Shown here one piece after another: positions 1 to 64,000 of a DNA stretch of 64,000 bases; within the stretch, counting starts at the first letter, position 1, and the number at the start of each line of letters is the position of its first letter. The DNA is from an uncultured Acidobacteriota bacterium. GTDB taxonomy: Bacteria > Acidobacteriota > Thermoanaerobaculia > Gp7-AA8. Location: positions 416,001 through 480,000 of the forward strand of contig CAWGHO010000002.1 of the NCBI GenBank assembly GCA_963822445.1. The letters run 5' to 3'. The position numbers and the translations under genes were made by a program. The notes under the pieces are model-generated. The model ran no database searches and had not been told where the DNA came from. It was given only the letters and a program-made list of their open reading frames with translations.

Positions 1-48
1 GAACTGAATTGCTGTGAGCTGCCTTCTCGTGTGGAACGGTGGGCGGAC

Positions 49-1235
49 CTAGCCCACGTCTAGGAGTGACGGCGCGGACTCTTTCCCTACCCCGCCACGC
101 CGCCACTCCAAACTCGCCGCCGACGCTGCTCTTGTACGCGAGCACACCACTTCGGATCTTCTCGACGACGAGTTTCTTCTGACTGGCATTGCGCTCGTGA
201 TCGAGTGTGAGGGTGTGACCACGCGAAACCCGCGAGTTGCGGCGACCGCGTTCCGCAGGCGTTGCCCACCCTGCCCCTCCGTTCGCCGCAGCGTGTCCGC
301 GACGAGATGCGTGGATCGTACGAGCGCGGCGAATGCATCCGGGGTGGCACCGTAAAGGCGCGTGTACTCGTTGACGAATTTCGCCACGCCTGGAGCTGAA
401 TCGATGAGCTTCGGCGATTCCCATCCGTCGCCACCGAGGAGCGGCACGGTCAGCCCGAGGTCTTTCGCCTGAACGGCGATCTGACCGACGTCTGTGTAGT
501 AGCCCGGGACGAACACTGCCTCGGGCGTTGCTCGGCGGATCGCCGTCAGCTGGGCGCGGAATTCGGAGTCCCCGTTCGCATGGCTCGATCGCGTGGCGAT
601 TTGCCCTCCGTGCTGCGTGAACCGTTGCTCGAACTCCTTGGCAAGACCGCGTGAGCAGTCGCTTTTCACGTCGGTCAGCAACGCCACTCGCCGCAGACCG
701 AGCGTACGCGCTGCGCAGTGGGCGAGCGCGCGGCCCTGATCATCATCCGTGAAGCACACCCGGAAGATGTAATCGCCCTTCTTAGTCACCTCCGGGTTCG
801 TCGATGCGGGCGTGATCATCGGTACGCGATTACTCTGGCAGATCGGTGCGGGGGCGAGCGGCGCGGACGACGAGGCTTCGCCGATCACCGCCACGACGTT
901 GTCGCGTGAAATGAGCTTCGTCACGGCGTTTGCGGTGTCGTCGTGCTTCGACTGGTCGTCTCGGGTAATGACGCGCAGCCGTGCGCCGGCGACGCCGCCC
1001 CTTCGATTGATCTCATTGACCACCATCACGATGGCATTGTGAGACGACTGTTCGAACGTCGCCTGGGGCCGGTGAGCGAGCCGATTCGCCGATCAGAATC
1101 TCGCGCCGCGCCGCATTCTGCGCGCTGTCGGAGCCACGCGCAGAAGTTGCCGTAGCGCCCGGCCAGAGCCAGCAACACAATCGACGAGATGATGAACTGC
1201 ACGACGAAAGGAACACGATTGGATTTGTTTCGCAT
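49..1235 (-). pseudogene. Degraded branched-chain amino acid ABC transporter substrate-binding protein (LivJ/LivK family)
   Basis: ORF 49..1029 has EINRRGGVAG...DDQS, VVAVIGEASS, YIFRVCFTDDDQG, LLGGDGWESP. The signal peptide and the (I)GE/GSLTGP N-terminus lie in other frames (1026..1235, 1013..1324). There is an apparent deletion after WESPKLID, and the C-terminus reads as out of frame. Confidence 0.75.
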
Positions 1236-1979
1236 TTTCTATCTCCGTCTTCGCGTCTACCCGCCTGTCGAGGACGGTATTTGCCCGCTGATACGGAGCA
1301 ACTGATTTTCCGGAGGTTGAGCATTCGGACGTATGCGACGATATTGATCTGTAGTCCTGCTGATTCACATGCAGACGAACCTCACAGTTTTGTCGTCACG
1401 GGCGTCCGCGGGCGATGAAAACGCGTCCTGCACCGACCTCGGCACGCGGCTCGTGGCGGAAATCGGCGACATTAACCTGCAGCTGGTGACGTAGTACTGC
1501 ACCGCATCGGGGAAGGTGCGTCACCGGGGCAGGCCGTCGAACAGGCAGCTCGCTTCACCGTGCTTCATCTTGTCGACAAAGTGGACCGTTTGGTGCTCGT
1601 CCGCAAGGCGATCGAGCGCGGCGTTCGCGTCGCCGCGCGGTCGGGAGATATCGAAGAGATCATCGCCGTCGGGTTCAAAAGACCGATGCCATCGACCGCA
1701 ACATCGAAGCCGCTGAGGAACCTATCAGAAGAATCGCGCGGTTCATGGGCGACCTCTCGGTGATGCCTCAATGCCGACCTGAGTTCCCGCCGAACCGGTG
1801 CAAGGCGCCGAACTGCTGTTCACGTTCCGCCCGAAACTGCGGATTCTCCGGGATCGAAACATCGCCGCCTACGACGCCACACACGACCCCGATCTTCCTC
1901 TCCTGAACGTGCTGACCGCGAACTCGGATGCGCCGATCACCGTGGTAAGAACTGGCCGGCGGGTTTGAAGCGGTAACCC

Positions 1980-2381
1980 CTATTCACTTTTGTTCGCAGG
2001 ATCCCAGTTCTTCGGCTCCCATAGCTCGACCTTATTGCCTTCGGGATCCATCACCCAGGCGAACTTGCCGTTCTCGTGTTTCTCCGGCCCCTGGTGGATC
2101 TCGACGCCGCCGGCGCGCAGCTGCGCGAGCAGCGCGTCCATGTCGTCCACGCGGTAATTGATCATGAACGAGGAGTTGCTCGGCGCGAACCATTGACTGT
2201 CGCTCTTGGCGAGGCTCCACACCGTCAGGCCCTTGTCCTCGGCCGTGTCGTCGGGCCACTTCAGGATCGCGCCGCCCCACTCCTCGAGTGAGAGGCCGAG
2301 GTGCTTCTGGTACCAGTCCGCGAGGGACTTGGGATCGTTTGCCTTGAAGAAAATGCCGCCGATGCCGGTGATGCGCGCCAT
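1980..2381 (-). CDS. VOC/glyoxalase-bleomycin resistance family protein
   Basis: ARITGIGGIFFK, MINYRVDDMD, GKFAWVMDPEGNKVELWEP; GGAG RBS upstream. Confidence 0.9.
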   Translation of the reverse strand: MARITGIGGIFFKANDPKSLADWYQKHLGLSLEEWGGAILKWPDDTAEDKGLTVWSLAKSDSQWFAPSNSSFMINYRVDDMDALLAQLRAGGVEIHQGPEKHENGKFAWVMDPEGNKVELWEPKNWDPANKSE

Positions 2382-2489
2382 TCACGCTCCTTGAAGCAAC
2401 AGGATTCTGCGCGGCGACTATATCGGCGTTTGTCGTCAGTTGATGAAGTGATTGAGCTTGGTCTGTCACGGCAGGCGTGATCGGGAAAC

Positions 2490-4163
2490 TCATCGCCTCC
2501 GTTTCCCCAGGAGCCAGAGCTCAGGCCGCCCATTGAGAACCTTCCCGGCGAAATCCAGCTGGAACGTCTCTCCGCCTGTCGTGGACACGACGATGTCCCT
2601 TTTCGTGTCGTTATCGAAATCGATGACCTCGAGGCGCCGGATTCGGGCCGACCTCGGGACGACCACACCTGCCCACACACGCTCGAGCTTCGAGTCCAGC
2701 AAAGCGACGGTGGCATGAGGGCGATCGGTGCCGAAGGTCGCACCGGGCTTGTCGTCGATACCGGCAACGATGATTTTGCGGGTGTGCCGCGAGGTTGGTC
2801 GGTCGATGACCATGGACTGCAAGTGGCCCACGTGGTCATACGAAAGAAGGCGTTGACCGTCGGCGGCGTAGAGGGAGACGCGGGAGGCCGAGCTTCCATC
2901 ACTCCACAAGGCGACGATCTCGAGGCCCTGGTCCTGACGCGACAGATCCTGAACGAGGAACTGCCGCAAGGTCGTGTCCTGCTGCGCGGACCAGCGCCGC
3001 AGACCTACCCGGTCGAACACGGTGATCGTGTTCGCGCCGACGACGACTTCCTGACTGCCATCCGCATCGAGATCCGCAACCTCCGCGCGTGTCACGAGGC
3101 CATCGACGCTGTGTTGCCAGAGCCGTTTACCGTTCGCCGAGAATGCCGCGACGGTCGAGCCATCGGTCACGGCGCGTGCGACATTGCCGGGCGGAGGCGG
3201 GGGAGGAGGACCATGGCAGATCGATAGCGGCATGTTCTGAGAGTCGCCGTCGATGCTGACCTGGGTAGCGGCGCGAATCGATGGATTGCGATTCGCGAGA
3301 ATCCACCTCCGGACATAGCGTTCCACGTAGGGTTTCAGCGTTCCGATCGTAACGGCGCCGCGCGTCAACGAGGCCTTACAGCTCATCCCGTTGATCACGG
3401 CTTTCGTGAACACCCCATTGCCATCACCTTCGTATGCATATCCGCCTGCCGTGGCAGCCGAGAACACGATCTGTCCATGCACGCGTCCCATCCTGCCGAT
3501 CATCGGCGCCCTGCCGGCGAGTGAGCCGCGCACATCAGGGATGCGGTTGCGACAGGTGTCGACGAGAAACAGCGATCGTTCCGCGTCCGATTTGCCGGCA
3601 ATGTCCAACAGCCGCGGCATCTGCAAGGCCGTTTCCGGATATCGAAAAAGAGAGCTCGAACCGAGAATGTATTGAACCCCGTCCTTCGTGAAGCCGTGTG
3701 TGGCGATCGACACGATGAGAATTCCGCCGGGGCCGGCGACGGCCGACTGTTTTTGCAGCAGGTCCAGAATGTCACTCGGCCCCGCCGGCTCGATTCTCGC
3801 CCCCGCTCGGACGAGCTCGTCGAGACGTCTTTTCGATGCTTCCTTTCTGGGCCGCCCCGACAGGGAGAGCACCACGCGATCCGGCGGCACGAGCAGTACT
3901 CGTGGATCGAGCGAGAACATATAAGCGAGATCCACCGCGTCGTCCGCCGCATATCGGACTTCGAGTGCCGGATCATTCGTGAATTTCGGCACGCCGATGA
4001 ACAGCGCGGCGGATTGAGCCGGATTGAATTTCGCCGGCTCGACCGGCGCCGCCTCGGGCACGAGTCGAACGCCGCGAAACAATCTCATTGCCACAGGCGA
4101 GACTGCCGCGGTCGTGACCAGGAGTGCTCCCAGTGCGACAACGAGCGGCTTCCAAAGCTTCAT
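2490..4163 (-). CDS. Caspase-like (peptidase C14) protein with N-terminal signal/TM and C-terminal FG-GAP-like repeats
   Basis: ALFIGV, AADDAVDL, IVSIATHG (His), LFLVDTCRN (Cys), GNGVFTKAV. A poly-Pro linker precedes ADLDADGSQEVVVG and IDFDNDTKRDIVVS. ATG at 4163 overlaps the hxsC stop (ATGA). Confidence 0.8.
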   Translation of the reverse strand: MKLWKPLVVALGALLVTTAAVSPVAMRLFRGVRLVPEAAPVEPAKFNPAQSAALFIGVPKFTNDPALEVRYAADDAVDLAYMFSLDPRVLLVPPDRVVLSLSGRPRKEASKRRLDELVRAGARIEPAGPSDILDLLQKQSAVAGPGGILIVSIATHGFTKDGVQYILGSSSLFRYPETALQMPRLLDIAGKSDAERSLFLVDTCRNRIPDVRGSLAGRAPMIGRMGRVHGQIVFSAATAGGYAYEGDGNGVFTKAVINGMSCKASLTRGAVTIGTLKPYVERYVRRWILANRNPSIRAATQVSIDGDSQNMPLSICHGPPPPPPPGNVARAVTDGSTVAAFSANGKRLWQHSVDGLVTRAEVADLDADGSQEVVVGANTITVFDRVGLRRWSAQQDTTLRQFLVQDLSRQDQGLEIVALWSDGSSASRVSLYAADGQRLLSYDHVGHLQSMVIDRPTSRHTRKIIVAGIDDKPGATFGTDRPHATVALLDSKLERVWAGVVVPRSARIRRLEVIDFDNDTKRDIVVSTTGGETFQLDFAGKVLNGRPELWLLGKRRR

Positions 4164-5314
4164 GCGATCCCATTCCCGTCGGAATCCAGCGGATGGATGC
4201 GCGCACTGCGGATCTTCGTTCCGGATTGAAAGAACCCTCCACACCGCTCGATCACGCCGCAGCCGTTGCACTCCGGGAGATACACATTTTTCCAATCGGA
4301 GATCGATTTGCGCGCCAGCGGCCAGAGCCGACGATCGAGAACGCAGAGCTGGTGGTTGTAAATCGACACGTTCATCCCTGCATCACGGAAGACATCACTG
4401 GCCGCGAGGAGCTCGCGCTGATAGTCGGCCGGATCGATCCAAAGCTCATCGAGATTTCGATGTACCAGGCCGAACATCTCCAGCCCCATGAGGGCGACGT
4501 GACATGCGAAGGGGAAATTGCGCGCGATGAACGCGGCCAGTTGGGGCAAGCGCGGAATGGAACGCGCGTGCAGGACGATCCGAATCTCGACGCGGACGCG
4601 GTGACGATCGAGGTTCTGCAATCCGATCACGGTCTGCTCGAATGCACCGGGCGCTTGCACGATGTGATCGTGAAGAGAATCAACGTCCGCATAAAGAGGA
4701 ATGCCGAGAACGAGATCCGGGTGATCGATTCGTCCGAGCTTTTCGGCGAAATGCCGATAGAAGAACAGGCGGCCGTTCGTCAGCACGTGAAGAGCGGTCG
4801 AGGGCAGGCGCTCTTTGCAGCGCGCGACGAGCTCGAGGAAGCCATCCCGAAAAAGCGTTGGCTCTCCCCCCGTGATCCCGAGCTCTTCCGTCGTCGGATC
4901 GATCAGGTCGATGAGGCGCAGGTGTTCCGCCAGACGATCGGAGTCGTCGATCGCTTTCGGGGGCTGTGAGCACATCAGGCAGAGGCTGTTGCACTGTTCG
5001 GTGACGAGAATGAAATTGTGCGGGGATCCGCGGCGATAGAGCGTCCGCACGAAGCCGTTCGGATCGACGGCCACGACGTCGCCGTCATCGAGATAGTCGA
5101 GCTGATGGAGACCGCTCGCCGTCGGAATTGCGGAAACGGAGGGTGCTTCTCCGAGCGCGAGAACGCCGAGGTAGCCATCGGGGTGACAAGGCAAAGCGCC
5201 GCCGCTGGCGAGCAGCCACGCATCGCCGCGGCCGGACGGCAGCGGCGAGCGTGCGACGCGCCCGATCAAAGTTCGATCGACATTCGTCACCCGGGCGTTC
5301 GCATGCAGCCTCAT
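4160..5314 (-). CDS. hxsC: His-Xaa-Ser system radical SAM maturase HxsC
   Basis: NFILVTEQCNSLCLMCSQPP (CxxxCxxC), GITGGEPT, LTNGR, ARKSISDWKN, C-terminal CNGCGVIERCGGFF; ATG at 5314 overlaps the hxsB stop. Confidence 0.92.
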   Translation of the reverse strand: MRLHANARVTNVDRTLIGRVARSPLPSGRGDAWLLASGGALPCHPDGYLGVLALGEAPSVSAIPTASGLHQLDYLDDGDVVAVDPNGFVRTLYRRGSPHNFILVTEQCNSLCLMCSQPPKAIDDSDRLAEHLRLIDLIDPTTEELGITGGEPTLFRDGFLELVARCKERLPSTALHVLTNGRLFFYRHFAEKLGRIDHPDLVLGIPLYADVDSLHDHIVQAPGAFEQTVIGLQNLDRHRVRVEIRIVLHARSIPRLPQLAAFIARNFPFACHVALMGLEMFGLVHRNLDELWIDPADYQRELLAASDVFRDAGMNVSIYNHQLCVLDRRLWPLARKSISDWKNVYLPECNGCGVIERCGGFFQSGTKIRSARIHPLDSDGNGIA

Positions 5315-6756
5315 GCGACCTGCTCCCGCTGTAATGGCTCTTCGCGGATCCACGACCACAACACGCGTCGGGTGACCTCATCACGCTCGAGGAGCGAGAT
5401 CAGGTGTTTGATGATGGAGAAGTTCTTTTCGTGGAAATCGCTGGTGGGAATGACCGGCACGAGGTCGCCGGTGGTCGCATAGTGATGCACCGGATCGGCG
5501 CCGCACCAAGGCAGAAACGCACAATCGGAGCAGCCGGGAAACGATTCGGCAACCGACGCGGCAATGATCCTGCGGAGGGTCTCGCCTCCGAAGATCGCCT
5601 CGTACGAATCGCGATGGACGTTGCCGAGGCGGAAGCGCGTGTCGCCCATTGCTGCCAGCATGCGCGACTCGTCCGTGGGGTAGACGTCGCCATCATGGTT
5701 GTAGACGACGGCACCGATTCCGGCACCGGCGGGACTCTGCAGGTCGACGTAGCCGGTGGCGAACGGCGTCAGGATTCGCGTCAGGAGAAGCTGCGCATAG
5801 CTCTCGATCAGAAACGTGCCGTCGGCATTGAGTCGAATGATGTAGTCGAGCGCGCGGACATAAAACTCGAGGAACTCACGCATCGAGTAACCGGTCGTGC
5901 GCACGCTACGCAATGCGAAGCCGTAAGGGCTCAAAGGGCGCAGGAAAATCGACGAAAATCCGAGGCGGACGTATTCGTCGACGATTGCTTCCGGCGACTG
6001 GAGGGATGCACTGGTGGTCGTCATGAGCGCGGCAACGCGATCGTGACCGAGCACTTCCCGAGCGCGCCGGATTCCGTCGATCGTTCGCGCGTGGCTGTCG
6101 TTGCCGGGCCGGGGACGATTGGCATCATGCAGGGCCTGCGGTCCGTCGAGAGACGTCGACAGGAAGACGCCGTGCTCGCGGAAGAAATCCAGCATCTCTC
6201 CGTCGAGCAAGGCCAGGTTCGTCGTCACGACGAAATCGACGTCGCGGCCGGCCGCGTCCGCGCGCCTCCGGCCTTCCACCACGATCTGCCGGACGCGATC
6301 GAAGTGCAGCAGCGGCTCACCACCCTGCAGCTCGATCTTGAGCCGCGGCGCCGGCGAGCGAAACGCAAGGTCGAGCCCGCGCTCCGCGGTTTCCTCGCTC
6401 ATGTCGTAGCGCTTTTTGTCGACGCTCACCCGCGAGACCTGACAGTAGTGACACGAATGCTCGCAACGCAGCGACACGACGAAGATGTGCAGGCTCGTGA
6501 ACCCGTCGAGGAATGCCTTCTTCGTCCGATACTTCGCCGCCAGCAGCTCGAATGGCGCAAGACTGTTGCTGTCGAAGAGGAAGTGCTTGGCCTTCAGATC
6601 GAGATAGGCGTCCGAGTCCGGCGACAGGTCACGCTGGACGAACCGCGCGAGATCGTCCTTCGCCAGAAAGTGAAACTCCCCTGTTTCATTGACGACCAAC
6701 GTCCTTGTTTGATCGAAGCGCAGGAATCGGAAAGGCAAGAGACGATACGCGCTCAT
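5311..6756 (-). CDS. hxsB: His-Xaa-Ser system radical SAM/SPASM maturase HxsB
   Basis: YRLLPFRF N-terminus, TSLHIFVVSLRCEHSCHYCQVS, IELQGGEPLL, YVDLQSPAGAG, DESRML, CSDCAFLPWCGADPV. Confidence 0.93.
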   Translation of the reverse strand: MSAYRLLPFRFLRFDQTRTLVVNETGEFHFLAKDDLARFVQRDLSPDSDAYLDLKAKHFLFDSNSLAPFELLAAKYRTKKAFLDGFTSLHIFVVSLRCEHSCHYCQVSRVSVDKKRYDMSEETAERGLDLAFRSPAPRLKIELQGGEPLLHFDRVRQIVVEGRRRADAAGRDVDFVVTTNLALLDGEMLDFFREHGVFLSTSLDGPQALHDANRPRPGNDSHARTIDGIRRAREVLGHDRVAALMTTTSASLQSPEAIVDEYVRLGFSSIFLRPLSPYGFALRSVRTTGYSMREFLEFYVRALDYIIRLNADGTFLIESYAQLLLTRILTPFATGYVDLQSPAGAGIGAVVYNHDGDVYPTDESRMLAAMGDTRFRLGNVHRDSYEAIFGGETLRRIIAASVAESFPGCSDCAFLPWCGADPVHHYATTGDLVPVIPTSDFHEKNFSIIKHLISLLERDEVTRRVLWSWIREEPLQREQVA

Positions 6757-7088
6757 CCAACGATTCCTCGGACATCGACGTACTGGTCGCTCTCGATGTC
6801 GCTCCGATCGAGTAAATCTGCCTCGCAGAACGCCTGTGCCACGAGCAGTTCGCGAATGACTCGGGTCTCGTCCGCAACGATCGCGCGCAGGCGAAAATCC
6901 AGAAGCGCATTCGAAAACTGTCCGGCCAGATCGCGCAGGGAATCGCGCTCGTCGCGGGCCGCAAACTCGATCGCCAAACGACCCTCGCCGGCATGGCGAG
7001 GCTGCACGTGGCAGCGTGCCGTGAATGCATGACAGGCCCGCAACACCAGCTCGAGCGGATAGATCGCCAGATCGACGGTGATGGTCAC
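6753..7088 (-). CDS. hxsD: His-Xaa-Ser system protein HxsD
   Basis: 111 aa from a GTG overlapping the hxsA stop. IYPLELVLRAC and FSNALLDFRLRAIVADETRVIRELLVAQAF match the HxsD-type LxDxxLR...T..IR..I motif; lies between hxsA and hxsB. Confidence 0.85.
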   Translation of the reverse strand: MTITVDLAIYPLELVLRACHAFTARCHVQPRHAGEGRLAIEFAARDERDSLRDLAGQFSNALLDFRLRAIVADETRVIRELLVAQAFCEADLLDRSDIESDQYVDVRGIVG

Positions 7089-8125
7089 GGCTGACGCTCC
7101 ACGGTCACGTGGTCGAACGCCGCGGCCTCGGTGGCCGGCGCGGGGGTCACGGTGCCGGCGCTCAACGCGATGCGCATTTCCGTCAACGGGATGCCTGCTG
7201 TTTCGACGTACTGCGGAAACCAATTCCTCCCGTCGGTGCTCGTTTCCCACACCGCTACCGGGGCGGCCGCAGCAACCTTGCTCGTGCGCAGGCGAAGAAA
7301 CCGATGTGCCGTCGCGCTATAGGCGAGCTTCTTCGAGGCCACGCGACCCTTCGTGTGGCTTTCGATGGAGAGATGACCGCTCTCGACTCGGAAGCCGATC
7401 CAGTTCCCGGAATCGATCGCCGCCGCGAAGATTGTCACCGCCCCTCGTGCCGGACGCCGGAGCTCCACAGCAACACTGGACGTTTTCAAATCGAACGATT
7501 GCGTCGAGACATACCCGCTGAAATGCGAGCCTCGCTGCAGCACCGGCGGCGCAACTCTCAATACACTCCCCATCTGCTCTGTCGTCACGTTCGGATCGAA
7601 CGTCTCGAGAGGCGTTGCGAGGACGCCGATGGTCCACCGCTCCGCGACCCGCTCGGTGGTCGCGAATTCCTCACTCAGGAGCGTCTCCGCTTTCGGTTCA
7701 GGAGGCCGCGGTTCGACGACTTTCGGGCGCGGCGGTTCCGGGGCGGGCGTAGTGGGCGTGCTCCGAGGCGGCGCGGGCGACGAGGAAAAGTGCGAGGAGT
7801 GTGCGCCCGAATAATGCGAGCTGGAGCTGTGCGATCGATGGGAGCTGTGGGACCGATGAGAACTATGCGAGCGATGTTGCGCAAAGCGGATGACGAACGA
7901 GCTCTCCGCGCGCTCGAGCACGTACCTGCCCTTGAATTTCCGCACAGTGGCCTCAGGCGCCAGGGTCGGCGCCACAGGAACGCGCGGCTGCGCACCGGCG
8001 CCAGCGCCGGCCTGCGTGGCCATTCCAAGGAGGCTCGCGCTCAATGCCACGCGTGCCGTGAGCCGGCGCAACGGAAGCACATCGAGCAGTTTCCATAGAG
8101 CGTTCTTCCAATCCGAGTCCGACAT
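7085..8125 (-). CDS. hxsA: His-Xaa-Ser repeat protein (HxsA-like) with Pro-rich linker and C-terminal beta-sandwich/lectin-like domain
   Basis: FAQHRSHSSHRSHSSHRSHSSSSHYSGAHSSHFSS (9 HxS triplets), hydrophobic N-terminal segment, PAPPRSTPTTPAPEPP linker, ~200-aa beta-rich C-terminal domain; AAGGGAG RBS. Confidence 0.85.
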   Translation of the reverse strand: MSDSDWKNALWKLLDVLPLRRLTARVALSASLLGMATQAGAGAGAQPRVPVAPTLAPEATVRKFKGRYVLERAESSFVIRFAQHRSHSSHRSHSSHRSHSSSSHYSGAHSSHFSSSPAPPRSTPTTPAPEPPRPKVVEPRPPEPKAETLLSEEFATTERVAERWTIGVLATPLETFDPNVTTEQMGSVLRVAPPVLQRGSHFSGYVSTQSFDLKTSSVAVELRRPARGAVTIFAAAIDSGNWIGFRVESGHLSIESHTKGRVASKKLAYSATAHRFLRLRTSKVAAAAPVAVWETSTDGRNWFPQYVETAGIPLTEMRIALSAGTVTPAPATEAAAFDHVTVERQP

Positions 8126-8135
8126 ATGGCTCCCT

Positions 8136-9983
8136 TCACTGCGCGCGTCGTCGTTCGCTGCGCTCGATCGCAGCGACGTCGCGCGCCATTGCCACGCGCA
8201 ATGCGATCAACGGCGGCGTTCCCCAAACCTCCGCCGTCCGTTCCCATGAAACGAGGATCTCTTCGGCCGTGAGCTCGCTTCGAAAGCGACTTCGGAGATC
8301 CCGCTCCCGTCTCGCCGACGCGGCGGCACTCAGACCGGCGGCGTGGATGGCATCCGTCACCGTTTGCCATTCGGAAGATGAAACGCCGAGGCTCTGCGCC
8401 GCGATGACCGAGTCGGCGGCTTCGGACCAATGCTTTCGCGCAAGTTTTTGCCGCGCCAGCGGAATGTGGACGGCGGCCGAAACGGCGGCACTTTCCGGTT
8501 TTCCGCGTGCACGGGCGCTGAGCAGGCGGAGCGCGTCAGAGCCATCGGTCCAGCGTTGCGCGGACGCCGCTTCACGCGCCTTGGTGAGGATCAGTTGATC
8601 GATCGCATCCGTCGCCTCTCCGTACTGCGGAAGCTCGCGTGGAATCTGAGCGAGAGCGGTCCGCGCCGCCTCGAGCTCGGTGGCCTGCCGAATTCGGGCG
8701 AGCCGCAAATCGGCCCAGGAACGCCGCCCTGCACTGCCGCCCAGCGATTGCAGCTCCGACTCGGCATCGTCGAGCTTTCCCGCCGCGATCAGCCCATCGG
8801 CGCGACCGACGCGCGGAAGAGCGGCGAACGCAAATGCGATGGCGACGATGAGGGTCACCGTGATGGCGATGAACCACTTCCGCGTTTCCAGTCGCGACGC
8901 CGTCCAATCCGCGCTCGCGCGGTAAATCGAAGCTAAAGCGGCGCCGAACGCTACGAGACTGGCGAGCGTCGCCATGCTCCAGAAAAATGGGCCGCGCGCG
9001 AGTGATACCAGCACGATCACGCCGTAGATGGCGACCAGGACCAGAAGCAGAGCACGCAGGTTCGCGGCACGAATCACGAACAGAGCAGCCGCGGCCTCCC
9101 GCGGCGCGGAAAGGCGGCGCCCCGCGAACGCGACGGAGTCCTTCGCGGCGCCCACGCGATAGTGCACGGTATGCGTCGGTACGCGCGCAATTCGGAGCCT
9201 CTGCCGCTGCACTCGCTCACCGGACATCAATACGGGCTCGAGCACCTCCAGCCATTGCAACGGGATGTCGCCGAGATCGCTTGCGGCGAGGACATGCGGA
9301 CGTTCGAGATCGGCGATCACATGTGCGTCGCGCTCGATGATTTCGTTCACGGGGTTCTCCATCCACCCGAAACGCGACGCGAGCTGCTGCGGATGAACCG
9401 TCGGGATCGAGCGACGCCACCATTCGAGCTCGAGCCAGCGCTGCACGCGCCCCTCGCCCGCACAGATCGCGCAGACCGCCACGCCGCGGCGGCACTCCGC
9501 GCAATCGACAGCACCCTTGCCACGACACGCCGTGCAATTGAGCAGACGCCACGCGCCGTTCGCGGTGTAGCCATACGCCTTGCGTTCCCCGCCGCATGCA
9601 CCGCAGGTTCGTTTTCCGCTTCCGTCGCATGCTGCGCAACGGGTTTTCCCTGCACCCGCGCATGGATCGCAAAGAGCGACGTGATCACTCTGCTTTCGAA
9701 GCGAGGGCGCGTCGGCCACCCATGCGTCGACTTCCTCGGCAACGATCGGAGGCGGAAGTGTGATGCGAGCCCTGCCGGCGGCCGGTACCGATTTCCAGAC
9801 CACACGTTGTCCCCGCAAGTCCGTCTCGATCAGACCGATGTAATCGTGCGTCACCGCCACGTGCTCGAGGAGCGAACGCACGTCGCGCGGAGCGCCGTCC
9901 TGCAGCGATGCCCAGTGAACGAAGGCATCGCCTGCCATCTGATTTTCGCCGGCGGACAGGGGCGTCATCCCTGGCATAGACAC
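8136..9983 (-). CDS. Membrane protein with DnaJ-type CxxCxGxG zinc-finger repeats, ~3 TM helices and a helical (TPR-like) C-terminus
   Basis: CDPCAGAG, CAACDGSG, CGACGG, CTACRGKG, CAECRRG, CAICAGEG; hydrophobic segments in the middle third. Start may be ATG 9977. Confidence 0.7.
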   Translation of the reverse strand: MSMPGMTPLSAGENQMAGDAFVHWASLQDGAPRDVRSLLEHVAVTHDYIGLIETDLRGQRVVWKSVPAAGRARITLPPPIVAEEVDAWVADAPSLRKQSDHVALCDPCAGAGKTRCAACDGSGKRTCGACGGERKAYGYTANGAWRLLNCTACRGKGAVDCAECRRGVAVCAICAGEGRVQRWLELEWWRRSIPTVHPQQLASRFGWMENPVNEIIERDAHVIADLERPHVLAASDLGDIPLQWLEVLEPVLMSGERVQRQRLRIARVPTHTVHYRVGAAKDSVAFAGRRLSAPREAAAALFVIRAANLRALLLVLVAIYGVIVLVSLARGPFFWSMATLASLVAFGAALASIYRASADWTASRLETRKWFIAITVTLIVAIAFAFAALPRVGRADGLIAAGKLDDAESELQSLGGSAGRRSWADLRLARIRQATELEAARTALAQIPRELPQYGEATDAIDQLILTKAREAASAQRWTDGSDALRLLSARARGKPESAAVSAAVHIPLARQKLARKHWSEAADSVIAAQSLGVSSSEWQTVTDAIHAAGLSAAASARRERDLRSRFRSELTAEEILVSWERTAEVWGTPPLIALRVAMARDVAAIERSERRRAQ

Positions 9984-10010
9984 GGTTCCGATGGAATCGG
10001 CACCGTCGGA

Positions 10011-11229
10011 TCAGCGGCCGAATTTGAGGACCGGCGTCGTCCCCTCGGGCTCGCAGGTCTGTCGCTCCGCCAGTTCGACGCGGCCGGCGTCGTAGCGCAA
10101 ATTGGTCACGTTCCAGATGCGAAATGCGCAATCGGGGGAGGATTGAACGTCCGCACCTGACATCCCCGGGTGTAGACCTGCACCATTGCACCGGCGTCAG
10201 CGATCGTGCCGCTGCCTTGATAGACGTGAATGAAGTAGCGGAAGTCTCCCACCGCGTCGCCGCGCACCGTGAGTGTCTCGTAACGCCCGGGGTAGACCTC
10301 ATCGACATCGAGCCGGGCGAAGGTCCGACCGTTGGGCAACACGCCTTCCTTGTTCCGGAAATAGACAGTGTCGGCTGCCGGGAAGCGCGTTGCGTTCGAC
10401 TGCCAGAAATGCGTGTCGAGGTCACGTGGATCGTTGCGCCAGCCGAGAACGAAACGGGCGACTTCATCGTCCTTGAGGTCTGGAGAAAGAGGCAACGCCG
10501 CACGTGTAATCTTCCCGGGGCGCACTTCGAATTCACGTTCCGAGGGGCAGTACCCGGGCGCCTGCGCGGAGAAGCGATGCCGTCCCGGTGGCAAGTCGAC
10601 TGTGACGACGCGTCGCGGACTCGACGACAGAGAACGCGTACGATCCTTCACGATCGCGTCGACCGGCTCGGCCGCTCGCATGGCATTGAACGTTGCGATT
10701 TCCAGTCTGCCGAACGTCGGTTTCAGATCGACAGGAACGCGAACGCTCTGCAGCGCGGCCGCCTGCACCCGTGCGGTCCGCGGGTGGTAGCCGTCGAGAC
10801 GCGCCGTATAGCTGCCAGACCCGCTGTTGATGCGGCCGAGACGCGCAATGAACAGACCGCCGATGTGAGTGATCGGCACCGACATCGCCCGTCCGGTGGC
10901 GTCGTCCGTCACAGTGAGGCGGCGGGACGTGAGGTCGGCATCGAATACGCTGTCGCGCACCGCGAGATCGAGATACGCGGGCGGCGTCAGAAACCAGGGG
11001 ACGCTCAACAGGCCGAGCCCAGCCACGATCATCGAGCAGAGGAACGTGAGCGGTTTGCGCTCGTTCGGAATGGCTGCCATCGCAAATCCTAGCGTCGCCC
11101 CGATGACGGCGTCGAAGCGGCCGGCTTCACGAGCACGCGATGCGTCCACTGCAGGTCGATGAACGCAAAAAGCGTCAGCGCCAAACCAAAGAAGAAGAGC
11201 AGGAAGAGAAGGCGGGCCGCTCGGTTCAT
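10011..11229 (-). pseudogene. Membrane-anchored PEGA/carboxypeptidase-regulatory-like + YfaP (DUF2135)-like protein with two -1 frameshifts (pseudogene or sequencing error)
   Basis: The N-terminus MNRAARLLFLLFFFGLALTLFAF (ATG 11229) shifts frame near 11120 into ORF 10106..11368 (VLGWRNDPRDLDTH, ARLDVDE, FRYFIHVY, VQVY). A second shift at a G5 run near 10135 continues PDCAFRIWNV...LKFGR to a stop at 10011. Confidence 0.6.
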
Positions 11230-11231
11230 GA

Positions 11232-14200
11232 TCAGGCAACCTCCAACGGACTCTCGCACACCGAGCAACGTCCCCGCGGCTCGACGTTCGAATAGCAGAT
11301 CGAGCATTGCACGAGCGCCGCGATGGGAACGGGCATGGACTCGACGACGGTCGCCGTTCGCGACTCATCTTCCTGAGCCGCGACGCTGAGAATCGGCCCC
11401 TCGGCGATCGGCATCACTGGCCCGACCTTCGGGTCATACCCGCAATTGGGGCACGGATACTGATCCTCGTAACCACTCCAGGTGAAGCACTGCGGACAAT
11501 CGATCGTCTCGTCCTCACGCATCCGCAGGCCGCATTTCCAGCAGAGCTCGAGATCGTCGGGTACGCGCGATTCCTGGCAATGCGGACAGGCGACATGCGC
11601 GGCGATCATCTTCTGGCAATGGGTGCAGTGCACGGCGCGCCGATCGATCGGTTTCGCACACGACGGACAAGGACGATCGCCGAATTGCTTCTCGACCACG
11701 GCGACCGGAGCAGCAGGACGAAGAGGAGGCGTCACCACCTGCTCCCTGGCCGCGCTCTTGTCGATCCTGGTGATGTCGAGCGCGAAGATGTCGCGCCAGG
11801 CGATGGCCGTATGCACGACGGCGTCTTCCGTCCGCGTTGCGAACTTGCCCGCGGTCTTTGTATATGGCGCGAGCACATCGCGGTACTCCTCGTAGCTCAG
11901 GTCTTGCGCGAGATCCTTGTTAGTGAGCGTCCTGTATTGAGTGACGAACTGTTTCTGCTCGTCTGCCTCGCCCACGATCTGCGCCAGCCGCATGCGCGCT
12001 TGCGCCAGCACGGCATGCTCGGGCGAATACTGCATCATCGTCAGGTCGGGGATGCCGCTCTGATCGAGCTGGCGCGGCGGATAGACCTTCTTCAGGTAGA
12101 AGTCGAGGAGCAGCCGATAGACGGCGAGCTTTTTCTGTTCGCGCAGCATCTGGATGGTCTTCTCGATCTTCTGCAATAGGTACCGGCGATGCGTCAGGTG
12201 CTCGCTCCGCCGGTCGCGGTAGAGAAAGTCGACGGCATGGGCTTCACCGCCGAGGTTCACGTCTTCAGCAATCAGGTCGGTGAGATGCTGGTAGCTGAAG
12301 CGGAACGCCAACTGGTCTCCGTCCGACGGTAGAGGGTGCGTGGTCAGCAGTCCGAGCAGCCGTGCCAGCACGAACGCCGTCAGCGAATCGGCATACTGCT
12401 TCGCTTCGCCTGCCTGTTTCGGGATCAGATCCGCGAACTGAAAGCGGTTCTTGTCGGTGTGCAGCTCTTCTTTCTCGGCGAACGCGTTGTATGCCGCCCG
12501 CAGGCCGTGAGGGGCGGTGACGGAGCTGGGATAGAAGGCCGGAATGCCCGCCAGCTCGTGGTAGAAGACGATCGTGCCGCGGTGCTGCTCGCCGATGTTC
12601 TGATAGCTCGGCATGGTGTCACCGGGTGAACGGGCGCCGTCGACGAGGTGCTTGAATTCCGCGACTTTCTGCACGTTTCCGGCGTCGTCGAACCCGATCA
12701 GGCAGGGGCGCTGATCGGTGCTCACCGGCGCCAGCCCGGTGTGCTCCAGGCCGTGATCGCTCGGTGCGACCCACACCTTCGACAGGCGGTAGGCCTGCCG
12801 CACCATGTCGGTCCGCTCCCGCACGCTGAAACGGTTGCCGTCGAAGAGCATCGTCAAAGCGTCCGGTTGTCTCGGCTTCCGGACGATGAAGTCGCGGCAC
12901 TTGGACAGGATTTGTTCTTCGACTGTCTCCGAGGGCGTGCGCTGAATTTTCGCCAGCGCAGCGGTCACGCCGTCGACCTCGAAAACTTCGGCGAGGATCT
13001 GGCTGCCGACCATTTTCAGCGTCTGCGCTTCCGCGGCGGGCTCCCCGATCCAGGTCCGATACCACTCCTCCACGTCGCCATCGCGAAACAGGGTCAGCGT
13101 GAGCTCGGACTTCTCCGGTTTCGAGAAATAGGCATCCTTCTTCTGCAGATGCTCCTTGACGCGAGCGAAGCCAACCAGCAGCTCGTAATAACGGCCGAGC
13201 AGCCCGTCGCCGCCCTGGTGGTCGGGACCGAGGAACCGGTCGAGCTCATCGCAGATCTGCCGGCCGCGTTTGGCGATCTGCTTGCCGACACGCGCATGGA
13301 AATGGTTGTAGAAGACGCCGCGATCCTCGTCGCCATCGTCGGCCACGAGCTTTTCGTAATCGCGCTTGAGATCAGGCGAACGGAAGAGTAACTGTTCCTC
13401 GTGACGGGCCATGTCCAACTGCAACTGGTCGAGCGCGTAGGCGTAGTACTGCACGCGGTCACGCCATTGCGGAAGGCGTTCGTCGAAATAGTGCATGTAG
13501 CGGAAGTTCTCGTTGCGGAGAAGCGCCTTGAGCTCGCGGAGAAGCGAGAGCGTGTAATTGACGCCGTATTGAGGGTTGTCGGAGAGCTCGGCCGCTTTCG
13601 CTTCGATCCCGGTTTTCACCCGTTCCAGATACGTGCGCATGTTCGTGTCGAGGTGGCGCACGCCCATTCCCCACTCGTCGGGATTCTCGGAGTCTTCCCT
13701 GGCGAAGAACTGGTCGAGCTCCGCGCGGCGCTGGCTGAGAAGTGACGCTTTCTGACCGTTCGGCGTGTCCGCGAGCTCTGCGCGCAGGCTCTGAGCTTTC
13801 TGCCAGAGGTGACTCTCGAACGTGCGGCCACCGCCGGCATCGAAGACCGTCAGCGCATCTTCGATGTCGACATGCTCGATGATGCCCCCGCCGTCGCGGC
13901 GCTCATAACTGCCCTGCGCGCACTGCACGCGCTCGTCGGTCAGGAATTTGGTGAAGAGATGCTCGAGAGGATCGTCGACGATGCTCTTCTGCCAGTAATC
14001 GAGAATCTGCGAGGCCAGACGGCTCGCGCAGGCGGCCTGCACGCGCTCCGTCGGAAAGGAGATCGTGGCCAGGCCGAAGGAGCCGAAACGACAAGGGAAG
14101 GTATCGCCGACGATGTCTTTGTGCGTCGCGTCGCGGTCCTGGCGCAGCGCGACGTTGAGGAAGTTGTGCGTGTATACATTGAGATTGAACTGTTCGAGGT

Positions 14201-15182
14201 TGACGCGCGTCGCGCGCTTCATTCCGGCGAAGGCGCCGATCGAATAATCCTGGTACAGCACCTCGGCCACCATCCGATAGACGTCGAGCTCCTTGCCGCC
14301 CGAGCCGATGGCCAGTCCCGCTTCATTGCGTCCGTCGATCAGGTAGGTGCTGCTGAACGGCGGCGGCCCCATTTGCTCTTTTTGGTGGCCGGTCCAGTCG
14401 GCGGTGAACATGTGCGCGAACGTGTAATGGTTCAGCTCCATCAGTGCCGCGTAACCATTCGCGCGCACCCGCTCGGCGCCCGCGTAGGCGCTGAAGAAGC
14501 CGGGGAACAGCAGAATGCCGACGCGCTCCGCCGCAGGGAAATAGCGCCGGGCCAGAAACCCCGCGTCGAGAAAGGTCCCGCTGCCGGTTCCGCCGGCCAG
14601 CGAGGCGACGATGACCACCTTCATGTTCGAGGCGCTGAAGTCGAATCCGAATCGCGCCGCTTCGGCGAGGATGGCCGCGTCGGTCAGCTCGCGCCGGCAT
14701 TGCTCGAGCCGGCCGGTGATCTTCTGATGATTGGCGGCATCGAAGAATCCGAGACGGCTGGCGATGCGCACCTGGCCGGCCCCTTCGCGCAAATCGCCGA
14801 GGTGCGCGATTTTCCCGCCGGCCGGGAACCAGCGCTTGACGCTCGGAAAATTGTCGAGGTGCTCGACGTACTTTCCGGTACCTCCGGCGATGGTCAGATC
14901 GATGCGCTCGGTGTTGGAAAACTGCACTTCGCGATACAGAGGATCGTCGCTGCTGCGCAGGTCGTACTGCTCGGCCGCGGTCTGATTCTTGTCCGTATCG
15001 ATGTGCATGAAGCGGAGAAACGGCAGGCGCGACAGCGTGCCGTAACGCTCCACGATCTTGCGCCGCAGACGGAGCAGCACTTCCTTCCCCGTCCCGCCCA
15101 GGCCAATGAGCAGAGTCGGGCCGACCGGCTTGTCGTTGACCTGCGTCGAGGGAAGGCTGGTCTGCAGAAGTTCGAGGTTCAT
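11232..15182 (-). CDS. Tubulin-like (Tubulin_2 family) GTPase with long helical region and four C-terminal zinc ribbons
   Basis: TLLIGLGGTGKEV, FMHIDTD, GAGQVR, SLAGGTGSG, ANGYAALMEL. C-terminal ribbons: CPSC..CTHC, CPHC..CWKC, CPQC..CPNC, CSIC..CSVC. AGGAGA RBS. Confidence 0.85.
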   Translation of the reverse strand: MNLELLQTSLPSTQVNDKPVGPTLLIGLGGTGKEVLLRLRRKIVERYGTLSRLPFLRFMHIDTDKNQTAAEQYDLRSSDDPLYREVQFSNTERIDLTIAGGTGKYVEHLDNFPSVKRWFPAGGKIAHLGDLREGAGQVRIASRLGFFDAANHQKITGRLEQCRRELTDAAILAEAARFGFDFSASNMKVVIVASLAGGTGSGTFLDAGFLARRYFPAAERVGILLFPGFFSAYAGAERVRANGYAALMELNHYTFAHMFTADWTGHQKEQMGPPPFSSTYLIDGRNEAGLAIGSGGKELDVYRMVAEVLYQDYSIGAFAGMKRATRVNLEQFNLNVYTHNFLNVALRQDRDATHKDIVGDTFPCRFGSFGLATISFPTERVQAACASRLASQILDYWQKSIVDDPLEHLFTKFLTDERVQCAQGSYERRDGGGIIEHVDIEDALTVFDAGGGRTFESHLWQKAQSLRAELADTPNGQKASLLSQRRAELDQFFAREDSENPDEWGMGVRHLDTNMRTYLERVKTGIEAKAAELSDNPQYGVNYTLSLLRELKALLRNENFRYMHYFDERLPQWRDRVQYYAYALDQLQLDMARHEEQLLFRSPDLKRDYEKLVADDGDEDRGVFYNHFHARVGKQIAKRGRQICDELDRFLGPDHQGGDGLLGRYYELLVGFARVKEHLQKKDAYFSKPEKSELTLTLFRDGDVEEWYRTWIGEPAAEAQTLKMVGSQILAEVFEVDGVTAALAKIQRTPSETVEEQILSKCRDFIVRKPRQPDALTMLFDGNRFSVRERTDMVRQAYRLSKVWVAPSDHGLEHTGLAPVSTDQRPCLIGFDDAGNVQKVAEFKHLVDGARSPGDTMPSYQNIGEQHRGTIVFYHELAGIPAFYPSSVTAPHGLRAAYNAFAEKEELHTDKNRFQFADLIPKQAGEAKQYADSLTAFVLARLLGLLTTHPLPSDGDQLAFRFSYQHLTDLIAEDVNLGGEAHAVDFLYRDRRSEHLTHRRYLLQKIEKTIQMLREQKKLAVYRLLLDFYLKKVYPPRQLDQSGIPDLTMMQYSPEHAVLAQARMRLAQIVGEADEQKQFVTQYRTLTNKDLAQDLSYEEYRDVLAPYTKTAGKFATRTEDAVVHTAIAWRDIFALDITRIDKSAAREQVVTPPLRPAAPVAVVEKQFGDRPCPSCAKPIDRRAVHCTHCQKMIAAHVACPHCQESRVPDDLELCWKCGLRMREDETIDCPQCFTWSGYEDQYPCPNCGYDPKVGPVMPIAEGPILSVAAQEDESRTATVVESMPVPIAALVQCSICYSNVEPRGRCSVCESPLEVA

Positions 15183-15194
15183 TCGTTTTCTCCT

Positions 15195-15566
15195 TTACGC
15201 GGGCACGCGGCGCATCAAAAGGACCGCGCCCGAGATCAGCCACCACACGGCGAGGAAAACGGCCGTCCACGGAAGCCACGCCCAATAGAAACCGATGTCG
15301 AGCACGACGTAGAACGACACGAAAATCCAGGTGAGGGAGTAAAGGAAGAAGAGGTTCCAGAAGATGGTCTTGCAGAATTCATCGCGGTAATACCGCCGAA
15401 AGAACGGATACACCGCCTTGTAGAGCACGACCCAGATCATGACGACGACCAGAAAGACCGCGGCGCCGCGCAACAGCAGGTTGTCGGATTCTTCGAACGC
15501 GCGCCCACTCTGGGCGGCGGCCGGCACCGCCACAATCAGCGACGACAGAGCATTACGGCATTTCAT
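15195..15566 (-). CDS. Small multi-pass membrane protein
   Basis: ATG 15566 with AGGAG RBS; 3 strongly hydrophobic/aromatic segments. Confidence 0.7.
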   Translation of the reverse strand: MKCRNALSSLIVAVPAAAQSGRAFEESDNLLLRGAAVFLVVVMIWVVLYKAVYPFFRRYYRDEFCKTIFWNLFFLYSLTWIFVSFYVVLDIGFYWAWLPWTAVFLAVWWLISGAVLLMRRVPA

Positions 15567-15583
15567 GAGCGACTCCTTTCGAT

Positions 15584-17293
15584 TCAGCGGCCGATCCTTG
15601 GAGGGCGGCCGGGCGGTGGAGCAGTTCGGGACATTGGCGGCGGTGGCGGCGGTCCGGCACGACTGGTCACGGCACCGGGCCTTGGTTGCTTCTGCACGGC
15701 ACGCACGCCTTTGGCTTTGATCGACAATCGCCTGGTCGGACCGCCAGTGAATTTCACGTCCCACATCTCACCGTCGGCGGCAGGCACGATGGCGAATGCA
15801 GGATTGCCGTTTGCCGGATGAAACCCATAGCTGCTGCCGAGACCTCGACACAGGCGCCCGAGCAGCTTGCCTTCGTACGAAACGTTGTGGGTCCCAAGGC
15901 GGCGGAGCGCGGTGATGGTCTCGGCGCCGGCGATCGTGATGTGGAACGTCTGCTTGCGGGACAGGACGAAGGCCGCGGCGACCGCGAGAGCGCCGAGAAT
16001 CGCCAGGATCGCCAGCAGGACCGCCGTGCGGCTGGAGCCCGTTCGCAATGCAAAGCTGACCGGCACCACGCTCGGACGGATACCCGACAGCGATGTCACG
16101 TCCTGAAACGAGAAGATCGACGACGCGTGATCGATCCCGAAAATACCGGCCATCTGCTGCCGCTGGAGACGCACACGGACGTCGGTCAGCGTCATGCGCA
16201 CATTTCCGGTGTAGCGGACGGTCGCACCGCTCCATGCCAGCCGAAGCCATTCGGTCACGCCACTGGGCGTGAATGAAACTGGCTGATTGGAACGAAGCTG
16301 CGCGCGGATGCGCTTCGCGCCGTTGGGCGGGATCTGTTCGCGAAGGTCGTCGCCGGCCGAGTCGAACACCTGCGGTGCGAGCGATTTCGCGCCGAGGTCG
16401 CGCTGGGCCCATGTCTCCGGAACGAACGGGGAATCGACGGCCAGGTCGTAATGCGCGGCGGTGACGGCGTGCTGGGTGAGACGGCTCCGGATCTCGCCAT
16501 CGAGCTCGAGCCCGACGCCGCGCCCTTCCTTGAACATTCCTTTGTCGCGGTCGGCGAGCACGAGCTGTAGATCGGCGCGAAGCGTGACTGGCTCAATGGC
16601 GAGGTTCTTCAGCTTGAGATGCTCTTGGCCCGGGAAGAGGTCGCGAAACCTGGCGTCGTACTCAGCGAGCCTTTCATTCGGGATCTCGGACGCCGAGACG
16701 AGGATGCCGTACACCGCAAGTGCGGAGCTCTGGCCGTTCTCGTCGAACGAATGCTTGTAGAGATGGACGGAGCGGATCTGGATCGACTGCGCCAGTGTTT
16801 CGAAAAAGCGCTGCACACCGGCGTCCGGCTCGCCGGCGGTGGTCTCGACGATGTTGTCGGTGATCAGCCAGACGATGCCGGTGTAGTCACGGGTGAACTC
16901 CAGCAGGGTCTCGGTGAGATAGGTACTGTTGCCGGTTCGCGCCGGAAAGTTCGCAATCGCGGTCTCGGTTCGAAATTCGCGCGGCGGCACAACGGGATGC
17001 ACTTCGCGAATGTCGGCCGGGGTGAAGGCGCCATTGGATGTGAACGTCCACATGCCGATGGTGTCGGCGTCGATGCCCGATTGGCGCCGAATGAATCCAT
17101 CGAGCCATGGCCCGAATTGCGGCGATCGATGAAAGAAATGCACGCCGAGCTGCTCGCGCGTGCGGCGTTCCGGCGAGCCGGGCGGACGGTAACCGGGATA
17201 CATGCTGCCGGAGTTGTCATAGAGGATGCGCACCGGCAACGCCTGCGCCGCGGTAGCGATCAGACAGAACGCGAGCGCGCAGAACGTCTTCAC
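15584..17293 (-). CDS. Exported vWA-like domain protein with single TM and Pro-rich cytoplasmic tail
   Basis: GTG start overlapping the upstream stop; signal peptide KTFCALAFCLIATAAQA; ILYDNSGSM (MIDAS DxSxS), STYL, WLITDN; TM AVLLAILAILGALAVAAAFVL; PPPPPP tail. Confidence 0.7.
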   Translation of the reverse strand: MKTFCALAFCLIATAAQALPVRILYDNSGSMYPGYRPPGSPERRTREQLGVHFFHRSPQFGPWLDGFIRRQSGIDADTIGMWTFTSNGAFTPADIREVHPVVPPREFRTETAIANFPARTGNSTYLTETLLEFTRDYTGIVWLITDNIVETTAGEPDAGVQRFFETLAQSIQIRSVHLYKHSFDENGQSSALAVYGILVSASEIPNERLAEYDARFRDLFPGQEHLKLKNLAIEPVTLRADLQLVLADRDKGMFKEGRGVGLELDGEIRSRLTQHAVTAAHYDLAVDSPFVPETWAQRDLGAKSLAPQVFDSAGDDLREQIPPNGAKRIRAQLRSNQPVSFTPSGVTEWLRLAWSGATVRYTGNVRMTLTDVRVRLQRQQMAGIFGIDHASSIFSFQDVTSLSGIRPSVVPVSFALRTGSSRTAVLLAILAILGALAVAAAFVLSRKQTFHITIAGAETITALRRLGTHNVSYEGKLLGRLCRGLGSSYGFHPANGNPAFAIVPAADGEMWDVKFTGGPTRRLSIKAKGVRAVQKQPRPGAVTSRAGPPPPPPMSRTAPPPGRPPRIGR

Positions 17294-18552
17294 TGTGCCG
17301 CTCCTTTCGAGACCAGCTCGCGGACTTCTACGATGCCGTCCCGGTTTCCGGCGGCGATGTACGACTCGAACGAAGCGAGCGCCGTGATGGCGGCACCGCT
17401 CTGGTCGCCGAGGCGCCACACCTCGTGGCGCGGCAGTTGGGCGAGGTTGTAGAGGAGAACGCGGCCGTCCTCCATCCCCACCGCGGCCGCGCAGCCCTGC
17501 ACGATGACGGGCGAGCCCTTGCTCGCGCGCTCATGGGGCGCGAACGAGTCGCGCACGCCGGTGCGCCAGAAAGCGATTCCGCGCGTGTCGATGCCGACGC
17601 CGTCGCGGTCCCAGTCATCGGCGCCGTCGCGTGTCAGCGCAAAGAGCTGCGTGTCTTCGTCGAGCGGTTCCTCGATCGCCCCCGTGGCCGCGTTGATCCG
17701 GTAAAGCCGGTGCGCATCGCCGAAAATACCGAAGATCGTGCCGCCCAGGAGAGCGATGGGATGGTCTGTCAGCGAGTGCAGGGCAACGGCATGCGTCGCG
17801 AGGCCGTCACTCATCACGTGCAATCGCACGCGGCCGTCTTCCTCAGACAGAAATACCGCGCGCGAGCTCGAAGGATCGGCAGCCACCCAACTCATTTTCG
17901 GAGCGCCATGAATCGAGCGAACGCTGCCTTGCTCGATGACCTGAACCTCGCGCCAGTCGGCCGTGGCGACGGTCACGTAAAGGCGATCGCCGACCGCTGT
18001 GAGCGCATGAATCGGCGTTCCGCTCAGCGTCACGTGCCAAAGAGGACGGATGCGCGGCGTTTCGAGCACCAACGCCGCCAATGCGTAGGCACTCAGTTGG
18101 CCGCGCGTTGCGAGATAGAGCACTCCGTCGCTGATGCATGGCTCCGCCGTGACTGGTCCCTGCGTCTGAAAGCGGCAGACGCTCTTCGCGCGCAACGGAT
18201 CGGCGACCTCGACGACGCCGTTGAGAGAGATCGCGATGAGGTGGCCGTCATAACCGAGAAGGCTCCGGCAGCTATCGCCGAGGCGGAGGCGCAGGTCGGT
18301 CGCGCGGGTGGTGCAGTCATGGGCGGCGGCGGACGACGCATTCGCGCTCAGGCGTCGCGGCCCGCCTCTGTACCCGGCCCAATTCGCGGCCAGCGGCGAC
18401 AATGCGGTTCCGCAACCTCGGCAAAAGACGGCAAACGAGCGGTTGCGCGACGCGCAGCGCGAACATCGCTTCACGTAACCGCCGCAAAGACAGCGGGGGG
18501 CATCCGTGGCGAGCTCGGACACACAGTCAGGTTGCGAATAAGGGCAAGTCAC
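17290..18552 (-). CDS. Zinc-ribbon + PQQ/WD-like beta-propeller protein
   Basis: N-terminal CPY..C, CLC, CSRC..FCRGC; WAGYRGGPRR (PQQ-like start); GPVTAEPCISDGVLYLATRG; IAAGNRDGIVEV. Confidence 0.65.
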   Translation of the reverse strand: MTCPYSQPDCVSELATDAPRCLCGGYVKRCSRCASRNRSFAVFCRGCGTALSPLAANWAGYRGGPRRLSANASSAAAHDCTTRATDLRLRLGDSCRSLLGYDGHLIAISLNGVVEVADPLRAKSVCRFQTQGPVTAEPCISDGVLYLATRGQLSAYALAALVLETPRIRPLWHVTLSGTPIHALTAVGDRLYVTVATADWREVQVIEQGSVRSIHGAPKMSWVAADPSSSRAVFLSEEDGRVRLHVMSDGLATHAVALHSLTDHPIALLGGTIFGIFGDAHRLYRINAATGAIEEPLDEDTQLFALTRDGADDWDRDGVGIDTRGIAFWRTGVRDSFAPHERASKGSPVIVQGCAAAVGMEDGRVLLYNLAQLPRHEVWRLGDQSGAAITALASFESYIAAGNRDGIVEVRELVSKGAAQ

Positions 18553-18561
18553 ACTCGGTCC

Positions 18562-19515
18562 TCACCGACTCCGGTTGACGATCACCTCGGGTTGTCGAAG
18601 GACCTGCTGTCCTTCGATGAACCCGTTTCGAATCACACCGGTAATGACACCGTCCGCGACGCGGGGGTCATTCGTGGTGGAGCGGCCGATGTGGCGTGCG
18701 CTGTCGAACAGCGTCTCCCCGAGCGTCACTTCGATCGGCTCGACGGCGGCGATGCGCAGTAGCTGGCGCACGAGATCCACGCCGTTCTGCAGCTCATCCG
18801 GACGCTGCTCGAGCTGCGCCTGCTGATAGCGCTGGAGATACAGGTCCGCAAACGGGAGGAACGATTCAGTGACCCAGCTCTGGAATCGGAACGCGAAGCG
18901 GCTTGCGTCGGAAGTGAGCAGCCCCGCCAGCTCGCGCGTGCGGCGTACCTCCTCCGCATCCGTTTCGAGGCGTGGAAACTTGCCGCTGATGATGCGCGGG
19001 ATGAATCCGATGCGCTGAATGACCGTGCGATGCTCGCGGCACGGCCCGATCACGCCGTCGAACGTCGGCCTCAGATCGGAGGGCACGACCTGCGTCAGCT
19101 CATCGAGAATCCCCTGCCACGCGTTGTCGTGCGTCGCGCTCTCGAATGCAGCACTCAGCTCCTTGTTCGCGCAGAACTGGTTCCACTCCGCGCCCAGGAT
19201 CTGGTGCTCGAGCGCGACGGCGTCGGTCGACACGGGCGGCCTCGCGGCAATTTGCTCGACGATGCGAAGGACGCCGGTCACTTCCGCGCGCAGAAGGGCG
19301 AGCTCGTTCGCGATCGGATCCAGTTGCTCGACAGTAAGGACATTCGCCTTATTTACTTTCTCGTCGAGAACATCGATCACAGCATTCAGCCGCTTCGCTG
19401 CGTCCGTTTCTTCGAGCACGGCGCGCCTGCGTCGGAACAGAAGAAACACGAGCAGCACCACCGCGATCAGCGACAGCGCAGCGCAGGCGACGATCAACAT
19501 GGTCTGAATGGTCAT
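18562..19515 (-). CDS. Membrane-anchored GrpE-like protein
   Basis: N-terminal TM, coiled coil, C-terminal GETLFDSARH...GVITGVIRNGF...VLRQPEVIV (GrpE beta-domain signature FDP..H / V..GY / LRPA.V.V); ATGA overlap. Confidence 0.72.
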   Translation of the reverse strand: MTIQTMLIVACAALSLIAVVLLVFLLFRRRRAVLEETDAAKRLNAVIDVLDEKVNKANVLTVEQLDPIANELALLRAEVTGVLRIVEQIAARPPVSTDAVALEHQILGAEWNQFCANKELSAAFESATHDNAWQGILDELTQVVPSDLRPTFDGVIGPCREHRTVIQRIGFIPRIISGKFPRLETDAEEVRRTRELAGLLTSDASRFAFRFQSWVTESFLPFADLYLQRYQQAQLEQRPDELQNGVDLVRQLLRIAAVEPIEVTLGETLFDSARHIGRSTTNDPRVADGVITGVIRNGFIEGQQVLRQPEVIVNRSR

Positions 19516-20939
19516 CTCACCACCTCCAACTCCTGGGTGAACTGCGTGCGCGCCACGACGACGTCGTGCGGCATGCGCGCTTCGACGGTGCCGTGCAGGC
19601 GATGGCCGGCATTGCTGCACCGCAGATGGACGGTCAGGCGCAACGCGGCCTCGCCATCCAGCTTCATGGGTATCGCGCAGAGCGTCGTGTTGCCTTCGGG
19701 CGCGCGGTCGGCACCCCACAACAGATGCAGGAGGAACGACTGGCCGGCACGGCTGTCACCCCCGAGCCGGAAATCGGTGTCCACACGACACGCCTCGCCG
19801 GCCTCGGGAAGTTGCGCCTGCGGCAGCAACTCCATCGCCTCGCCTCGCATCGTGTTCACGCGCAATGTGCCACTCGGCGCGAGAACGACGCGCGAGCGCA
19901 TCGCCGACGCGACATCGCGCAGCGGGTCGACCGCCGGCGCGGCCCGCGACATGAATGCGCTGCGCACCGCGCCGATCCCGAAGATCTCCCCCGCAAAAAT
20001 CGTCGGCAGATCTTCCGCACCCAGTACCGTGAGCGTCTCGCGCAAACGCTGCGAGAGATCATGCGTCGTGATCCACGCACCATCGAGCGCTGAATCCACT
20101 GCCGCATGTGCAAGTCGATCAGGCAGCGAGTCAGGCGAGCCGGTCAACAGCGAAGTCAGCGTGCGCTCGAAGGCGGCACTCGGCGTCACGTGCAACGCTT
20201 CGGCGATGCGCGCGCTCCAGTGATTCCATCCGCGACCCGCAAGCGTCACGGAAGCTGTCGTGCGAAGACGAGGTTCGTCCGCTTTGCCGTCGATCGTGAC
20301 GCGATGAATGTGAAGATCAGTCTCCGACGTCTCGATGACCACGCATTCGCATGGGGCCTTGTCGACGAGCGCCATCGCCGCGGCGAGCTCCCGGCGGACG
20401 ACAAACGGCGATCGGAAGCCGCGCCGCCGAAACAACTTGTGCAGCACCAGCCGCGCATGCCGTCCGGTTTGCGCCGGCAGGATCACGATCGGGTCGATCT
20501 CCTGCGGGGCGTGCTGCCGCTCGAGAACGAACGCGAACGTCGGATCGAGCAATGCGTCGAGCATCGTCAGCGCGACGCGGGGCAAAAGGCCATCGACCGC
20601 GAGATCAGCGAGCGCCTCCGGCGTCGAAAGCACCGTCAGTGGAGAGGAAAGCTGCAACGCCACGGCGGATGCCTGCGGATCCCACGGTCGACGCACGCCG
20701 ATGCGCCGGGCGCGCAGAAAGAAACTGCGCGCGTCCGTTTTCGCGAGCGCCTCGACCGCGTCCTCCCACAGAAAATCGCGATCCTCGACGACACGCGGCT
20801 CGAAAAGGATGTCTGTCGACACGTTCCGGACCGCGACCTGGCGAATCTCCTGGCTGCACGGCACGAGCTCCCCGTCCTCGGTCACCAACAACGCGGAGAG
20901 AACGCGGCCGCCCAGATCGACGATCAGTTGCGGTCTCAT
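19512..20939 (-). CDS. Degenerate Hsp70/actin-fold protein (probably catalytically inactive)
   Basis: Colinear relics of Hsp70 motifs: LIVDLGG, ILPAQTG, RELAAAMA, VVIETSETDL (DxGGGT lost), AGRGWN, IFAGE; ATG 20939 overlaps the Hsp70 stop. Confidence 0.55.
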   Translation of the reverse strand: MRPQLIVDLGGRVLSALLVTEDGELVPCSQEIRQVAVRNVSTDILFEPRVVEDRDFLWEDAVEALAKTDARSFFLRARRIGVRRPWDPQASAVALQLSSPLTVLSTPEALADLAVDGLLPRVALTMLDALLDPTFAFVLERQHAPQEIDPIVILPAQTGRHARLVLHKLFRRRGFRSPFVVRRELAAAMALVDKAPCECVVIETSETDLHIHRVTIDGKADEPRLRTTASVTLAGRGWNHWSARIAEALHVTPSAAFERTLTSLLTGSPDSLPDRLAHAAVDSALDGAWITTHDLSQRLRETLTVLGAEDLPTIFAGEIFGIGAVRSAFMSRAAPAVDPLRDVASAMRSRVVLAPSGTLRVNTMRGEAMELLPQAQLPEAGEACRVDTDFRLGGDSRAGQSFLLHLLWGADRAPEGNTTLCAIPMKLDGEAALRLTVHLRCSNAGHRLHGTVEARMPHDVVVARTQFTQELEVVR

Positions 20940-23770
20940 CCCATCCAACTCTCTTCCTCGTGCAGCCGCGCCGGCTCGATCGTGACCGGGCTGCCATTGG
21001 CGAACACGCGCAACGTGCGATTCGCGCCGATGGCGAACGTGACGTCGCAACCCGGCCTGCCGGCGGTGTCGATCGAAATCTGGCCGATCAGGCTGACGTG
21101 CGGATTGCCGACGATGGCCTTTCCGGTGCCGGTGTTCTGGTAGAACTTGAGATTGAGGTAGCCGCCGGGCGGGATCATCTCCGCCGGATACGGCTTGGTC
21201 GCTTCGACCGGATACCGCGCGCCGCGCGCGATCACTTCGTCGAACTCGGGCTCGACCGGATTGGTGAACGTTTCGACGCCGTAGCTGTGCGGCAGGCGCC
21301 GTCCGTCGCTGAGCAGCAGGATCCGCGCTTTCGGGTCGACCAGTCGATCGCGCATCGAGCCGTACAGCGCGGCGCCTTTGGCGACGCACACTTTCAGGTG
21401 CTGCTCTTCGAGGAGATCGCGGTCGTCGCCGAGGCCGGGAAACATCGCTCGAACGCAGCGGCGGATCTGCGGCAGCAAACTCTGGCGGCCCGTGTGAAGG
21501 ATGAAGTCGATCTCGTTCGCATCGACTTCCGCGAGCGCGAGCGATGCGCGAATCAACTCCTCGGATCGTGCCAGGACCGGCTGAAGGAGATTGCCTGCCG
21601 CCTCGGCAGATAAAGGCGGAATCTTCACGCCGCGACGCGCCTGCTCGATCCTGCCGCCGTTGATGCGCACGAGCAGGTCGGGATGGATGTCGGTCGACGA
21701 CTGCTTCTTGTCCGCCATCCGGATCTTGGCCTGCTCGGCGAGGTCTTTCCATTGCGCGCGGACGCGCAGCAGCTCGCGCCAGACCTCGGCGCTCCACCCT
21801 TCGCGATCGCAGCGGCGCTGAAAATCGGTGAAGTTGCCGGCGATCAGAGTCGTATCGAGCTCGAACGCGGTCAGCTCCTGCTTGCAACGTCGGAGCAGCT
21901 CCTTCATCACGAGCACGTCGATGTGATCGCCGCCGATGTCGTTGTCGCCGAGGTTGGCGAGAATGCGCAGACCGGTGCCGCCGGTCTTCACCTGAGTTAC
22001 GCCGGCGACGGCAACGTCGAGCGTACCGCCGCCATGATCGAAAACGAGCAGCTTCAGTCCCTGCTCGCGAGCGATCGCGCTGGTGATTTCCGAGGAGCTG
22101 CGGGTTCTGCGAAGGAAGTCGAGGTAATAGAGAACCGCGGCCGACGGCTCGTCGAGGATGATTCCGGCGTTGACGCTCGCGCCGACGTCCTCGCTCTGTC
22201 GCGCTTCGACACGCTGGGCGCGCTCCTCCTCGGTATCGAGACCCGCACCGGCGCACGCTTCCAGCACGTCACGGATCTGAAGGTCATGAAAGTTGGCCGG
22301 GACGGTGATGATCGCCTTGCGGACGTTGTATTGCGCTCCGTTGCCGGAGTCGGCATGCAGCTTGTCCTCGGCGAACTGGACGAGCTTGCGGATGATCATC
22401 GAGGCCAGCTCGGCGGCCGAATAGGAGCGATCGAAGAAGGTGCGATCCCGCTCGTAACCCATCACCCGCTTGATCGACCGCACCGTGCGATCGGGCGCGG
22501 TGTCGGCTTCGTTACGCGCGGACTCGCCGATCTTGTACGTGTCGGGATCATCGAACACGAGCACGCTCGGAATGAGCTCCTTGCCCGAGGATTCGTCCTT
22601 CACCAGCGCCAGGCCACTCTTGTCGCGCGGACTGAGCACGGCCACGACGGAGTTCGTGGTGCCGAAGTCGATCCCGATGTAGTCCGCGTACTCCTTCGGC
22701 TTCACGACCGTGAGCTCGACCGGCAGAACCAGCGGCTCCTGCGCGTGCGGACGGATGATTACGCTGCCGCGATGCTTCCCTTCGGCCAGCTCGCGCGGCG
22801 AGCAGATCACCCGGAAATCGAAGGAGCGCAGGAACATCGTCGGAGAGACGGTCTTTCGGGCGGCCGATTCCGAGCACAGGAGGGTGAACCTGGACGCGCG
22901 CGCGACGACGTTGATCCATGGCGCGTCGCTTTCGATCGAGAGGATTTCCACGTCGGTCGTTCCATGGTTCTCGAGACGAACCGACGTCGCGTAGTCGCGC
23001 TTCGCCAGCGCTCGAGAGAAACGCAACGCGGCCGGATCGAGCTGCAGTCGATAGCGGAACATCTGGGCAGTGATCGGAACGACGACAACGCCGGCGTGAT
23101 TGGCGAAGTCGATCCGGACGTTCCCCTCGCCCATCGCTTGTCCGCCCGCCGCCGTCTGCCACACGACCGGTATCGACAGCGTCTCGTCTCGTCTGATCAG
23201 CCGGCCGTCGAACTCCCCTCGCACGCTCAATTGCGGCGAACCGGCGGCGCGCACAGTGGCCACGCGCAACGGAATGCTGCCGGTGTTCGCCAGTTCCAGC
23301 AGCCGTTCGGCCGACTTCCCTTCCTCGACGTGCTCGAAGTCCAGCGCCGGAGTGAGCAACTTCGGCATGGGCCCGGAACGGAGATCGATCTGCAGCGGCC
23401 GCTGTTTGCGCGTATCGCCGTCGACGACGCAGATGTATTCGGCGACCCGCTGAAATCCAGCCGGAAGCTTTTGCGCGTCGAGCGTCACGCGCACGCGCAG
23501 TTCGGAGCTCGCTGCGATCTCAACTCCACTCCCGGGATCGAACATCAGACCCGGGATGGCAGAACCGGCCCGGGGCTCGATCGAGACCCGTATCGCTCGC
23601 GGTCCGCCGTTGCGCAGACACAGCTCTCTGGACGGCGCAATGGATGTGATCAGCACGAGCGTCTCGGGCTCGATCTCCAGGAACAGCAACAGCTTCCCGC
23701 AGAAGCTGCAATACGCGTCGTCGGGACCGGGCTCCCACTGATGACAGTAACGGCACTCGGTCCGGCTCAT
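20936..23770 (-). CDS. Hsp70-family protein with N-terminal zinc ribbon and Ig-like (PapD/ASH-type) domains
   Basis: CRYC..YCSFC; LRNGG/LANTG/LENHG Ig-like repeats; YIGIDFGTTNS, ITVPANF, LDEPSAA, FDHGGGTLDV, GGDHID, AEQAK, VAKGAA; short substrate-binding domain with no lid. Confidence 0.88.
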   Translation of the reverse strand: MSRTECRYCHQWEPGPDDAYCSFCGKLLLFLEIEPETLVLITSIAPSRELCLRNGGPRAIRVSIEPRAGSAIPGLMFDPGSGVEIAASSELRVRVTLDAQKLPAGFQRVAEYICVVDGDTRKQRPLQIDLRSGPMPKLLTPALDFEHVEEGKSAERLLELANTGSIPLRVATVRAAGSPQLSVRGEFDGRLIRRDETLSIPVVWQTAAGGQAMGEGNVRIDFANHAGVVVVPITAQMFRYRLQLDPAALRFSRALAKRDYATSVRLENHGTTDVEILSIESDAPWINVVARASRFTLLCSESAARKTVSPTMFLRSFDFRVICSPRELAEGKHRGSVIIRPHAQEPLVLPVELTVVKPKEYADYIGIDFGTTNSVVAVLSPRDKSGLALVKDESSGKELIPSVLVFDDPDTYKIGESARNEADTAPDRTVRSIKRVMGYERDRTFFDRSYSAAELASMIIRKLVQFAEDKLHADSGNGAQYNVRKAIITVPANFHDLQIRDVLEACAGAGLDTEEERAQRVEARQSEDVGASVNAGIILDEPSAAVLYYLDFLRRTRSSSEITSAIAREQGLKLLVFDHGGGTLDVAVAGVTQVKTGGTGLRILANLGDNDIGGDHIDVLVMKELLRRCKQELTAFELDTTLIAGNFTDFQRRCDREGWSAEVWRELLRVRAQWKDLAEQAKIRMADKKQSSTDIHPDLLVRINGGRIEQARRGVKIPPLSAEAAGNLLQPVLARSEELIRASLALAEVDANEIDFILHTGRQSLLPQIRRCVRAMFPGLGDDRDLLEEQHLKVCVAKGAALYGSMRDRLVDPKARILLLSDGRRLPHSYGVETFTNPVEPEFDEVIARGARYPVEATKPYPAEMIPPGGYLNLKFYQNTGTGKAIVGNPHVSLIGQISIDTAGRPGCDVTFAIGANRTLRVFANGSPVTIEPARLHEEESWMG

Positions 23771-24663
23771 CAGAAACCCCTCACGATCACGAACAGCAGC
23801 GTGAAAAAGAGGAGCGCGATCACCGCGATCATCGCTCCTGGATGCACGCGACTGGCAGCCTGCGGCGGCAGCGACGGAGGAACGCGTTTCTCGGCGGCGA
23901 CGTTAGACGCCGTGAAGCGCAGCGCGATGTCCTGCATCTCAGGCCGCGGATCGTTGGTGCTCAGCCGAATGACGCCGCCAGCCGTCCCTCCGAACAGTTG
24001 CAACCGCAGCTTTACGGCGAACGGCGCGGTCCGTTCGAAGAATGGTCCGGCAATCGGACCCGTCCGATGACGGCCGTCGACTTCGAACGCAATACCGGCC
24101 GGAAGATCGGCGATCGTGACCACGAGCGGAATCGACGAGTCATTGGCCACCGACAACTGGTACGCGCGGTCGCCGCTGCCGAAGTCGAACGGTTGCGGCA
24201 CCGCCGATCCATTGAAGTCGAAGCGCGCGATCGCGTGCGAACGCCGCGTGATCATGCGGACCGGCAACTCTTCGATTCGGTTGCCGACCGCGAACTGCAA
24301 CACGCCGTGAAACTCGCCTTCCGCGTCGTGGACGACCACCACGTCGACCGCTGCGCCGGCCCCGCCGCCGTCCAGCGAAACACTCTCGCCCTCGGCCGAA
24401 ACCCATCGCGCCGTGAGCCACGAGGGCAGGTCCGCGAGACGAACATCGACCCGTTCCGCGTCTCGATTGCAGACACGCACGTGACACCGTTCGGCGCCCG
24501 GCGACGACACGGTTCCGAGATCGAGAACCCCCGCGCGGATCGCGCCGCCGAGAAACAGGAGTCGCGGCGACGGCATCGGCTCCAGCCACGTGCGCGCAGG
24601 TGCGCGCAACGCGCCGAGGAAGTGACGCTGCAGGGCGAGCACCGAGTCGCGGGAAAGGTTCAT
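23770..24663 (-). CDS. Ig-like domain protein with C-terminal membrane anchor
   Basis: LDLGTV, VRVCN, PSWL, LSVANDSSIPL, LSTNDP (ASH/BACON-like); C-terminal TM MIAVIALLFFTLLFVIV; overlaps both neighbours. Confidence 0.6.
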   Translation of the reverse strand: MNLSRDSVLALQRHFLGALRAPARTWLEPMPSPRLLFLGGAIRAGVLDLGTVSSPGAERCHVRVCNRDAERVDVRLADLPSWLTARWVSAEGESVSLDGGGAGAAVDVVVVHDAEGEFHGVLQFAVGNRIEELPVRMITRRSHAIARFDFNGSAVPQPFDFGSGDRAYQLSVANDSSIPLVVTIADLPAGIAFEVDGRHRTGPIAGPFFERTAPFAVKLRLQLFGGTAGGVIRLSTNDPRPEMQDIALRFTASNVAAEKRVPPSLPPQAASRVHPGAMIAVIALLFFTLLFVIVRGF

Positions 24664-25391
24664 CGCGCCGCCGTCATCACTCCGCCGCCCTGCCGGCCGA
24701 ACGCCATGATGTATAGCGGCGCCGTTCCGACATGCGGCGCAAAGCGGCCCTGCTCGTCGTCGATCAACGCCTCGACGTCGTACGTTCCTACGGGTGCTTT
24801 CTTGGACAGCGTCAGCTCGACCGTCGACTCGACCACGCCGCCACCCTTGGGAACCACGAACTCATTGGGACCGGCGCCGAACACGTAGTCCTCGCCGTAC
24901 TTCAGACCGCGAAAGACCCGCACCTTGATGTTCTCGTTCGGATCCGGTCCGAGCACGAGATAGCGGACGTATAGCTTCGCGGTCTGGCCCGGCTTCGGAT
25001 TCGCGGGCTGGAAGTGCACCTCTTCAATGCGCGCGACGTAACCCTGCGAGCTGTCGTAGCTGGCCTGGCGCACCGCGAGATCGCGGCCAGCGAAGATCTG
25101 ATCCTGTCGCTTGCCGACCGCGAATCCGGCGATCGCGCCGGCGACGGCACCAGCAAACGCGTGCTTCACGATCTGCTCGTGATCCATTCCGGCGACGCCC
25201 GCGCCGAGAGCCCCGATCGCGCCGCCGATCAGCGCACTAACGATTGCCTTTCGCTTGGCGCGGCTTTGCAGCGCCATCCAATCCTTGATGTTGGCGGGCT
25301 TCGACACCGCCCCGGCATTCGGCGTGGGTGCGGTCGCGCAGGCGGTGAAGAGCAGCGAGCAAACGAGCAGTGACGCAATTCCATTTCTCAT
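24660..25391 (-). CDS. Lipoprotein with glycine-zipper motif
   Basis: Lipobox LFTAC; ALIGGAIGALGAG and GAVAGAIAGFAVG; beta-rich C-terminal domain; GAGG RBS. Confidence 0.75.
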   Translation of the reverse strand: MRNGIASLLVCSLLFTACATAPTPNAGAVSKPANIKDWMALQSRAKRKAIVSALIGGAIGALGAGVAGMDHEQIVKHAFAGAVAGAIAGFAVGKRQDQIFAGRDLAVRQASYDSSQGYVARIEEVHFQPANPKPGQTAKLYVRYLVLGPDPNENIKVRVFRGLKYGEDYVFGAGPNEFVVPKGGGVVESTVELTLSKKAPVGTYDVEALIDDEQGRFAPHVGTAPLYIMAFGRQGGGVMTAAR

Positions 25392-25401
25392 GTCGAGTAC
25401 C

Positions 25402-27042
25402 TCAGAGTTGGTTCCTCGGCGGTGACGAGGGTTTCCGGATGGTGTTGGTGTTCGGTCCGACCTGTGTGTCCTTGAAGGCGTTCTTGCGGCCCTCTTTCGC
25501 CAGTTGAAGGAGCGCGCGGGCCCGGGTGACGATCGATTCCGGAGCACGCGGGTCATCGCCGAGGTTTTTCGCGAAGCGCTCGGCTTCGGGCCAGCGCTCT
25601 TCGCGCAGGTCTTCCTCGATCTCGGAGAGACGTGAGGCCCACACGGCGTCCTGCGCTTTGCGCGTCTCTGCCGCAACGCGCGCGACGGTCACCCGCGAGC
25701 GGAGAGCTGCGATCTGTTCGCGCTCTTCACTGAGGTCTTGCGCGCGGCGCTGTGCCAACTCCGCGATGCGATCGAGCTCCTCGATCGCAATGTCGAATCG
25801 CTCGAAGGCGAGGTCGTTTTCGGCGCGCGCGAGCCCTGTGAGGATCGCCTTGCGCAGCGCATCGAGCTCGTGGCGCTTCGCCGCTCCGTCGTCCACCGGA
25901 TCGCGCTCGACCGCTGCGAACGGCGTCGTCTTGACCGGCTCGCTCTTGCGAGCCTCGGGCTGCTGCGGGGGCGGCGGCAGTGCCAGGCCGGGCGTTTCGA
26001 CGAAGACCGGTGCGGGGATGGAGGTCGCGATGCGCGTTGTCGATGGCGCCGCTACTGGAAACGGCTGTTCGCGGAGCCGATCGCGAACCACGAACGACGC
26101 GGCGGCGAGGCCTCCTGCGATGGCAAATCCCGCGACCACCGCCGGTTTTCGCGATGGCGGCTCCTGAACGACGACCGGCAGGACTTCGGTAGTCGCATCC
26201 ACCTCGATTGGTGGCGGCGCGGAGACGAAAAAGCCGACGGCACCTTCGCGCAACGCCTCACCGAATGCGGCTGCCGAAGGGAATCGCTCGTCCGGATCAT
26301 GTCGCAGCGCGATCCGGACGGCCTCGCACACCCCGATGGGCAAGTCGGGCGCGAACGTGCGCAATTCGGGCGGCCCGACTACCCGCTCATGGATCTGTGC
26401 GAGATATTCACGCGCTTCGAAGGCCTGACGCCCGGCCACCATCCGATACAGGACGAGCGCGGCGCTGTAGATGTCGGTGCGGCGATCGAGGCTCCTGGCC
26501 TGCAACTGTTCCGGCGACATGTACGGCGGGCTGCCGATCAGCTGCAGCGAGGCGGTGATCCGCGGCGTTTCGCTGAGCAGCGCGATCCCGAAATCGGCGA
26601 GCTTCACGCGGCTGCCGCAGACCATGACGTTCGACGGCTTTACGTCGCGATGAATGATCTTCTCGCCGTGCACATACTCGAGCGCGTCGAGCACTTGCTC
26701 GAAGATCGGCAGCGCTTCTTCGAGTGTCAGCCGGGCGCGCGTCGAACGATCGAGGAGTGCGGCCAGCGTCTCGCCTTCGACGTACTCCATGGCGATGAAC
26801 AGCTCGTCGTGCTCGTCGATGAGATCGTAGACGGCGACGACGTTCGGATGCTGCAGGCGGGCCTGGGCCTGCGCTTCGCGCAGGAGACGTTGACGAAGTG
26901 CGGCATCTCCGGCGCTCTTCGGCAGCAGCGTCTTGATGGCGGCTGCGCGCCCGAGTGTCTCGTGGCGGCCTTTGTAGACGAGACCCATCCCGCCTTCCGC
27001 CAGAACCCTCTCAATCCGGTAAGACCCGATTCGCTCTCTCAC
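25402..27042 (-). CDS. Hanks-type Ser/Thr protein kinase with TM and helical C-terminal domain
   Basis: EGGMGLVY, AAIK, HPNVV, IHRDVKPSN, DFG, GSPPYMSPEQ, DIYS; TM VVAGFAIAGGLAAASFVV. Confidence 0.95.
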   Translation of the reverse strand: MRERIGSYRIERVLAEGGMGLVYKGRHETLGRAAAIKTLLPKSAGDAALRQRLLREAQAQARLQHPNVVAVYDLIDEHDELFIAMEYVEGETLAALLDRSTRARLTLEEALPIFEQVLDALEYVHGEKIIHRDVKPSNVMVCGSRVKLADFGIALLSETPRITASLQLIGSPPYMSPEQLQARSLDRRTDIYSAALVLYRMVAGRQAFEAREYLAQIHERVVGPPELRTFAPDLPIGVCEAVRIALRHDPDERFPSAAAFGEALREGAVGFFVSAPPPIEVDATTEVLPVVVQEPPSRKPAVVAGFAIAGGLAAASFVVRDRLREQPFPVAAPSTTRIATSIPAPVFVETPGLALPPPPQQPEARKSEPVKTTPFAAVERDPVDDGAAKRHELDALRKAILTGLARAENDLAFERFDIAIEELDRIAELAQRRAQDLSEEREQIAALRSRVTVARVAAETRKAQDAVWASRLSEIEEDLREERWPEAERFAKNLGDDPRAPESIVTRARALLQLAKEGRKNAFKDTQVGPNTNTIRKPSSPPRNQL

Positions 27043-27078
27043 GTGAACTTTCTCGCGATGACGGGAAAGACACGGACG

Positions 27079-28488
27079 TCACGATTTGGTTTTTCTGAAC
27101 GAGATGAATGCGGCGATCACGGTCACGCCGGCCAGCAGCAATAACGCGATTCCACCCGAGACGACCGGTGACGCCGCGTTCGGCAGGGTGGCAATCCGCG
27201 CTTCCCGGTACCGCTTGCCGCAGTCCTGGCTCGGTCCAGGCGCGACTGAAAAACCGGACCAGCGGTCGCGGAAAACATCGAGTCGATGCCCGTCCACGTC
27301 GACGGTGGAAAGGCGAATGTCCGTCCAATAACGTCCGGCCAGATCGCATTCGACGTCGCGCACGCTGCGGAATCCGCCCGCACCGCCGGAAGGATCCCGT
27401 TCCATGGCGATGGCCGTCCGGTCACCGCCGGGCTTTGCCACGATCACCTCGAGCGCGAGTGCGTACTCCCGGAATTCCTCGAAGGCGCGGCCGCTCCCGT
27501 CGGCCACACGATAGATGACCGGCACCCGATCGCATTGACTCAGCGACTCCCCTTGACGCGGACGCAGCAACGTCCCGCGCGGAAAAAACTGTTGCGACAG
27601 AATCCGCACGCGGGCGTCGGCGCGCGACTTCCGGATGATCCATTTGCCCGCCGACGGCCGCGGAACGACCAGCGTGGTCAGGACGTCGCCAAGCGGCACC
27701 GACTCGATGCCGTCGGCTCCGGCGCGAATCGGTCTTGCGCTGCCGGCAGGGAACACCTCGACCGTGACGGCCGGTGAAGGGCGGAAAATGTCGAACACGA
27801 TGAGATCGAGATACGGAGGCACGAGCAGCACATCCACGCCATGGCCGGTTTTGACAGCGGCGCTTTCGACGGTTTGTGTGCCGGCAAGGCGGCCGATCAC
27901 ACCGTGCGCCGATGCCAGCAGCCGATCGGGTCTGCCGGCCGCCAGTTCCACGCGTGCGAGCTCGCGCCAGAACGCGTGCGCTCGCCGATCGGTCAGAAGA
28001 ACATCCAAGGTGATCCCGGAACGCGCGATGAAACGCGACAGGTCCGCGCGATACGCATTCATATCGCGGCCGCGCATGTACGGCGCACCGTCGGTGAACA
28101 GTACGATCGCTCGGCGCCGTTCCGGTCTCACCGGCAGTGCAAGAAAAAGCCGCTCCGCGGCGATGAGCGCGGCAAGTACGTCGGTCTCACCGCGATCCTC
28201 GTAGCCGAGTGCGTCGAGCCGCGGTCCGAGCCGGCGTGCGGAGGTGAACGGCAGGTCGACTGTCGGCGCCGATCCGAATCGAATCACCGCCAGTCGATGC
28301 TCGAGTTGGTAGGCGGCCGCATTGCGCTCGAGCATGTCGGCCGTCATCCGCAGAAGAAGGACCTCACCGCGAGGATGGCGGGCCATGCTTTTCGAGCAAT
28401 CGAGCAGCACCACCAGATCCAGTCCTGCATCCGCTGAAGCCGCGATACTGACGGAAAGCAACAGAGCGAGCGCGAAGAAGCGGGTCAC
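27079..28488 (-). CDS. Exported vWA domain protein with C-terminal TM
   Basis: Signal peptide; LDLVVLLDCSKSM (MIDAS), GETDV, IVLFTDG; TM GGIALLLLAGVTVIAAFISF. Confidence 0.85.
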   Translation of the reverse strand: MTRFFALALLLSVSIAASADAGLDLVVLLDCSKSMARHPRGEVLLLRMTADMLERNAAAYQLEHRLAVIRFGSAPTVDLPFTSARRLGPRLDALGYEDRGETDVLAALIAAERLFLALPVRPERRRAIVLFTDGAPYMRGRDMNAYRADLSRFIARSGITLDVLLTDRRAHAFWRELARVELAAGRPDRLLASAHGVIGRLAGTQTVESAAVKTGHGVDVLLVPPYLDLIVFDIFRPSPAVTVEVFPAGSARPIRAGADGIESVPLGDVLTTLVVPRPSAGKWIIRKSRADARVRILSQQFFPRGTLLRPRQGESLSQCDRVPVIYRVADGSGRAFEEFREYALALEVIVAKPGGDRTAIAMERDPSGGAGGFRSVRDVECDLAGRYWTDIRLSTVDVDGHRLDVFRDRWSGFSVAPGPSQDCGKRYREARIATLPNAASPVVSGGIALLLLAGVTVIAAFISFRKTKS

Positions 28489-28535
28489 ATCGAAGAAGAC
28501 ACGGCGAAGCGGAACTCGGGTGTGACACGCGGCGT

Positions 28536-38900: not shown

Positions 38901-39267
38901 CGGATCGGCTCCCGGCGAGCGTCTCCAGTCTCTCGACCGCTGCGTCGGTGCATTGTTCGACTCGGGCGAGTAATTGCACGGCGTCCGTCGCTGTATTCAT
39001 CCTGTCGTCACATTCACTGACGGCAAGAGACACGAGTTCTCTGGGAAGGTTGATCGGCCCGCAATCGGCGGTTTCGAGGACCGAGCCGGCGTGCGGAAGC
39101 CGCTTGGTGCAGGGCCGCCAACGCTCGAATCCGCTCAAGAACGCTTCCGTCGTCCTCAGAGCAGTTTGCTCCTGCCGTTCGCGGCTGCAGAAGAAGCCCG
39201 ACATACAAAGAACGAGGAGGAAGAGCAGGACAGGCTGCCGCCATCGAGCAATGTAGGAAGGGCTCAT
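35971..39267 (-). CDS. TPR + CHAT protease with N-terminal signal/TM
   Basis: VLLFLLVLCMSGFFC; ARFNRALA TPR; IVPDRSMHGLPF, ILHVAAHG, AVLSACSS, GTLWNV, WAAF. Confidence 0.92.
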   Translation of the reverse strand: MSPSYIARWRQPVLLFLLVLCMSGFFCSRERQEQTALRTTEAFLSGFERWRPCTKRLPHAGSVLETADCGPINLPRELVSLAVSECDDRMNTATDAVQLLARVEQCTDAAVERLETLAGSRSDAAFLSDLAGAYYVRAQRKDQPSDLVRSLAAADRAVAGSSSSIAARFNRALAEEALGFTDDAIRSWDALRKDADPSWASEAGQHYARLMSERSRKAATLWELNKERLPIAGAAGDRVAVRELVAPYHNAAQRYVEEELLPAWATASREGGAEEAGRNLALAEMIASALAELERDRYLLDAVRRIREASDPRVLALLREGHLALQSGRALRVGDKAGAAFKQAEAALGAAGSPLRVGAALGRLSVLAMDRRYSEVADGLRAIEREAQGRHPSVIARVHAGRGYCFMVEGLSIDALAEYKKAQAIFKTINDRENISTTQNNIIGLYRRVGHAEFTWQAVFQDQQRIADIVNVQARHSRYGEIAASALELGYPSVALRYQNLAVKAIEDGLSRAAEEEIEGLRRHLGVAVLNRGAIRLKLGDRAGARADLGEAAGLSSDQPDTEVERGFRALLAEIEGQSLAGSNRKAAIAAMSEAIQLVGDTRYRALVASFLMQRADLYRLEGNRSAMTADLESVVATLRAQEGVAVRSGQEKEAGLLWSAYFSRGQEVYRRLIQLYVEDGADAKAFDYAEKARAYEPLHLLLQRNELPDVFRNLIRGGEPLQLQDVERILPAGTTLLQYAVLEDRTYVWIVTGGGSDLRVLPVGERQIRSWTRALQRFASLGDDERFEAALAAPSRALVAEPLALIAKSKPSGDSARLVIVPDRSMHGLPFAALKVDGRYLIEDHAVSVAGSATLYAFALEQDRQRSKDKRTAVRLFADPAFQAGELTRGLKRLPAARSEATRIAALYSSIADVIPPVMDADATVPEFLRRAAESTILHVAAHGVADPDVPPWSFLLMAPAADGDSGVIDAERLLKQLQLKRTRVAVLSACSSAGGTPVGPEGLAPLVRPLIAAGVPGVVGTLWNVTDDANTEDLLVRFHQLYRDGQAADEALRNAQLEMLAYQSATHPVRSWAAFQMIGYASSPFAASDDETRRKK

Positions 39268-39333
39268 CGCAGCTTCTCCACAGGTACCGTGTTTGCGAAT
39301 TGAATGATTCGACCGATGATATACAAGACACGT

Positions 39334-39879
39334 ATGGGCGGCGACCGCGAGAAGCAGTTCGAAGAGCTGTACGCCTACTATCCGGCCGTCGTGAAATTGC
39401 TCCTCGAGCTCGGACTCGAGCTCGAGGACGCCAGAGATCTCGCTCAGAAAGTGTTCGTTCGTGTCTATGAACACATGGATGCGTATCGCGGCGAGTCGCG
39501 ATGGAGTTACCTGCAGAAGGTGACCCGACGTCTTGCCTACAATAAGAACCGCGACGACCACGCCACCAAACGGCAGCACGGCATTGAGGTTCAGACCGAG
39601 GAGATTCTCGAGCTGGAGGACACCCGGACCCCGGCGCCGGACGCGGTATTGCAGAGCAAGCAGGAGACCGAACGCTTGCGACGCGCCATCATTCAGCTCG
39701 AACCGAAAGACCAGACGAGCATTCGTTTGAAGCTGGCCGGATACAGCCTCGACGAGATTGCCCAGGTCGTCGGCACCACCGCTTCGGCACTGAAATCGCG
39801 CCTCAATGGCGTCCGGAAGCGATTGCGCGAGCTGTTGGGTGACGATGTGGAAGGATTGGGTGGGAGCGATGATCAGTAG
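39334..39879 (+). CDS. ECF RNA polymerase sigma factor
   Basis: Region 2 DARDLAQKVFVRVY...WSYL; region 4 GYSLDEIAQVVG..ALKSRL; start could be 39304/39316. Confidence 0.9.
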   Translation: MGGDREKQFEELYAYYPAVVKLLLELGLELEDARDLAQKVFVRVYEHMDAYRGESRWSYLQKVTRRLAYNKNRDDHATKRQHGIEVQTEEILELEDTRTPAPDAVLQSKQETERLRRAIIQLEPKDQTSIRLKLAGYSLDEIAQVVGTTASALKSRLNGVRKRLRELLGDDVEGLGGSDDQ

Positions 39880-40612
39880 GGAAGCGTGGGAAGAGGCGAC
39901 TCGCGATCTGATCGCCGAAGGGCGCGGACGCGTCGGACCGCCGCCGACCTTCGAAGAAGCGGAGGCCCTTTCTCTCGGCCAGCTTTCGGAGGCCGAGACG
40001 GAGCGCGTCCGCGAACGACTTTCCTACTATCCGGACATGCTCGCCATCCTCGTTCACCCGTTCCCGGAAGATGCGGACGGCGTGTTGACTCACGAAGAGC
40101 TCGCGGCGGATCTCGCGAAGATCCGCGAACAGATCCGGCGCGTACCCGAACCGCCGATCACCTTCCCTCGGCGCAATTTCTCGCCCCGCACGATGGCTCT
40201 CGCCGCGGGGATCGTGATCGCGATCTCGATTGGCAGCATCGCCATGTGGCGATTCAGTTCGGAACCGAGGTCCATCTCGACGAGAGTGCTTTTCCCGGAT
40301 GGAGTCCGTGGAGGCACGCGTGGCGTGCCGGAACAGCCGCGCACCCCGCTCTCCACGAAAACCGACTATGAACTGGAACTGCTTTTCAGCGCAGATCGAC
40401 GATCCGGCGAATCGCACATCGAGCTTTACGACGTCAGCAGCAAGACTCCGCGTCTGCTCTGGACTCGCGAACACGTGCAACAGCAGCCCAACGGTGCCTT
40501 CCACGTCAGGCTGGCAACGGACGATCTGGAGCCGGGTCTTTATCGGCTGGTCATCACGGATGAGAAGAACGAGAAACTGGCGGAGTACACGCTACGACTC
40601 TCGGCTCCGTGA
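39869..40612 (+). CDS. Putative anti-sigma factor (degenerate zf-HC2-like N-terminus, TM, extracytoplasmic Ig-like domain)
   Basis: Overlaps the sigma stop; PTFEE..A...GQLSEAE.ERV.ERL; TM MALAAGIVIAISIGSIAMW; LEPGLYRLVI. Confidence 0.7.
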   Translation: MISREAWEEATRDLIAEGRGRVGPPPTFEEAEALSLGQLSEAETERVRERLSYYPDMLAILVHPFPEDADGVLTHEELAADLAKIREQIRRVPEPPITFPRRNFSPRTMALAAGIVIAISIGSIAMWRFSSEPRSISTRVLFPDGVRGGTRGVPEQPRTPLSTKTDYELELLFSADRRSGESHIELYDVSSKTPRLLWTREHVQQQPNGAFHVRLATDDLEPGLYRLVITDEKNEKLAEYTLRLSAP

Positions 40613-40633
40613 TCGTCGCTTCAACTACCTTCT

Positions 40634-41500
40634 TCAGAACAAATCCGGCAAATGCATGAAGTTCCGCATCGCCGCGACGGTCCTCGGCGAGATCTCGCTC
40701 AGAAAAAACGTGAGCGCCTCCACGGTCGCCGCGGGAATCGCGTAGCGCGTCACGAACTCCACTTCGACGTCGTGAACCGCACCCTCGGCTCGTGGAAAGA
40801 GATCGTCGACGGCACGCTCGTTGGGATTGATGACTGTCGCGGTGACTCCCGCGTCCGCGAAGGCGGTTGAAAATTGATCGCGACGGTAGCCGTAGTGCGT
40901 GCAGGCGAGACAGGCGACGATCGGTGCGGCGGGACGGTCCACCTTGTCCAGTGCTGTTGCAACCCAGCGGCGGATCTCCGAAGCCGTGCGCGAGCCCTCG
41001 CGATCCTCGGAGATCGTGTCGGCCAGGCCGGGACAGGCCTGGCTCACGATGCGTGACGGCTCGACTCCGCGCGCGACGAGAAGGCGCGGATACGTACCAG
41101 CGTCGATCGTCGTCTGCGTTCCGAAGATGATGGCCACACTCGCCGGATCCGCCTCGAGCTCCTTCAGCACCAGATCGACTCCGGTCTCGACGATGCCCTT
41201 CACCGGAATCACCGCGTCGCGAAAGTACGGCGTGTCGGGAAGCAGCACCGAGAGGGTGTTGCACGCGACGTAAATCGAGTCAGGCTCGAACCGCTCCGTC
41301 ACGTTCCGCAGGAAGCGGTCGAAGGTCTCGATCTTCACCTCGCGGGACGGCATGGAGTTGTAGCCGTAATCGTTTTCCGGCGCAGCGTTGGCGAATGTCA
41401 GGCGCACCGGCTCCGTGAAACCGTGCGTGCGCACGAACCGCTCGGCATACGCGACGACGGAGAGACCGCCCACACCCGAATCGGTGATGAGGATGTGCAT
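40634..41500 (-). CDS. Glutamate racemase-like (Asp/Glu racemase family)
   Basis: ITDSGVGGLSV, VACNTLS, LACTHY. Confidence 0.85.
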   Translation of the reverse strand: MHILITDSGVGGLSVVAYAERFVRTHGFTEPVRLTFANAAPENDYGYNSMPSREVKIETFDRFLRNVTERFEPDSIYVACNTLSVLLPDTPYFRDAVIPVKGIVETGVDLVLKELEADPASVAIIFGTQTTIDAGTYPRLLVARGVEPSRIVSQACPGLADTISEDREGSRTASEIRRWVATALDKVDRPAAPIVACLACTHYGYRRDQFSTAFADAGVTATVINPNERAVDDLFPRAEGAVHDVEVEFVTRYAIPAATVEALTFFLSEISPRTVAAMRNFMHLPDLF

Positions 41501-41503
41501 CGC

Positions 41504-42223
41504 TTATGTCTCGAGCTCGAAGCGGCCGGTCATCAGGTCGAGCACGATCGGCACGTGACGATCCTTGAGCGTGTACAGCGAAGCGTCTTCCAGCTCCAGC
41601 GTGACGAGATTCAGCCCCCGTTCGCCGGCCCACGTGCCCATCGAGCCCGGCGTCGGATAGCCGATCTCCGTGAGAAACGGGAGCGCGCAACGGTCGGCCA
41701 GTTGGCGGCCGAGGTGGGAGGCGCCGGAGTCGTCGACACAGGCGAGCGCCGAATGCAGGCTGACCACGGCGCGAGGTTTCAGCCGCTCGATGAGAGCGAT
41801 CAGTGCCGTCGTTTCCGGTTCCGACGCCGGTTGCGGACCGGGACTCAGGGCGATGTCGCGCGCGTCGTTCGCCCGGCTCTTGTAGCAGACCGGGTCGGGA
41901 CTCCAGCTCGACGTCGGAAAGTTGCGGTTGAGATCCACCCCGCGGGCATTGCCGCGCGTGCCGCGCAGCATCCCGTCCGGATTGCCGCAGAGGATCACCG
42001 CGGCCCGCAGATCGCCGGTCGGCAGACATCGAAGCGCTTCGGAGACGACGACCGTCGTCTCCGCTTCATCGCCATGGATCGCCGCGAGAATGACGATCTC
42101 CGCGCTTCCCGAATCAGGCAGGTAGACAGTGAGAGGAATGCCTTCGGCTGAGGTGCCGTACTCGGTGGTGGCGTGGTGGATCACGCCGCGATCGCGCCGC
42201 GCCACGAGTCGCTGCTCGGTCAT
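41504..42223 (-). CDS. mpaA: Murein tripeptide amidase MpaA (M14 zinc carboxypeptidase)
   Basis: AAIHGDE, NPDG, RGNARGVDLNRNFP, SEPET, VSLH, GYPTPGS.GTW, VTLE. Confidence 0.85.
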   Translation of the reverse strand: MTEQRLVARRDRGVIHHATTEYGTSAEGIPLTVYLPDSGSAEIVILAAIHGDEAETTVVVSEALRCLPTGDLRAAVILCGNPDGMLRGTRGNARGVDLNRNFPTSSWSPDPVCYKSRANDARDIALSPGPQPASEPETTALIALIERLKPRAVVSLHSALACVDDSGASHLGRQLADRCALPFLTEIGYPTPGSMGTWAGERGLNLVTLELEDASLYTLKDRHVPIVLDLMTGRFELET

Positions 42224-42241
42224 CGCCGCGACTATAGAGGA

Positions 42242-42901
42242 TCACCAGCCGTGGTTTGGAGCCGGCGGCACCGGAGGGACGGGAGGCAGCGGCGCGATCG
42301 CCGGCAATCCCGGCCGGATCTCCGAAAGCGGCTTCCCGGCATCCGCAGGCCTTCCTCGCTGCACGACTCCGCCGTCGCGTACTGTCCGCTCGACGCGAGG
42401 ATCGCCCCAGTAAGTGACAGCTCCGCCCGAGTTGATCGTGGCGCGCAGGTCGCGGCGAGCATTGGTGAAGATTCCGCCGCCTGATTCGATGGAAGCGACG
42501 ACGTCATCCGCGGCAATCGATCGAATGTCGACCGTCCCGCCCTGTTCGACGGTGGCGCGGATGGATGCCTGGCTCGGAAACGAACCGGACGCCTGTAAGG
42601 TCCCGCCGTTGAAAACGGAAGCCTCGGCGATCTCCGGCGTGACGACCTCGATGTCCACGCGATAGCCGCGCGGACACGCTTCCCTGTCGCTGCCGATCAC
42701 CAGCTTTTGGCCTTCGACTTCGACGCGGGTGTATCGCGGATCGCCGGTGAGCATCGTCACCCGCTGCACCGGGCCGTACCGGACGATGACCGTCCCTCCG
42801 TTGTGAAGCTCGATCGATCGGAACCGTTGAAGGGGAATGACAGTCTCCGCTGCCGCAGCCGCCGACAGAGTCACCAGAACGAGCAGTCTCAACGCGCGCA
42901 T
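42242..42901 (-). CDS. Secreted GIN/DUF2807 beta-helix protein
   Basis: Signal peptide MRALRLLVLVTLSAAAAA; repeated xGG turns; GGAVTYWGDP. Confidence 0.75.
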   Translation of the reverse strand: MRALRLLVLVTLSAAAAAETVIPLQRFRSIELHNGGTVIVRYGPVQRVTMLTGDPRYTRVEVEGQKLVIGSDREACPRGYRVDIEVVTPEIAEASVFNGGTLQASGSFPSQASIRATVEQGGTVDIRSIAADDVVASIESGGGIFTNARRDLRATINSGGAVTYWGDPRVERTVRDGGVVQRGRPADAGKPLSEIRPGLPAIAPLPPVPPVPPAPNHGW

Positions 42902-42978
42902 AGTCGTCCTCCGTACTTCGATAGACGTGCGGATCGGGCCGGGGTTAGAGACTCGTGTGGGTGTAAGGTGCGCGCTCC

Positions 42979-43953
42979 ATGACAAAGCAAGCTGTTGCAT
43001 TTCTGATCGCGCTCGGTCTGATCGCGTCCGGCTGTCAAACGACCAGGTCGAACGATCACGGCTTCCTCGCCAGGCGGTCTCCCGACGCGATCCGGGTCAT
43101 GACCTGGAACATCGGACGCGATTCGATCTTCGCCGGGACTGAGTTCGCGCGAACGGAGCAGTTCGCGCGGGTCATGCGCGCCGTTCAGCCGGACATCGTC
43201 TGTCTGCAGGACGTCTGGGCCGGAGCTGAGCGGGCGGCGAGTCTCTTCGACGCGATCCTTCCCGATCGCGAAGGTCGGAAGTGGCAGCACCACGGCGTCA
43301 TCGACAACGTGATCCTCTCCGCCCGCTTCGATCTGAGCCAGCGGGACTCGGGCACTCTCCAGCTCACACAACGCCGCATCCCCGCTCACGCGATGGCGCT
43401 CGCGCGCGACGCCTCGGGCCGCGCGGCATATCTCATCTGCGGACACTTCCAGTCGGGCGCGGGCGTCGCGCACCGCGAGCAGCAGGCCGATCTCGTCGCC
43501 GAGCGAATCTATGCACTTCAATCGACCGCCGCTGTTCCGCTCAGCACTCCGATCGTCATCCTCGGCGACCTGAACTCGAACGCCTCATTCCCCGCCGATT
43601 TCATCACCAACCTGCGCTCGGGACGGATCCGCGGCACCCCGGCGGCTTCCGGCAAGTCGCCGGACTGGGACGGAAGCGAGCTCGAAGACGCGCTTCCACG
43701 CCACAACGGCCGTGGCGAGGACGTCTGGACCTGGAAAAACGAGCGAAGCGAGTTCGCCCCCTCGACGATGGATCGTGTTCTCTATACGGGAAGCGTGGCC
43801 GTCGCGGAGCACTCGTTCGTCCTGAACACCACGACGATGACAGAGGAAGAGCTCACCGCGTCCGGCCTTCAACGAGACGACGTCATGTTCCGGGCGAGCG
43901 AGCGGTTCCATGACCACATCCCGGTCGTCGTCGACTTTCGCATGCGGAAGTGA
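42979..43953 (+). CDS. Endonuclease/exonuclease/phosphatase family lipoprotein
   Basis: Lipobox IASGC; RVMTWNI, PDIVCLQD, ILGDLN, DRV, DHIPV. Confidence 0.88.
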   Translation: MTKQAVAFLIALGLIASGCQTTRSNDHGFLARRSPDAIRVMTWNIGRDSIFAGTEFARTEQFARVMRAVQPDIVCLQDVWAGAERAASLFDAILPDREGRKWQHHGVIDNVILSARFDLSQRDSGTLQLTQRRIPAHAMALARDASGRAAYLICGHFQSGAGVAHREQQADLVAERIYALQSTAAVPLSTPIVILGDLNSNASFPADFITNLRSGRIRGTPAASGKSPDWDGSELEDALPRHNGRGEDVWTWKNERSEFAPSTMDRVLYTGSVAVAEHSFVLNTTTMTEEELTASGLQRDDVMFRASERFHDHIPVVVDFRMRK

Positions 43954-43960
43954 ACGGCTC

Positions 43961-46171
43961 TCAGTCCCGGTCGACCTCAGGCGCGCGCAGGTTGAGCGAG
44001 CCGTGGCGCGCCAGCACGCCGGAAACGCAGCGCGATTCGGGCAGTTTCGCGCCAAGGCGCACGCTTCGTTCCTCGTCGTTGGAGAGCAGGCAGAGGCTGT
44101 AAGCCCCCTCTTCCGCCCGAGGAATCTCGAACTGAAGGCGTTGGTCGGGGTTGCCGATCAAACGCCCTCGCGCGAGATAGGCAACGGCAAAACCGTTCAG
44201 GACGGCGCCGTTGTGAATCACATACGGCCGGAACGGTTCTGCACGTGCTCCGACCCTCCCATCAATCGTGAGCACGCCTCCGTTCTGGTCGACCACGAGA
44301 TCCATGCTCGTTGCCGGGGCTGGGAGCCGCATCATCCTGAAGGAAAAGCCGGGTGCCGCCGCTGCAACGAGAACTTCGCGAGTCTGCGGAGGCAAACGGA
44401 ACTCAAAGACGCCGGTCGTGTCGACCGGGATGGAACCGATGACCGACTGCGCGTGGTTCGCCGGCGAGATGAAGACGGAAGCGCCGATGACGGGCCCCGT
44501 GGCCGAGGCAATCGAACCGCGCAACGGCGAAATGGGCGCGACTCTCAGGACCACGTCGCGTTCTACCGCGCTCTCCGCCAGGTCAACGAACAGCGGCTCC
44601 TCGGTTTCCCGATCGGGCGTGGCCGCCGTCAACGAGTACCGTCCCGGCTGTAGCGCGTTGATGGTGAACGTCCCGCCCGATAACTCGAACTGGTGAAAAC
44701 CATCCGGTGCGGTCAGGTTGATGAATCCCTCGCTCACGGGACGATCGTTCTCATCGACGACCTTTCCTTCGATCCGGATCTCAGGGAGGCGGAGGTCGAT
44801 GGTCGCAACGCCTTCGTCGTCTCGGTGGAGCGCGACTCGTTCGAGCAACCTTTTCACGCGAGGCTGCGCCGATTGAATCTCCACCTCTTCCCAGACTTCC
44901 TGGTCCAGGTCGGGCAGAAATACGAGAAATGTACCGTCGGCCTTCGATCGCGCCGGAATGCGGAATCCGTTTTCGCGGGAGCGGAAAAGGAGTTGCGCCT
45001 GCAGAGGCGTTTCTCCCAGCACGATCGATCCGCGGCCTTTCATCACCCGCACCGGCATGTCGATCGTTCTGTCGCCGTCGAGGTAAAAACTCTCGGAGAA
45101 CCAGACGCTGTCTCGAATCCTGAGCTCCACCGTATAGGAGCCCGAGAGCTGGCGATCGAAGCGGCAGATACCGTCCGCGGGAAGCGGCAACGGCGGCTGG
45201 GGAGCCGCATGGCGCTCCGCGTCGAAGCGCGTAACCGCGACCGTCCACGGCATCTTCGACGCTTCCGGCGGTACCTGAACGTTCACCTTGAGCGTCCAGA
45301 GCCGCTCGAGGATGAGGGGCTCGTCGAGAAGTGATTCGCGGCCTTCGATGACCGTCACCTCACGCTCTTCGGACACCAGATCGCCCGACGAAGCGGACAC
45401 GATGTAACTTCCCGGCAGCACGTCGAAGGAGAAAAATCCCCGTTTGTTTGCGCGTGTGACCGTGCGCGTAACAGACTGGCTGTTGCGCATCGCGTCATTC
45501 CGCTCGCTGGCCGCGGCGTTTCTGAGCGTGACTTCGACAATGTCGGACTCCTGGCGCTTGCCATCGGCACCTTCGACGCGACCGCTGAGCGTCGCCCCGC
45601 GGCGAAAGCCGAGCGTCCCGAGATCCACCGACGGCTTTTCTCGCAGATCAATACCCCATCTGTAGAGCGAAGCGTGACCCGGGATTCTGAAGGCGAGGTC
45701 GTAGGTGCCCATCGGCAGCTCACAGTCGACATGACCATCTGTAACCGGGCAGGACTCGGAGCCCCGCGGAGCACGGGAAGCCGGATCAGTCGGATTGAAG
45801 TAGACATCCAACAGACGCGCCTGGCCGGGCGAGGGAATCGTCACGCGCGTACGAAGCCGGGTCGATCGGTACAAGATGAGAGTCGCCTCCGCCGGCCGGT
45901 CGGCAACGGAGACCAGCACCGGTGCACTCCAGTAGCCGGGGCTCGTCGCACTCACGAACCACTGGCCGCTGGATAACGTGATCGACGCCTCGGAGCCATT
46001 GATCGTGAGCTTGAGCGGATCCATCGCGGCCGCCGCGTTGCGGGCGTGCAGCGTGACCGCGGCTTCTCCGAGCGGGGACTCGTCCCACACCAATTGGATA
46101 GCGACGCGTTGGTCGGCAGCGTAAACCTGCAGGCCGGCGACCAGCGTCGCGAGCAGCAGAACGAATTTCAT
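43961..46171 (-). CDS. Secreted protein with multiple carboxypeptidase-regulatory-like (transthyretin/Ig-fold) domains
   Basis: Signal peptide; GATLSGRV, GFFSF..PGSY, IEGKVVDENDRPV, LQPGRYSL. Confidence 0.75.
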   Translation of the reverse strand: MKFVLLLATLVAGLQVYAADQRVAIQLVWDESPLGEAAVTLHARNAAAAMDPLKLTINGSEASITLSSGQWFVSATSPGYWSAPVLVSVADRPAEATLILYRSTRLRTRVTIPSPGQARLLDVYFNPTDPASRAPRGSESCPVTDGHVDCELPMGTYDLAFRIPGHASLYRWGIDLREKPSVDLGTLGFRRGATLSGRVEGADGKRQESDIVEVTLRNAAASERNDAMRNSQSVTRTVTRANKRGFFSFDVLPGSYIVSASSGDLVSEEREVTVIEGRESLLDEPLILERLWTLKVNVQVPPEASKMPWTVAVTRFDAERHAAPQPPLPLPADGICRFDRQLSGSYTVELRIRDSVWFSESFYLDGDRTIDMPVRVMKGRGSIVLGETPLQAQLLFRSRENGFRIPARSKADGTFLVFLPDLDQEVWEEVEIQSAQPRVKRLLERVALHRDDEGVATIDLRLPEIRIEGKVVDENDRPVSEGFINLTAPDGFHQFELSGGTFTINALQPGRYSLTAATPDRETEEPLFVDLAESAVERDVVLRVAPISPLRGSIASATGPVIGASVFISPANHAQSVIGSIPVDTTGVFEFRLPPQTREVLVAAAAPGFSFRMMRLPAPATSMDLVVDQNGGVLTIDGRVGARAEPFRPYVIHNGAVLNGFAVAYLARGRLIGNPDQRLQFEIPRAEEGAYSLCLLSNDEERSVRLGAKLPESRCVSGVLARHGSLNLRAPEVDRD

Positions 46172-46536
46172 CGACGGAACCGGCAGGAACCCGACGTATT
46201 ACAACGTGGATACTTAACCCCACCACCTTTGTCGATGACAGTGTTCGTACCGCTGCAGGTGCAATAGCCGTAACTTCCGTACAACGTGTAGCAGACGGAT
46301 GCCGTCTGGTTGGCGTCCAGGCCGCACTGCGAGCAGTAAGTCTTGGTGCACAGGGTGGTTGTGGTCCCGCCCCCGGTCGAGCCGGTCCCGCTGCCCCATG
46401 TGTCGTTCAGCCAATCGCACATGGTGTCGCCGACCGTATCCCGGTCGCAATCGTCTTCGAGCGCGTACGCCGGTCCAGGGAAAAGGATCACGCCAAGAGC
46501 AATGAGGAGGACTGCCGTCCAAAATGGAGCTTTCAC
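46168..46536 (-). CDS. Small secreted cysteine-rich protein
   Basis: GGAGGG RBS, GTG start, signal peptide ending AYA, 10 Cys in the mature part, Gly/Thr linker; stop overlaps the next ATG. Confidence 0.7.
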   Translation of the reverse strand: MKAPFWTAVLLIALGVILFPGPAYALEDDCDRDTVGDTMCDWLNDTWGSGTGSTGGGTTTTLCTKTYCSQCGLDANQTASVCYTLYGSYGYCTCSGTNTVIDKGGGVKYPRCNTSGSCRFRR

Positions 46537-46606
46537 GAGTCAATCCCTCCGTTTCGGTAGAAGGGCATAACCCTATACTTCAGGCCGGTTGCGCGTCAAC
46601 CGCCCC

Positions 46607-48517
46607 TCACCACCCTCCCCCACCCCCGCCCCCGCTGCTGCTCGAGCTGCTGGACGAGCTGCTGCCCCCGCCCCCGCCACCGCTGCTCGACGGCGCCGAC
46701 ACACCCGCGCCGACGGCCGCGGCGGCAAGCGCCCAGGACGCGGTTGCGCCCGCGCCGCCGAATGCGCCGCCGCCGCCCGTCCAGCTCGCCCCCGCCGAGG
46801 AAATCGACGAGGACGATGAGGAGCTGAACGAGCTCGATGAAGAGCCCGAGGCCGCGGCGACACTTTCCGCGCCGCCGTGCGAGCGAAACCAGGACTCGAC
46901 GTTTCGGCCGAGGCCGAGGGCCAGGAGGTAGGGGAACCAGTCGTCGCGCAGACGCGGTTGCGCGGAGCGAAGCTGCGCGCGCAGATACCGCCGCGCGGAG
47001 ATCACTTTCTTGCGGAAGGCGTTCTTCTCTGGCGAGTCCGTCGTCCGCAGCGTATTGAGAACGAGATTCACCAGCGCCAGCAGCGCCGTCGCGCACGCGA
47101 GCATCGCCGGAACGCTGAACAGATACTCGCTGGACTGCATCAGGTAACGGAAGACGCTCGCGAACACCGGGACCGAGAATGCGAACACGATCGCAAAACG
47201 CAGCGGGATCCGGTTCATGGCATTCGAGTGGACCCGCGCCGCGATGGTGCTGCCGATCAATGCGAAGAATCCCAGGAACATCGTGATCGCCACGAGCGCG
47301 GCGTCGTTACCGCCACGGAACGCGATCACGATCATCATCACGACGGCGACGACCAGTGCAATGACAGGGATCTTCCAGTCGACAACGTTCTCCTTCGACG
47401 CCCACTTCGGAATCCGCTGCAACTCGGCTTCGATCGGCGAATCGATCAACGCCGCGAGGTTCAGCCCCGTCGAGCGGTAGTGTTTGCGAATCGCATCGGT
47501 ATCGGTCTCTTTCCGTCCACCGAAGAAGAGCTTTCGCAGGACCGCGCCGTGATGCCCGTCGGTCTCTCCGCGATCGCCGAGCAAACGCATCTTCAGCCGC
47601 GAGCGCCGGAGGAGCCGCTTCTCCACGCTGGTCTCGATCTTCTTCGCCTGCGCCAGCGAAGCAATCACCGCCGCAACTTCGGCCGCCCCTACTTTCCCAT
47701 CCCACGCCGCGCCGATGGCTTCCGGCGAAAACTCGAGGATGTTCGTCTCCAGCCAGGCATCGTCGATGGCCGACACAGGTGTGAGTCCGCCGAAACGCCC
47801 GCGCTCCCGTTCGTGGAGGTAGAAACTGAAAGCGAGCGTGGCGATGCCGATGACGATCAGCGCGATCGCGGCCTTGCCAAGTGCGGGAGACGGCAGAATC
47901 GTGACCGCGGCCGGCTTGCCGCGTCCCCTCCAATCCACAGTCCTCGTGACGAGGAATCCTTCGCCGGGCTGCAGACCTCGCGCGCTGGCGGTGAGGACCG
48001 GCTCGATGCCGACCCACTCCGGGGCAGTCGTGAGGCGCAGGGAGAAGTGCTCCACGACGCCGGTGCGCTCGGGAAACAGGAAATCGTGATTGAGGCGGTA
48101 CTCGTCGTTGCGTCCGCGAAGGACGCCGGTGAGCTGATAGCGGATGCGATACGTCAGCGCTTTCGCTTCGAACTCGGGGTCCGTCGGAAGGCGGCTGCGC
48201 CACCGCAGCACGTTTCCATCCATCAGCTGATACTGGTCGACCGCCGACAGATTGCCGACGGAAAGCGGGACGATGGTCTCGCCGTCGATCCGGTCCACGC
48301 CGAGGATCTTCAGCGATTGTCTGGGGCGGACGTTGAAGGTGCGCTCGCCGCCGTTCCAGTCGCCGTCGAAGACGTAAGCCTGGGTCTCGCTGACCTCCAG
48401 CACGCCATCGCGATCGAGCCGCGCGTCGACGGCCACCGACGACCAGTAAAGCGAGCGAGCCTGCGCGGACAGCGCGGAGAAAAGGAGAAGGGCACCGAGG
48501 AAATACGGCCGATGCAT
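46607..48517 (-). CDS. DUF2207-type predicted membrane protein
   Basis: Signal peptide; DGVLEVSETQ..FDG.WNG; several TMs; PYLLALGL; Gly/Ser-rich tail ending GGGGGGGW. Confidence 0.85.
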   Translation of the reverse strand: MHRPYFLGALLLFSALSAQARSLYWSSVAVDARLDRDGVLEVSETQAYVFDGDWNGGERTFNVRPRQSLKILGVDRIDGETIVPLSVGNLSAVDQYQLMDGNVLRWRSRLPTDPEFEAKALTYRIRYQLTGVLRGRNDEYRLNHDFLFPERTGVVEHFSLRLTTAPEWVGIEPVLTASARGLQPGEGFLVTRTVDWRGRGKPAAVTILPSPALGKAAIALIVIGIATLAFSFYLHERERGRFGGLTPVSAIDDAWLETNILEFSPEAIGAAWDGKVGAAEVAAVIASLAQAKKIETSVEKRLLRRSRLKMRLLGDRGETDGHHGAVLRKLFFGGRKETDTDAIRKHYRSTGLNLAALIDSPIEAELQRIPKWASKENVVDWKIPVIALVVAVVMMIVIAFRGGNDAALVAITMFLGFFALIGSTIAARVHSNAMNRIPLRFAIVFAFSVPVFASVFRYLMQSSEYLFSVPAMLACATALLALVNLVLNTLRTTDSPEKNAFRKKVISARRYLRAQLRSAQPRLRDDWFPYLLALGLGRNVESWFRSHGGAESVAAASGSSSSSFSSSSSSSISSAGASWTGGGGAFGGAGATASWALAAAAVGAGVSAPSSSGGGGGGSSSSSSSSSSGGGGGGGW

Positions 48518-48538
48518 GAGTGCAGGATACGCGCTCGA

Positions 48539-48633
48539 TCTGGACTGCGGCGGCAATAGCCGCCGCTCTGGCTCGCGGCAGCAGAGCTGCCGCCGGGCGA
48601 GAGAGAGCGGCAGCTCTGCTGCCGCAGTCCAGA
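48539..48633. repeat. Intergenic palindromic REP-like element
   Basis: TCTGGACTGCGGC...GCCGCAGTCCAGA termini with internal GCGGCAGCAGAGCTGCCGC / GCGGCAGCTCTGCTGCCGC inverted units. Confidence 0.65.
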
Positions 48634-48647
48634 GCCGCCGCACTCCA

Positions 48648-51230
48648 TCACCCCGTGTTGCGCATGCCCGCGGCGATGCCATTCACGGTCACCACAAACG
48701 CCTCGCGAAGCGATTCGTCGGGCGACTGGCGCAGCCGCCGCAGGATCTCTGCCTGCACGACGTTGATCGGATCGACGTACGGATTGCGCACGTCGATCGA
48801 GCGGCGCAACGCGTGATTCGTCTCCAGCAGGCGCTCGTGGCCGGTGACGCGTTTCACGAGCTCGACAGTCGTCGCGAGCCGCGCTCGAAGCGTTTCGCCG
48901 AGGCCGCGGAGATCGTCGGGAACGAGCAGGCGGTCGTAGTACGCGGCGATCTTCGCCTCCGCTTTCGCGAGGACCATCTCGATCAGCTCGATGGTCGAGC
49001 GGAAGAACGGCCACTCCTCCATCATCGCGGCGAGCGTTGCTGCGTCGCCGGCTTGCAGCGCGTCATCGACGCCGAGCCACGACGGCAGGAGCAAACGGTT
49101 CTGCGTCCAGGCGAACTGCCACGGAATGGCGCGCAGCGACTCCACGCCTTTCTTCGCGCCGCCCCGTCGCGCCGGACGGCTCCCGATGTTGATCTCCCCC
49201 AACTCCACCTCCGGAGTCGCGGCGCGGAAGTAATCGATGAACGCCGGCGTCTCGTACACGACCTCGCGGTATCCGCTGACCGAGGCGTCGGCCATGCGCT
49301 GGATCTCGCGGCGCCATTCGTCGCGCGGCGCGGGTGACGGCGCGAGCGTCGCGTCGAGCGTGGCCGTCGTGTAGACCTCGAGCGTGCGCAAGGCGATACC
49401 AACCAGCCCGAACTCGGCCTGGATCATTTCTCCCTGCACGGTTACGCGGAGGCGGCCTTCGATCGAGCCGGGCGGTTGGGATCGGATCGCGAGATAGGTC
49501 GGCCCACCGCCTCTGCCCACACTTCCGCCGCGGCCGTGGAAGAGCGTGAGCTCGACTCCGGCGTCGCGGCACGCGGCGACGATCTGTTCCTGCGCCTGAA
49601 AAAGCTCCCAGGCCGCGGCGAAGCGGCCGGCATCCTTCGAGGAGTCGGAGTAGCCGATCATCACTTCCTGGCGGCCGTCGATTGCATCGCGATAGGCGTC
49701 GAGAGCTAACAGTTTCGACATCGTCTCGCCGGCGCCGCGAAGATCGTCGCGGGTCTCGAAAAGCGGGACGACACGCAGTGGCTCGCGCGCGCCGGCTTCC
49801 TTCTGCAGCAACGCCACCGCGAGCACGTCCGACGCGGTGCGGGCCATGGTGATGACGTATGCGCCGAGGGATTCGCGGGGGATGCGGGCGATGGCGCGGA
49901 AGGTGTCGAGGTCTTCGCGGGCGTCTGCGTCGAGCTCGAGATCGGGCGGAATCAGCGGATCGTGTTCGCGCAGGAGAAACTCCACGCGCTGCTCTTCACC
50001 CCATTTCGAATACTTTCCGCCGGTGATCGCGTCGAGCAGCGCGGTGTGCCGCGCAGAGTCCTGCCGCACGTCGAGACGCACCAGCGTGAGACCGAACGCG
50101 TGGACGCGGCGGATGACGTCGAGGAGATGACCGTCGGCGATCAGGCCGTTGCCGGTGTCGTGAAGGGAGCGGTAGCAGCGGAGGAGCGGTTCGAGGAGGT
50201 CGTTGCTTTGAACATAACCGTTGAACTGCGAGCCCTCCAGCGCGCCCTCGATCGATTCGCGGGTAAGGAGCAACTGGTCGCGCACATCCTTTAATAGTGC
50301 GCGATACGGTTCGCGAACCCGCGGCAGCTCGTCGGAACCGGATTGCATCGAAAGCTCGGAGCGGAGCGCATCGATCTCGCGAAGATACAGATCCGCCGCG
50401 ACCCAGCGCGCGAGCAGGCAGGCTTTCTCGGTCACGGCCGCGGTGACGTTCGGATTACCGTCGCGATCCCCGCCGATCCACGAACCGAAGCGGATCGGCG
50501 CGGCGTCGATGGGAAGCGCACGGCCCGTGCGCGCGCGCAAAGCGTCGTCGAGCGCGCGGAGATACCGCGGCAGCGCGTCCCAGATCGTCTGCTCGAAGAT
50601 GAACAGCCCGCCCTTGACCTCATCGAGCGGCGTCGGACGCTCACGCCGCACCTCGTCGGTCTCCCATGCCGAGGTGATCTCGCGGCGCAGCTCGTCGACG
50701 TTCTCGCGCCGTTCGGGGATGGTCAGGTCCTGACGATCGCCGCGCGCGAGCAGCTCGCCGATGCGGCTGTACTTCTGCAGCAGCGTCCGTCGCACGACTT
50801 CAGTGGGATGCGCGGTGAGCACGAGCTCGATGCGCAACGCGACGACGCTCTCGAACAGCTTGTCCGGTTCGACATCCAGCCGCGCGAAGACTTCTTCAAA
50901 TGATCCGGGCTGCGGTGATGCGTCCGGATCGCGTTGATACTCGCGGCGCCGCCGCACGCGGTGATGCTGCTCGGCGATGTTCGCGAGATTCAGAAAATGC
51001 GCGAACGCCCGCGCCACCGGCAATGCATCGCACGTCGGCCGGGCCGCCAGCAGCTCCGCGAGCTTGTCGAAATCCGCGTCGTTTCCCGCCCGCCCGCTTT
51101 TCGCCAGCGCCCGCACGCGCTCGACCATCTCGAACAGCTCGACGCCTTCCTGCGCGCGCAACGTTTCGCCGAGGAGGTCGCCGAGAAGATGAACGTCGTC
51201 GCGAAGGGGTTGGTCGGGGGCGGGAGGCAT
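48648..51230 (-). CDS. ppc: Phosphoenolpyruvate carboxylase
   Basis: VLTAHPTE, SWIGGDRDGNP, QEVMIGYSDS.KD, FHGRGGSVGRGG, LRAIPW, GIAAGMRNTG. Confidence 0.97.
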   Translation of the reverse strand: MPPAPDQPLRDDVHLLGDLLGETLRAQEGVELFEMVERVRALAKSGRAGNDADFDKLAELLAARPTCDALPVARAFAHFLNLANIAEQHHRVRRRREYQRDPDASPQPGSFEEVFARLDVEPDKLFESVVALRIELVLTAHPTEVVRRTLLQKYSRIGELLARGDRQDLTIPERRENVDELRREITSAWETDEVRRERPTPLDEVKGGLFIFEQTIWDALPRYLRALDDALRARTGRALPIDAAPIRFGSWIGGDRDGNPNVTAAVTEKACLLARWVAADLYLREIDALRSELSMQSGSDELPRVREPYRALLKDVRDQLLLTRESIEGALEGSQFNGYVQSNDLLEPLLRCYRSLHDTGNGLIADGHLLDVIRRVHAFGLTLVRLDVRQDSARHTALLDAITGGKYSKWGEEQRVEFLLREHDPLIPPDLELDADAREDLDTFRAIARIPRESLGAYVITMARTASDVLAVALLQKEAGAREPLRVVPLFETRDDLRGAGETMSKLLALDAYRDAIDGRQEVMIGYSDSSKDAGRFAAAWELFQAQEQIVAACRDAGVELTLFHGRGGSVGRGGGPTYLAIRSQPPGSIEGRLRVTVQGEMIQAEFGLVGIALRTLEVYTTATLDATLAPSPAPRDEWRREIQRMADASVSGYREVVYETPAFIDYFRAATPEVELGEINIGSRPARRGGAKKGVESLRAIPWQFAWTQNRLLLPSWLGVDDALQAGDAATLAAMMEEWPFFRSTIELIEMVLAKAEAKIAAYYDRLLVPDDLRGLGETLRARLATTVELVKRVTGHERLLETNHALRRSIDVRNPYVDPINVVQAEILRRLRQSPDESLREAFVVTVNGIAAGMRNTG

Positions 51231-51288
51231 TGGGGGAGTCTATGCCTCAGACCTTGACCGGCGGCCTGCGCTGGCGCAGGGTGTGGCC

Positions 51289-51507
51289 ATGAGCGCGCTC
51301 AAGATCATCGCCATTCTGCTGATCGTCGCCGGCATTGCCGGACTGGTTTACGGCCAGTTCACCTACACGAAGAAAACCCACAACGTGGACCTCGGCCCGA
51401 TCGATCTCTCCGTGAAGGAGAAGCGGACAGTCAACGTACCGCTGTGGGCGGGGATCGCCGCAATCGTCGGCGGCGCCGCACTGCTGCTCGTGCCGAAGCG
51501 GACATGA
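51289..51507 (+). CDS. Small two-TM membrane protein
   Basis: IIAILLIVAGIAGLVYG; DLGPIDL; PLWAGIAAIVGGAALLLV. Confidence 0.75.
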   Translation: MSALKIIAILLIVAGIAGLVYGQFTYTKKTHNVDLGPIDLSVKEKRTVNVPLWAGIAAIVGGAALLLVPKRT

Positions 51508-51510
51508 CCC

Positions 51511-52533
51511 TCACACCACGCAAATCGCGTTGATGCGCGGCTCCACTTCTTCCACGTCGATCTGCACATCCACGAACTTCCGGATGATCTCGATGTTCGT
51601 CAGCGTGTGCTCGGTCAACGGTCCGGTGGTGAACGTGCCGCCGGCGCCGATGGCCATCGGCACGAGAAGCTGATCGGCGAGATGAGGTCCCGCGGCAACG
51701 GGCGCGACGAGATAGTCCTTCACCTCCGCGACCGCAGAATCAGCGACGTCCTCCGCGCGAACGCCCCTCGCGCCGAAGCCGGTGAAGATTTCAGTTACCT
51801 GCTCGGACTCGATCTCGATGGTGAGGACATTCCCCGGACCGGCTGAATCGACAGTCGCCTCGGCAAGCAGCCACTCCGGCGGCCAGGACATGCGCTCGGC
51901 GACGACGGCGAGCTCGCGCTCGGCGATGGACAGCGGAAGATGCGCGACCAGGGCGGTCGCGCGTCGCGACACGATCTCGCCGCGCGCCTCGAGGTTCAGC
52001 GGGCGGAACGTCGTCGGGCCGTCGACGCGCACCGAGACTCTTCCGCCGCCGGCAGGATAGAAACCGTGGCGGAGCAGTTCGACGTCGACGGTCGCGCCCA
52101 TCGTTCGCAGAAGCGGCACGAACGCTTTCACGAAGAAGTCGAAAGGCGGAGCGCCGGAGTTGTGCGTGCCGCCTTCGACGACGATCGAGCAACTGCCGTT
52201 CATCGTGAGCAGCACCGGCAGAACGGTCTGCACGACGAGCGTGGTGCTGCCGGCGGAGCCAATGGAGAAGAAGTAGTCGCCGCATTTCGGCTGGCCGGGA
52301 AGGAAGGTGAGCTGCTTCGATCCGAGCTCCGCGCCTTCGACAACGCCTTGCCCGATGACCGCTGCGGCGTTCACGGCCGCCAGATGCTGCCGGAGCAATC
52401 CCGGCTTGCTGCGTCGGGCGCGCACGTTTTCGAGGCGAAAGGGCTTCCCGGTGATGATCGAAAGGGCGAGCGCGGTCCGAAGAACCTGCCCTCCCCCTTC
52501 ACCGTGGGAACCGTCGATGACGATCGGATTCAC
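51511..52533 (-). CDS. rtcA: RNA 3'-terminal phosphate cyclase
   Basis: IDGSHGEGGGQVLR, PGLLRQH, GGTH, GFYPAGGG, HLADQL, catalytic His in LTEHTLTN. Confidence 0.95.
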   Translation of the reverse strand: MNPIVIDGSHGEGGGQVLRTALALSIITGKPFRLENVRARRSKPGLLRQHLAAVNAAAVIGQGVVEGAELGSKQLTFLPGQPKCGDYFFSIGSAGSTTLVVQTVLPVLLTMNGSCSIVVEGGTHNSGAPPFDFFVKAFVPLLRTMGATVDVELLRHGFYPAGGGRVSVRVDGPTTFRPLNLEARGEIVSRRATALVAHLPLSIAERELAVVAERMSWPPEWLLAEATVDSAGPGNVLTIEIESEQVTEIFTGFGARGVRAEDVADSAVAEVKDYLVAPVAAGPHLADQLLVPMAIGAGGTFTTGPLTEHTLTNIEIIRKFVDVQIDVEEVEPRINAICVV

Positions 52534-52562
52534 GGCACCGCTGATAACACTAAACTCGCCGC

Positions 52563-53273
52563 ATGACCCAGCACATCGGCATCGTGGCCTGCTCGGCCGA
52601 GGGCGCGGCGCTTTGTTATCGGACGATCTGCATCGAAGGCGCGGCGCTGCTCGGACCGCACGATCATCCCGAGGTGTCCATGCACACGCACTCGCTTGGC
52701 GAGTACATGAAGTGCATCAACCGCGACGATTGGGAAGCCGTGGGCGAACTGATGCTCTCGTCGGCGAACAAGCTGGCGGCAATCGGCGCCGACTTCCTGA
52801 TCTGTCCCGACAACACGATTCATCAGGCGCTGCCTCTCATCGCATCCCGATCGCCGCGGCCATGGCTGCACATCGCCGAAGTGGTCGCCGCGGAAGCAGC
52901 GGCGCGAGGGTTTCAGCGCCTCGGACTCACCGGCACGCGCTACCTGGTCAGCAGTGAGGTGTACCCGCAGAACTACGTACGCCCAACCGCGGATGAACGG
53001 GAGGAGATCAACCGGATCATCTTCGAGGAACTGGTTTACGGGGTGTTCAAGCCGAAGGCAGTCGTAACGTTTCAACGGGTCATCACAAGAATGAAAGAGG
53101 AGGGCTGCGACGCGGTAGTCCTCGGCTGCACAGAGATCCCGCTGATCATCAACGACTCGAATTCGCCTCTGCCGACTATTGACTCCACTCGCCTCCTCGC
53201 CCGCGCTGCTTTGCGGCGGGCAACAGGGAACGACGAGGGGCCTCCGGCGGGCGGCCACGGGCCGCAGCGCTGA
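52563..53273 (+). CDS. Aspartate/amino acid racemase family protein
   Basis: LICPDNTIH, WLHIAE, VVLGCTEIPL, DST. Confidence 0.88.
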   Translation: MTQHIGIVACSAEGAALCYRTICIEGAALLGPHDHPEVSMHTHSLGEYMKCINRDDWEAVGELMLSSANKLAAIGADFLICPDNTIHQALPLIASRSPRPWLHIAEVVAAEAAARGFQRLGLTGTRYLVSSEVYPQNYVRPTADEREEINRIIFEELVYGVFKPKAVVTFQRVITRMKEEGCDAVVLGCTEIPLIINDSNSPLPTIDSTRLLARAALRRATGNDEGPPAGGHGPQR

Positions 53274-53405
53274 TGTTGGCGTGAGCGCGATCCGCGCCAG
53301 CTACCGCGAGCTAGGCAGAAGGCACGACCAGCGCTGCCGGCCCGTGGCCGGCCCGCCGGAGGCCTCCTGGTCGTCCCCTTTTGCAACCATTCATAATCGC
53401 GGGGC

Positions 53406-54275
53406 ATGGAGATCACGCTGTCGTACCGGCCGCCGTACGACTGGGACGCGCTGTCGCGATTCCTGGCGGCGCGGGCGGGACGCGGGGTGGAGGTCGTCGA
53501 CGGGCACCACTACGCGCGGACGTTCGAGATCGATGGCGCGGCGGGGCATATCGAAGCGACGCCGACGCAAGAGCACCATCGCTTCGAAGTTGCCATTCAC
53601 GCCGCGCGTGTTACCGCGATTCCGAAAGTCGTCGCGCGACTGAGGCGGTTGCTCGATCTCGATGCGGATCCCGCGGTGATCTCGTCGCATCTGGGCGAGG
53701 ATCCCGCGCTCCGGAAGCTCGTGTCGGCGCGTCCCGGGCTGCGTCTTCCCGGCGCGTGGGATGGCTTCGAGATCGCGGTGCGCGCGATTCTCGGACAGCA
53801 GGTCACCGTCGCCGCGGCGACGCAGTTGTCAGGAAAACTGATCGCCGCGTTCGGCCAGCCGTACGACGCGTCGCCGCGAACGGAGGGGCTGACCCATCTC
53901 TTTCCGACCGCGGAGCGGCTTCGCGAGGCCGACATCGCGTCGATCGGAATGCCGAAGGCGCGCGCAGCATCGATCTCGGCGCTGGCCGCGGCGACGCTGA
54001 ACGATCCCACGCTGTTCGAAGCCGGTCAGGATCTCGGCGAGGCCATCGCGCGATTGCGGATGATTCCGGGGATCGGTGAGTGGACGGCGCAGTACATCGC
54101 CATGCGCGCGCTGCATGGCAGCGATGCCTTTCCGTCGGGCGACGTCGCGTTGCAGCGGGCGCTGGCTGATGGAAATGGCCGGCCGAATGCAAACCAGACC
54201 GAAGCACGCGCGGAAGCATGGCGTCCGTGGCGTGCGTACGCAGCGATTCATCTCTGGACAGGAGACTCACAGTGA
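53406..54275 (+). CDS. alkA: DNA-3-methyladenine glycosylase II (AlkA N-terminal + HhH-GPD)
   Basis: LSYRPPYDW, RAILGQQV, IPGIGEWTAQY, DAFPSGD, WRPWRAYA. Confidence 0.9.
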   Translation: MEITLSYRPPYDWDALSRFLAARAGRGVEVVDGHHYARTFEIDGAAGHIEATPTQEHHRFEVAIHAARVTAIPKVVARLRRLLDLDADPAVISSHLGEDPALRKLVSARPGLRLPGAWDGFEIAVRAILGQQVTVAAATQLSGKLIAAFGQPYDASPRTEGLTHLFPTAERLREADIASIGMPKARAASISALAAATLNDPTLFEAGQDLGEAIARLRMIPGIGEWTAQYIAMRALHGSDAFPSGDVALQRALADGNGRPNANQTEARAEAWRPWRAYAAIHLWTGDSQ

Positions 54276-55066
54276 CCTTTCGAAGCCTTCATGAATCAGG
54301 ACAATTTCTCATCCTTCCCAACGCGTGGGATGCGGGCAGCGCGCGGATCATCGAATCGAGCGGCGCGAAGGCGATCGCCACGTCCAGCGCGGCGGTGGCG
54401 TGGGCGAACGGCTATCCCGACGGCAACGCTCTGCCGCCGGAGATGCTCACGCGCACGATCGAGGCAATCACGCGCGTCATCGGCATCCCCCTTTCGGTGG
54501 ACAGCGAAGGCGGCTACTCGAACGATGCCGCGCAAGTCGGCGAGAACATTCTTGCGTTCGTGAATGCCGGCGCGGTCGGCATCAACATCGAGGATGGAAG
54601 CGAGTCGCCCGATCTGATGTGCGCGAAGATCGAGGCCGCGAAACGCGCGGGCGAAAAAGCGGGTGTGGATCTCTTCGTCAACGCCCGCGTCGACGTGCTG
54701 CTGAAACAGCTCACACCGCCGGAGCAAGCGATCGAGGAGACGCTCGCACGTGCGGCGCGCTACCGCGATGCCGGATGCGACGGCATCTTCGTGCCGATGT
54801 TGACGCGCGAGCACGAGATCGAGGCCGTCGTTCGCGGGATCGATCCGTTGCCGCTCAACGTGATGTGCGTGCCAAACCTCCCTCCCGCTTCGGAACTGCG
54901 GCGGCTGGGCGTGCGCCGGTTGAGCGCGGGAGCTTCGATCTCGAAGGCGGCGATCAGTCTGACCAAGCAGCTTGCCACTGAGTTTCTGGCGGATGGCGAC
55001 TCCGCGGCCGTGTACCGGCACGTCACGGACAAGACGGACATCAACGCGTTATTCCGGGGTCGCTGA
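54272..55066 (+). CDS. Isocitrate lyase/PEP mutase family protein
   Basis: LPNAWDAGSA, ATSS, D.EGGY, GINIEDG, FVNARVD, AGCDGIF; GTG overlaps the alkA stop. Confidence 0.9.
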   Translation: MTFRSLHESGQFLILPNAWDAGSARIIESSGAKAIATSSAAVAWANGYPDGNALPPEMLTRTIEAITRVIGIPLSVDSEGGYSNDAAQVGENILAFVNAGAVGINIEDGSESPDLMCAKIEAAKRAGEKAGVDLFVNARVDVLLKQLTPPEQAIEETLARAARYRDAGCDGIFVPMLTREHEIEAVVRGIDPLPLNVMCVPNLPPASELRRLGVRRLSAGASISKAAISLTKQLATEFLADGDSAAVYRHVTDKTDINALFRGR

Positions 55067-55130
55067 GGTGTGGTGCAGGCTTCCAGCCTGCCCTTACCGT
55101 CACAGGCAGGCCAGAGGGCTGCACCACACC
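55067..55130. repeat. REP-like inverted repeat (copy 1)
   Basis: GGTGTGGTGCAGGCTTCCAGCCTGCC...GGCAGGCCAGAGGGCTGCACCACACC between convergent genes. Confidence 0.7.
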
Positions 55131-55135
55131 CGCAG

Positions 55136-56398
55136 TTAAACAGCGAGCAATCCCGGATAGAGCACGCCGTCGGGCGTGTCGAAGTCGAGTCCGAGAAGCT
55201 CGGCGATGAGCGGGGCGATGCAGGTCAGCGGTAATTGCGTGACGGATGCGCCGGCGCGGATGCCCGCGCCGCAGGCGACGAAGCCGGTGTGCATGTCCGG
55301 CATGTCTGGATGGTGGCCGTGGCTCATGCCCGGATTCGGTTGCATGTCCGGCGCTTCGAAACGGTCGTCGATCACGAATCCCGCTCCGGCGGCGAGTGCG
55401 AAGGGCGATTCGCTGTCGCTTCCCAGCTCGATCAATTCATCACGCTCGACGATGCGGAACGTCTCCCGCTTTCCGCGCGGCAACTCGTCGAGCACGCGGC
55501 GCACCGCGTTCACGTTGTCGTCGGCGGGATCGTTGACGCGCAAGAACGCCGATCCGCCCAACGCGAAGAATCGCGCGCGATCGCGCAATCCCGCCTCGCT
55601 GAGCCACACGTTCGGCCGCAGCTGTGTGTGCACTTCGGTGTTCCCATGGTCGCCCGTGACGATGATCGCCGTCGTGTCCCAGGCCTTCGTCCGCTCGATG
55701 ACTTCGAGGAGCACGCTGACCACCTGATCCGAGGCGGCGACGGCTCGCTCGCGGCGGGGGTTGCGCCAGTCTGGTTCCTGCAGGACCTGTCCCGCGGCCT
55801 GCGTGTGCAGCATCAGCAACGTGGGGCGGTACTGTTCGAAGAGGTAGCGCGCGATCAGCGCGACCTGCAGATCGTGCATGAGGAACTTGTTGTTGAAGTT
55901 CTCCGGGGTCATGCGGCCGGTGGCCTCGCGCTCGAGCTCTTCGAGCAGTCCGCGAGGCTGATCGTTGCCGCGGAGGGCGGCCACGAGATCCTGCTGCTCG
56001 CCGGGCCAGATGTCCGGGATGCAGCGGTCGATGGCCGCCCCCACGGTGAGCGGCCAAAGGATGGACGCGGACGTACCGCCGCGTGCGCGAACGGCATCCC
56101 AGAGCGCGGGCACGCGAATGAGGCTCGCATCCTTCAGCCAGGGCGCGTTGCCCGGCTTGAATTCGCGGTTATGAAAAATGCCGTGACGCGCGGGCAACGC
56201 GCCGGTAGCGAGGGTGGTGTGTCCGGGATACGACAGCGCGGGGAACACGGCGCGCACCGATTCGGCGTGCGCGCCTTCGCGGTAGATCTGCTGGATGGCA
56301 GGCGCCGGCCATCGCTCGTCGAGATAGAACGCCGGCAACAGGCCGTCGACGCTCACCAGGATCACGTGCTGCGCTCTGGGCGTCTTCTTCGTCTTCAC
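55136..56398 (-). CDS. Type I phosphodiesterase/nucleotide pyrophosphatase (alkaline phosphatase superfamily)
   Basis: VILVSVDG, FPALSYPGHTT, HGI, TGDHG, SHGH; GTG start inferred. Confidence 0.85.
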   Translation of the reverse strand: MKTKKTPRAQHVILVSVDGLLPAFYLDERWPAPAIQQIYREGAHAESVRAVFPALSYPGHTTLATGALPARHGIFHNREFKPGNAPWLKDASLIRVPALWDAVRARGGTSASILWPLTVGAAIDRCIPDIWPGEQQDLVAALRGNDQPRGLLEELEREATGRMTPENFNNKFLMHDLQVALIARYLFEQYRPTLLMLHTQAAGQVLQEPDWRNPRRERAVAASDQVVSVLLEVIERTKAWDTTAIIVTGDHGNTEVHTQLRPNVWLSEAGLRDRARFFALGGSAFLRVNDPADDNVNAVRRVLDELPRGKRETFRIVERDELIELGSDSESPFALAAGAGFVIDDRFEAPDMQPNPGMSHGHHPDMPDMHTGFVACGAGIRAGASVTQLPLTCIAPLIAELLGLDFDTPDGVLYPGLLAV

Positions 56399-56432
56399 GT
56401 CGCGATGTTCCCTGCAGCGATGGGGCCACGCG

Positions 56433-57614
56433 TCAGTGGCGCGCGGATCGCCTGCGGTTCGGCTGCTGGGACGCGGTGCGGAAGACTTCGATGCCGCCGC
56501 CCGTCGGGCAGCCGGATTCGCCGGCGAAGGTCGCGATGATCTCGGCGCGGCCGTCGGCGTCGAGATCGGCCACGCGCACGGCGTACGCGGGGCAGCCGGG
56601 ACGCCACGCCGAGGGACTGATGTCGCCGTCGCGCACGACCGATCCGCGGCCGTCGCCGCGGAACGTGAGCAGCCGGCCGTCCTGCAGGGCGGCGACGACG
56701 TCCTTCGCGCCGTCGCCATTGAGATCGCCCGTTGCGACCGCGGCGATCACCGCACCTTCTTCCGTCCAGAGCTGCAGCGGCGGGCGTGAGCCGGCCGGGA
56801 ACGACACCAGCTCGAGCGACGCCGCGCGCGGGGCGCTGGCGGAATAACCGATGACGATCTCGTCGAGACCGTCGCCGTCGAAATCCGCCATATCGACGCC
56901 GCGCACGGTGGAAGGCGTAAGCACCGTTTCGATCTCGCGGCGCGCGAGCGCGCCATCGGAGCCGAGTCGCAACACGCGGTGATCGCCGGCGTTGTAGGTG
57001 GCGGTGACGAGATCGGGAAGGCCGTCGCCATCGACGTCACCCGCGGCGATGGCGTCGCCGTGGATCAAGTCGGTGCTCTTCGAATGCGTCGTTCTCCAGG
57101 CCGATCCGAGATTCTCGAAGACGGTCACGCCCATCTGCACGCTGTACAGCGGCCGCGGCCCATCGCTCAGCGCGGCAACGTCGAGGCGGCCATCGGCGTT
57201 CCAGTCGATCACCGTGAGCGCGCGCGAGGAGAACGTGGACGGATACGTGAAGCCGTCGGACACGGCGGTGAACTTCCCCTGGCCGTCGCCCAGCAAAACG
57301 ATCACGCCGATGTAGTGCGAGCCGACGGCGAGGTCCATCGCGCCGTTGCCGTCGAAATCGGCCGCGGCGACCGCGCCGTAATCGAACAGCATCGCCGGGA
57401 ACTTCGTCCCCATCCAGCGCTCGAAGCGGCCCTTCCCGTCATTGAGAAAGATCACCGGAGGGCCGGGCTGTTTGCGCGGCGAGGTGAAAACGAGATCGGG
57501 ATGACCGTCGCCGTTCATGTCCGCGACGGCGAAGCCGTGGCGCCACATGCCGGTTTGCGGCAAACCGGTGTCGACGGGATGGAACGTGAGAAGGGCGGCG
57601 AGGACCAGGAGCAC
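56433..57614 (-). CDS. Secreted FG-GAP/VCBS repeat protein
   Basis: Seven D.xxDGxxD repeats (ADMNGDGHPD, ADFDGNGAMD, DWNADGRLD, GDVDGDGLPD, ADFDGDGLDE, GDLNGDGAKD, ADLDADGRAE). Confidence 0.9.
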   Translation of the reverse strand: MLLVLAALLTFHPVDTGLPQTGMWRHGFAVADMNGDGHPDLVFTSPRKQPGPPVIFLNDGKGRFERWMGTKFPAMLFDYGAVAAADFDGNGAMDLAVGSHYIGVIVLLGDGQGKFTAVSDGFTYPSTFSSRALTVIDWNADGRLDVAALSDGPRPLYSVQMGVTVFENLGSAWRTTHSKSTDLIHGDAIAAGDVDGDGLPDLVTATYNAGDHRVLRLGSDGALARREIETVLTPSTVRGVDMADFDGDGLDEIVIGYSASAPRAASLELVSFPAGSRPPLQLWTEEGAVIAAVATGDLNGDGAKDVVAALQDGRLLTFRGDGRGSVVRDGDISPSAWRPGCPAYAVRVADLDADGRAEIIATFAGESGCPTGGGIEVFRTASQQPNRRRSARH

Positions 57615-57651
57615 TGGGAAGTTATTTTACATGCACCGGCCGGGGTGCTGC

Positions 57652-57721
57652 GTGTGGTGCAGGCCTCCGGCCTGCCTCCGGGCGGGGGTAACCAGAGGCA
57701 GGCCGGAGGCCTGCACCACAC
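57652..57721. repeat. REP-like inverted repeat (copy 2)
   Basis: GTGTGGTGCAGGCCTCCGGCCTGCCTC...GAGGCAGGCCGGAGGCCTGCACCACAC, a long perfect stem; same family as 55067..55130. Confidence 0.75.
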
Positions 57722-57731
57722 CACTAACAAC

Positions 57732-58340
57732 TCAGAAGCGGAGCTTGATGCCGCCGGAGATGATCAGCGGGTTGAGGTCGATCGCTTCGCCGTCGCTGTC
57801 CCCTTCGCCGCGGGCCTCGTACAGGATGTACTTGCCGTCGAGGAACACCGCGAAGTTCGCGCCGAGGCCGACGTTGATCCCTGCGTTCGCCAGGAATTCG
57901 AGCTCGCTCTCGAGATCGGTGTCCTCCAACTCGTCCTCATCGATCGAGCCGGCATCGCCGCTGATGTAGGCGACACCGCCGCCGATGTACGGGCTGATCA
58001 TGCTGCCGCGCGCGAAGTGAAGCTGCGCGGTGCCCGAAAGGATGTCCAGATTGAGGTCACCCGCCTCCTCGGCGATGTCCTGGAACGACACCGTCAGATC
58101 GGCGCCGAGCTTCTGATAGGCAAACTCCGTGGAGAGGCCCCCCATCCAGAAACGGTTGTAGAGAAGGCCGTAGCCCATGTCCTCTTCCCATTCGAGGTCG
58201 AAGAGATCGCCGGCGTCCTGGATCTCGCTGTCATCGAGCTGTGACGTGGAGATGAAGACGCCGAGCTCGTTGTTGTGCTGGGCGGTGGCGAAGAGAGGGA
58301 GAAGAAGAAGAGAGAGAACGACCAGAGTCCGTTTGATCAC
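57732..58340 (-). CDS. Outer membrane beta-barrel (OmpW/OmpA-like) protein
   Basis: GGAGG RBS, GTG start, signal peptide, PYIGGGVAY, C-terminal GIKLRF. Confidence 0.85.
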   Translation of the reverse strand: MIKRTLVVLSLLLLPLFATAQHNNELGVFISTSQLDDSEIQDAGDLFDLEWEEDMGYGLLYNRFWMGGLSTEFAYQKLGADLTVSFQDIAEEAGDLNLDILSGTAQLHFARGSMISPYIGGGVAYISGDAGSIDEDELEDTDLESELEFLANAGINVGLGANFAVFLDGKYILYEARGEGDSDGEAIDLNPLIISGGIKLRF

Positions 58341-58407
58341 AATGCCTCCAGGTAACACGACGTGGTCCGCATGACGGAGTCGCGTTCTTGCCAAGGTGAT
58401 GCCTGCA

Positions 58408-59961
58408 TCACATTGTGGAGATATCTGCGGCCTTCCGGAGACGCGCCTCCTGAAGAGCTCGTGTAAGACCTGCCGCCTCGGATCCCGCCGCGGCAAGCGC
58501 GTCACGCAACTGTTTCTCCGCCGCATTCGTGGTTTCCAGCCTGCTGGTGAGGCGCGCCAGCGTCGATTCGAGCGCGCCCGCGGCGGCGCGATGCTCGGCG
58601 AGCCGGCGTACGGTTTTGCTGCGGCTGCCGATCAGCAATTGCTGATCGCGCAGTGAAAGGTCGTCAGCAAAGTCGTAACGGAAATCATCGAGGGCCTGCT
58701 GTTCGTCGGCAATCTTTGCGTTCAGCGCGGCCAGCTCCTGCCGGGACGTCAGCATCTGCTGCTCGATCTCATCGCCGGTTTTCGAAGTCGTGGCGAGATC
58801 GTCGCGCAGGCGGGCGATGTCGGAGTGGAGCGTTCCGCTGAGCGACTGCAGCGCGCCTTCCTGCGTTTCCAGCCGTTCGATCGCTGTCGCGGTCTGGTCG
58901 CGGAGACGATCCGTCGCGTCGCGCATCTGCTGCCCGTTCTCGAACCAGTCGGCGAAACGGATCGGATTCATGAGACCCGGCTGCTCGCGCGGATCGAGGC
59001 GATGGCTGAACGCGCCAGCCAGCATGCGCGCGTACGCAGCCTGCAGCCGCGCGTTGTAGTAGATGCGCACCGATTCGGGTTGGAACAGCTTCAGACAGAC
59101 CAGGCCGAGGAACATGAAGACCAGGAAGGCTTTGATGTTGCGGCGGGTCGTGCGAAACGAGGGAGAGGTTTCCATCTCCGCGAGCACGCGGGCGCGCGTG
59201 TCCGGACCCTGCCGCACGAGATCGACGCCGTAGCGATTCGCCAGCACTTCCGGCGTCGCCCGATCGAATGATTGCAACTCGACCGACTTCGCCGATTCCA
59301 GCGCCGCGATCTGAGTCTGCAGCGCCTGAATGTCGCCGGTGATGGCGTCGGAGGTCGGGCCTTTTCCATACCGTCCGCTCGCGCCAGTGCCGGCGATCTC
59401 CCGTTCCAGATCGCGATGACGGCTCGTCAGAAGAGTGCGCGCACCGTCGATGCGTTTGTCGAAGTTCGTCGCGACTTCCGCTCGCTTCGAGGCAACGGTC
59501 TGATCGTTGCGGCGCTTGATGTTCGCCTCGATGTCGCGGGCGAAGAACAACTGCGTCAGAAAAGGCGCAGTCACCGTGAACGTGAGCACGACCAGGATGA
59601 TCCGGGCGACCACGGCGACGTGATCGCGATGCACGTTCCGCCGAATGCGCTGCCAGAAGCCCGCGTCGGCAGGCTCTTCCTCCTTCTCGTCCGTGCGCCG
59701 CCGCGAGCGGTCGTGCATGACGAACATCGCATCGACGCTGCCGACGAGCATCAGCACGACCAGTCCCGCAACCGCGGCCGAGACATACGCCGCGGTGCCG
59801 GTGGCTGTGGTGTAGCCGAAGTAAGCCCAGGCCACGGCGTCACAGAAGGCAATCGAGAGGATGTTCAGCGCGGCCAGGATCATCCAGGTCTCGGCCACGC
59901 CGTCGAGCAGATTGTTTCCGTAAGGTTTGAGGGTGAACAGTTTCCGAAGGGTTCCGAGCAT
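58408..59961 (-). CDS. DUF4407-like membrane protein with long coiled coil
   Basis: Several TMs, PFLTQLFF..DI, EIAGTGASGRYGKGP, long heptad C-terminus. Confidence 0.7.
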   Translation of the reverse strand: MLGTLRKLFTLKPYGNNLLDGVAETWMILAALNILSIAFCDAVAWAYFGYTTATGTAAYVSAAVAGLVVLMLVGSVDAMFVMHDRSRRRTDEKEEEPADAGFWQRIRRNVHRDHVAVVARIILVVLTFTVTAPFLTQLFFARDIEANIKRRNDQTVASKRAEVATNFDKRIDGARTLLTSRHRDLEREIAGTGASGRYGKGPTSDAITGDIQALQTQIAALESAKSVELQSFDRATPEVLANRYGVDLVRQGPDTRARVLAEMETSPSFRTTRRNIKAFLVFMFLGLVCLKLFQPESVRIYYNARLQAAYARMLAGAFSHRLDPREQPGLMNPIRFADWFENGQQMRDATDRLRDQTATAIERLETQEGALQSLSGTLHSDIARLRDDLATTSKTGDEIEQQMLTSRQELAALNAKIADEQQALDDFRYDFADDLSLRDQQLLIGSRSKTVRRLAEHRAAAGALESTLARLTSRLETTNAAEKQLRDALAAAGSEAAGLTRALQEARLRKAADISTM

Positions 59962-60054
59962 CGGGTCAGCGGGGCTCCATACCGGCTAGTTACGCGCGGG
60001 ATGGCGTTTGGTGCACACGGAACCTTTGGCTGTTTTGTGCGTAGTGTGTTCGTC

Positions 60055-61116
60055 ATGATCAAACGCCTCGCACTTCTCGCGCTGTTCGCAACCACACCGC
60101 TCTTCGCGCAGTTCGGCCCGGAGCCCGACTTCACCATCACCGCCGCCGACCGCGCCCAGGTGATCGACAACTCGATCGCGAAGCTCAACCAGTACTACGT
60201 CTTCCCGGAGACGGCGAAGAAGATGGAGCAGGCCGTCCGCGCCCGCGCCGCCAAAGGCGAGTACGACAAGATCACCAGCGCCCGCGAGCTGGCCGACAAG
60301 CTGACCGCCGACTTCCGCGAAGTCAGCAAGGACAAGCACCTCGGCATCCGCTACAGCAACAACCCCATCCCCGATCGCCCGTTCAACGAAACGCCGTCGC
60401 CCGAGCAGATCGAGCAGCAGAAGGCCTTCGCCGCGAAATTGAATTACGGATTCGAGAAAGTGGAGCGGCTGCAGGGCAACATCGGCCTCGTCGACATCCG
60501 CGGGTTCATTCCGCCCGAGGTTGGCGGGGAGACGGCGGCGGCGGCGATGACGTTCGTCGCGAATACCGACGCGCTCATCGTCGACCTCCGTTTCAACGGC
60601 GGCGGCGAGCCGGCCATGATCGCCTTCCTGACGAGCTACCTCTTCGACGAGCCGACCCACCTCAACGACATCTACGAGCCGTACAGAAACATGACCCAGC
60701 AGTGGTGGACGGCCGGCTTCGTCCCGGGACGGCGCTTCGGTGGCAAGAAGCCGGTGTATGTGCTGACCAGCAATCGCACGTTCTCCGGCGGTGAGGAGTT
60801 CGCGTACAACCTCAAGAACCTGAAGCGCGGCACGATCATCGGCGAGACCACCGGCGGCGGTGCGCATCCGGTGAACGGAGTGAAAGTCAGCGAGCACTTC
60901 GAGATCGGCGTTCCCTTCGCGCGGGCGATCAGCCCGATCACGAAGACGAACTGGGAAGGCACCGGCGTCACGCCCGACATCAGCGTTCCCGCCGATCAGG
61001 CGTTCGACAAGGCGTACGTCTTGGCGCTGGAGCAGGTCGTGGCGGCGACGACCGATCCGCAGCGGAGGGCGGGATTGCAGCGGGTGCTGGACGAAAAGAA
61101 AAAGAAGACCATTTAG
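60055..61116 (+). CDS. S41 family peptidase (IRBP-like)
   Basis: Signal peptide; YVFPE, DKHL, IVDLRFNGGG, TFSGGEEF, GETTGGGAHP, WEGTGVTPD. Confidence 0.92.
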   Translation: MIKRLALLALFATTPLFAQFGPEPDFTITAADRAQVIDNSIAKLNQYYVFPETAKKMEQAVRARAAKGEYDKITSARELADKLTADFREVSKDKHLGIRYSNNPIPDRPFNETPSPEQIEQQKAFAAKLNYGFEKVERLQGNIGLVDIRGFIPPEVGGETAAAAMTFVANTDALIVDLRFNGGGEPAMIAFLTSYLFDEPTHLNDIYEPYRNMTQQWWTAGFVPGRRFGGKKPVYVLTSNRTFSGGEEFAYNLKNLKRGTIIGETTGGGAHPVNGVKVSEHFEIGVPFARAISPITKTNWEGTGVTPDISVPADQAFDKAYVLALEQVVAATTDPQRRAGLQRVLDEKKKKTI

Positions 61117-61126
61117 AATTCAGGCC

Positions 61127-62809
61127 ATGCGTCCAAGCCTGATCGCTGTCGCGCTCACTCTCTCCATCGCAACGGCAGTAGCAGCTCAGCAAACCGCGTT
61201 CGTGGTCGACGCGGACGGCAAAGCCATCGCCGTGGTCAACCTCGATAACGGCTCCGTCCCGTCGAAGATCGCCCTTCCTTTCACTCCGGACCGGGCCCGT
61301 CTCGCGCCGGACGGCAAGACCCTGCTCGTGCTCGATCAGGGCGAAGGGACGATGGGGTTCTGGGTGGCGGAGTTCCGGCCGAAGACGAAGGCCAACGCCG
61401 CGATCATTCGCGACGGGAAGCTGGTCGCGTCGACGGAGCTCGGATGGGGTCTGGCCGAATCAGCATTCTCCGCGGACGGCCAGTCCGCTTACGTGCTCAC
61501 CACCGGCTACGAATCGAACAAAGAGCCGGAGCGCAAAGCGTCGGAGCTGGTTCGCATCAGCCTCACCGACGGCAAAGTTACGGGCCGCATCCCGCTCGAT
61601 GCGGCCGCGGAAGCGTTCGCCGCCGATGACGCGTCGACGACCGGCATCATCTATTCACCGCCTTATCCGAAAAAGAAACCGACACCGCTGCCGGCGCGAT
61701 TGACGTTCGTCGATCTGGCCAGTTTCGAGGCGAAGGAGCGGATCGAGATTCGCGGCGCGGACGTGAAGCGACCCGTGTCCGCCGGCGGACTGCTGTACAT
61801 CGCCGACGCGGGAACGAAGACCGCGCGCGGCAGCATCACCGTCGTCGATCCGAGTAAGCGCGCCGTCGCCGAGAAGATCGACGTCGGGCCGGAAGCGCTG
61901 ATCAGCGGCAGCGACAAGGCCGAGCGCCTGTTCGTGCTGAGCCAGGGCGCGGACAAGAACAGCGGCGCTCTTCGCATCATCAAGGGAACGAAAGTCGAGG
62001 CCGAATACAAGACCGCGGCCGCGCCGCGCATGGCCCGGCTGTCCGACGACAGCAAGCGCGCCTACGTCCTGGGTTGGAAGGAGTTCTCGGTCGTCGACCT
62101 CGAGAAGGGTACGTCCGGCCCGGTCATCGAGCAGGCTCGCAATCCGTTCGCCGTTCTCGGCACCGCCGACGGCAAGCGCGCCTTCACGATCAACATGGAC
62201 GGCGATCAGTGCTGCCGTCTGACCGCGTTCGACCTGAACGGTCCGAAGCGCCTGACCACATTCCTCGGCGGCAGCAAAGGCGAGCGCATCGGACAGGCGA
62301 TGGTGGCGGTCGCGCTGTCAGTGGCGTCGTATCAGGCCGGGCGATCGATCGCCGCGGCCACGGGCTCCAACACGTTCTATTACTCGATCTACACACCACA
62401 GTCGCACGGCGCCGCGCGCGGTCCGCTGACGTTCGGACCGGGCGAGAAGAAGGTCTACTTCGTCGACACGCAAACGAGCGACGTCACCGTCGCCGACATC
62501 GAGACCGGCGAGCGCCTGCGGACGCTCGACGCCGGATCGGGACTGCAGGAAGTCGTGCCACTGCACGACGCCGGTGTGATCGCCGGCATCGCCGACAGTG
62601 AGATCACGCTCGTCGACGTGAACACGGATGAAGTGAAATCGACGATCAAGCTGGAAGGCGGCGTCACCGACGCTGTGCTGACCGCGGACAACAACCGGCT
62701 GGTCGTGTTCGGAAAGAAGAACCTGGTGGTGATCGACGCGAAGACGGCGAAGGAGATCGCGCGCATCGGTTCGCTGCAACAGCCGGTGCAGGTGGTGTTC
62801 GCGGAGTAG
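61127..62809 (+). CDS. Secreted YncE/YVTN-like beta-propeller protein
   Basis: Signal peptide; repeated PDGK/ADGK/DDSKRAYV blades. Confidence 0.8.
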   Translation: MRPSLIAVALTLSIATAVAAQQTAFVVDADGKAIAVVNLDNGSVPSKIALPFTPDRARLAPDGKTLLVLDQGEGTMGFWVAEFRPKTKANAAIIRDGKLVASTELGWGLAESAFSADGQSAYVLTTGYESNKEPERKASELVRISLTDGKVTGRIPLDAAAEAFAADDASTTGIIYSPPYPKKKPTPLPARLTFVDLASFEAKERIEIRGADVKRPVSAGGLLYIADAGTKTARGSITVVDPSKRAVAEKIDVGPEALISGSDKAERLFVLSQGADKNSGALRIIKGTKVEAEYKTAAAPRMARLSDDSKRAYVLGWKEFSVVDLEKGTSGPVIEQARNPFAVLGTADGKRAFTINMDGDQCCRLTAFDLNGPKRLTTFLGGSKGERIGQAMVAVALSVASYQAGRSIAAATGSNTFYYSIYTPQSHGAARGPLTFGPGEKKVYFVDTQTSDVTVADIETGERLRTLDAGSGLQEVVPLHDAGVIAGIADSEITLVDVNTDEVKSTIKLEGGVTDAVLTADNNRLVVFGKKNLVVIDAKTAKEIARIGSLQQPVQVVFAE

Positions 62810-63004
62810 CGACGTCAGCCGGCGCACGGCGGAAAACGCCGCGATCTCACGCGCAGAATCCCAGCAACCATTCCGAACCCCGCCCCGGCCACTGCAGCGA
62901 ACCAAACCTCAGGGAACATCCAGACCAAACTGCCGGGAAACTGCCGGACACCGTGGCCAAAACAACGTTCCGGTGGGGCTGAGAGTGGGATGCATACTCT
63001 GCCG

Positions 63005-63349
63005 TCACTGTGGATGTTCGTTTGCATCTGAGGAATCCGGCCACTCATAGTCTCTAATTGCACGCTCACGTTGCTGCGTGAGTCTCTCGCGATCTCGTTC
63101 TGAGATCGTCTGGTTACTCAGTTCACGGTCGAGTCGCTCGATCCATGACTCGTAAATTCGCTGCCGTTCCTGAATGAGCAAGTCGACAGGCAGACCCTTG
63201 CGACGGGCATCTCCGATCTGTCGTTCCAGCTCAACTATTTGAGCCTCCTCTTTGGATCCGTATTCCAGCCGCAAAGGTTGGCTGACGAGAAGGCCGGACA
63301 CAGCAGGAAAAGCCACAACATTTGAAGAGCATGCTGGTGTGTATTGCAT
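63005..63349 (-). CDS. Hypothetical protein (helical/coiled coil)
   Basis: GAGGA RBS upstream of ATG 63349, 12 nt after the upstream stop; lower-GC segment. Confidence 0.4.
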   Translation of the reverse strand: MQYTPACSSNVVAFPAVSGLLVSQPLRLEYGSKEEAQIVELERQIGDARRKGLPVDLLIQERQRIYESWIERLDRELSNQTISERDRERLTQQRERAIRDYEWPDSSDANEHPQ

Positions 63350-63361
63350 TCGAGTTTCCTC

Positions 63362-63868
63362 TCAAACCGGGCTCGATGGTTCGGTAGACGCTGGTTCCGC
63401 TATTGCTGTTGCGACAAACGACACGCCTCGCGATACAACCCTAAAGTCAATGAGAACGGGGGACCGATGATTGAGCGGTAGCGTGAGCAGGTTTTGTTCC
63501 TTCAGGACTTCACCCGCTTCAACCCAGGTATGTGCCAGAAGAACTCGAGACGTGTCCAACCAAAGACGGCGCGGCAAGACGGCGATCTCCGGAACAGGCT
63601 CGGCAGAAAGCGAGCACGCCCTAAGTGTCGCAGCGTCAATATCGATCTTCGAAAGACCGACGTTAGACAACTCAATAGTCGATAGGAGATAAGTCGTTGC
63701 CTCGATGCGCAGCTGTTTCGCATTTGCAGTCAGTATCAGTCGAGGATGAAACACGCGACCTTTGACAAACCGATAATAGGCCCAGCCGCCTGCCAGAATG
63801 GTAGCGAGCGCCGTAATACTCTTGGCAAGGACGTCGACGATGTCCTTTATGGACATAGAGTTCTCCAA
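63362..63868 (-). CDS. Hypothetical protein with N-terminal TM
   Basis: ALATILAGGWAYYRF TM followed by a beta-rich domain (LSNVG); lower GC; start may be ATG 63856. Confidence 0.65.
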   Translation of the reverse strand: MENSMSIKDIVDVLAKSITALATILAGGWAYYRFVKGRVFHPRLILTANAKQLRIEATTYLLSTIELSNVGLSKIDIDAATLRACSLSAEPVPEIAVLPRRLWLDTSRVLLAHTWVEAGEVLKEQNLLTLPLNHRSPVLIDFRVVSRGVSFVATAIAEPASTEPSSPV

Positions 63869-64000
63869 AACACGACCGAGCCTCTAAACAATATCACCGG
63901 AGCCGATCAATCGATCAAGTTGTTGCAGGCTCGCAGACGCGAGGGACAGCGTCGAGACGCTCCGTCTGCCTAAGGTCTATCGCCTGAGCTGCAGCGAGGC

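Follow-up and report, generated by a model that had tools for sequence, protein, structure and literature searches.

An Acidobacteriota His-Xaa-Ser cassette with a lectin-like HxsA and two linked partner genes

Does a His-Xaa-Ser (hxs) cassette embedded in a large operon of a Thermoanaerobaculia-like acidobacterium form a unit of its own, and would it serve the function described for its counterpart in Escherichia coli? The window analysed, a stretch of 64,000 nucleotides of contig CAWGHO010000002.1, carries the cassette as four intact genes on the minus strand at 4160..8125, which open reading frames place in the order A-D-B-C. Its limits are exact: the hxsC stop codon ends at 4160, and the A of the hxsA ATG is at 8125. 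The gene hxsA (7085..8125) is the whole CDS of a 346-aa His-x-Ser repeat protein; hxsD (6753..7088) encodes 111 aa from a GTG start overlapping the hxsA stop; hxsB (5311..6756) and hxsC (4160..5314) encode radical SAM enzymes of 481 and 384 aa, respectively. Reading of the sequence gave GTGA at the hxsA/hxsD junction and ATGA at each of the junctions hxsD/hxsB, hxsB/hxsC and hxsC/casp557, the last being the caspase-like gene that follows. The hxsA ATG is preceded by AGGGAG-N5, and 10 nt separate it from the stop codon of ZnF615, the gene upstream. Because GTGA/ATGA overlaps occupy four successive junctions and the upstream gap is 10 nt, the hxs genes and casp557 are, as judged from the sequence, translationally coupled and form a single transcription-translation unit with ZnF615. 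The earlier note had proposed a complete cassette at this position, and its limits, order and overlaps all stood. PADLOC (2023) recognized nothing at the cassette beyond weak viperin-model matches to the radical SAM cores.

The enzymes could be assigned to their families since HxsB, HxsC and HxsD exceed the curated NCBIfam cut-offs: HxsB scored 599.7 bits against TIGR03978 (cut-off 370; E 3.5e-180), HxsC 383.1 bits against TIGR03977 (cut-off 267.9; E 6.2e-115) and HxsD 60.2 bits against TIGR03976 (cut-off 50; E 2e-16), scores that are far beyond chance. The assignment to the His-Xaa-Ser system was thereby upheld, and the two radical SAM enzymes matched the HxsB and HxsC models rather than those of unrelated families. 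Both previously noticed radical SAM motifs (CX3CX2C) were located, CEHSCHYC at residues 98-105 of HxsB and CNSLCLMC at 108-115 of HxsC, and HxsC carries a further CNGCGVIERC (CX2CX5C) at 349-358. The remaining cysteines of HxsB all fall within CSDCAFLPWC (CX2CX5C; residues 409-418). Besides a Radical_SAM match, Pfam gave HxsB a marginal SPASM match, and calling its C-terminus SPASM-like was fair because that score, 21.7 bits, lies above the cut-off of 21.5, though the cluster is a three-Cys remnant. HxsD carries ALLDFRLRA against the family motif LLNDYxLRE. Our comparison set comprised 80 loci with related hxs genes (numbered with an L), and in 78 of them an HxsD gene immediately precedes hxsB.

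The next-best NCBIfam matches of HxsB were peptide maturases of the PapB, SCIFF and QhpD types, RiPP surveys group HxsB with radical SAM enzymes that modify peptides (as far as PMC9062424 was drawn on), and a protease gene follows hxsC. These observations would suit a RiPP-type natural-product pathway in which HxsA is a precursor from which the HxS segment is excised to yield a free modified peptide. HxsB indeed shares with PapB, SCIFF ScfB, QhpD and anSME a radical SAM core, a C-terminal Fe-S region and a ribosomal polypeptide as substrate; however, it scored far below the cut-offs of the radical SAM/SPASM maturase models (PapB, for example, 116 bits vs 340), and it differs from these enzymes in having only three C-terminal cysteines and a full-size domain protein as substrate. 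HxsA is 346 aa long, of which 200 aa beyond the repeats form a domain modelled with confidence, NCBIfam and Pfam found no bacteriocin-type exporter or peptidase in the unit, and the mature E. coli product is itself a protein (PMC13128918, in the part used here). We regard such a pathway as highly improbable.

HxsA has nine H-x-S triplets within residues 84-114 (HRSHSSHRSHSSHRSHSSSSHYSGAHSSHFS), which bears out its description as an HxS-repeat protein, but it fell below the cut-off in all four NCBIfam HxsA models, including TIGR03979 and HxsA3; the TIGR03979 match (22.7 bits; cut-off 121.65) covers the repeat alone. It is not a canonical HxsA, a point that the earlier note had missed. A common architecture was found in 87 full-length-type homologues (E<=1e-30), and none of the 87 contains a Pfam domain. 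The N-terminal residues 1-45 (7991..8125, minus strand, as are all segments given here) comprise an amphipathic helix and a weakly hydrophobic stretch ending in AGAGAGA; AlphaFold2 (AF2) placed low-confidence helices at 3-16 and 21-36, no 19-aa window had a Kyte-Doolittle mean >1.5, and RVALSAGL is conserved in an alignment of 44 sequences (A1). This region may act as a signal peptide or signal anchor. Residues 46-83 (7877..7990) form a pre-repeat segment, QPRVPV..PE..VRK..GKYVLKR..FAQ, which is conserved in A1 with L70 invariant and is a candidate recognition region. In the array itself (residues 84-114; 7784..7876), A1 shows no variation at H84, S86, H87, S89, H90, S95 or H96. A proline-rich linker follows (residues 115-146; 7688..7783), variable in length in A1, with pLDDT low to about residue 120 and then rising from 65 to 86 across 121-140.

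Residues 147-346 (7088..7687) were modelled as a concanavalin-A-like lectin/glucanase-fold beta-sandwich at pLDDT 94-98, with one block at 89. The Foldseek search of the PDB returned the GH16 lichenase 3i4i (E 4.7e-7; TM(target) 0.63), and the ERGIC-53 lectin and a phage Dit CBM were also among the matches; identity to the matched structures was 12-15% for the top-ranked, GH16-type ones and 7-16% overall, and the domain had no sequence match in Pfam or PDB. The predicted ConA-like fold is nonetheless a confident one, and on the ground of fold class alone the domain may bind glycan. Many of its 737 representative relatives lie in large PKD/fn3/He_PIG/PA14 multidomain proteins, and such modules typify secreted or surface proteins. 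HxsA is modular across lineages: canonical forms carry PG_binding_1, those of Myxococcota a PEGA-like domain and that of the window the ConA-like domain, and HxsA2 stops at the end of its repeats. Three features of this HxsA count against reading the locus as an anti-phage system of the E. coli kind: it is without a peptidoglycan-binding domain, it fails the HxsA models, and its N-terminus is weakly hydrophobic.

The earlier note had held both the role and the chemistry of the system to be uncharacterized. That view is out of date: in the portions of Li et al. (Nat Commun 2026; PMC13128918) on which we rely, the E. coli HXS system is a broad anti-phage defence that blocks phage DNA entry through a periplasmic HxsA matured by radical SAM enzymes. 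As to the chemistry, a +8 Da modification has been mapped to the last HxS repeat, although the authors were unable to measure it in hxsB, hxsC or hxsD mutants. According to the same source, HxsA processing depended on HxsB, HxsC and HxsD, an HxsC-HxsD complex was recovered by pull-down, residues 23-47, which precede the repeats, were needed, the mature HxsA (residues ~48-214) binds DNA, and mutation of its peptidoglycan-binding domain abolished defence. The present cassette has in common with the E. coli/Klebsiella type the paired radical SAM enzymes with CX3CX2C and a C-terminal Cys cluster (the Cys motifs mutated in that study all have counterparts here), a small HxsD, a tandem His-x-Ser protein with an export-type N-terminal region and a C-terminal domain, and a single operon of joined or overlapping genes with HxsD-B-C contiguous. 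It differs in gene order (A-D-B-C vs D-B-C-A), in HxsA size and repeat number (346 aa with nine HxS vs 211 aa with five), in bearing, where that type has PG_binding_1, a proline-rich stalk with the ConA-like domain, in its two extra linked genes, and in its host phylum, HXS hosts being 99.7% Pseudomonadota in that paper. Against the D-B-C-A locus of Klebsiella plasmid NZ_CP020072.1 (L081), HxsB is 31.5% identical, HxsC is 37% identical over 295 aa, and HxsD and HxsA gave no BLASTP similarity; function transfer from E. coli is therefore a long extrapolation. We nevertheless lean towards the reading that the locus is an intact, coupled HXS of a soil bacterium and a deep variant of the E. coli anti-phage system, working by the mechanism proposed below; by analogy, the Acidobacteriota cassette would function in defence.

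The note had also called the genomic context unusual, and this held for the two immediate neighbours. ZnF615 (8136..9983, minus strand) is a membrane protein with no match in Pfam, NCBIfam or PADLOC. It was modelled (pLDDT 90.3) as a beta-rich domain with an inserted zinc finger of four Cys pairs, three TM helices and a TPR-like helical C-terminal domain; Foldseek gave domain-level leads only (BamD, DnaJA2, BSD2), 12 Cys are invariant in alignment A3, and the K/R counts on either side of the TM helices agree with placing the zinc-finger domain in the cytoplasm. Its start may lie two codons in, because the database copy P0241 has 613 aa. Members of the family adjoin hxs in 12 of the 80 loci, which span two phyla. 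All six Thermoanaerobaculia-clade loci with sufficient flank (L001, L002, L003, L005, L006, L027) have the gene immediately before hxsA, and six Myxococcota loci, whose HxsB clade is far apart, have a homologue of the same architecture beside hxs. ZnF615 is absent from seven ConA-type loci (L007 and L008, with only ~1-2 kb present upstream of hxsA, and L009, L011, L012, L014, L070), and therefore is not obligatory; it is a real, recurring neighbour belonging to the local hxs unit. The second neighbour, casp557 (2490..4163, minus strand), whose ATG overlaps the hxsC stop, encodes a hydrophobic anchor (residues 3-29), a caspase-like domain with a His/Cys dyad (THG155, DTC202) and a beta-propeller with weak FG-GAP/PQQ_2 matches in Pfam; against NF047832 ('caspase, EACC1-associated type') it scored 37.6 bits, below the cut-off of 140. 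Such a caspase lies directly after hxsC in L001, L003, L004, L027 and the window, and is absent from L002, L005 and L006. It is a recurring partner in the local unit, specific to this lineage.

The wider context fared differently. From 39579 down to 2490 every gene is on the minus strand, a short gap or an overlap away from the next, and this ~37-kb block includes Tubulin_2, Hsp70, GrpE-like, vWA, Ser/Thr kinase, caspase and CHAT genes, a content resembling the GTPase-centric conflict systems combining tubulin and HSP70 in Kaur et al. (eLife 2020; PMC7159879, in the part used here), who also described a radical SAM enzyme likely modifying a peptide effector in another conflict system. Neither Pfam nor a Walker-A pattern gave a TRAFAC GTPase in the operon, a difference from the systems of PMC7159879. 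The block might be one machine, with the cassette as its effector or sensor arm and modified HxsA facing the envelope. Tubulin_2-p420-ZnF615-hxsADBC-caspase synteny recurs in L001 and L027, the latter retaining the end of the 611-aa gene as well, and homologues of casp737, p379 and CHAT1202 lie 1-9 kb from hxsC in L012, and L005 has a CHAT gene at a distance of 2 kb. However, these L012 and L005 genes are on the opposite strand, and Tub1316 and p420 occur with hxs in only two of the 80 loci, a linkage that may be shared ancestry because both are ~80%-identical relatives. The module sits among unrelated genes in L002, L005 and L006, ZnF615-hxsADBC being surrounded in L002 and L006 by two-component, SLT, PLD, FtsH and RadA genes; and the four genes suffice in E. 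coli (PMC13128918, as cited above). We consider a single machine unlikely; the Hsp70/tubulin/CHAT operon is a neighbouring conflict-type system and not a constant hxs partner.

Comparison across lineages separated the shared core from its variable parts. HxsA2-type cassettes (NF038296; Cupriavidus, Pseudomonas, Methylophilus, Nitrospira and others among the 80 loci) have HxsB of the same subfamily, 46-57% identical to that of the window, and the same A-D-B-C order, but their HxsA2 proteins (~85-125 aa) end directly after the repeats with no ConA-like domain, and ZnF615 and the caspase are missing; 25 of 83 HxS ORFs passed the HxsA2 cut-off, none of them long. Of the 75 loci in which an HxS gene was found, 73 have it co-directional with hxsB and upstream of it. 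The Myxococcota loci (Sorangium, Polyangium, Kofleriaceae; L036, L042, L044, L049, L067, L076) resemble the window in their ZnF615-family protein (730-850 aa; zinc finger, TM helices and helical C-terminal part as in the window) and in an HxsA with a C-terminal beta-sandwich-type domain; this domain is PEGA-like (PF08308, 14.7-21.4 bits; cut-off 20.8) rather than ConA-like, the ZnF gene frequently runs in the opposite direction, HxsB belongs to a distant clade and there is no caspase. ConA-type HxsA occurred in 14 of the 80 loci, 13 from Acidobacteriota and one with no phylum.

HxsB homologues were found on 409 plasmid records, 325 of them conjugative, and on two phage records. The GC3 of the hxs module is below that of the flanks in L002, L006 and L012, the L006 module lies between tilS-ftsH and radA, and that of L003 adjoins an IS transposase; such mobility is consistent with a defence module. 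It also tells against a non-defence role in which HxsA is an exported His-rich envelope protein for metal (Ni/Zn/Cu) capture or buffering, or for polysaccharide adhesion, with the radical SAM enzymes producing a site that binds metal or is cross-linked. The density of His (nine in 31 residues), a lectin-like domain of the kind found in PKD/fn3-rich multidomain proteins, and knowledge of defence from a distant tested type rather than this subfamily would all agree with that role. The only experimental data for the family on which we draw, however, show defence against phage and show that HxsA in its mature form binds DNA (PMC13128918), and no linked metal transporter or regulator was found in eight annotated loci; we hold this role to be improbable.

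Under the reading that we prefer, a deep variant of the anti-phage HXS, HxsB and HxsC with HxsD would, by homology, covalently modify the HxsA array in the cytoplasm, licensing its processing, and HxsA would then be exported. The ConA-like domain, on its proline-rich stalk, would replace the canonical peptidoglycan-binding domain and may anchor HxsA to an envelope glycan or other ligand, while the basic, His-rich modified array would, by analogy, stop incoming phage DNA in the periplasm or envelope. ZnF615, with its DnaJ-type zinc-finger/beta domain facing the cytoplasm by the positive-inside rule and its TPR-like domain opposite, may escort or couple maturation and export of domain-bearing HxsA proteins, and the signal-anchored, lineage-specific casp557 may process HxsA outside the cytoplasm or act as a second effector. 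What the locus would add to the family is an Acidobacteriota HXS variant with a lectin-like HxsA and two extra partner genes.

The genes hxsA (7085–8125, 346 aa), hxsD (6753–7088, 111 aa, with a GTG start), hxsB (5311–6756, 481 aa) and hxsC (4160–5314, 384 aa) follow one another on the minus strand of the window, where the G+C content is about 62–66%. Direct reading of the junctions gave the overlaps GTGA, ATGA and ATGA between the successive genes and a fourth, ATGA, between hxsC and the gene after it; the start of hxsA is preceded by AGGGAG and lies 10 nt past the stop of the upstream gene. Every particular of the four overlapping genes that the earlier note had described at 4160–8125 was borne out by the open reading frames and the junctions, and the radical SAM motifs that it quoted were located at residues 98–105 of HxsB (CEHSCHYC) and 108–115 of HxsC (CNSLCLMC). 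A scan of window positions 1–12000 returned no promoter-like sites and nine terminator-like sites against 8.7 expected, and is uninformative on the limits of the operon.

The His-Xaa-Ser (HXS) system as a kind is already known from NCBIfam models and from the available part of a 2026 paper (PMC13128918). A match to the Hxs family models, as the earlier note had proposed, was obtained for three of the proteins: HxsB scored 599.7 bits against TIGR03978 (cut-off 370, E 3.5e-180) and covered profile positions 1–466 of 466, HxsC scored 383.1 bits against TIGR03977 (cut-off 267.9, E 6.2e-115) and HxsD 60.2 bits against TIGR03976 (cut-off 50). HxsA fell below the cut-offs of all four NCBIfam HxsA models, with 22.7 bits for TIGR03979 (121.65) and 20.4 bits for HxsA3 (65), the HxsA2 and HxsA4 cut-offs being 48 and 55 bits; its matches were confined to the repeat. 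Both enzymes contain a second cysteine cluster of the form CX2CX5C, such that HxsB has C98/102/105 and C409/412/418 and HxsC has C108/112/115 and C349/352/358. C409/412/418 are the sole HxsB cysteines besides those of CEHSCHYC, and the SPASM-like C-terminus previously claimed for this protein passes the Pfam SPASM model, though marginally (21.7 vs 21.5 bits). The HxsD motifs have diverged, with IYP for LYW and ALLDFRLRA for LLNDYxLRE; the Asp and Arg residues reported as mutated in E. coli HxsD in the available part of PMC13128918 are both kept. Hence the gene set, its integrity and coupling, and the family membership of HxsB, HxsC and HxsD are established here, and the cassette is almost certainly a genuine member of the HXS family.

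A full-text literature search found HXS characterised only by Li et al. (Nat Commun 2026, PMC13128918) and its preprint, and no paper using the names HxsA2, HxsA3, HxsA4 or HxsC4. As described in the accessible portion of that work, the four-gene E. coli system restricts 110 of 113 coliphages by blocking DNA entry, and protects the cell with neither abortive infection nor loss of adsorption. In E. coli HxsA, a signal peptide is combined with five HxS repeats and a domain that binds peptidoglycan, and arrival of the protein in the periplasm is required. Its N-terminal cleavage needs HxsB, HxsC and HxsD as well as their Cys and LYW/LLNDYxLRE motifs, and a +8 Da shift, unmeasurable in the hxsB, hxsC and hxsD mutants, maps to SHRSS in the last repeat; HxsD is pulled down by HxsC, and DNA is bound by periplasmic HxsA (PMC13128918). 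The authors present HXS as the first defence shown to halt phage DNA at the envelope, and also as the first whose effector is a radical-SAM-modified protein; what they list as unresolved is the chemistry of the radical step, the route of export and whether extra host factors take part. Therefore, of the earlier statement that both role and modification chemistry were uncharacterised, the first half no longer holds and the second holds only in part, judging from the text available (Li et al., 2026). The HXS systems surveyed in that text were 99.7% from Pseudomonadota, 99.6% in the order D-B-C-A and >99.8% composed of four genes (PMC13128918).

As a reference we used L081, a locus on a Klebsiella conjugative plasmid whose genes run hxsD-hxsB-hxsC-hxsA, with an HxsA of 211 aa. 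HxsB of the window is 31.5% identical to its counterpart and HxsC 37% over 295 residues, and BLASTP gave no alignment for HxsD or HxsA. The CX3CX2C motif and second Cys cluster needed in E. coli are present in both window enzymes; unlike the E. coli system, the window has the order A-D-B-C and an HxsA ending in a concanavalin-A-like (ConA-like) domain that has no Pfam match even at E≤1. When 13 operon proteins were compared with PADLOC (2023 library, older than HXS), no defence model was matched except pVip, to which the radical SAM cores gave weak matches of about 29 bits. A RiPP pathway, in which the modified core of a short leader-core precursor is released, was rejected as the leading reading, the substrate here being a 346-aa protein that contains a folded domain of 200 aa.

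Among 5.8 billion clustered proteins, 87 relatives that match the window's HxsA in length and layout were identified at E≤1e-30, the named sources being Thermoanaerobaculia or Acidobacteria MAGs; no Pfam domain was found in the window protein or in these 87, and canonical PG_binding_1 HxsA proteins surfaced only at E 2e-7 or weaker. In an alignment of 44 HxsA sequences, an N-terminal region of 45 residues with a weakly hydrophobic RVALSAGL stretch is followed by a conserved segment (QPRVPV..PE..VRK..GKYVLKR), an HxS core in which H84, S86, H87, S89, H90, S95 and H96 are invariant, a proline-rich linker of variable length and a 200-residue C-terminal domain. Residues 84–114 of the window protein contain nine H-x-S triplets, and the N-terminus has a charged N-region of 26 residues before a weak hydrophobic stretch at about 27–45. 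The RR at residues 20–21, a candidate Tat signal, is not kept in the more distant members of the alignment.

Using this alignment, AlphaFold2 modelled the C-terminal domain with pLDDT 94–98 (one block at 89), residues ~21–120 with low values of 39–50 and the N-terminal helix with higher ones. Foldseek against the PDB placed the domain within the concanavalin-A-like lectin/glucanase fold, with the GH16 lichenase 3i4i as the top match (E 4.7e-7, TM 0.63 on the target), followed by GH43 accessory domains, the ERGIC-53 lectin and a phage Dit carbohydrate-binding module. Identity was 12–15% to the top-ranked GH16-type structures and 7–16% across the list; neither Pfam at E≤1 nor a profile search of the PDB with the alignment gave anything but noise, so that fold comparison alone was informative. 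In the predicted model, then, the fold of the C-domain is ConA-like. The GH16 catalytic string is E-x-D-x-x-E. A GH16 glycosidase was considered and rejected, as this string is absent and the conserved columns contain no such Glu pair, and the domain is accordingly read as a binding module. With the domain alone as query, phmmer retrieved 737 relatives from 1.84 billion representatives at E≤1e-3, of which 235 reached E≤1e-10. Among 20 large relatives, 16 had Pfam matches at E≤1e-5 and four had none; 11 carry PKD, fn3, He_PIG, PA14, Big, Calx-beta or Kelch/galactose-oxidase-type modules, and three show a weak DUF1349 match. PKD/fn3-type modules are the usual company of a secreted or surface accessory domain.

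An HxsB-alignment scan over one genome per GTDB species gave 601 pattern matches, 596 of them confirmed. The best 80 of the 596 loci, cited here by L numbers, include 29 from Pseudomonadota, 24 from Acidobacteriota, 10 from Myxococcota and 5 from Nitrospirota, the rest belonging to nine other groups. In 78 of these 80 the gene directly upstream of hxsB is an HxsD gene, the remaining two having almost no upstream sequence, and an ORF with at least four HxS repeats occurs in 75, being on the same strand and upstream of hxsB in 73. This shared arrangement indicated that A-D-B-C is the rule in the HxsB subfamily of the window and no peculiarity of the window itself. The HxS proteins of these loci are mostly 85–130 aa long; 25 of 83 HxS ORFs passed the HxsA2 cut-off and none passed those of HxsA, HxsA3 or HxsA4, and 13 related long HxsA proteins failed every cut-off (top scores 49.6 and 41.2 bits). 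The analysis suggests that HxsA-based surveys undercount HXS. Eight loci (L017, L022, L037, L039, L046, L061, L062 and L074) contain two HxS-repeat genes each, in tandem upstream of hxsD except in L037, where one lies on either side of the cassette; in these loci the effector gene is duplicated.

The ConA-like domain was found in 14 of the 80 loci (seven Thermoanaerobaculia, four Blastocatellia/Pyrinomonadaceae, two other Acidobacteriota and one unassigned). In an HxsB tree of 81 rows (IQ-TREE quick search, LG+G4, SH-aLRT only, drawn with a midpoint root), the window and the 14 other ConA-type rows all fell inside one acidobacterial clade of 18 rows (support 91), and the window within a clade of eight (support 98). 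Two short HxsA proteins of 127–136 aa lacking the C-domain (L010, 8917–9300; L013, 8886–9296) are nested in the ConA-type clade, which implies domain loss or swap. The Myxococcota HxsA C-terminus is PEGA-like, with PF08308 scores of 14.7–21.4 bits (cut-off 20.8, passed by two of six); these proteins (L036, L042, L044, L049, L067, L076) are 168–275 aa long, or 472 aa for L036 from its first start. HxsA is thus modular, since one export-type N-terminus and one modified array are paired with different C-terminal domains.

Upstream of hxsA, positions 8136–9983 on the minus strand encode ZnF615, a protein with three transmembrane segments and a zinc finger, for which no match was found in Pfam, NCBIfam or PADLOC. 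Its 52 homologues besides itself are all unnamed, and the closest ESM Atlas cluster is an unnamed, mostly Myxococcota family (score 0.94). AlphaFold2, run on a 31-row alignment with 12 invariant Cys, returned a model (pLDDT 90.3) displaying a beta-rich domain that carries an inserted zinc finger of four Cys pairs (residues 101–170), long hydrophobic helices at 300–329, 337–362 and 367–387, and an all-helical C-terminal half. No full-length fold match was found in the PDB at E≤1e-3. Taken domain by domain, the helical half is similar to BamD (E 9.8e-3) and the zinc finger to the DnaJ-type fingers of DnaJA2, DnaJA3 and BSD2 (TM 0.66, 32% identity over 59 columns). A DnaJ protein was rejected as a candidate, with neither a J-domain nor an HPD motif visible in the sequence. 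By the positive-inside rule, the Lys/Arg counts flanking the helices fit a topology in which the zinc finger would be cytoplasmic and the helical half extracytoplasmic. Complex prediction for ZnF615(1–295) with HxsA(1–146) scored 0.00, a value that counts neither for nor against binding.

ZnF615 lies directly upstream of hxsA in L001, L002, L003, L005, L006 and L027, which are all the window-clade loci on contigs long enough to hold it, those of L004 and L034 ending short. Homologues of 730–850 aa with the same layout adjoin hxs in six Myxococcota loci; in the Sorangium and Polyangium loci the ZnF615-family gene is on the opposite strand. Since the acidobacterial and myxobacterial loci bearing this gene occupy opposite sides of the HxsB tree, its linkage to hxs recurs across a large distance, and reflects either an old linkage with losses or repeated capture. 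ZnF615 is not obligatory, being absent from seven other ConA-type loci, two of which (L007, L008) have only ~1–2 kb upstream of hxsA. Both the architecture and the recurrence of ZnF615 are established here.

The gene downstream of hxsC (2490–4163, minus strand), translationally coupled to it in the window, encodes a caspase-propeller protein with a strongly hydrophobic initial segment, the caspase His (THG155) and Cys (DTC202), and FG-GAP/PQQ-like repeats. Its top family match, 'caspase, EACC1-associated type', reached 37.6 bits, far under the cut-off of 140. The dyad and the anchor are established here. The gene directly follows hxsC in L001, L003, L004 and L027 and is missing from L002, L005 and L006, where the flanks are long enough to reveal it, and is thus a lineage-specific addition.

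The cassette stands near the end of a minus-strand gene run extending from ~39.6 kb down to 2.5 kb. A ~31-kb block of this run (8136–39579) holds two CHAT proteins, two caspases and vWA, Ser/Thr kinase, Hsp70, GrpE-like and Tubulin_2 proteins. The genes upstream of the cassette on the same strand encode a 420-aa protein, a 1316-aa Tubulin_2 protein (210 bits) with C-terminal double zinc ribbons, a 611-aa protein, a zinc-ribbon protein, a GrpE-like protein, a 475-aa protein, a 944-aa Hsp70 (HSP70, 113.8 bits) with an N-terminal Ig-like region, two unknowns, a Ser/Thr kinase, a vWA protein, a coiled-coil protein, a TPR-CHAT protein, a caspase-DUF4384 protein, another unknown and a second CHAT protein; several proteins of the block have no family. 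The block resembles the tubulin and HSP70 conflict systems described in the available part of Kaur et al. (2020; PMC7159879). The ATG of the 475-aa gene (19512–20939, minus strand) overlaps the Hsp70 stop (ATGA), and its product starts with an Asp-x-Gly-Gly stretch that recalls the phosphate-1 motif of actin and Hsp70; it may be the partner termed 'HSP70 domain without peptide-binding domain' in that text (Kaur et al., 2020). A search of the operon for a TRAFAC-clade GTPase, using Pfam and a Walker-A pattern, found none, the one dubious match being in a CHAT protein. At the operon edge, a Peripla_BP_6 ORF (49–1029, minus strand) covers profile positions 27–230 of 343, has an unrelated-looking end and may be a frameshifted or truncated gene.

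A functional tie between the hxs module and this larger operon is retained as a rival reading because L012 and L005 again have caspase/CHAT genes close to hxs; the Tubulin_2 and 420-aa genes, however, accompany hxs only in L001 and L027, whose HxsB proteins are ~80% identical to that of the window, and we regard such a tie as improbable. In L001, the closest complete relative, the region downstream of the hxs-caspase genes (17125–21443) contains a second caspase, encoded on the opposite strand, together with a vWA gene and another Tubulin_2 gene; at least two tubulin-type conflict loci therefore lie side by side in that genome. Elsewhere ZnF615-hxsADBC is found between two-component, SLT and PLD-like genes (L002) or between tilS-ftsH and radA (L006), and in L003 the module adjoins an IS transposase. 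Its GC3 is ~0.72–0.90 vs ~0.84–0.95 in the flanks of L002 (6615–12576), L006 (5812–11339) and L012 (8245–12549), the L006 values being 0.72–0.77 against 0.84–0.93 in the surroundings; this compositional difference suggests that the module may have been acquired horizontally in recent times. HxsB homologues were also found in 409 plasmid records (316 from Klebsiella, 325 conjugative) and two phage records, namely Leptospira phage LE1, at 46% identity, and an unannotated 'Bacteriophage sp.' record of 7.6 kb, at 38.7%; the Klebsiella plasmid locus L081 sits between IS elements next to catA1. Given the varied settings, the low GC3 and the plasmid and phage carriage, the module acts like a mobile unit made up of five or six genes, and its position within the larger operon resembles a case of defence-island clustering in a single lineage.

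By analogy with the E. coli system, HxsB, HxsC and HxsD would modify and process HxsA in the cytoplasm, after which HxsA would be exported and would block phage DNA at the envelope. The ConA-like domain may bind an envelope ligand, as its fold and domain company suggest; ZnF615 is proposed to serve as an escort for maturation or export, and the caspase to perform a step of processing or execution in the periplasm. We favour the overall reading of an intact, divergent HXS variant acting at the envelope in this way and consider it probable, at a strength set by the 31–37% identity to the tested enzymes and by the different effector domain. A more tentative extension, which we hold as possible only, is that HXS in Acidobacteriota and Myxococcota reaches beyond four genes, with ZnF615, a previously undescribed protein whose helical half would be a TPR-like domain in the periplasm, as a factor dedicated to moving HxsA proteins that bear a C-terminal domain across the membrane once they are matured by the radical SAM enzymes, and with a periplasmic caspase-propeller in the window lineage adding proteolytic activation or execution.

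The ConA-type HxsA, recognised by no curated model, the ZnF615 family shared by Acidobacteriota and Myxococcota and the coupled, putatively periplasmic caspase were all absent from the literature searched. Even within the 80 nearest loci the HxsD-B-C core spans no fewer than 12 named phyla, and its effector is modular, the modified His-x-Ser array being carried on at least four different C-terminal designs. The conserved partners added in some lineages, ZnF615 and the putatively periplasmic caspase, are natural candidates for the open steps of export and processing. If the proposals hold, the locus would represent a new HXS subtype with a lectin-anchored effector and would supply the 'additional host factor for HxsA maturation and export' found missing in the E. 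coli study; the locus and its relatives offer testable handles on HxsA maturation, export and anchoring.

What the first reader, a model, noticed from the sequence alone, without database searches (positions are those of the whole stretch)
7085..8125. Atypical 346-aa HxsA: export-like leader + 9 HxS triplets + Pro linker + lectin-like domain
Seen: the HxS block (7784..7876) uses varied synonymous codons (CAT CGC TCG, CAT CGG TCC, CAT CGA TCG), so the repeat is maintained at protein level rather than by recent DNA slippage. It follows RRL plus a hydrophobic stretch and precedes a Pro-rich linker and a ~200-aa beta-rich domain (GYVS..FDL, AHRFLRLR, VWETSTDG.NW) that looks like a concanavalin-like sandwich. 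Inference: the radical SAM product may be a modified, possibly metal-binding, protein displayed outside the cell with a glycan-binding domain, not a small released peptide.
Basis: partly seen in the sequence, partly recalled or inferred. Interest (0 to 1): 0.78.

Follow-up and report, generated by a model that had tools for sequence, protein, structure and literature searches.

The report
HxsA defence effector with lectin-fold tail
This gene encodes the His-x-Ser repeat protein of a radical-SAM "HXS" anti-phage system, but its usual cell-wall-binding end is replaced by a concanavalin-like beta-sandwich, which suggests that the anchoring part of this effector is interchangeable.

Summary
ORF 7085..8125 (-) encodes a 346-aa protein with five parts:
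- a basic and hydrophobic leader;
- a conserved pre-repeat segment;
- 9 HxS triplets at residues 84-114;
- a Pro-rich linker;
- a confidently folded all-beta domain (residues ~147-346, pLDDT 87-99).

Foldseek places the last domain in the concanavalin-A-like lectin/glucanase fold (GH16, GH43 C-terminal domain, DUF1349).

It is the first gene of a tightly coupled hxsA-hxsD-hxsB-hxsC cassette. HxsB, HxsC and HxsD all score over their NCBIfam cut-offs.

A 2026 paper (PMC13128918) showed that HXS is an anti-phage system. Its HxsA is an exported protein matured by radical SAM (rSAM) enzymes and anchored by a peptidoglycan-binding domain.

What is new here:
- the PG_binding_1 domain is replaced by a ConA-like module;
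- the gene order is A-D-B-C;
- the host belongs to the Acidobacteriota.

No NCBIfam HxsA model (A, A3; A2/A4 gave no hit) and no Pfam model covers this protein.

About 90 relatives share the architecture. In a sample of 401 genomes of the phylum, 4 of the 8 HXS loci carry it. The other four carry cadherin/Big_9 repeats, PG_binding_1, an unknown small domain, or none.

Export, glycan binding and defence are inferred, not shown. Verdict: a new variant of a known kind, of moderate interest.

The parts
7085..8125 (-). hxsA variant, 346 aa (stop codon 7085..7087)
   Evidence: ORF and translation. It matches TIGR03979 only over the repeat, at 22.7 bits. About 90 full-length relatives exist.
7991..8125 (-). 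Leader, residues 1-45: a basic ~25-aa n-region (predicted helix 3-16), a moderately hydrophobic stretch VALSASLLGMA, and an Ala/Gly-rich end
   Evidence: AF2 helices 3-16 and 20-32. Hydrophobicity and conservation across 72 homologues, with RR in 42 of 72. A signal peptide is inferred; no predictor was run.
7877..7990 (-). Conserved pre-repeat segment, residues 46-83 (P-R-V-P motif, predicted beta-hairpin 59-72, invariant L70). Candidate recognition element for the maturases.
   Evidence: Conservation. Hairpin in the AF2 model at low confidence. The recognition role is inferred.
7778..7876 (-). His-x-Ser array, residues 84-116: 9 HxS triplets, 9 His, 3 Arg, 17 Ser, no acidic residue
   Evidence: Invariant H/S columns.
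7688..7777 (-). Pro-rich linker, residues 117-146 (13 Pro of 30)
   Evidence: Low pLDDT. Least conserved region: 37% identity to close and 18% to distant relatives.
7088..7687 (-). Concanavalin-A-like beta-sandwich domain, residues 147-346
   Evidence: Block pLDDT 87-99. Foldseek matches to GH16, the GH43 C-terminal domain, DUF1349 and ERGIC-53, with E from 5e-7 and target-normalised TM 0.55-0.67. ESM Atlas finds GH43_C2/DUF1349 clusters at 0.95-0.96. No Pfam hit. No ExDx(x)E motif.
6753..7088 (-). hxsD, 111 aa. Its GTG start overlaps the hxsA stop (GTGA).
   Evidence: TIGR03976 at 58.7 bits against a cut-off of 50. Overlap read. Same start in relatives.
5311..6756 (-). hxsB, radical SAM/SPASM maturase, 481 aa. 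Its ATG overlaps the hxsD stop.
   Evidence: TIGR03978 at 599.7 bits against a cut-off of 370. Radical_SAM and SPASM domains.
4160..5359 (-). hxsC, radical SAM maturase (start codon uncertain; the family match begins at residue 90 of the ORF)
   Evidence: TIGR03977 at 382.9 bits against a cut-off of 267.9.

Best explanation
The ORF is the effector/substrate protein (HxsA) of an HXS-type radical-SAM system, in a variant form.

Shown here:
- It heads a translationally coupled hxsA-hxsD-hxsB-hxsC cassette.
- It has the family's HxS array behind a conserved N-terminal segment.
- After a Pro-rich spacer it ends in a well-folded concanavalin-like beta-sandwich. In the characterised HxsA that position holds a peptidoglycan-binding domain.

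Inferred by analogy with the characterised E. coli system (PMC13128918):
- HxsB/HxsC/HxsD modify the HxS region and process the N-terminus in the cytoplasm.
- The protein is exported across the inner membrane.
- The ConA-like module tethers it to an envelope polymer (a glycan, or another envelope component), while the flexible Pro-rich linker presents the basic, modified HxS array.
- The array interferes with incoming phage DNA.

On this reading the C-terminal domain of HxsA is an interchangeable anchoring or targeting module, and this is the ConA-like version.
For: Cassette:
- HxsB scores 599.7 (cut-off 370), HxsC 382.9 (cut-off 267.9) and HxsD 58.7 (cut-off 50).
- The stop/start overlaps are GTGA and ATGA.
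- Only these four genes are shared with the more distant loci G070 and G120. In G137 hxsA, hxsB and hxsC were found and hxsD was not detected.

Array: 9 HxS triplets, with invariant H and S columns in 72 homologues.

Domain:
- pLDDT 87-99.
- ConA-like fold: 216 PDB matches at E <= 0.001, the top ones being GH16, the GH43 C-terminal domain, DUF1349 and ERGIC-53.
- The ESM Atlas agrees.

The same domain family occurs in proteins that look secreted:
- 737 cluster representatives match at E <= 1e-3.
- Only 14 of the best 150 carry HxS repeats.
- Of 9 long ones scanned, 6 carry known Pfam domains over their cut-offs: fn3, PKD, He_PIG, Kelch/galactose-oxidase, S8 protease, metallophosphoesterase, DMFA2_C.
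- The conserved residues of the domain are the same in 138 non-HxsA copies.

The C-terminal position is modular. Eight genomes in a 401-genome sample of the phylum have HxsB over its cut-off. Their HxsA forms are ConA-like in 4, cadherin/Big_9 repeats in 1, PG_binding_1 in 1, an unnamed small domain in 1, and no domain in 1. One metagenome HxsA has PG_binding_1 plus TonB_C.

Export:
- A hydrophobic leader segment is conserved.
- The G137 member has a short N-terminus that I read, by eye, as a classical signal peptide.

Published mechanism for the family: PMC13128918, sections 8-11 read.
Against: - No signal-peptide predictor was available. The n-region is unusually long (~25 aa), and the twin-arginine is not conserved (42 of 72).
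- No ligand site was identified. Glycan binding rests on fold class alone, and ConA/LamG folds also mediate protein-protein contacts.
- The protein fails every NCBIfam HxsA model: A scores 22.7 of 121.65, A3 scores 20.4 of 65, and A2 and A4 gave no hit at E <= 0.01.
- The gene order differs from the order the paper reports for 99.6% of systems.
- Anti-phage activity has been shown only for an E. coli-type system with a PG-binding HxsA, which is very distant from this one.
- PADLOC (2023) has no HXS model and gave only weak viperin-like radical-SAM hits.
- No expression data could be obtained.
Confidence: 0.6

Rival explanations
1. Same matured, exported HxS protein, but the ConA-like domain is a recognition module for something foreign (a phage tail or capsid glycoprotein, or a phage-modified surface) rather than a self-anchor. 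It would act as an adaptor that brings the HxS array to the infecting particle.
For: ConA/LamG-like folds are common in phage minor tail and receptor-binding proteins (49 BFVD matches at E <= 0.001), so the fold suits host-phage interfaces. HxsA is less conserved than its maturases among close relatives: 55-64% against 76-82% for HxsB and HxsC.
Against: The conserved residues of the domain are the same as in 138 copies in unrelated multidomain proteins. That argues for a generic ligand rather than a fast-evolving phage target. The published HxsA showed no interaction with T7 gp15/gp16 and needs its self-anchoring PG domain (PMC13128918, sections 8 and 9).
Confidence: 0.15
2. One reading: a His-rich, modified metal-binding protein displayed outside the cell with a lectin domain (for example metal capture or an adhesion/redox role), unrelated to phage defence in this lineage.
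For: 9 His sit in 33 residues. No defence test exists for this variant. The family had no known function for over a decade (PMC13128918, discussion).
Against: The only experimental data for HxsABCD show phage defence and DNA binding (PMC13128918). The locus occurs sporadically, in 8 of 401 genomes of the phylum, like an accessory system rather than a housekeeping metal system. No transporter or metal-regulator gene is conserved with the cassette.
Confidence: 0.15
3. The N-terminus is not an export signal. The protein stays in the cytoplasm or is membrane-anchored by the hydrophobic helix, and acts at the inner face of the membrane.
For: The n-region is long, and the h-region is short and only moderately hydrophobic (mean KD about 2.0 over 11 residues). 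The paper calls HxsA export non-canonical (section 8).
Against: The G137 relative has an N-terminus that I read, by eye, as a classical short signal peptide. The same ConA-like family sits in proteins with fn3, PKD and He_PIG domains typical of secreted proteins. The canonical HxsA is periplasmic (PMC13128918).
Confidence: 0.07
4. The C-terminal domain is an active GH16-like glycanase, and the protein is a secreted enzyme.
For: The top Foldseek matches are GH16 glucanases.
Against: There is no ExDx(x)E catalytic motif anywhere in the protein. Sequence identity to the GH16 matches is 9-16%. The nearest sequence-level relatives are non-catalytic accessory domains: DUF1349 below threshold and GH43_C2 clusters.
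Confidence: 0.03

Closest known systems
HxsA of the HXS anti-phage system (E. coli/Klebsiella type; TIGR03979; Li et al., Nat Commun 2026, PMC13128918)
   Same: Tandem HxS array after an N-terminal leader and a conserved pre-repeat segment. A Pro-rich spacer and then a folded C-terminal domain. Encoded together with HxsB, HxsC and HxsD, all of which pass their equivalog cut-offs.
   Different: The C-terminal domain is a ~200-aa ConA-like sandwich instead of the ~57-residue (Pfam profile length) PG_binding_1. It has 9 HxS against 5, and 346 aa against about 214. The order is A-D-B-C instead of D-B-C-A. The host is in the Acidobacteriota, whereas the paper places 99.7% in Pseudomonadota. TIGR03979 scores 22.7 against a cut-off of 121.65.
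Short HxsA types in NCBIfam: HxsA2 (NF038296), HxsA3 (NF038309), HxsA4 (NF038313)
   Same: An HxS array with a leader. The ConA-type protein of genome G137 has an N-terminus that passes the HxsA2 cut-off (56.9 against 48).
   Different: Those models are 81-96 positions long and describe proteins without a C-terminal domain. The window's protein scores 20.4 of 65 on A3 and gives no hit at E <= 0.01 on A2 or A4.
DUF1349 (PF07081) / GH43_C2 (PF17851) branch of the concanavalin-like clan; solved examples 3mep, 3o12 and the C-terminal domain of GH43 beta-xylosidases (2exh)
   Same: Fold. Motif pattern of the H-R-x-x-R-x-R and W-E-T-S-x-D-G-x-x-W type. Sub-threshold DUF1349 hits in relatives. ESM Atlas neighbours.
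   Different: Below the Pfam gathering score in all sequences tested. A profile search of PDB sequences finds only 3o12, at E 0.18. The function of DUF1349 is itself unknown.

Membership tests
HXS system (HxsABCD) | HxsB radical SAM/SPASM maturase over the TIGR03978 cut-off | tested here: met
   599.7 bits against 370
HXS system (HxsABCD) | HxsC radical SAM maturase over the TIGR03977 cut-off | tested here: met
   382.9 bits against 267.9
HXS system (HxsABCD) | HxsD over the TIGR03976 cut-off | tested here: met
   58.7 bits against 50. The start overlaps the hxsA stop.
HXS system (HxsABCD) | Adjacent protein with tandem His-Xaa-Ser repeats | tested here: met
   9 HxS at residues 84-114. None of 20,000 shuffles reaches 9.
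HXS system (HxsABCD) | Gene order D-B-C-A (99.6% of systems in PMC13128918, section 10) | tested here: not met
   The order is A-D-B-C here and in the other ConA-type loci where hxsD was found (G070, G120, L023-L026). In G137 the order is A-B-C and hxsD was not detected.
HXS system (HxsABCD) | Protection against phage by blocking DNA entry | not testable with these tools
   Needs expression and phage challenge.
HxsA, canonical (TIGR03979) | Score over the model's cut-off (121.65 bits) | tested here: not met
   22.7 bits, residues 77-131 only. Canonical controls P0099 and P0114 score 128.5 and 128.9.
HxsA, canonical (TIGR03979) | C-terminal peptidoglycan-binding domain (PF01471) | tested here: not met
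   No Pfam hit at E <= 0.01 for the whole protein, nor at E <= 10 for the domain. Controls hit PF01471.
HxsA, canonical (TIGR03979) | N-terminal signal peptide and periplasmic location | tested here: inconclusive
   A hydrophobic segment is conserved, but no predictor was available and the n-region is atypically long.
HxsA, canonical (TIGR03979) | rSAM-dependent +8 Da modification in an HxS repeat, and N-terminal processing | not testable with these tools
   Needs mass spectrometry.
Concanavalin-A-like lectin/glucanase fold | Curved beta-sandwich matching solved members | tested here: met
   Foldseek probability 1.00, E from 5.3e-7, target-normalised TM 0.55-0.67, on a model with pLDDT 87-99 in this domain.
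Concanavalin-A-like lectin/glucanase fold | Membership of a named Pfam family of the clan (DUF1349, GH43_C2) | tested here: not met
   No hit for this protein. Relatives give only sub-threshold DUF1349 hits, 18.9-30.1 bits against 32.4.
GH16 glycoside hydrolases | Catalytic ExDx(x)E motif | tested here: not met
   No match in the protein.
Concanavalin-A-like lectin/glucanase fold | Carbohydrate binding | not testable with these tools
   Needs glycan array or pull-down experiments.

The most novel reading that the evidence does not exclude
The rSAM-matured HxS array is a portable 'warhead'. Evolution re-targets it to different envelope layers by swapping the C-terminal adaptor: PG_binding_1, PG_binding_1 plus TonB_C, cadherin/Big_9 repeats, or this ConA-like lectin fold. 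The ConA-like version, which was half of the HXS loci in the Acidobacteriota sample, would tether the array to a non-peptidoglycan glycan (LPS, capsule, EPS or a glycoprotein layer). It would then intercept phage genomes at a different depth of the envelope than the E. coli system does. In that case the specificity and location of an entry-blocking defence could be programmed by a domain swap.
Probability: 0.3. Interest if true: 0.65.

Novelty: new variant of a known kind. Interest (0 to 1): 0.47.

Why it matters
HXS is the first defence system reported to stop phage DNA entry, and it has been studied only in its enterobacterial form (PMC13128918). That paper's survey places 99.7% of systems in Pseudomonadota and describes one HxsA architecture.

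This locus and its ~90 relatives show that the maturase trio HxsB/C/D also serves effectors whose anchoring domain is quite different. They also show that in another phylum the lectin-fold form is as frequent as all other forms together (4 of 8 sampled loci).

This gives a direct experimental handle on an open question for the system: what the C-terminal domain contributes (position in the envelope, host range of the defence). It also marks a protein family that no NCBIfam or Pfam model currently names. At least one member is annotated cut short in a public record.

Tried and rejected
- VIA-align searches ('pdb_via_wide', then 'pdb_via') were not available on the machine. I relied on Foldseek against the PDB and BFVD and on the ESM Atlas.
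The taxonomic range of the distant ConA-type members therefore rests only on source names and on kinship labels.
- Complex prediction, HxsD (alignment of 9 rows) with HxsA residues 45-135 (alignment of 72 rows): no verdict, score 0.00 against a mark of 0.32, controls not folded. It is neither evidence for nor against binding.
- The look-up of sequencing runs on 4160..8125: none was listed and no RNA holder was listed.
- The promoter/terminator scan of 2000..11500 gave 0 promoter-like sites (1.3 expected) and 7 terminator-like sites (6.5 expected), which is uninformative.
- PADLOC gave no HXS hit. Only weak viperin-type radical SAM similarity appeared for HxsB and HxsC. I noted this library's date (2023).
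- A profile of the C-terminal domain (21 sequences) against PDB sequences gave only 3o12, at E 0.18.
- Tat export was considered and left open. The RR is present in 42 of 72 homologues and absent from most of the distant ones.
- 'C-terminal domain as a separate gene' was rejected.
  - The 195-aa NCBI entry P0049 lies inside a full open frame with leader and repeats on its own contig.
  - The pairs P0047/P0273 and P0071/P0274 have equal longest-contig lengths, and I took each pair to be one gene on one contig. They read as frameshifts inside the domain, not at its border.
  - P0277 reads as a frameshift in the linker. Their DNA was not seen.
  - Most other short hits are on contigs of 1-3 kb.
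- Tree of the domain:
  - In a FastTree of 179 copies, all 17 HxS-linked copies fall in two groups (15 and 14 tips, local supports 84 and 53) with no copy from multidomain proteins inside.
  - On a reduced set (those 29 plus 45 of the 142 multidomain copies, drawn at random), the tree holding the 29 together was 14.6 log-likelihood units better than the free quick search, with p-AU 0.76.
  - One origin of the fusion is not rejected. The group was named after seeing the first tree, so this is weak.
Its Fig. 5d data or supplements may list rare HxsA architectures that I could not see.
Full report
**What is there**

The - strand ORF 7085..8125 encodes 346 aa, starting at an ATG 5 nt after a GGGAG. 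The protein has five parts.

- Residues 1-45: a basic stretch predicted as a helix (3-16), then LRRLTAR-VALSASLLGMA and an Ala/Gly-rich end.
- Residues 46-83: a conserved segment (P50 nearly invariant, L70 invariant) with a weakly predicted hairpin at 59-72.
- Residues 84-116: the His-x-Ser array, with 9 HxS triplets, 9 His, 3 Arg, 17 Ser and no acidic residue.
- Residues 117-146: a Pro-rich linker with 13 Pro in 30.
- Residues 147-346: an all-beta domain.

The protein has no Cys.

Nine HxS triplets are far beyond chance: 0 of 20,000 shuffles reach 9, with a mean of 1.65. At DNA level there is only an 18-bp period x 3 at 80% matches. H84, S86, H87, S89, H90, S95 and H96 are invariant in 72 homologues. 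The repeat is therefore held by selection on the protein.

**Surroundings**

hxsA is followed on the same strand by three genes.

- hxsD (6753..7088): TIGR03976 at 58.7 bits, cut-off 50.
- hxsB (5311..6756): TIGR03978 at 599.7 bits, cut-off 370, with Radical_SAM and SPASM domains.
- hxsC (4160..5359): TIGR03977 at 382.9 bits, cut-off 267.9.

The hxsD GTG overlaps the hxsA TGA, and the hxsB ATG overlaps the hxsD stop.

Comparison with loci from other genomes shows that these four genes are the only unit shared with the distant relatives G070 and G120. In G137 hxsA, hxsB and hxsC were found and hxsD was not detected. In four closely related MAG loci (L023-L026) the flanking genes are syntenic too.

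**The C-terminal domain**

AlphaFold2 with a 72-sequence alignment gives mean pLDDT 80. The 10-residue blocks from 131-140 to the C-terminus score 87-99, while residues 1-130 score 44-70.

Fold comparison:
- Foldseek against the PDB returns 216 matches at E <= 0.001.
- The best are GH16 endo-glycanases and lichenases (6t2r, 1u0a, 3i4i, 1gbg), DUF1349-type proteins (3mep, 3o12), mycobacterial pseudo-glucanases (4xxp, 4wzf), the C-terminal sandwich of GH43 beta-xylosidases (2exh and others) and the L-type lectin ERGIC-53.
- E-values start at 5.3e-7. Target-normalised TM is 0.55-0.67 and identity is 9-16%.
- Query-normalised TM is low (0.3-0.45) because the query includes the unstructured first 146 residues.
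- The ESM Atlas places the domain next to clusters carrying GH43_C2 and DUF1349 (scores 0.95-0.96).
- BFVD gives ConA/LamG-like domains of phage minor tail proteins.

At sequence level:
- There is no Pfam hit.
- Relatives give only sub-threshold DUF1349 hits.
- A 21-sequence profile finds only 3o12 among PDB sequences, at E 0.18.
- The GH16 catalytic motif is absent.

An enzymatic role is unlikely.

**How widespread the domain is**

The domain alone finds 737 representatives (50%-identity clusters) at E <= 1e-3 in 1.84 billion proteins, 235 of them at <= 1e-10. Of the best 150, 14 carry three or more tandem HxS.

The rest are mostly long multidomain proteins. Of 139 examined, 119 hold near-full copies: 67 with one copy, 43 with two and 9 with three.

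Nine long ones were scanned against Pfam.
- Six showed known domains over their cut-offs: metallophosphoesterase plus fn3, DMFA2_C (three proteins, one also with He_PIG), Kelch/galactose-oxidase plus PKD plus fn3, and a subtilase.
- Two gave only sub-threshold hits.
- One gave none.

The residues conserved in the HxsA copies recur in 138 copies from non-HxsA proteins (corrected by two positions for trimming). These are F154, W164, G204, S207, N241, H274, R275, R278, R280, E294, T295, S296, G299, W302, G324 and F337.

The HxsA tail is thus an ordinary member of an unnamed accessory-domain family, typical of secreted proteins, that has been recruited to HxsA. The window's own genome holds no second copy detectable with this protein (1 match).

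**How common the fusion is**

- About 90 proteins of 286-387 aa share the whole architecture. The few source names given are Thermoanaerobaculia/Acidobacteriota MAGs.
- Canonical HxsA proteins with PF01471 appear only at E 1e-7 to 1e-4, through the repeat.
- In 401 genomes sampled from the window's phylum, HxsB passes its cut-off in 8.
- The adjacent HxS proteins of those 8 are of five kinds:
  - ConA-like in 4 (G000, G070, G120, G137; the last two are outside the window's class).
  - Three cadherin/Big_9 repeats in G045.
  - PG_binding_1 in G153, which passes TIGR03979 at 126.8 bits and has the B-C-A order.
  - A small domain with no Pfam match in G224.
  - No domain after the repeats in G158.
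- A metagenome HxsA carries PG_binding_1 plus TonB_C.
- The ConA-type protein of G137 has an N-terminus that passes the HxsA2 model (56.9 against 48). By eye it also has a short classical signal peptide.
- On a domain tree, all 17 HxS-linked copies fall in two groups free of multidomain copies, and a single origin is not rejected (p-AU 0.76, on a subsample).

**Is the tail a separate gene in relatives?**

I found no case at the domain border.

- The 195-aa NCBI entry P0049 sits, on its own contig, inside a 364-codon open frame. That frame begins with the leader and repeats and is followed by hxsD and hxsB. It is an annotation cut short.
- A search for shorter proteins found 79 hits. The strong ones are mostly on contigs of 1-3 kb.
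- Among the strong hits on longer contigs, the two pairs P0047/P0273 and P0071/P0274 read as frameshifts inside the domain. I paired them by equal contig length. P0277 reads as a frameshift in the linker. Their DNA was not seen.

**What is known**

Li et al. (Nat Commun 2026, PMC13128918; abstract and sections 8-11 read) report the following.

- HxsABCD is an anti-phage system that blocks DNA entry.
- HxsA has a signal peptide, five HxS repeats and a peptidoglycan-binding domain, all required for activity.
- HxsB/C/D are needed for N-terminal processing and a +8 Da modification in an SHRSS motif.
- Periplasmic HxsA binds DNA.
- 99.7% of systems are in Pseudomonadota, and 99.6% have the order D-B-C-A.

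The words concanavalin, lectin, Acidobacteri-, architecture and fusion do not occur in its main text. Searches for 'His-Xaa-Ser', 'HxsA' and 'HxsB/HxsC' found no other paper treating HxsA architecture. PMC9062424 (passages read) only cites the family.

**Mechanism, with the status of each step**

Shown here:
- the cassette;
- the repeat array and its conservation;
- the folded ConA-like tail;
- the modularity of the C-terminal position.

Inferred by homology of the three maturation proteins to the characterised system:
- cytoplasmic modification and processing of the HxS region.

Inferred from the leader, from the signal-peptide-like N-terminus of a family member, and from the secreted-type company the domain keeps:
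- export.

Inferred from position and fold class only:
- the ConA-like domain takes the place of the peptidoglycan anchor and tethers the array, through a ~30-residue proline spacer, to an envelope polymer.

Inferred from the published system only:
- interference with phage DNA entry.

HxsA is less conserved than its maturases among close relatives (55-64% against 76-82%). The linker is the most variable part and the repeat the least.

**Verdict**

The fold call is supported. The 'exported modified protein' idea is right in kind but already published for the family. Glycan binding and metal binding remain untested.

The locus is a new architectural variant of a known system, in a phylum and gene order that the published survey barely covers, and no current family model names it.

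Noticed in passing
window 8136..9983 (-): A 615-aa ORF ends 10 bp before the hxsA start. It has no Pfam or NCBIfam hit. It carries several CxxC-type Cys pairs in residues ~105-175 and hydrophobic stretches around 305-400. It is 52% identical to the ORF in the same position in L023 and is present upstream of hxsA in L023, L024 and L026; L025's contig ends too early to tell. It is not found near the G070, G120 or G137 cassettes.
   Followed up: partly
window 2490..4295 (-): A 601-aa ORF lies directly after hxsC. It has a weak caspase (EACC1-associated type) match and sub-threshold FG-GAP/PQQ-type repeat hits, which may indicate a beta-propeller. It is conserved after hxsC in 4 of 4 close loci, and a homologue lies about 3 kb from hxsC in G070. 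It may be linked to the cassette in this clade.
   Followed up: partly
window 11232..34437 (-): A run of genes of the kind seen in conflict or signalling islands: Tubulin_2 plus zinc ribbons (11232..15182), GrpE-like (18562..19719), HSP70-like (20936..23770), Ser/Thr kinase (25402..27042), VWA (27079..28488), TPR-CHAT (29090..32227) and caspase C14 (32224..34437). None hit PADLOC among those tested.
   Followed up: no
L023 3494..4588 (+) (MAG contig DASPNA010000080.1): The public 195-aa protein entry (P0049) for this gene begins at an internal Met. The DNA holds a full-length ConA-type hxsA frame followed by hxsD and hxsB.
   Followed up: yes
proteins P0047/P0273 and P0071/P0274 (metagenome contigs of 6,936 and 34,993 bp): I paired these by equal contig length. 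Two relatives appear broken by frameshifts within a few codons of the same spot (around the conserved H-F-x-G-Y-V-S strand) inside the ConA-like domain. P0277 looks frameshifted in the Pro-rich linker. The DNA was not seen, so these could be sequencing errors or real decay.
   Followed up: no
L005 1297..2256 (+) (G137): This ConA-type HxsA has an N-terminus that passes the HxsA2 model. By eye it has a short classical signal peptide, unlike the long leader of the window's protein.
   Followed up: partly
L009 733..2001 (-) (G045); protein P0100: Two other HxsA tails: three cadherin/Big_9 repeats in G045, and PG_binding_1 followed by TonB_C in a metagenome protein.
   Followed up: partly

Follow-up and report, generated by a model that had tools for sequence, protein, structure and literature searches.

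We describe a private Hsp70-GrpE module from an uncultured Acidobacteriota bacterium, which we read as a core part of an envelope-spanning tubulin/vWA set that is probably a conflict system rather than a housekeeping one. The module is encoded within a 64,000-nucleotide stretch of DNA, referred to here as the window, and its three members are an Ig-domain Hsp70 (Ig-Hsp70), a degenerate Hsp70 copy, and a GrpE-like protein (Table 1). To our knowledge, dedicated non-housekeeping Hsp70 systems of bacteria are almost unstudied, and we know of no experimental work on the FtsZl1 tubulin family, whose gene lies in the same string. The closest descriptions, the DO-GTPase conflict systems and the FtsZl1-vWA operons, are computational only.

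Table 1. Genes of the chaperone cassette and its surroundings in the window
Feature	Coordinates	Strand	Description
TPR-CHAT protease, caspase-like protease, 379-aa unknown protein, second CHAT protease	29090..39579	-	
Lineage-specific upstream genes	24660..29288	-	Glycine-zipper lipoprotein, Ser/Thr kinase, secreted vWA with C-terminal TM, coiled-coil lipoprotein
Tail-anchored protein	23770..24663	-	β-rich, possibly Ig-like, domains; stop overlaps Hsp70 start by one base
Ig-Hsp70	20936..23770	-	944 aa; Zn ribbon, three Ig-like domains, Hsp70 NBD, linker, SBDβ; without lid
Catalytically dead Hsp70 paralogue	19512..20939	-	475 aa; NBD and SBDβ; phosphate-2 glycine loop lost
GrpE-like protein	18562..19515	-	317 aa; N-terminal membrane anchor, coiled coil, family-specific helical domain, GrpE-type C-terminus
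Zn ribbon and β-propeller-like protein	17290..18552	-	Core member; Zn_Ribbon_1 E 0.0026
vWA-TM protein	15584..17293	-	Signal peptide, vWA-like domain (DNSGS MIDAS motif), TM, Pro-rich tail
Small multi-pass membrane protein	15195..15764	-	True start probably ATG near 15569
FtsZl1-type tubulin-like GTPase	11232..15182	-	AGGTGSG; long helical region; C-terminal zinc ribbons
Membrane protein with CarboxypepD_reg-like domain	10106..11368	-	Last conserved cassette gene; start uncertain
Six-CxxC (CR-type-like) membrane protein	8136..9983	-	Assigned to downstream His-Xaa-Ser module

Results

An Hsp70 with intact ATPase motifs and a degenerate copy

A sequence-only reading of this DNA had built a membrane-tethered DnaK/GrpE/DnaJ-like set from four open reading frames, all of which lie on the minus strand with the boundaries it gave. 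The largest had been described as an Hsp70 with intact ATPase motifs fused to a Zn ribbon and Ig-like domains, and that description holds. Pfam HSP70 (PF00012) matches it at E 9.2e-33 (113.8 bits, cut-off 20.6), 118 distinct PDB sequences are hit at E<=0.001, and DnaK is its best solved relative (4rtf_D, E 5.6e-21). Over the NBD, linker and SBDβ, residues 365-924 match the intact DnaK that this genome encodes (25% identity, E 5e-27). The linker (ILLLSD...LPHSYGVET) and SBDβ can be followed as far as residue 924, and because the chain stops 20 residues later, at 944, it lacks the helical lid (SBDα). The ATPase motifs line up with those of the same DnaK; GIDFGTT, K434, E541, and D578-GGGT-x-D585, which we take from DnaK to be the phosphate-1 motif, the catalytic Lys and Glu, and the phosphate-2 motif DxGGGTxD, are all invariant among 10 orthologues, as are the Zn-ribbon cysteines C6, C9, C21, and C24, and D[YH]GGGTxD is kept in 20/20 diverse homologues. 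The Ig-like matches are weak (PF22544, E 3.3e-4; NCBIfam choice-of-anchor D, E 9.8e-5), and the C-terminal tail is a conserved acidic-Trp segment (EEESWMG). With every ATPase motif kept, Ig-Hsp70 is predicted to be the active partner of the module.

The adjoining protein had been called a degenerate Hsp70, a family that sequence alone fails to recognize. Neither Pfam, NCBIfam, nor a phmmer search of PDB sequences gave a match; its family profile gets to DnaK only at E ~0.1, and hhalign comparison with the Ig-Hsp70 family returned probabilities of 0.05 and 0.6. The fold is borne out by a confident AF2 model (pLDDT 90.4, pTM 0.91), in which an NBD of four subdomains is followed by an SBDβ sandwich. 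Foldseek matches this model to Hsp70 NBD and SBDβ (E 1.9e-17, ~550 aligned columns to DnaK), and VIA aligns it with the HSP72 NBD (Z 18.5 over 295 residues) and, along residues 2-471, with residues 2-505 of DnaK 7kru_B (Z 18.4, 405 residues aligned). In the register taken from the family-profile alignment to DnaK, the phosphate-2 region reads VVIETSETDLHIHRV, and GG occurs there in 0/39 family members; the glycine-rich phosphate loop is gone. Also among the structural matches are a RAC chain (7x3k_B, Z 18.3) and an Hsp110 chain (3c7n_A, Z 17.6).

A membrane-anchored GrpE-like protein without a J-domain partner

The third protein begins with a hydrophobic segment (residues 5-26) followed by RRRR. 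A longer open reading frame for its gene (18562-19719) was rejected, as homologues begin at the ATG at 19515. Membership in the GrpE family is marginal at the level of sequence: Pfam GrpE (PF01025) matches at E 5.5e-6, with 26.6 bits against a cut-off of 25.8, over profile positions 64-164 of 165. The same profile is matched at E<=0.01 by 29 of 30 homologues, and hhalign of the family against 11 canonical GrpE proteins of relatives gave a probability of 76.7 and E 2.1e-5 over 85 columns, in which P, D, G, FD, H, and G positions are common to both. A search of PDB sequences with the family profile found no GrpE. With the structural model (pLDDT 80.7), the top Foldseek matches are GrpE chains (9a81_A, 9.3e-4, probability 1.00; 1dkg_A, 7.4e-3), which occupy ranks 1-5 and 10 among the 15 matches listed up to rank 19, at low TM-scores of 0.19-0.26 by query; the VIA matches are mostly generic helices. 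Since the NCBIfam GrpE equivalogs reach only 17-19 bits against cut-offs of 137-184, the protein is not an orthologue of the housekeeping GrpE. What had been proposed, a TM-anchored GrpE-like protein, is upheld by the N-terminal anchor together with the GrpE-type C-terminus found by Pfam, profile-profile, and fold comparison. Three loci carry two GrpE-like paralogues (L063, L174, and L166, the last also with a dead Hsp70), and those of L063 have long extracytoplasmic N-terminal regions before the TM segment.

DnaJ acts on Hsp70 through its J-domain. The sequence-only reading had seen none with an HPD motif in these proteins, and an HMM made from the genome's 6 J-domains agrees: across the window and 49 related loci it detected no J-domain, with E 0.72 at best as against 1.2e-29 for the positive control. 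The 6 matches themselves all fall outside the window. The genome has a separate grpE-dnaK-dnaJ locus outside the window, on contig C1, where the dnaK beside grpE and dnaJ is in six pieces in three frames, and a second, intact canonical Hsp70 on contig C3. The module is therefore extra to the housekeeping chaperones.

Gene coupling, partners and distribution

The stop of the Ig-Hsp70 gene overlaps the start of the dead Hsp70 gene, and the stop of the latter that of the GrpE-like gene, each as ATGA. Altogether, six consecutive genes from 24663 to 15584 are joined by 4-base (ATGA, GTGA) or 1-base overlaps or a 9-nt gap. The three chaperone genes keep their order in all 9 other genomes with a dead Hsp70, and the Zn-ribbon/β-propeller, vWA-TM, small-TM, and FtsZl1-tubulin genes follow them (9/9). 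Of 33 metagenome loci, 31 are long enough to tell whether the dead Hsp70 comes after Ig-Hsp70, which it does in 24; the GrpE-like gene is present in 24/27, and tubulin in 16/16 of those reaching far enough. The dead Hsp70 is missing from L063, L167, and L174, where GrpE-like genes come directly after Hsp70. In L063, a locus of another phylum, from a Deltaproteobacteria MAG (37% identity), Ig-Hsp70, both GrpE-like copies, and the Zn-ribbon/β-propeller, vWA-TM, small-TM, and tubulin genes form the core; the 10 kb upstream hold no proteases or kinase, and metabolic genes surround it. The co-occurrence check came out in favor of the set of three chaperone genes, which recurs with tubulin and vWA genes in 9/9 genomes and most of the 33 loci.

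Several partners were characterized further. The tail-anchored β-rich protein precedes Hsp70 in 23/28 metagenome loci and in 8 genomes and has marginal similarity to the third Ig-like domain of Hsp70 (E 0.01). The Zn-ribbon/β-propeller gene is kept in 9/9 genomes and 20/22 metagenome loci; as an Atlas lead only, its product resembles PQQ-type propellers (0.88). The vWA-TM gene, whose GTG start at 17293 overlaps the preceding stop, is kept in 9/9 genomes and 17/18 loci, and its product has no Pfam match. Homologue matches to the small-TM protein start at residues 36-90 in several loci. The tubulin-like protein is matched by Pfam Tubulin_2 (7.1e-62) and DZR (4.6e-6), and the CarboxypepD_reg-like gene comes after it in 8 same-family genomes; in the distant genome G651 the contig stops ~1 kb past the tubulin gene. 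Upstream, the Ser/Thr kinase has HRDVKPSN and DFG motifs (Pkinase, 1.6e-47), Pfam VWA_2 matches at 1e-9, and the secreted vWA protein carries DCSKS; among metagenome loci, the kinase is present in 18/21 and vWA1 in 16/18. The protease region matches Pfam CHAT (1e-74 and 8.1e-52) and Peptidase_C14 (9.7e-24), its caspase-like protein has a signal peptide and DUF4384, and CHAT/caspase protease genes are also near the cassette in relatives. Of the 23 proteins predicted between 2490 and 39579, 22 have no Walker A motif; in the other, the second CHAT protein, the single short match (residue 10) is outside any GTPase domain. The Pfam and NCBIfam results include no GTPase family and, for the cassette, no nuclease or RNA-binding domain. 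No PADLOC model matches the chaperone genes or the cassette core.

The cassette is found in only 10/401 genomes of the class, in 4/24 other genomes of the genus, and in 0/400 other genomes of a phylum-wide draw. Both in the window and in L063 it is flanked by ordinary metabolic genes rather than by a defence island. Fusions to TIR_2 and HATPase_c_4 occur among close Hsp70 relatives (50-62% identity), and a lone Hsp70 relative adjoins DUF4391, DNA methylase, and AAA_21 ATPase genes.

A six-CxxC protein of a His-Xaa-Ser module

The fourth open reading frame had been read as a TM protein with six DnaJ-type CxxC motifs, and as a member of the operon and the chaperone set. Its motifs and TM segments are real: six CxxC motifs (residues 105-174) account for all 12 cysteines, 4/6 have the form CxxCxGxG repeated in CR-type (DnaJ/BSD2) zinc fingers, and three hydrophobic segments follow. 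DnaJ likeness at the profile level was not found. No Pfam family, DnaJ included, matches at E<=0.01, DnaJ_CXXCXGXG is not reported even at E<=10, and the weak matches are to BSD2_CRD (E 0.93) and to BSD2 chains in the PDB (E 4.9-5.2). As Atlas leads only, the nearest clusters bear names or families of CR type (BSD2_CRD 13%, DnaJ_CXXCXGXG 55% at a score of 0.88). The protein departs from CR-type zinc fingers in its motif count (six against four), its three TM segments and long helical C-terminus, its lack of a J-domain, and its genomic partner, the His-Xaa-Ser radical-SAM module.

Membership in the set fails on distribution. The gene was found in only 4/10 cassette genomes and occurs in 3 genomes without a dead Hsp70 (G425, G529, and G681), and in 7/7 genomes it is directly upstream of HxsA-HxsD-radical SAM genes. 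It adjoins the cassette here and in G717; in G573 the two are on different contigs, and the cassette contig extends 8 kb further without it. The six-CxxC protein goes with the His-Xaa-Ser radical-SAM module, outside the Hsp70 set. Parting the two averts a wrong DnaJ-like assignment and suggests that peptide-maturation loci of the His-Xaa-Ser type may have one more component.

Discussion

The idea of a dedicated Hsp70 set is therefore supported, by gene overlaps and linkage, for Ig-Hsp70, the dead Hsp70, and the membrane-anchored GrpE-like protein with tubulin and vWA genes, and unsupported for the DnaJ-like member. Ig-Hsp70 would be the active, lidless partner of this private module, and the dead copy, which is predicted to keep the NBD and SBDβ fold and not the ATP-phosphate loop, may be a non-hydrolysing partner or adaptor. 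The GrpE-type nucleotide-exchange factor, which presumably has an inner-membrane anchor and is otherwise mostly cytoplasmic, would reset the active Hsp70 at the membrane, and the Hsp70 cycle would remodel or gate a tubulin/vWA assembly; that Hsp70 assembles or gates tubulin or vWA parts is suggested by gene linkage. This lineage adds lipoproteins, a kinase, another secreted vWA protein, and proteases of the caspase and CHAT types to the set.

As in the DnaK-GrpE-DnaJ cycle, the module has an Hsp70 NBD with intact catalytic motifs, a hydrophobic linker, and SBDβ, and its GrpE-like protein shares with canonical GrpE the C-terminal helices and a β-domain keeping the LP..D, G, FD, H, and G positions. 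However, the lid is absent, there is no J-domain protein in the cassette or the 49 related loci, a Zn ribbon and Ig-like domains precede the Hsp70, a dead paralogue is encoded between the hsp70 and grpE-like genes, and the GrpE-like protein is membrane-anchored with an extra helical domain. Ssz1, of the ribosome-associated complex, and Hsp110/Sse1 are non-hydrolysing Hsp70 partners of eukaryotes. The dead copy is similarly a divergent Hsp70-fold protein encoded beside an active Hsp70, its presumed partner; in contrast to Ssz1 and Hsp110, it is bacterial, lidless, and without detectable sequence relation.

Some resemblance is also seen to the Hsp70-like NBD/SBD units (CnuD) of Type III CoCoNuT restriction systems, whose motifs are described as degenerate (Bell et al. 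2024, eLife 13:RP94800, PMC11090510). By description, the features in common are NBD/SBD units that have no lid, degeneration of nucleotide motifs, and a place in operons predicted to serve defence; some CoCoNuT operons carry vWA, kinase, and glycine-zipper genes alongside. In the portions of that paper drawn on here, however, CnuD is linked to McrBC-type GTPases and HEPN RNases, and McrB, McrC, and HEPN were not found in the cassette.

The GAP1-N2-type DO-GTPase systems, predicted by comparative genomics only (Kaur, Burroughs, Iyer, Aravind 2020, eLife 9:e52696, PMC7159879), are closer in their parts. Hsp70 with GrpE and tubulin are among the themes proposed there for conflict systems; as far as the cited sections go, the tubulin, HSP70/GrpE, and kinase themes are non-overlapping, always accompany a DO-GTPase and GAP1, and occur mainly in Actinobacteria and Firmicutes. 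Shared with the present cassette are a dedicated Hsp70, a GrpE, and (there in a subset) a second Hsp70-type gene, as well as a membrane-proximal setting with β-sandwich repeats, vWA, tubulin, and kinase components. Here, by contrast, a single gene string unites all three themes, and a convincing Walker A motif, as in DO-GTPases (TRAFAC P-loop proteins), is absent from all 23 predicted proteins. It is the Hsp70 that carries the β-sandwich repeats, GrpE is TM-anchored, and there is no DnaJ-fused repeat protein; SBDβ is retained in the second Hsp70, whereas the version described in that part of the paper has no peptide-binding domain.

With the FtsZl1 (Tubulin_2)-vWA-kinase operons, which Makarova and Koonin (2010, Biol Direct 5:33, PMC2875224) read as membrane remodelling and not defence in the sections consulted, the cassette shares, by Pfam and motifs, Tubulin_2, a Ser/Thr kinase, vWA proteins with intact DxSxS MIDAS motifs and signal/TM segments, and many lineage-specific membrane proteins. 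The GTPase and OmpA-family partners that those sections describe as frequent were not found here, and the words Hsp70 and DnaK have 0 occurrences in that paper.

A conflict flavor is suggested by the patchy distribution, the CHAT and caspase genes in the gene string, the TIR-fused Hsp70 relatives, the methylase/AAA neighborhood of the lone relative, and the themes of Kaur et al. (2020), and the whole gene set would more likely be a conflict (defence or cell-death) than a housekeeping system. The same module and partners may nevertheless belong to housekeeping-type machinery for the cytoskeleton or for membrane remodelling (vesicles, envelope structures), with the Hsp70 set only an assembly chaperone. 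We regard this as the less likely course, albeit one of some weight: it is what was proposed for the FtsZl1-vWA-kinase operons in the sections cited above (PMC2875224), the cassette proteins are mostly membrane or periplasmic, the L063 core stands among metabolic genes with neither proteases nor kinase in its upstream 10 kb, and PADLOC is empty for the core. It sits poorly with a presence so patchy even inside one genus (4/24 others), and with the proteases, the TIR fusions, and the methylase/AAA setting just named.

Other explanations concern the chaperones themselves. The Hsp70-like proteins could be nucleic-acid- or ligand-binding sensors or effectors instead of chaperones, as proposed for the lidless units of CnuD, which are poor hydrolysers with degenerate motifs and for which Bell et al. 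(2024, PMC11090510) predict RNA binding in the part cited; both Hsp70s lack a lid, one lacks the ATP loop, and the Zn ribbon could bind nucleic acid. This seems improbable to us, as the catalytic motifs of Ig-Hsp70 are all kept in the 20 diverse members, a GrpE-type exchange factor, present in 24/27 loci, is sensible only with a working nucleotide cycle, and the cassette has no nuclease or RNA-binding domain. That the six-CxxC membrane protein substitutes for DnaJ, bringing clients to Ig-Hsp70 via a DnaJ-type zinc-finger domain, is more improbable still and, from its distribution, largely refuted: not found in 6/10 cassette genomes, carried by 3 genomes that have no dead Hsp70, followed by HxsA in 7/7, and placed on a contig apart from the cassette's in G573, it also has neither a profile match nor a J-domain. 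These points outweigh the placement of its 12 cysteines in six CxxC (four CxxCxGxG), the CR-type Atlas leads, its position beside the cassette here and in G717, and the DnaJ-cysteine-rich-like domain noted as fused to GTPases in the cited sections on FtsZl1 operons (PMC2875224). Ordinary stress-chaperone paralogues backing up the general DnaK system, which the fragmented dnaK of C1 might call for, are scarcely credible in view of the intact Hsp70 on C3 and the absence of the module from most relatives; moreover, the Zn-ribbon, Ig-like, and TM-anchor fusions, the missing lid, and the strict tubulin/vWA linkage ill suit a general chaperone.

Within the preferred reading of a private module in a conflict system, a more specific and rather doubtful possibility is that the GrpE-like protein is a transmembrane transducer. 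An event sensed outside the cytoplasm would switch on nucleotide exchange on a J-protein-independent Hsp70 while the dead Hsp70 holds the client, and FtsZl1 polymerisation and activation of the secreted caspase/CHAT proteases would thereby be licensed. This proposal leans on the L063-type relatives, with their large extracytoplasmic domain and two GrpE-like copies. If true, bacteria would have an immune or cell-death switch based on the cytoskeleton, with Hsp70 in the place that a DO-GTPase takes in the described systems.

The module is unusual in several respects: its Hsp70 is apparently without a J-protein, its nucleotide-exchange factor is fixed in the membrane, the pairing of Hsp70 with a dead paralogue is a design otherwise known from the eukaryotic RAC and Hsp110, and gene linkage couples it to a tubulin-like GTPase and vWA proteins. 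Hsp70/GrpE and tubulin themes can thus occur together without the GTPase, which alters which component counts as the switch. As a compact and conserved gene set, the module offers a testable case of a dedicated bacterial Hsp70.

Gene organization

The chaperone-like genes form part of a long string of genes on the minus strand of the window, which is listed below in 5' to 3' order along that strand. Six consecutive genes, running from 24663 to 15584, are coupled by 4-base (ATGA or GTGA) or 1-base stop/start overlaps or by a 9-nt spacing. No operon or island boundary was indicated by the promoter, terminator, and tRNA scans, which gave no promoter-like sites, 11 terminator-like sites versus 13.6 expected, and no tRNA genes. 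PADLOC matches were limited to the kinase, caspase, TPR-CHAT, and coiled-coil proteins.

Genes of the minus-strand string and the share of sufficiently long metagenome loci in which their products were found
Product	Window coordinates	Strand	Metagenome loci
CHAT protease	35971-39579	-	
Unknown protein, 379 aa	34910-36049	-	
Caspase-like protease with signal peptide	32224-34437	-	
TPR-CHAT	29090-32227	-	14/17
Coiled-coil lipoprotein	28536-29288	-	
Secreted vWA with C-terminal TM (upstream vWA)	27079-28488	-	16/18
Ser/Thr kinase	25402-27042	-	18/21
Glycine-zipper lipoprotein	24660-25676	-	
Tail-anchored β-rich protein	23770-24663	-	23/28
Zn-ribbon/Ig-like Hsp70 (Ig-Hsp70)	20936-23770	-	
Dead ("degenerate") Hsp70	19512-20939	-	24/31
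GrpE-like protein	18562-19515	-	24/27
Zn-ribbon/β-propeller-like protein	17290-18552	-	20/22
vWA-like TM protein (vWA-TM)	15584-17293	-	17/18
Small TM protein	15195-15764	-	
Tubulin_2 (FtsZl1) protein, E 7.1e-62	11232-15182	-	16/16
TM/CarboxypepD_reg protein	10106-11368	-	
CxxC protein	8136-9983	-	
HxsA-like	7085-8125	-	
HxsD	6753-7250	-	
Radical SAM enzymes (two)	5311-6756 and 4160-5359	-	
FG-GAP protein	2490-4295	-	

Most of the partner proteins also carry TM segments, signal peptides, or lipoboxes. In the caspase-like protease, the surroundings of the catalytic His and Cys are retained (SGHG and DACHSG); with its clear signal peptide, the enzyme would function beyond the cytoplasm, whereas the Hsp70 and tubulin are cytoplasmic. 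The BLASTP match between the tail-anchored protein and Ig-Hsp70 (E 0.01 over 53 residues) is too weak for a common domain to be called. The FG-GAP/β-propeller gene is located after the Hxs module in the window, and in relatives its position is between the cassette's CHAT and caspase genes, on the other strand (L012:13675-15390; L021:767-2398; L023:4068-5795).

The Hsp70 and GrpE-like proteins

Ig-Hsp70 had been described from the sequence as an Hsp70 with intact ATPase motifs fused to a Zn ribbon and Ig-like domains, and this description is correct. The protein matches Pfam HSP70 (E 9.2e-33), has DnaK as its best solved relatives, and aligns through residues 365-924 to the NBD, linker, and SBDβ of the genome's own intact DnaK (25% identity, E 5e-27); as the chain ends 20 residues past SBDβ, there is no helical lid. 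Ten orthologues show no variation in the catalytic motifs or in the four cysteines of the Zn ribbon, and D[YH]GGGTxD is present in 20/20 homologues with identities down to 34%. The Ig-like calls are weak in the protein itself (PF22544, E 3.3e-4; choice-of-anchor D, E 9.8e-5), and many homologues have PF22544, PF07610, or PF15780 on record. One homologue, at 37% identity, is listed under the name of Desulfonema magnum, a cultivable organism.

The C-terminal tail of Ig-Hsp70 (last 12 codons, window 20939-20975) is acidic, with a W-x-G end (EEESWMG) whose Trp is conserved in all 20 diverse homologues. The EEVD tail docks eukaryotic Hsp70 to TPR proteins; by analogy, EEESWMG may recall this tail, and the genes upstream of Ig-Hsp70 include one for a TPR-CHAT protease. 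Relatives with 50-62% identity over the NBD and SBDβ (L171:1635-5225; also L162, L170, and L172) have TIR_2 and HATPase_c_4 in place of the Zn-ribbon/Ig front end and stand alone, without genes for a GrpE-like protein, a dead Hsp70, or a tubulin. The region L175:7766-14605 holds a lone Zn-ribbon Hsp70 (39% identity) and, after it, genes for DUF4391, an N6/N4 DNA methylase, and an AAA_21/AAA_15 ATPase; a further AAA_15 ATPase is encoded upstream, and the neighbourhood looks restriction- or defence-like.

The dead Hsp70 has no match in Pfam, NCBIfam, or PDB sequences. The profile of its 39-sequence family comes no closer to DnaK than E about 0.1, albeit in the correct register, and hhalign against the Ig-Hsp70 family found nothing (probabilities 0.05 and 0.6, with one alignment pairing lobe I with lobe II). 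AlphaFold2 modelled the protein with confidence (pLDDT 90.4, pTM 0.91), and the model matches Hsp70 over both domains, with a Foldseek E of 1.9e-17 over about 550 aligned columns and VIA Z scores of 18.5 to the HSP72 NBD (295 residues, rmsd 4.2) and 18.4 to DnaK 7kru_B (405 residues, model 2-471). As sequence methods fail and the predicted structure matches Hsp70, the label "degenerate Hsp70" is right, on structural grounds only. The position of DnaK DLGGGTFD is occupied by VxETSETDLHxHRV in this family, and none of the 39 members has GG at the phosphate-loop position. A complex prediction pairing the Ig-Hsp70 NBD (residues 358-822) with the dead Hsp70 returned a score of 0.00 (mark 0.32) and no verdict.

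The GrpE-like gene encodes a 317-aa form that starts at 19515, the point at which its homologues begin. A hydrophobic stretch (residues 5-26) precedes RRRR, so that the positive-inside rule predicts a cytoplasmic location for most of the protein. It scores 26.6 bits to Pfam GrpE (cut-off 25.8), a family matched by 29/30 of its homologues at E<=0.01, and comparison by hhalign with 11 canonical GrpE sequences of related genomes gave a probability of 76.7 (E 2.1e-5, 85 columns), with LP..D, G, FD, H, and G as common positions. The best Foldseek matches of the model (pLDDT 80.7) are GrpE chains; in VIA, generic long-helix matches to residues 31-96 fill the list, which does not inform the C-terminal domain. 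Scores to the NCBIfam GrpE equivalogs are far under the cut-offs, the family profile found no GrpE among PDB sequences at E<=1, and the genome has a housekeeping GrpE at another locus. We take the protein to carry a divergent GrpE-type domain and not to be a housekeeping GrpE orthologue. Some relatives have two tandem GrpE-like paralogues (L063:12810-16943; L174:4754-7407; L166:13373-15330), and in each of the L063 pair the TM segment comes after a long extracytoplasmic N-terminal region, an arrangement that would suit an exchange factor also working as a sensor.

Linkage and distribution

The dead-Hsp70 profile matched 10/401 genomes of the class (one being that of the window), 4/24 other genomes of the genus, and 0/400 other genomes in a phylum-wide draw; the denominators take in two non-matching genomes flagged as unpublished (G541 in the class count, G024 in the phylum draw). 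The family is small (91 clusters in a collection of 5.8 billion proteins; 59 representatives in one of 1.84 billion), and its named members are labelled Thermoanaerobaculia or Acidobacteriota. In all nine other genomes the cassette keeps the order Ig-Hsp70, dead Hsp70, GrpE-like, Zn-ribbon/propeller, vWA-TM, small TM, tubulin, and the full order is kept even in G651, a distant genome from another family (38% identity).

A further 33 metagenome loci were gathered with a family-specific C-terminal alignment (A6), and counts were made only over loci long enough (table); they are not independent, because near-duplicates come from different samples (L148/L149, L154/L155, L150/L151). The dead Hsp70 and the GrpE-like protein thus co-occur with Ig-Hsp70 elsewhere. 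The dead Hsp70 is absent from L167 and L174, which have GrpE-like genes, from loci with N-terminally different Hsp70 variants (L162, L163, L168, L171), and from L175 with its lone Zn-ribbon Hsp70. Contig-size matching paired 53/60 dead-Hsp70 clusters on contigs of at least 10 kb with an Ig-Hsp70 or GrpE-like cluster, a proxy that misses known shared contigs and is not relied on.

When the full-length Hsp70 alignment (A5) was used to query genome contigs, generic Hsp70s dominated, and a full-length relative was found in 1/80 loci. This locus, L063, comes from a Deltaproteobacteria MAG and encodes Ig-Hsp70 (37% identity), two GrpE-like paralogues (648 and 705 aa), and the Zn-ribbon/propeller, vWA-TM, small TM, and tubulin proteins; the 10 kb upstream contain metabolic genes. 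Both GrpE-like paralogues start with a signal-like N-terminus, continue for about 230-290 residues to a TM segment and a coiled coil, and finish in a GrpE-like end; they match the GrpE-like profile (A2) at 8.4e-48 and 1e-43. The dead Hsp70 is absent from L063 (profile A1, E 0.07). Therefore, the conserved core consists of Hsp70, TM-GrpE-like, propeller, vWA-TM, small TM, and FtsZl1 proteins, and the dead Hsp70, the kinase, and the proteases are lineage additions.

The CxxC protein

All 12 cysteines of the CxxC protein lie within six CxxC motifs, four of which are CxxCxGxG. The motifs noticed in the sequence are real; a DnaJ-type finger has no profile support, and the Atlas gives leads to CR-type clusters and no more. 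The observation that these proteins contain no J-domain was borne out: all six J-domain matches in the genome are outside the window, and an HMM built from them had no hit either in the window or among 49 related loci (best E 0.72), a search that picked up the dnaJ of a control region at 1.2e-29 and that a very divergent J-like domain could escape.

The CxxC protein is found in 4/10 cassette genomes and, at full length, in 7/401 genomes of the class, three of which are without the dead Hsp70. In 7/7 genomes its gene is directly followed by those for HxsA-like, HxsD, and two radical SAM/SPASM proteins (window 4160-9983, minus strand; L014, L030, L031, L057-L059). In G573, the cassette and the CxxC-Hxs unit are on separate contigs, and that of the cassette continues for 8 kb past the last cassette gene without the unit. 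Because distribution separates the two, we assign the CxxC protein to the His-Xaa-Ser module and not to the Hsp70 set; it may be an extra, undescribed component of His-Xaa-Ser peptide-maturation loci.

Elsewhere in the genome, the dnaK between grpE and dnaJ (G000:C1:1369179-1370963) is broken into six fragments across three frames, which reflects either a pseudogene or a series of local errors in the assembly. The genome also encodes an intact canonical Hsp70, at G000:C3:585961-587631.

Discussion

The sequence-only reading proposed a dedicated, membrane-tethered Hsp70/GrpE/DnaJ-like machine. Conserved linkage upholds the Hsp70/dead-Hsp70/GrpE-like part of this proposal, whereas distribution removes the DnaJ-like member. 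An intact ATPase that comes with an exchange factor of its own speaks for a functional nucleotide cycle, in which the GrpE-like protein would promote exchange. This cycle would be located at the inner membrane, given the membrane anchor of the GrpE-like protein and the tail anchor of the β-rich protein encoded upstream. Owing to strict gene linkage, the tubulin and vWA-TM proteins are the most likely clients or co-workers of Hsp70.

Literature searches found no paper on this exact set, and only Kaur et al. 2020, Makarova 2010, and Bell et al. 2024 were relevant. In Kaur et al. 2020 (PMC7159879), an HSP70+GrpE theme, with a subset containing a second HSP70 without the peptide-binding domain, is described alongside tubulin+vWA and kinase+vWA themes; the three are called non-overlapping and occur within GAP1-N2 DO-GTPase systems, mainly of Actinobacteria and Firmicutes. 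In contrast to that description, the Hsp70/GrpE, tubulin, and kinase themes are combined here, a convincing P-loop is found in no cassette protein, Hsp70 has β-sandwich repeats fused to it, SBDβ is retained in the second Hsp70, and GrpE is membrane-anchored. Other lidless, degenerate Hsp70 NBD/SBD units appear in the account of CoCoNuT systems in Bell et al. 2024 (PMC11090510). The set is of a kind predicted by computation, here in a variation in which the themes are combined and no convincing P-loop GTPase is found in the cassette.

As to its role, membrane remodelling, which is how Makarova and Koonin read FtsZl1-vWA operons (PMC2875224), is kept alive by the lack of any PADLOC match to the chaperone, tubulin, or vWA genes and by the ordinary neighbours of the cassette, both in the window and in L063. 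A conflict system is suggested by the patchy distribution, by the CHAT and caspase genes within the same gene string, by the fusion of close Hsp70 relatives to TIR_2 and HATPase_c_4, and by the lone Hsp70 relative that adjoins DUF4391, a DNA methylase, and AAA_21 ATPases. We therefore favour a role in conflict over one in housekeeping for this Hsp70 set.
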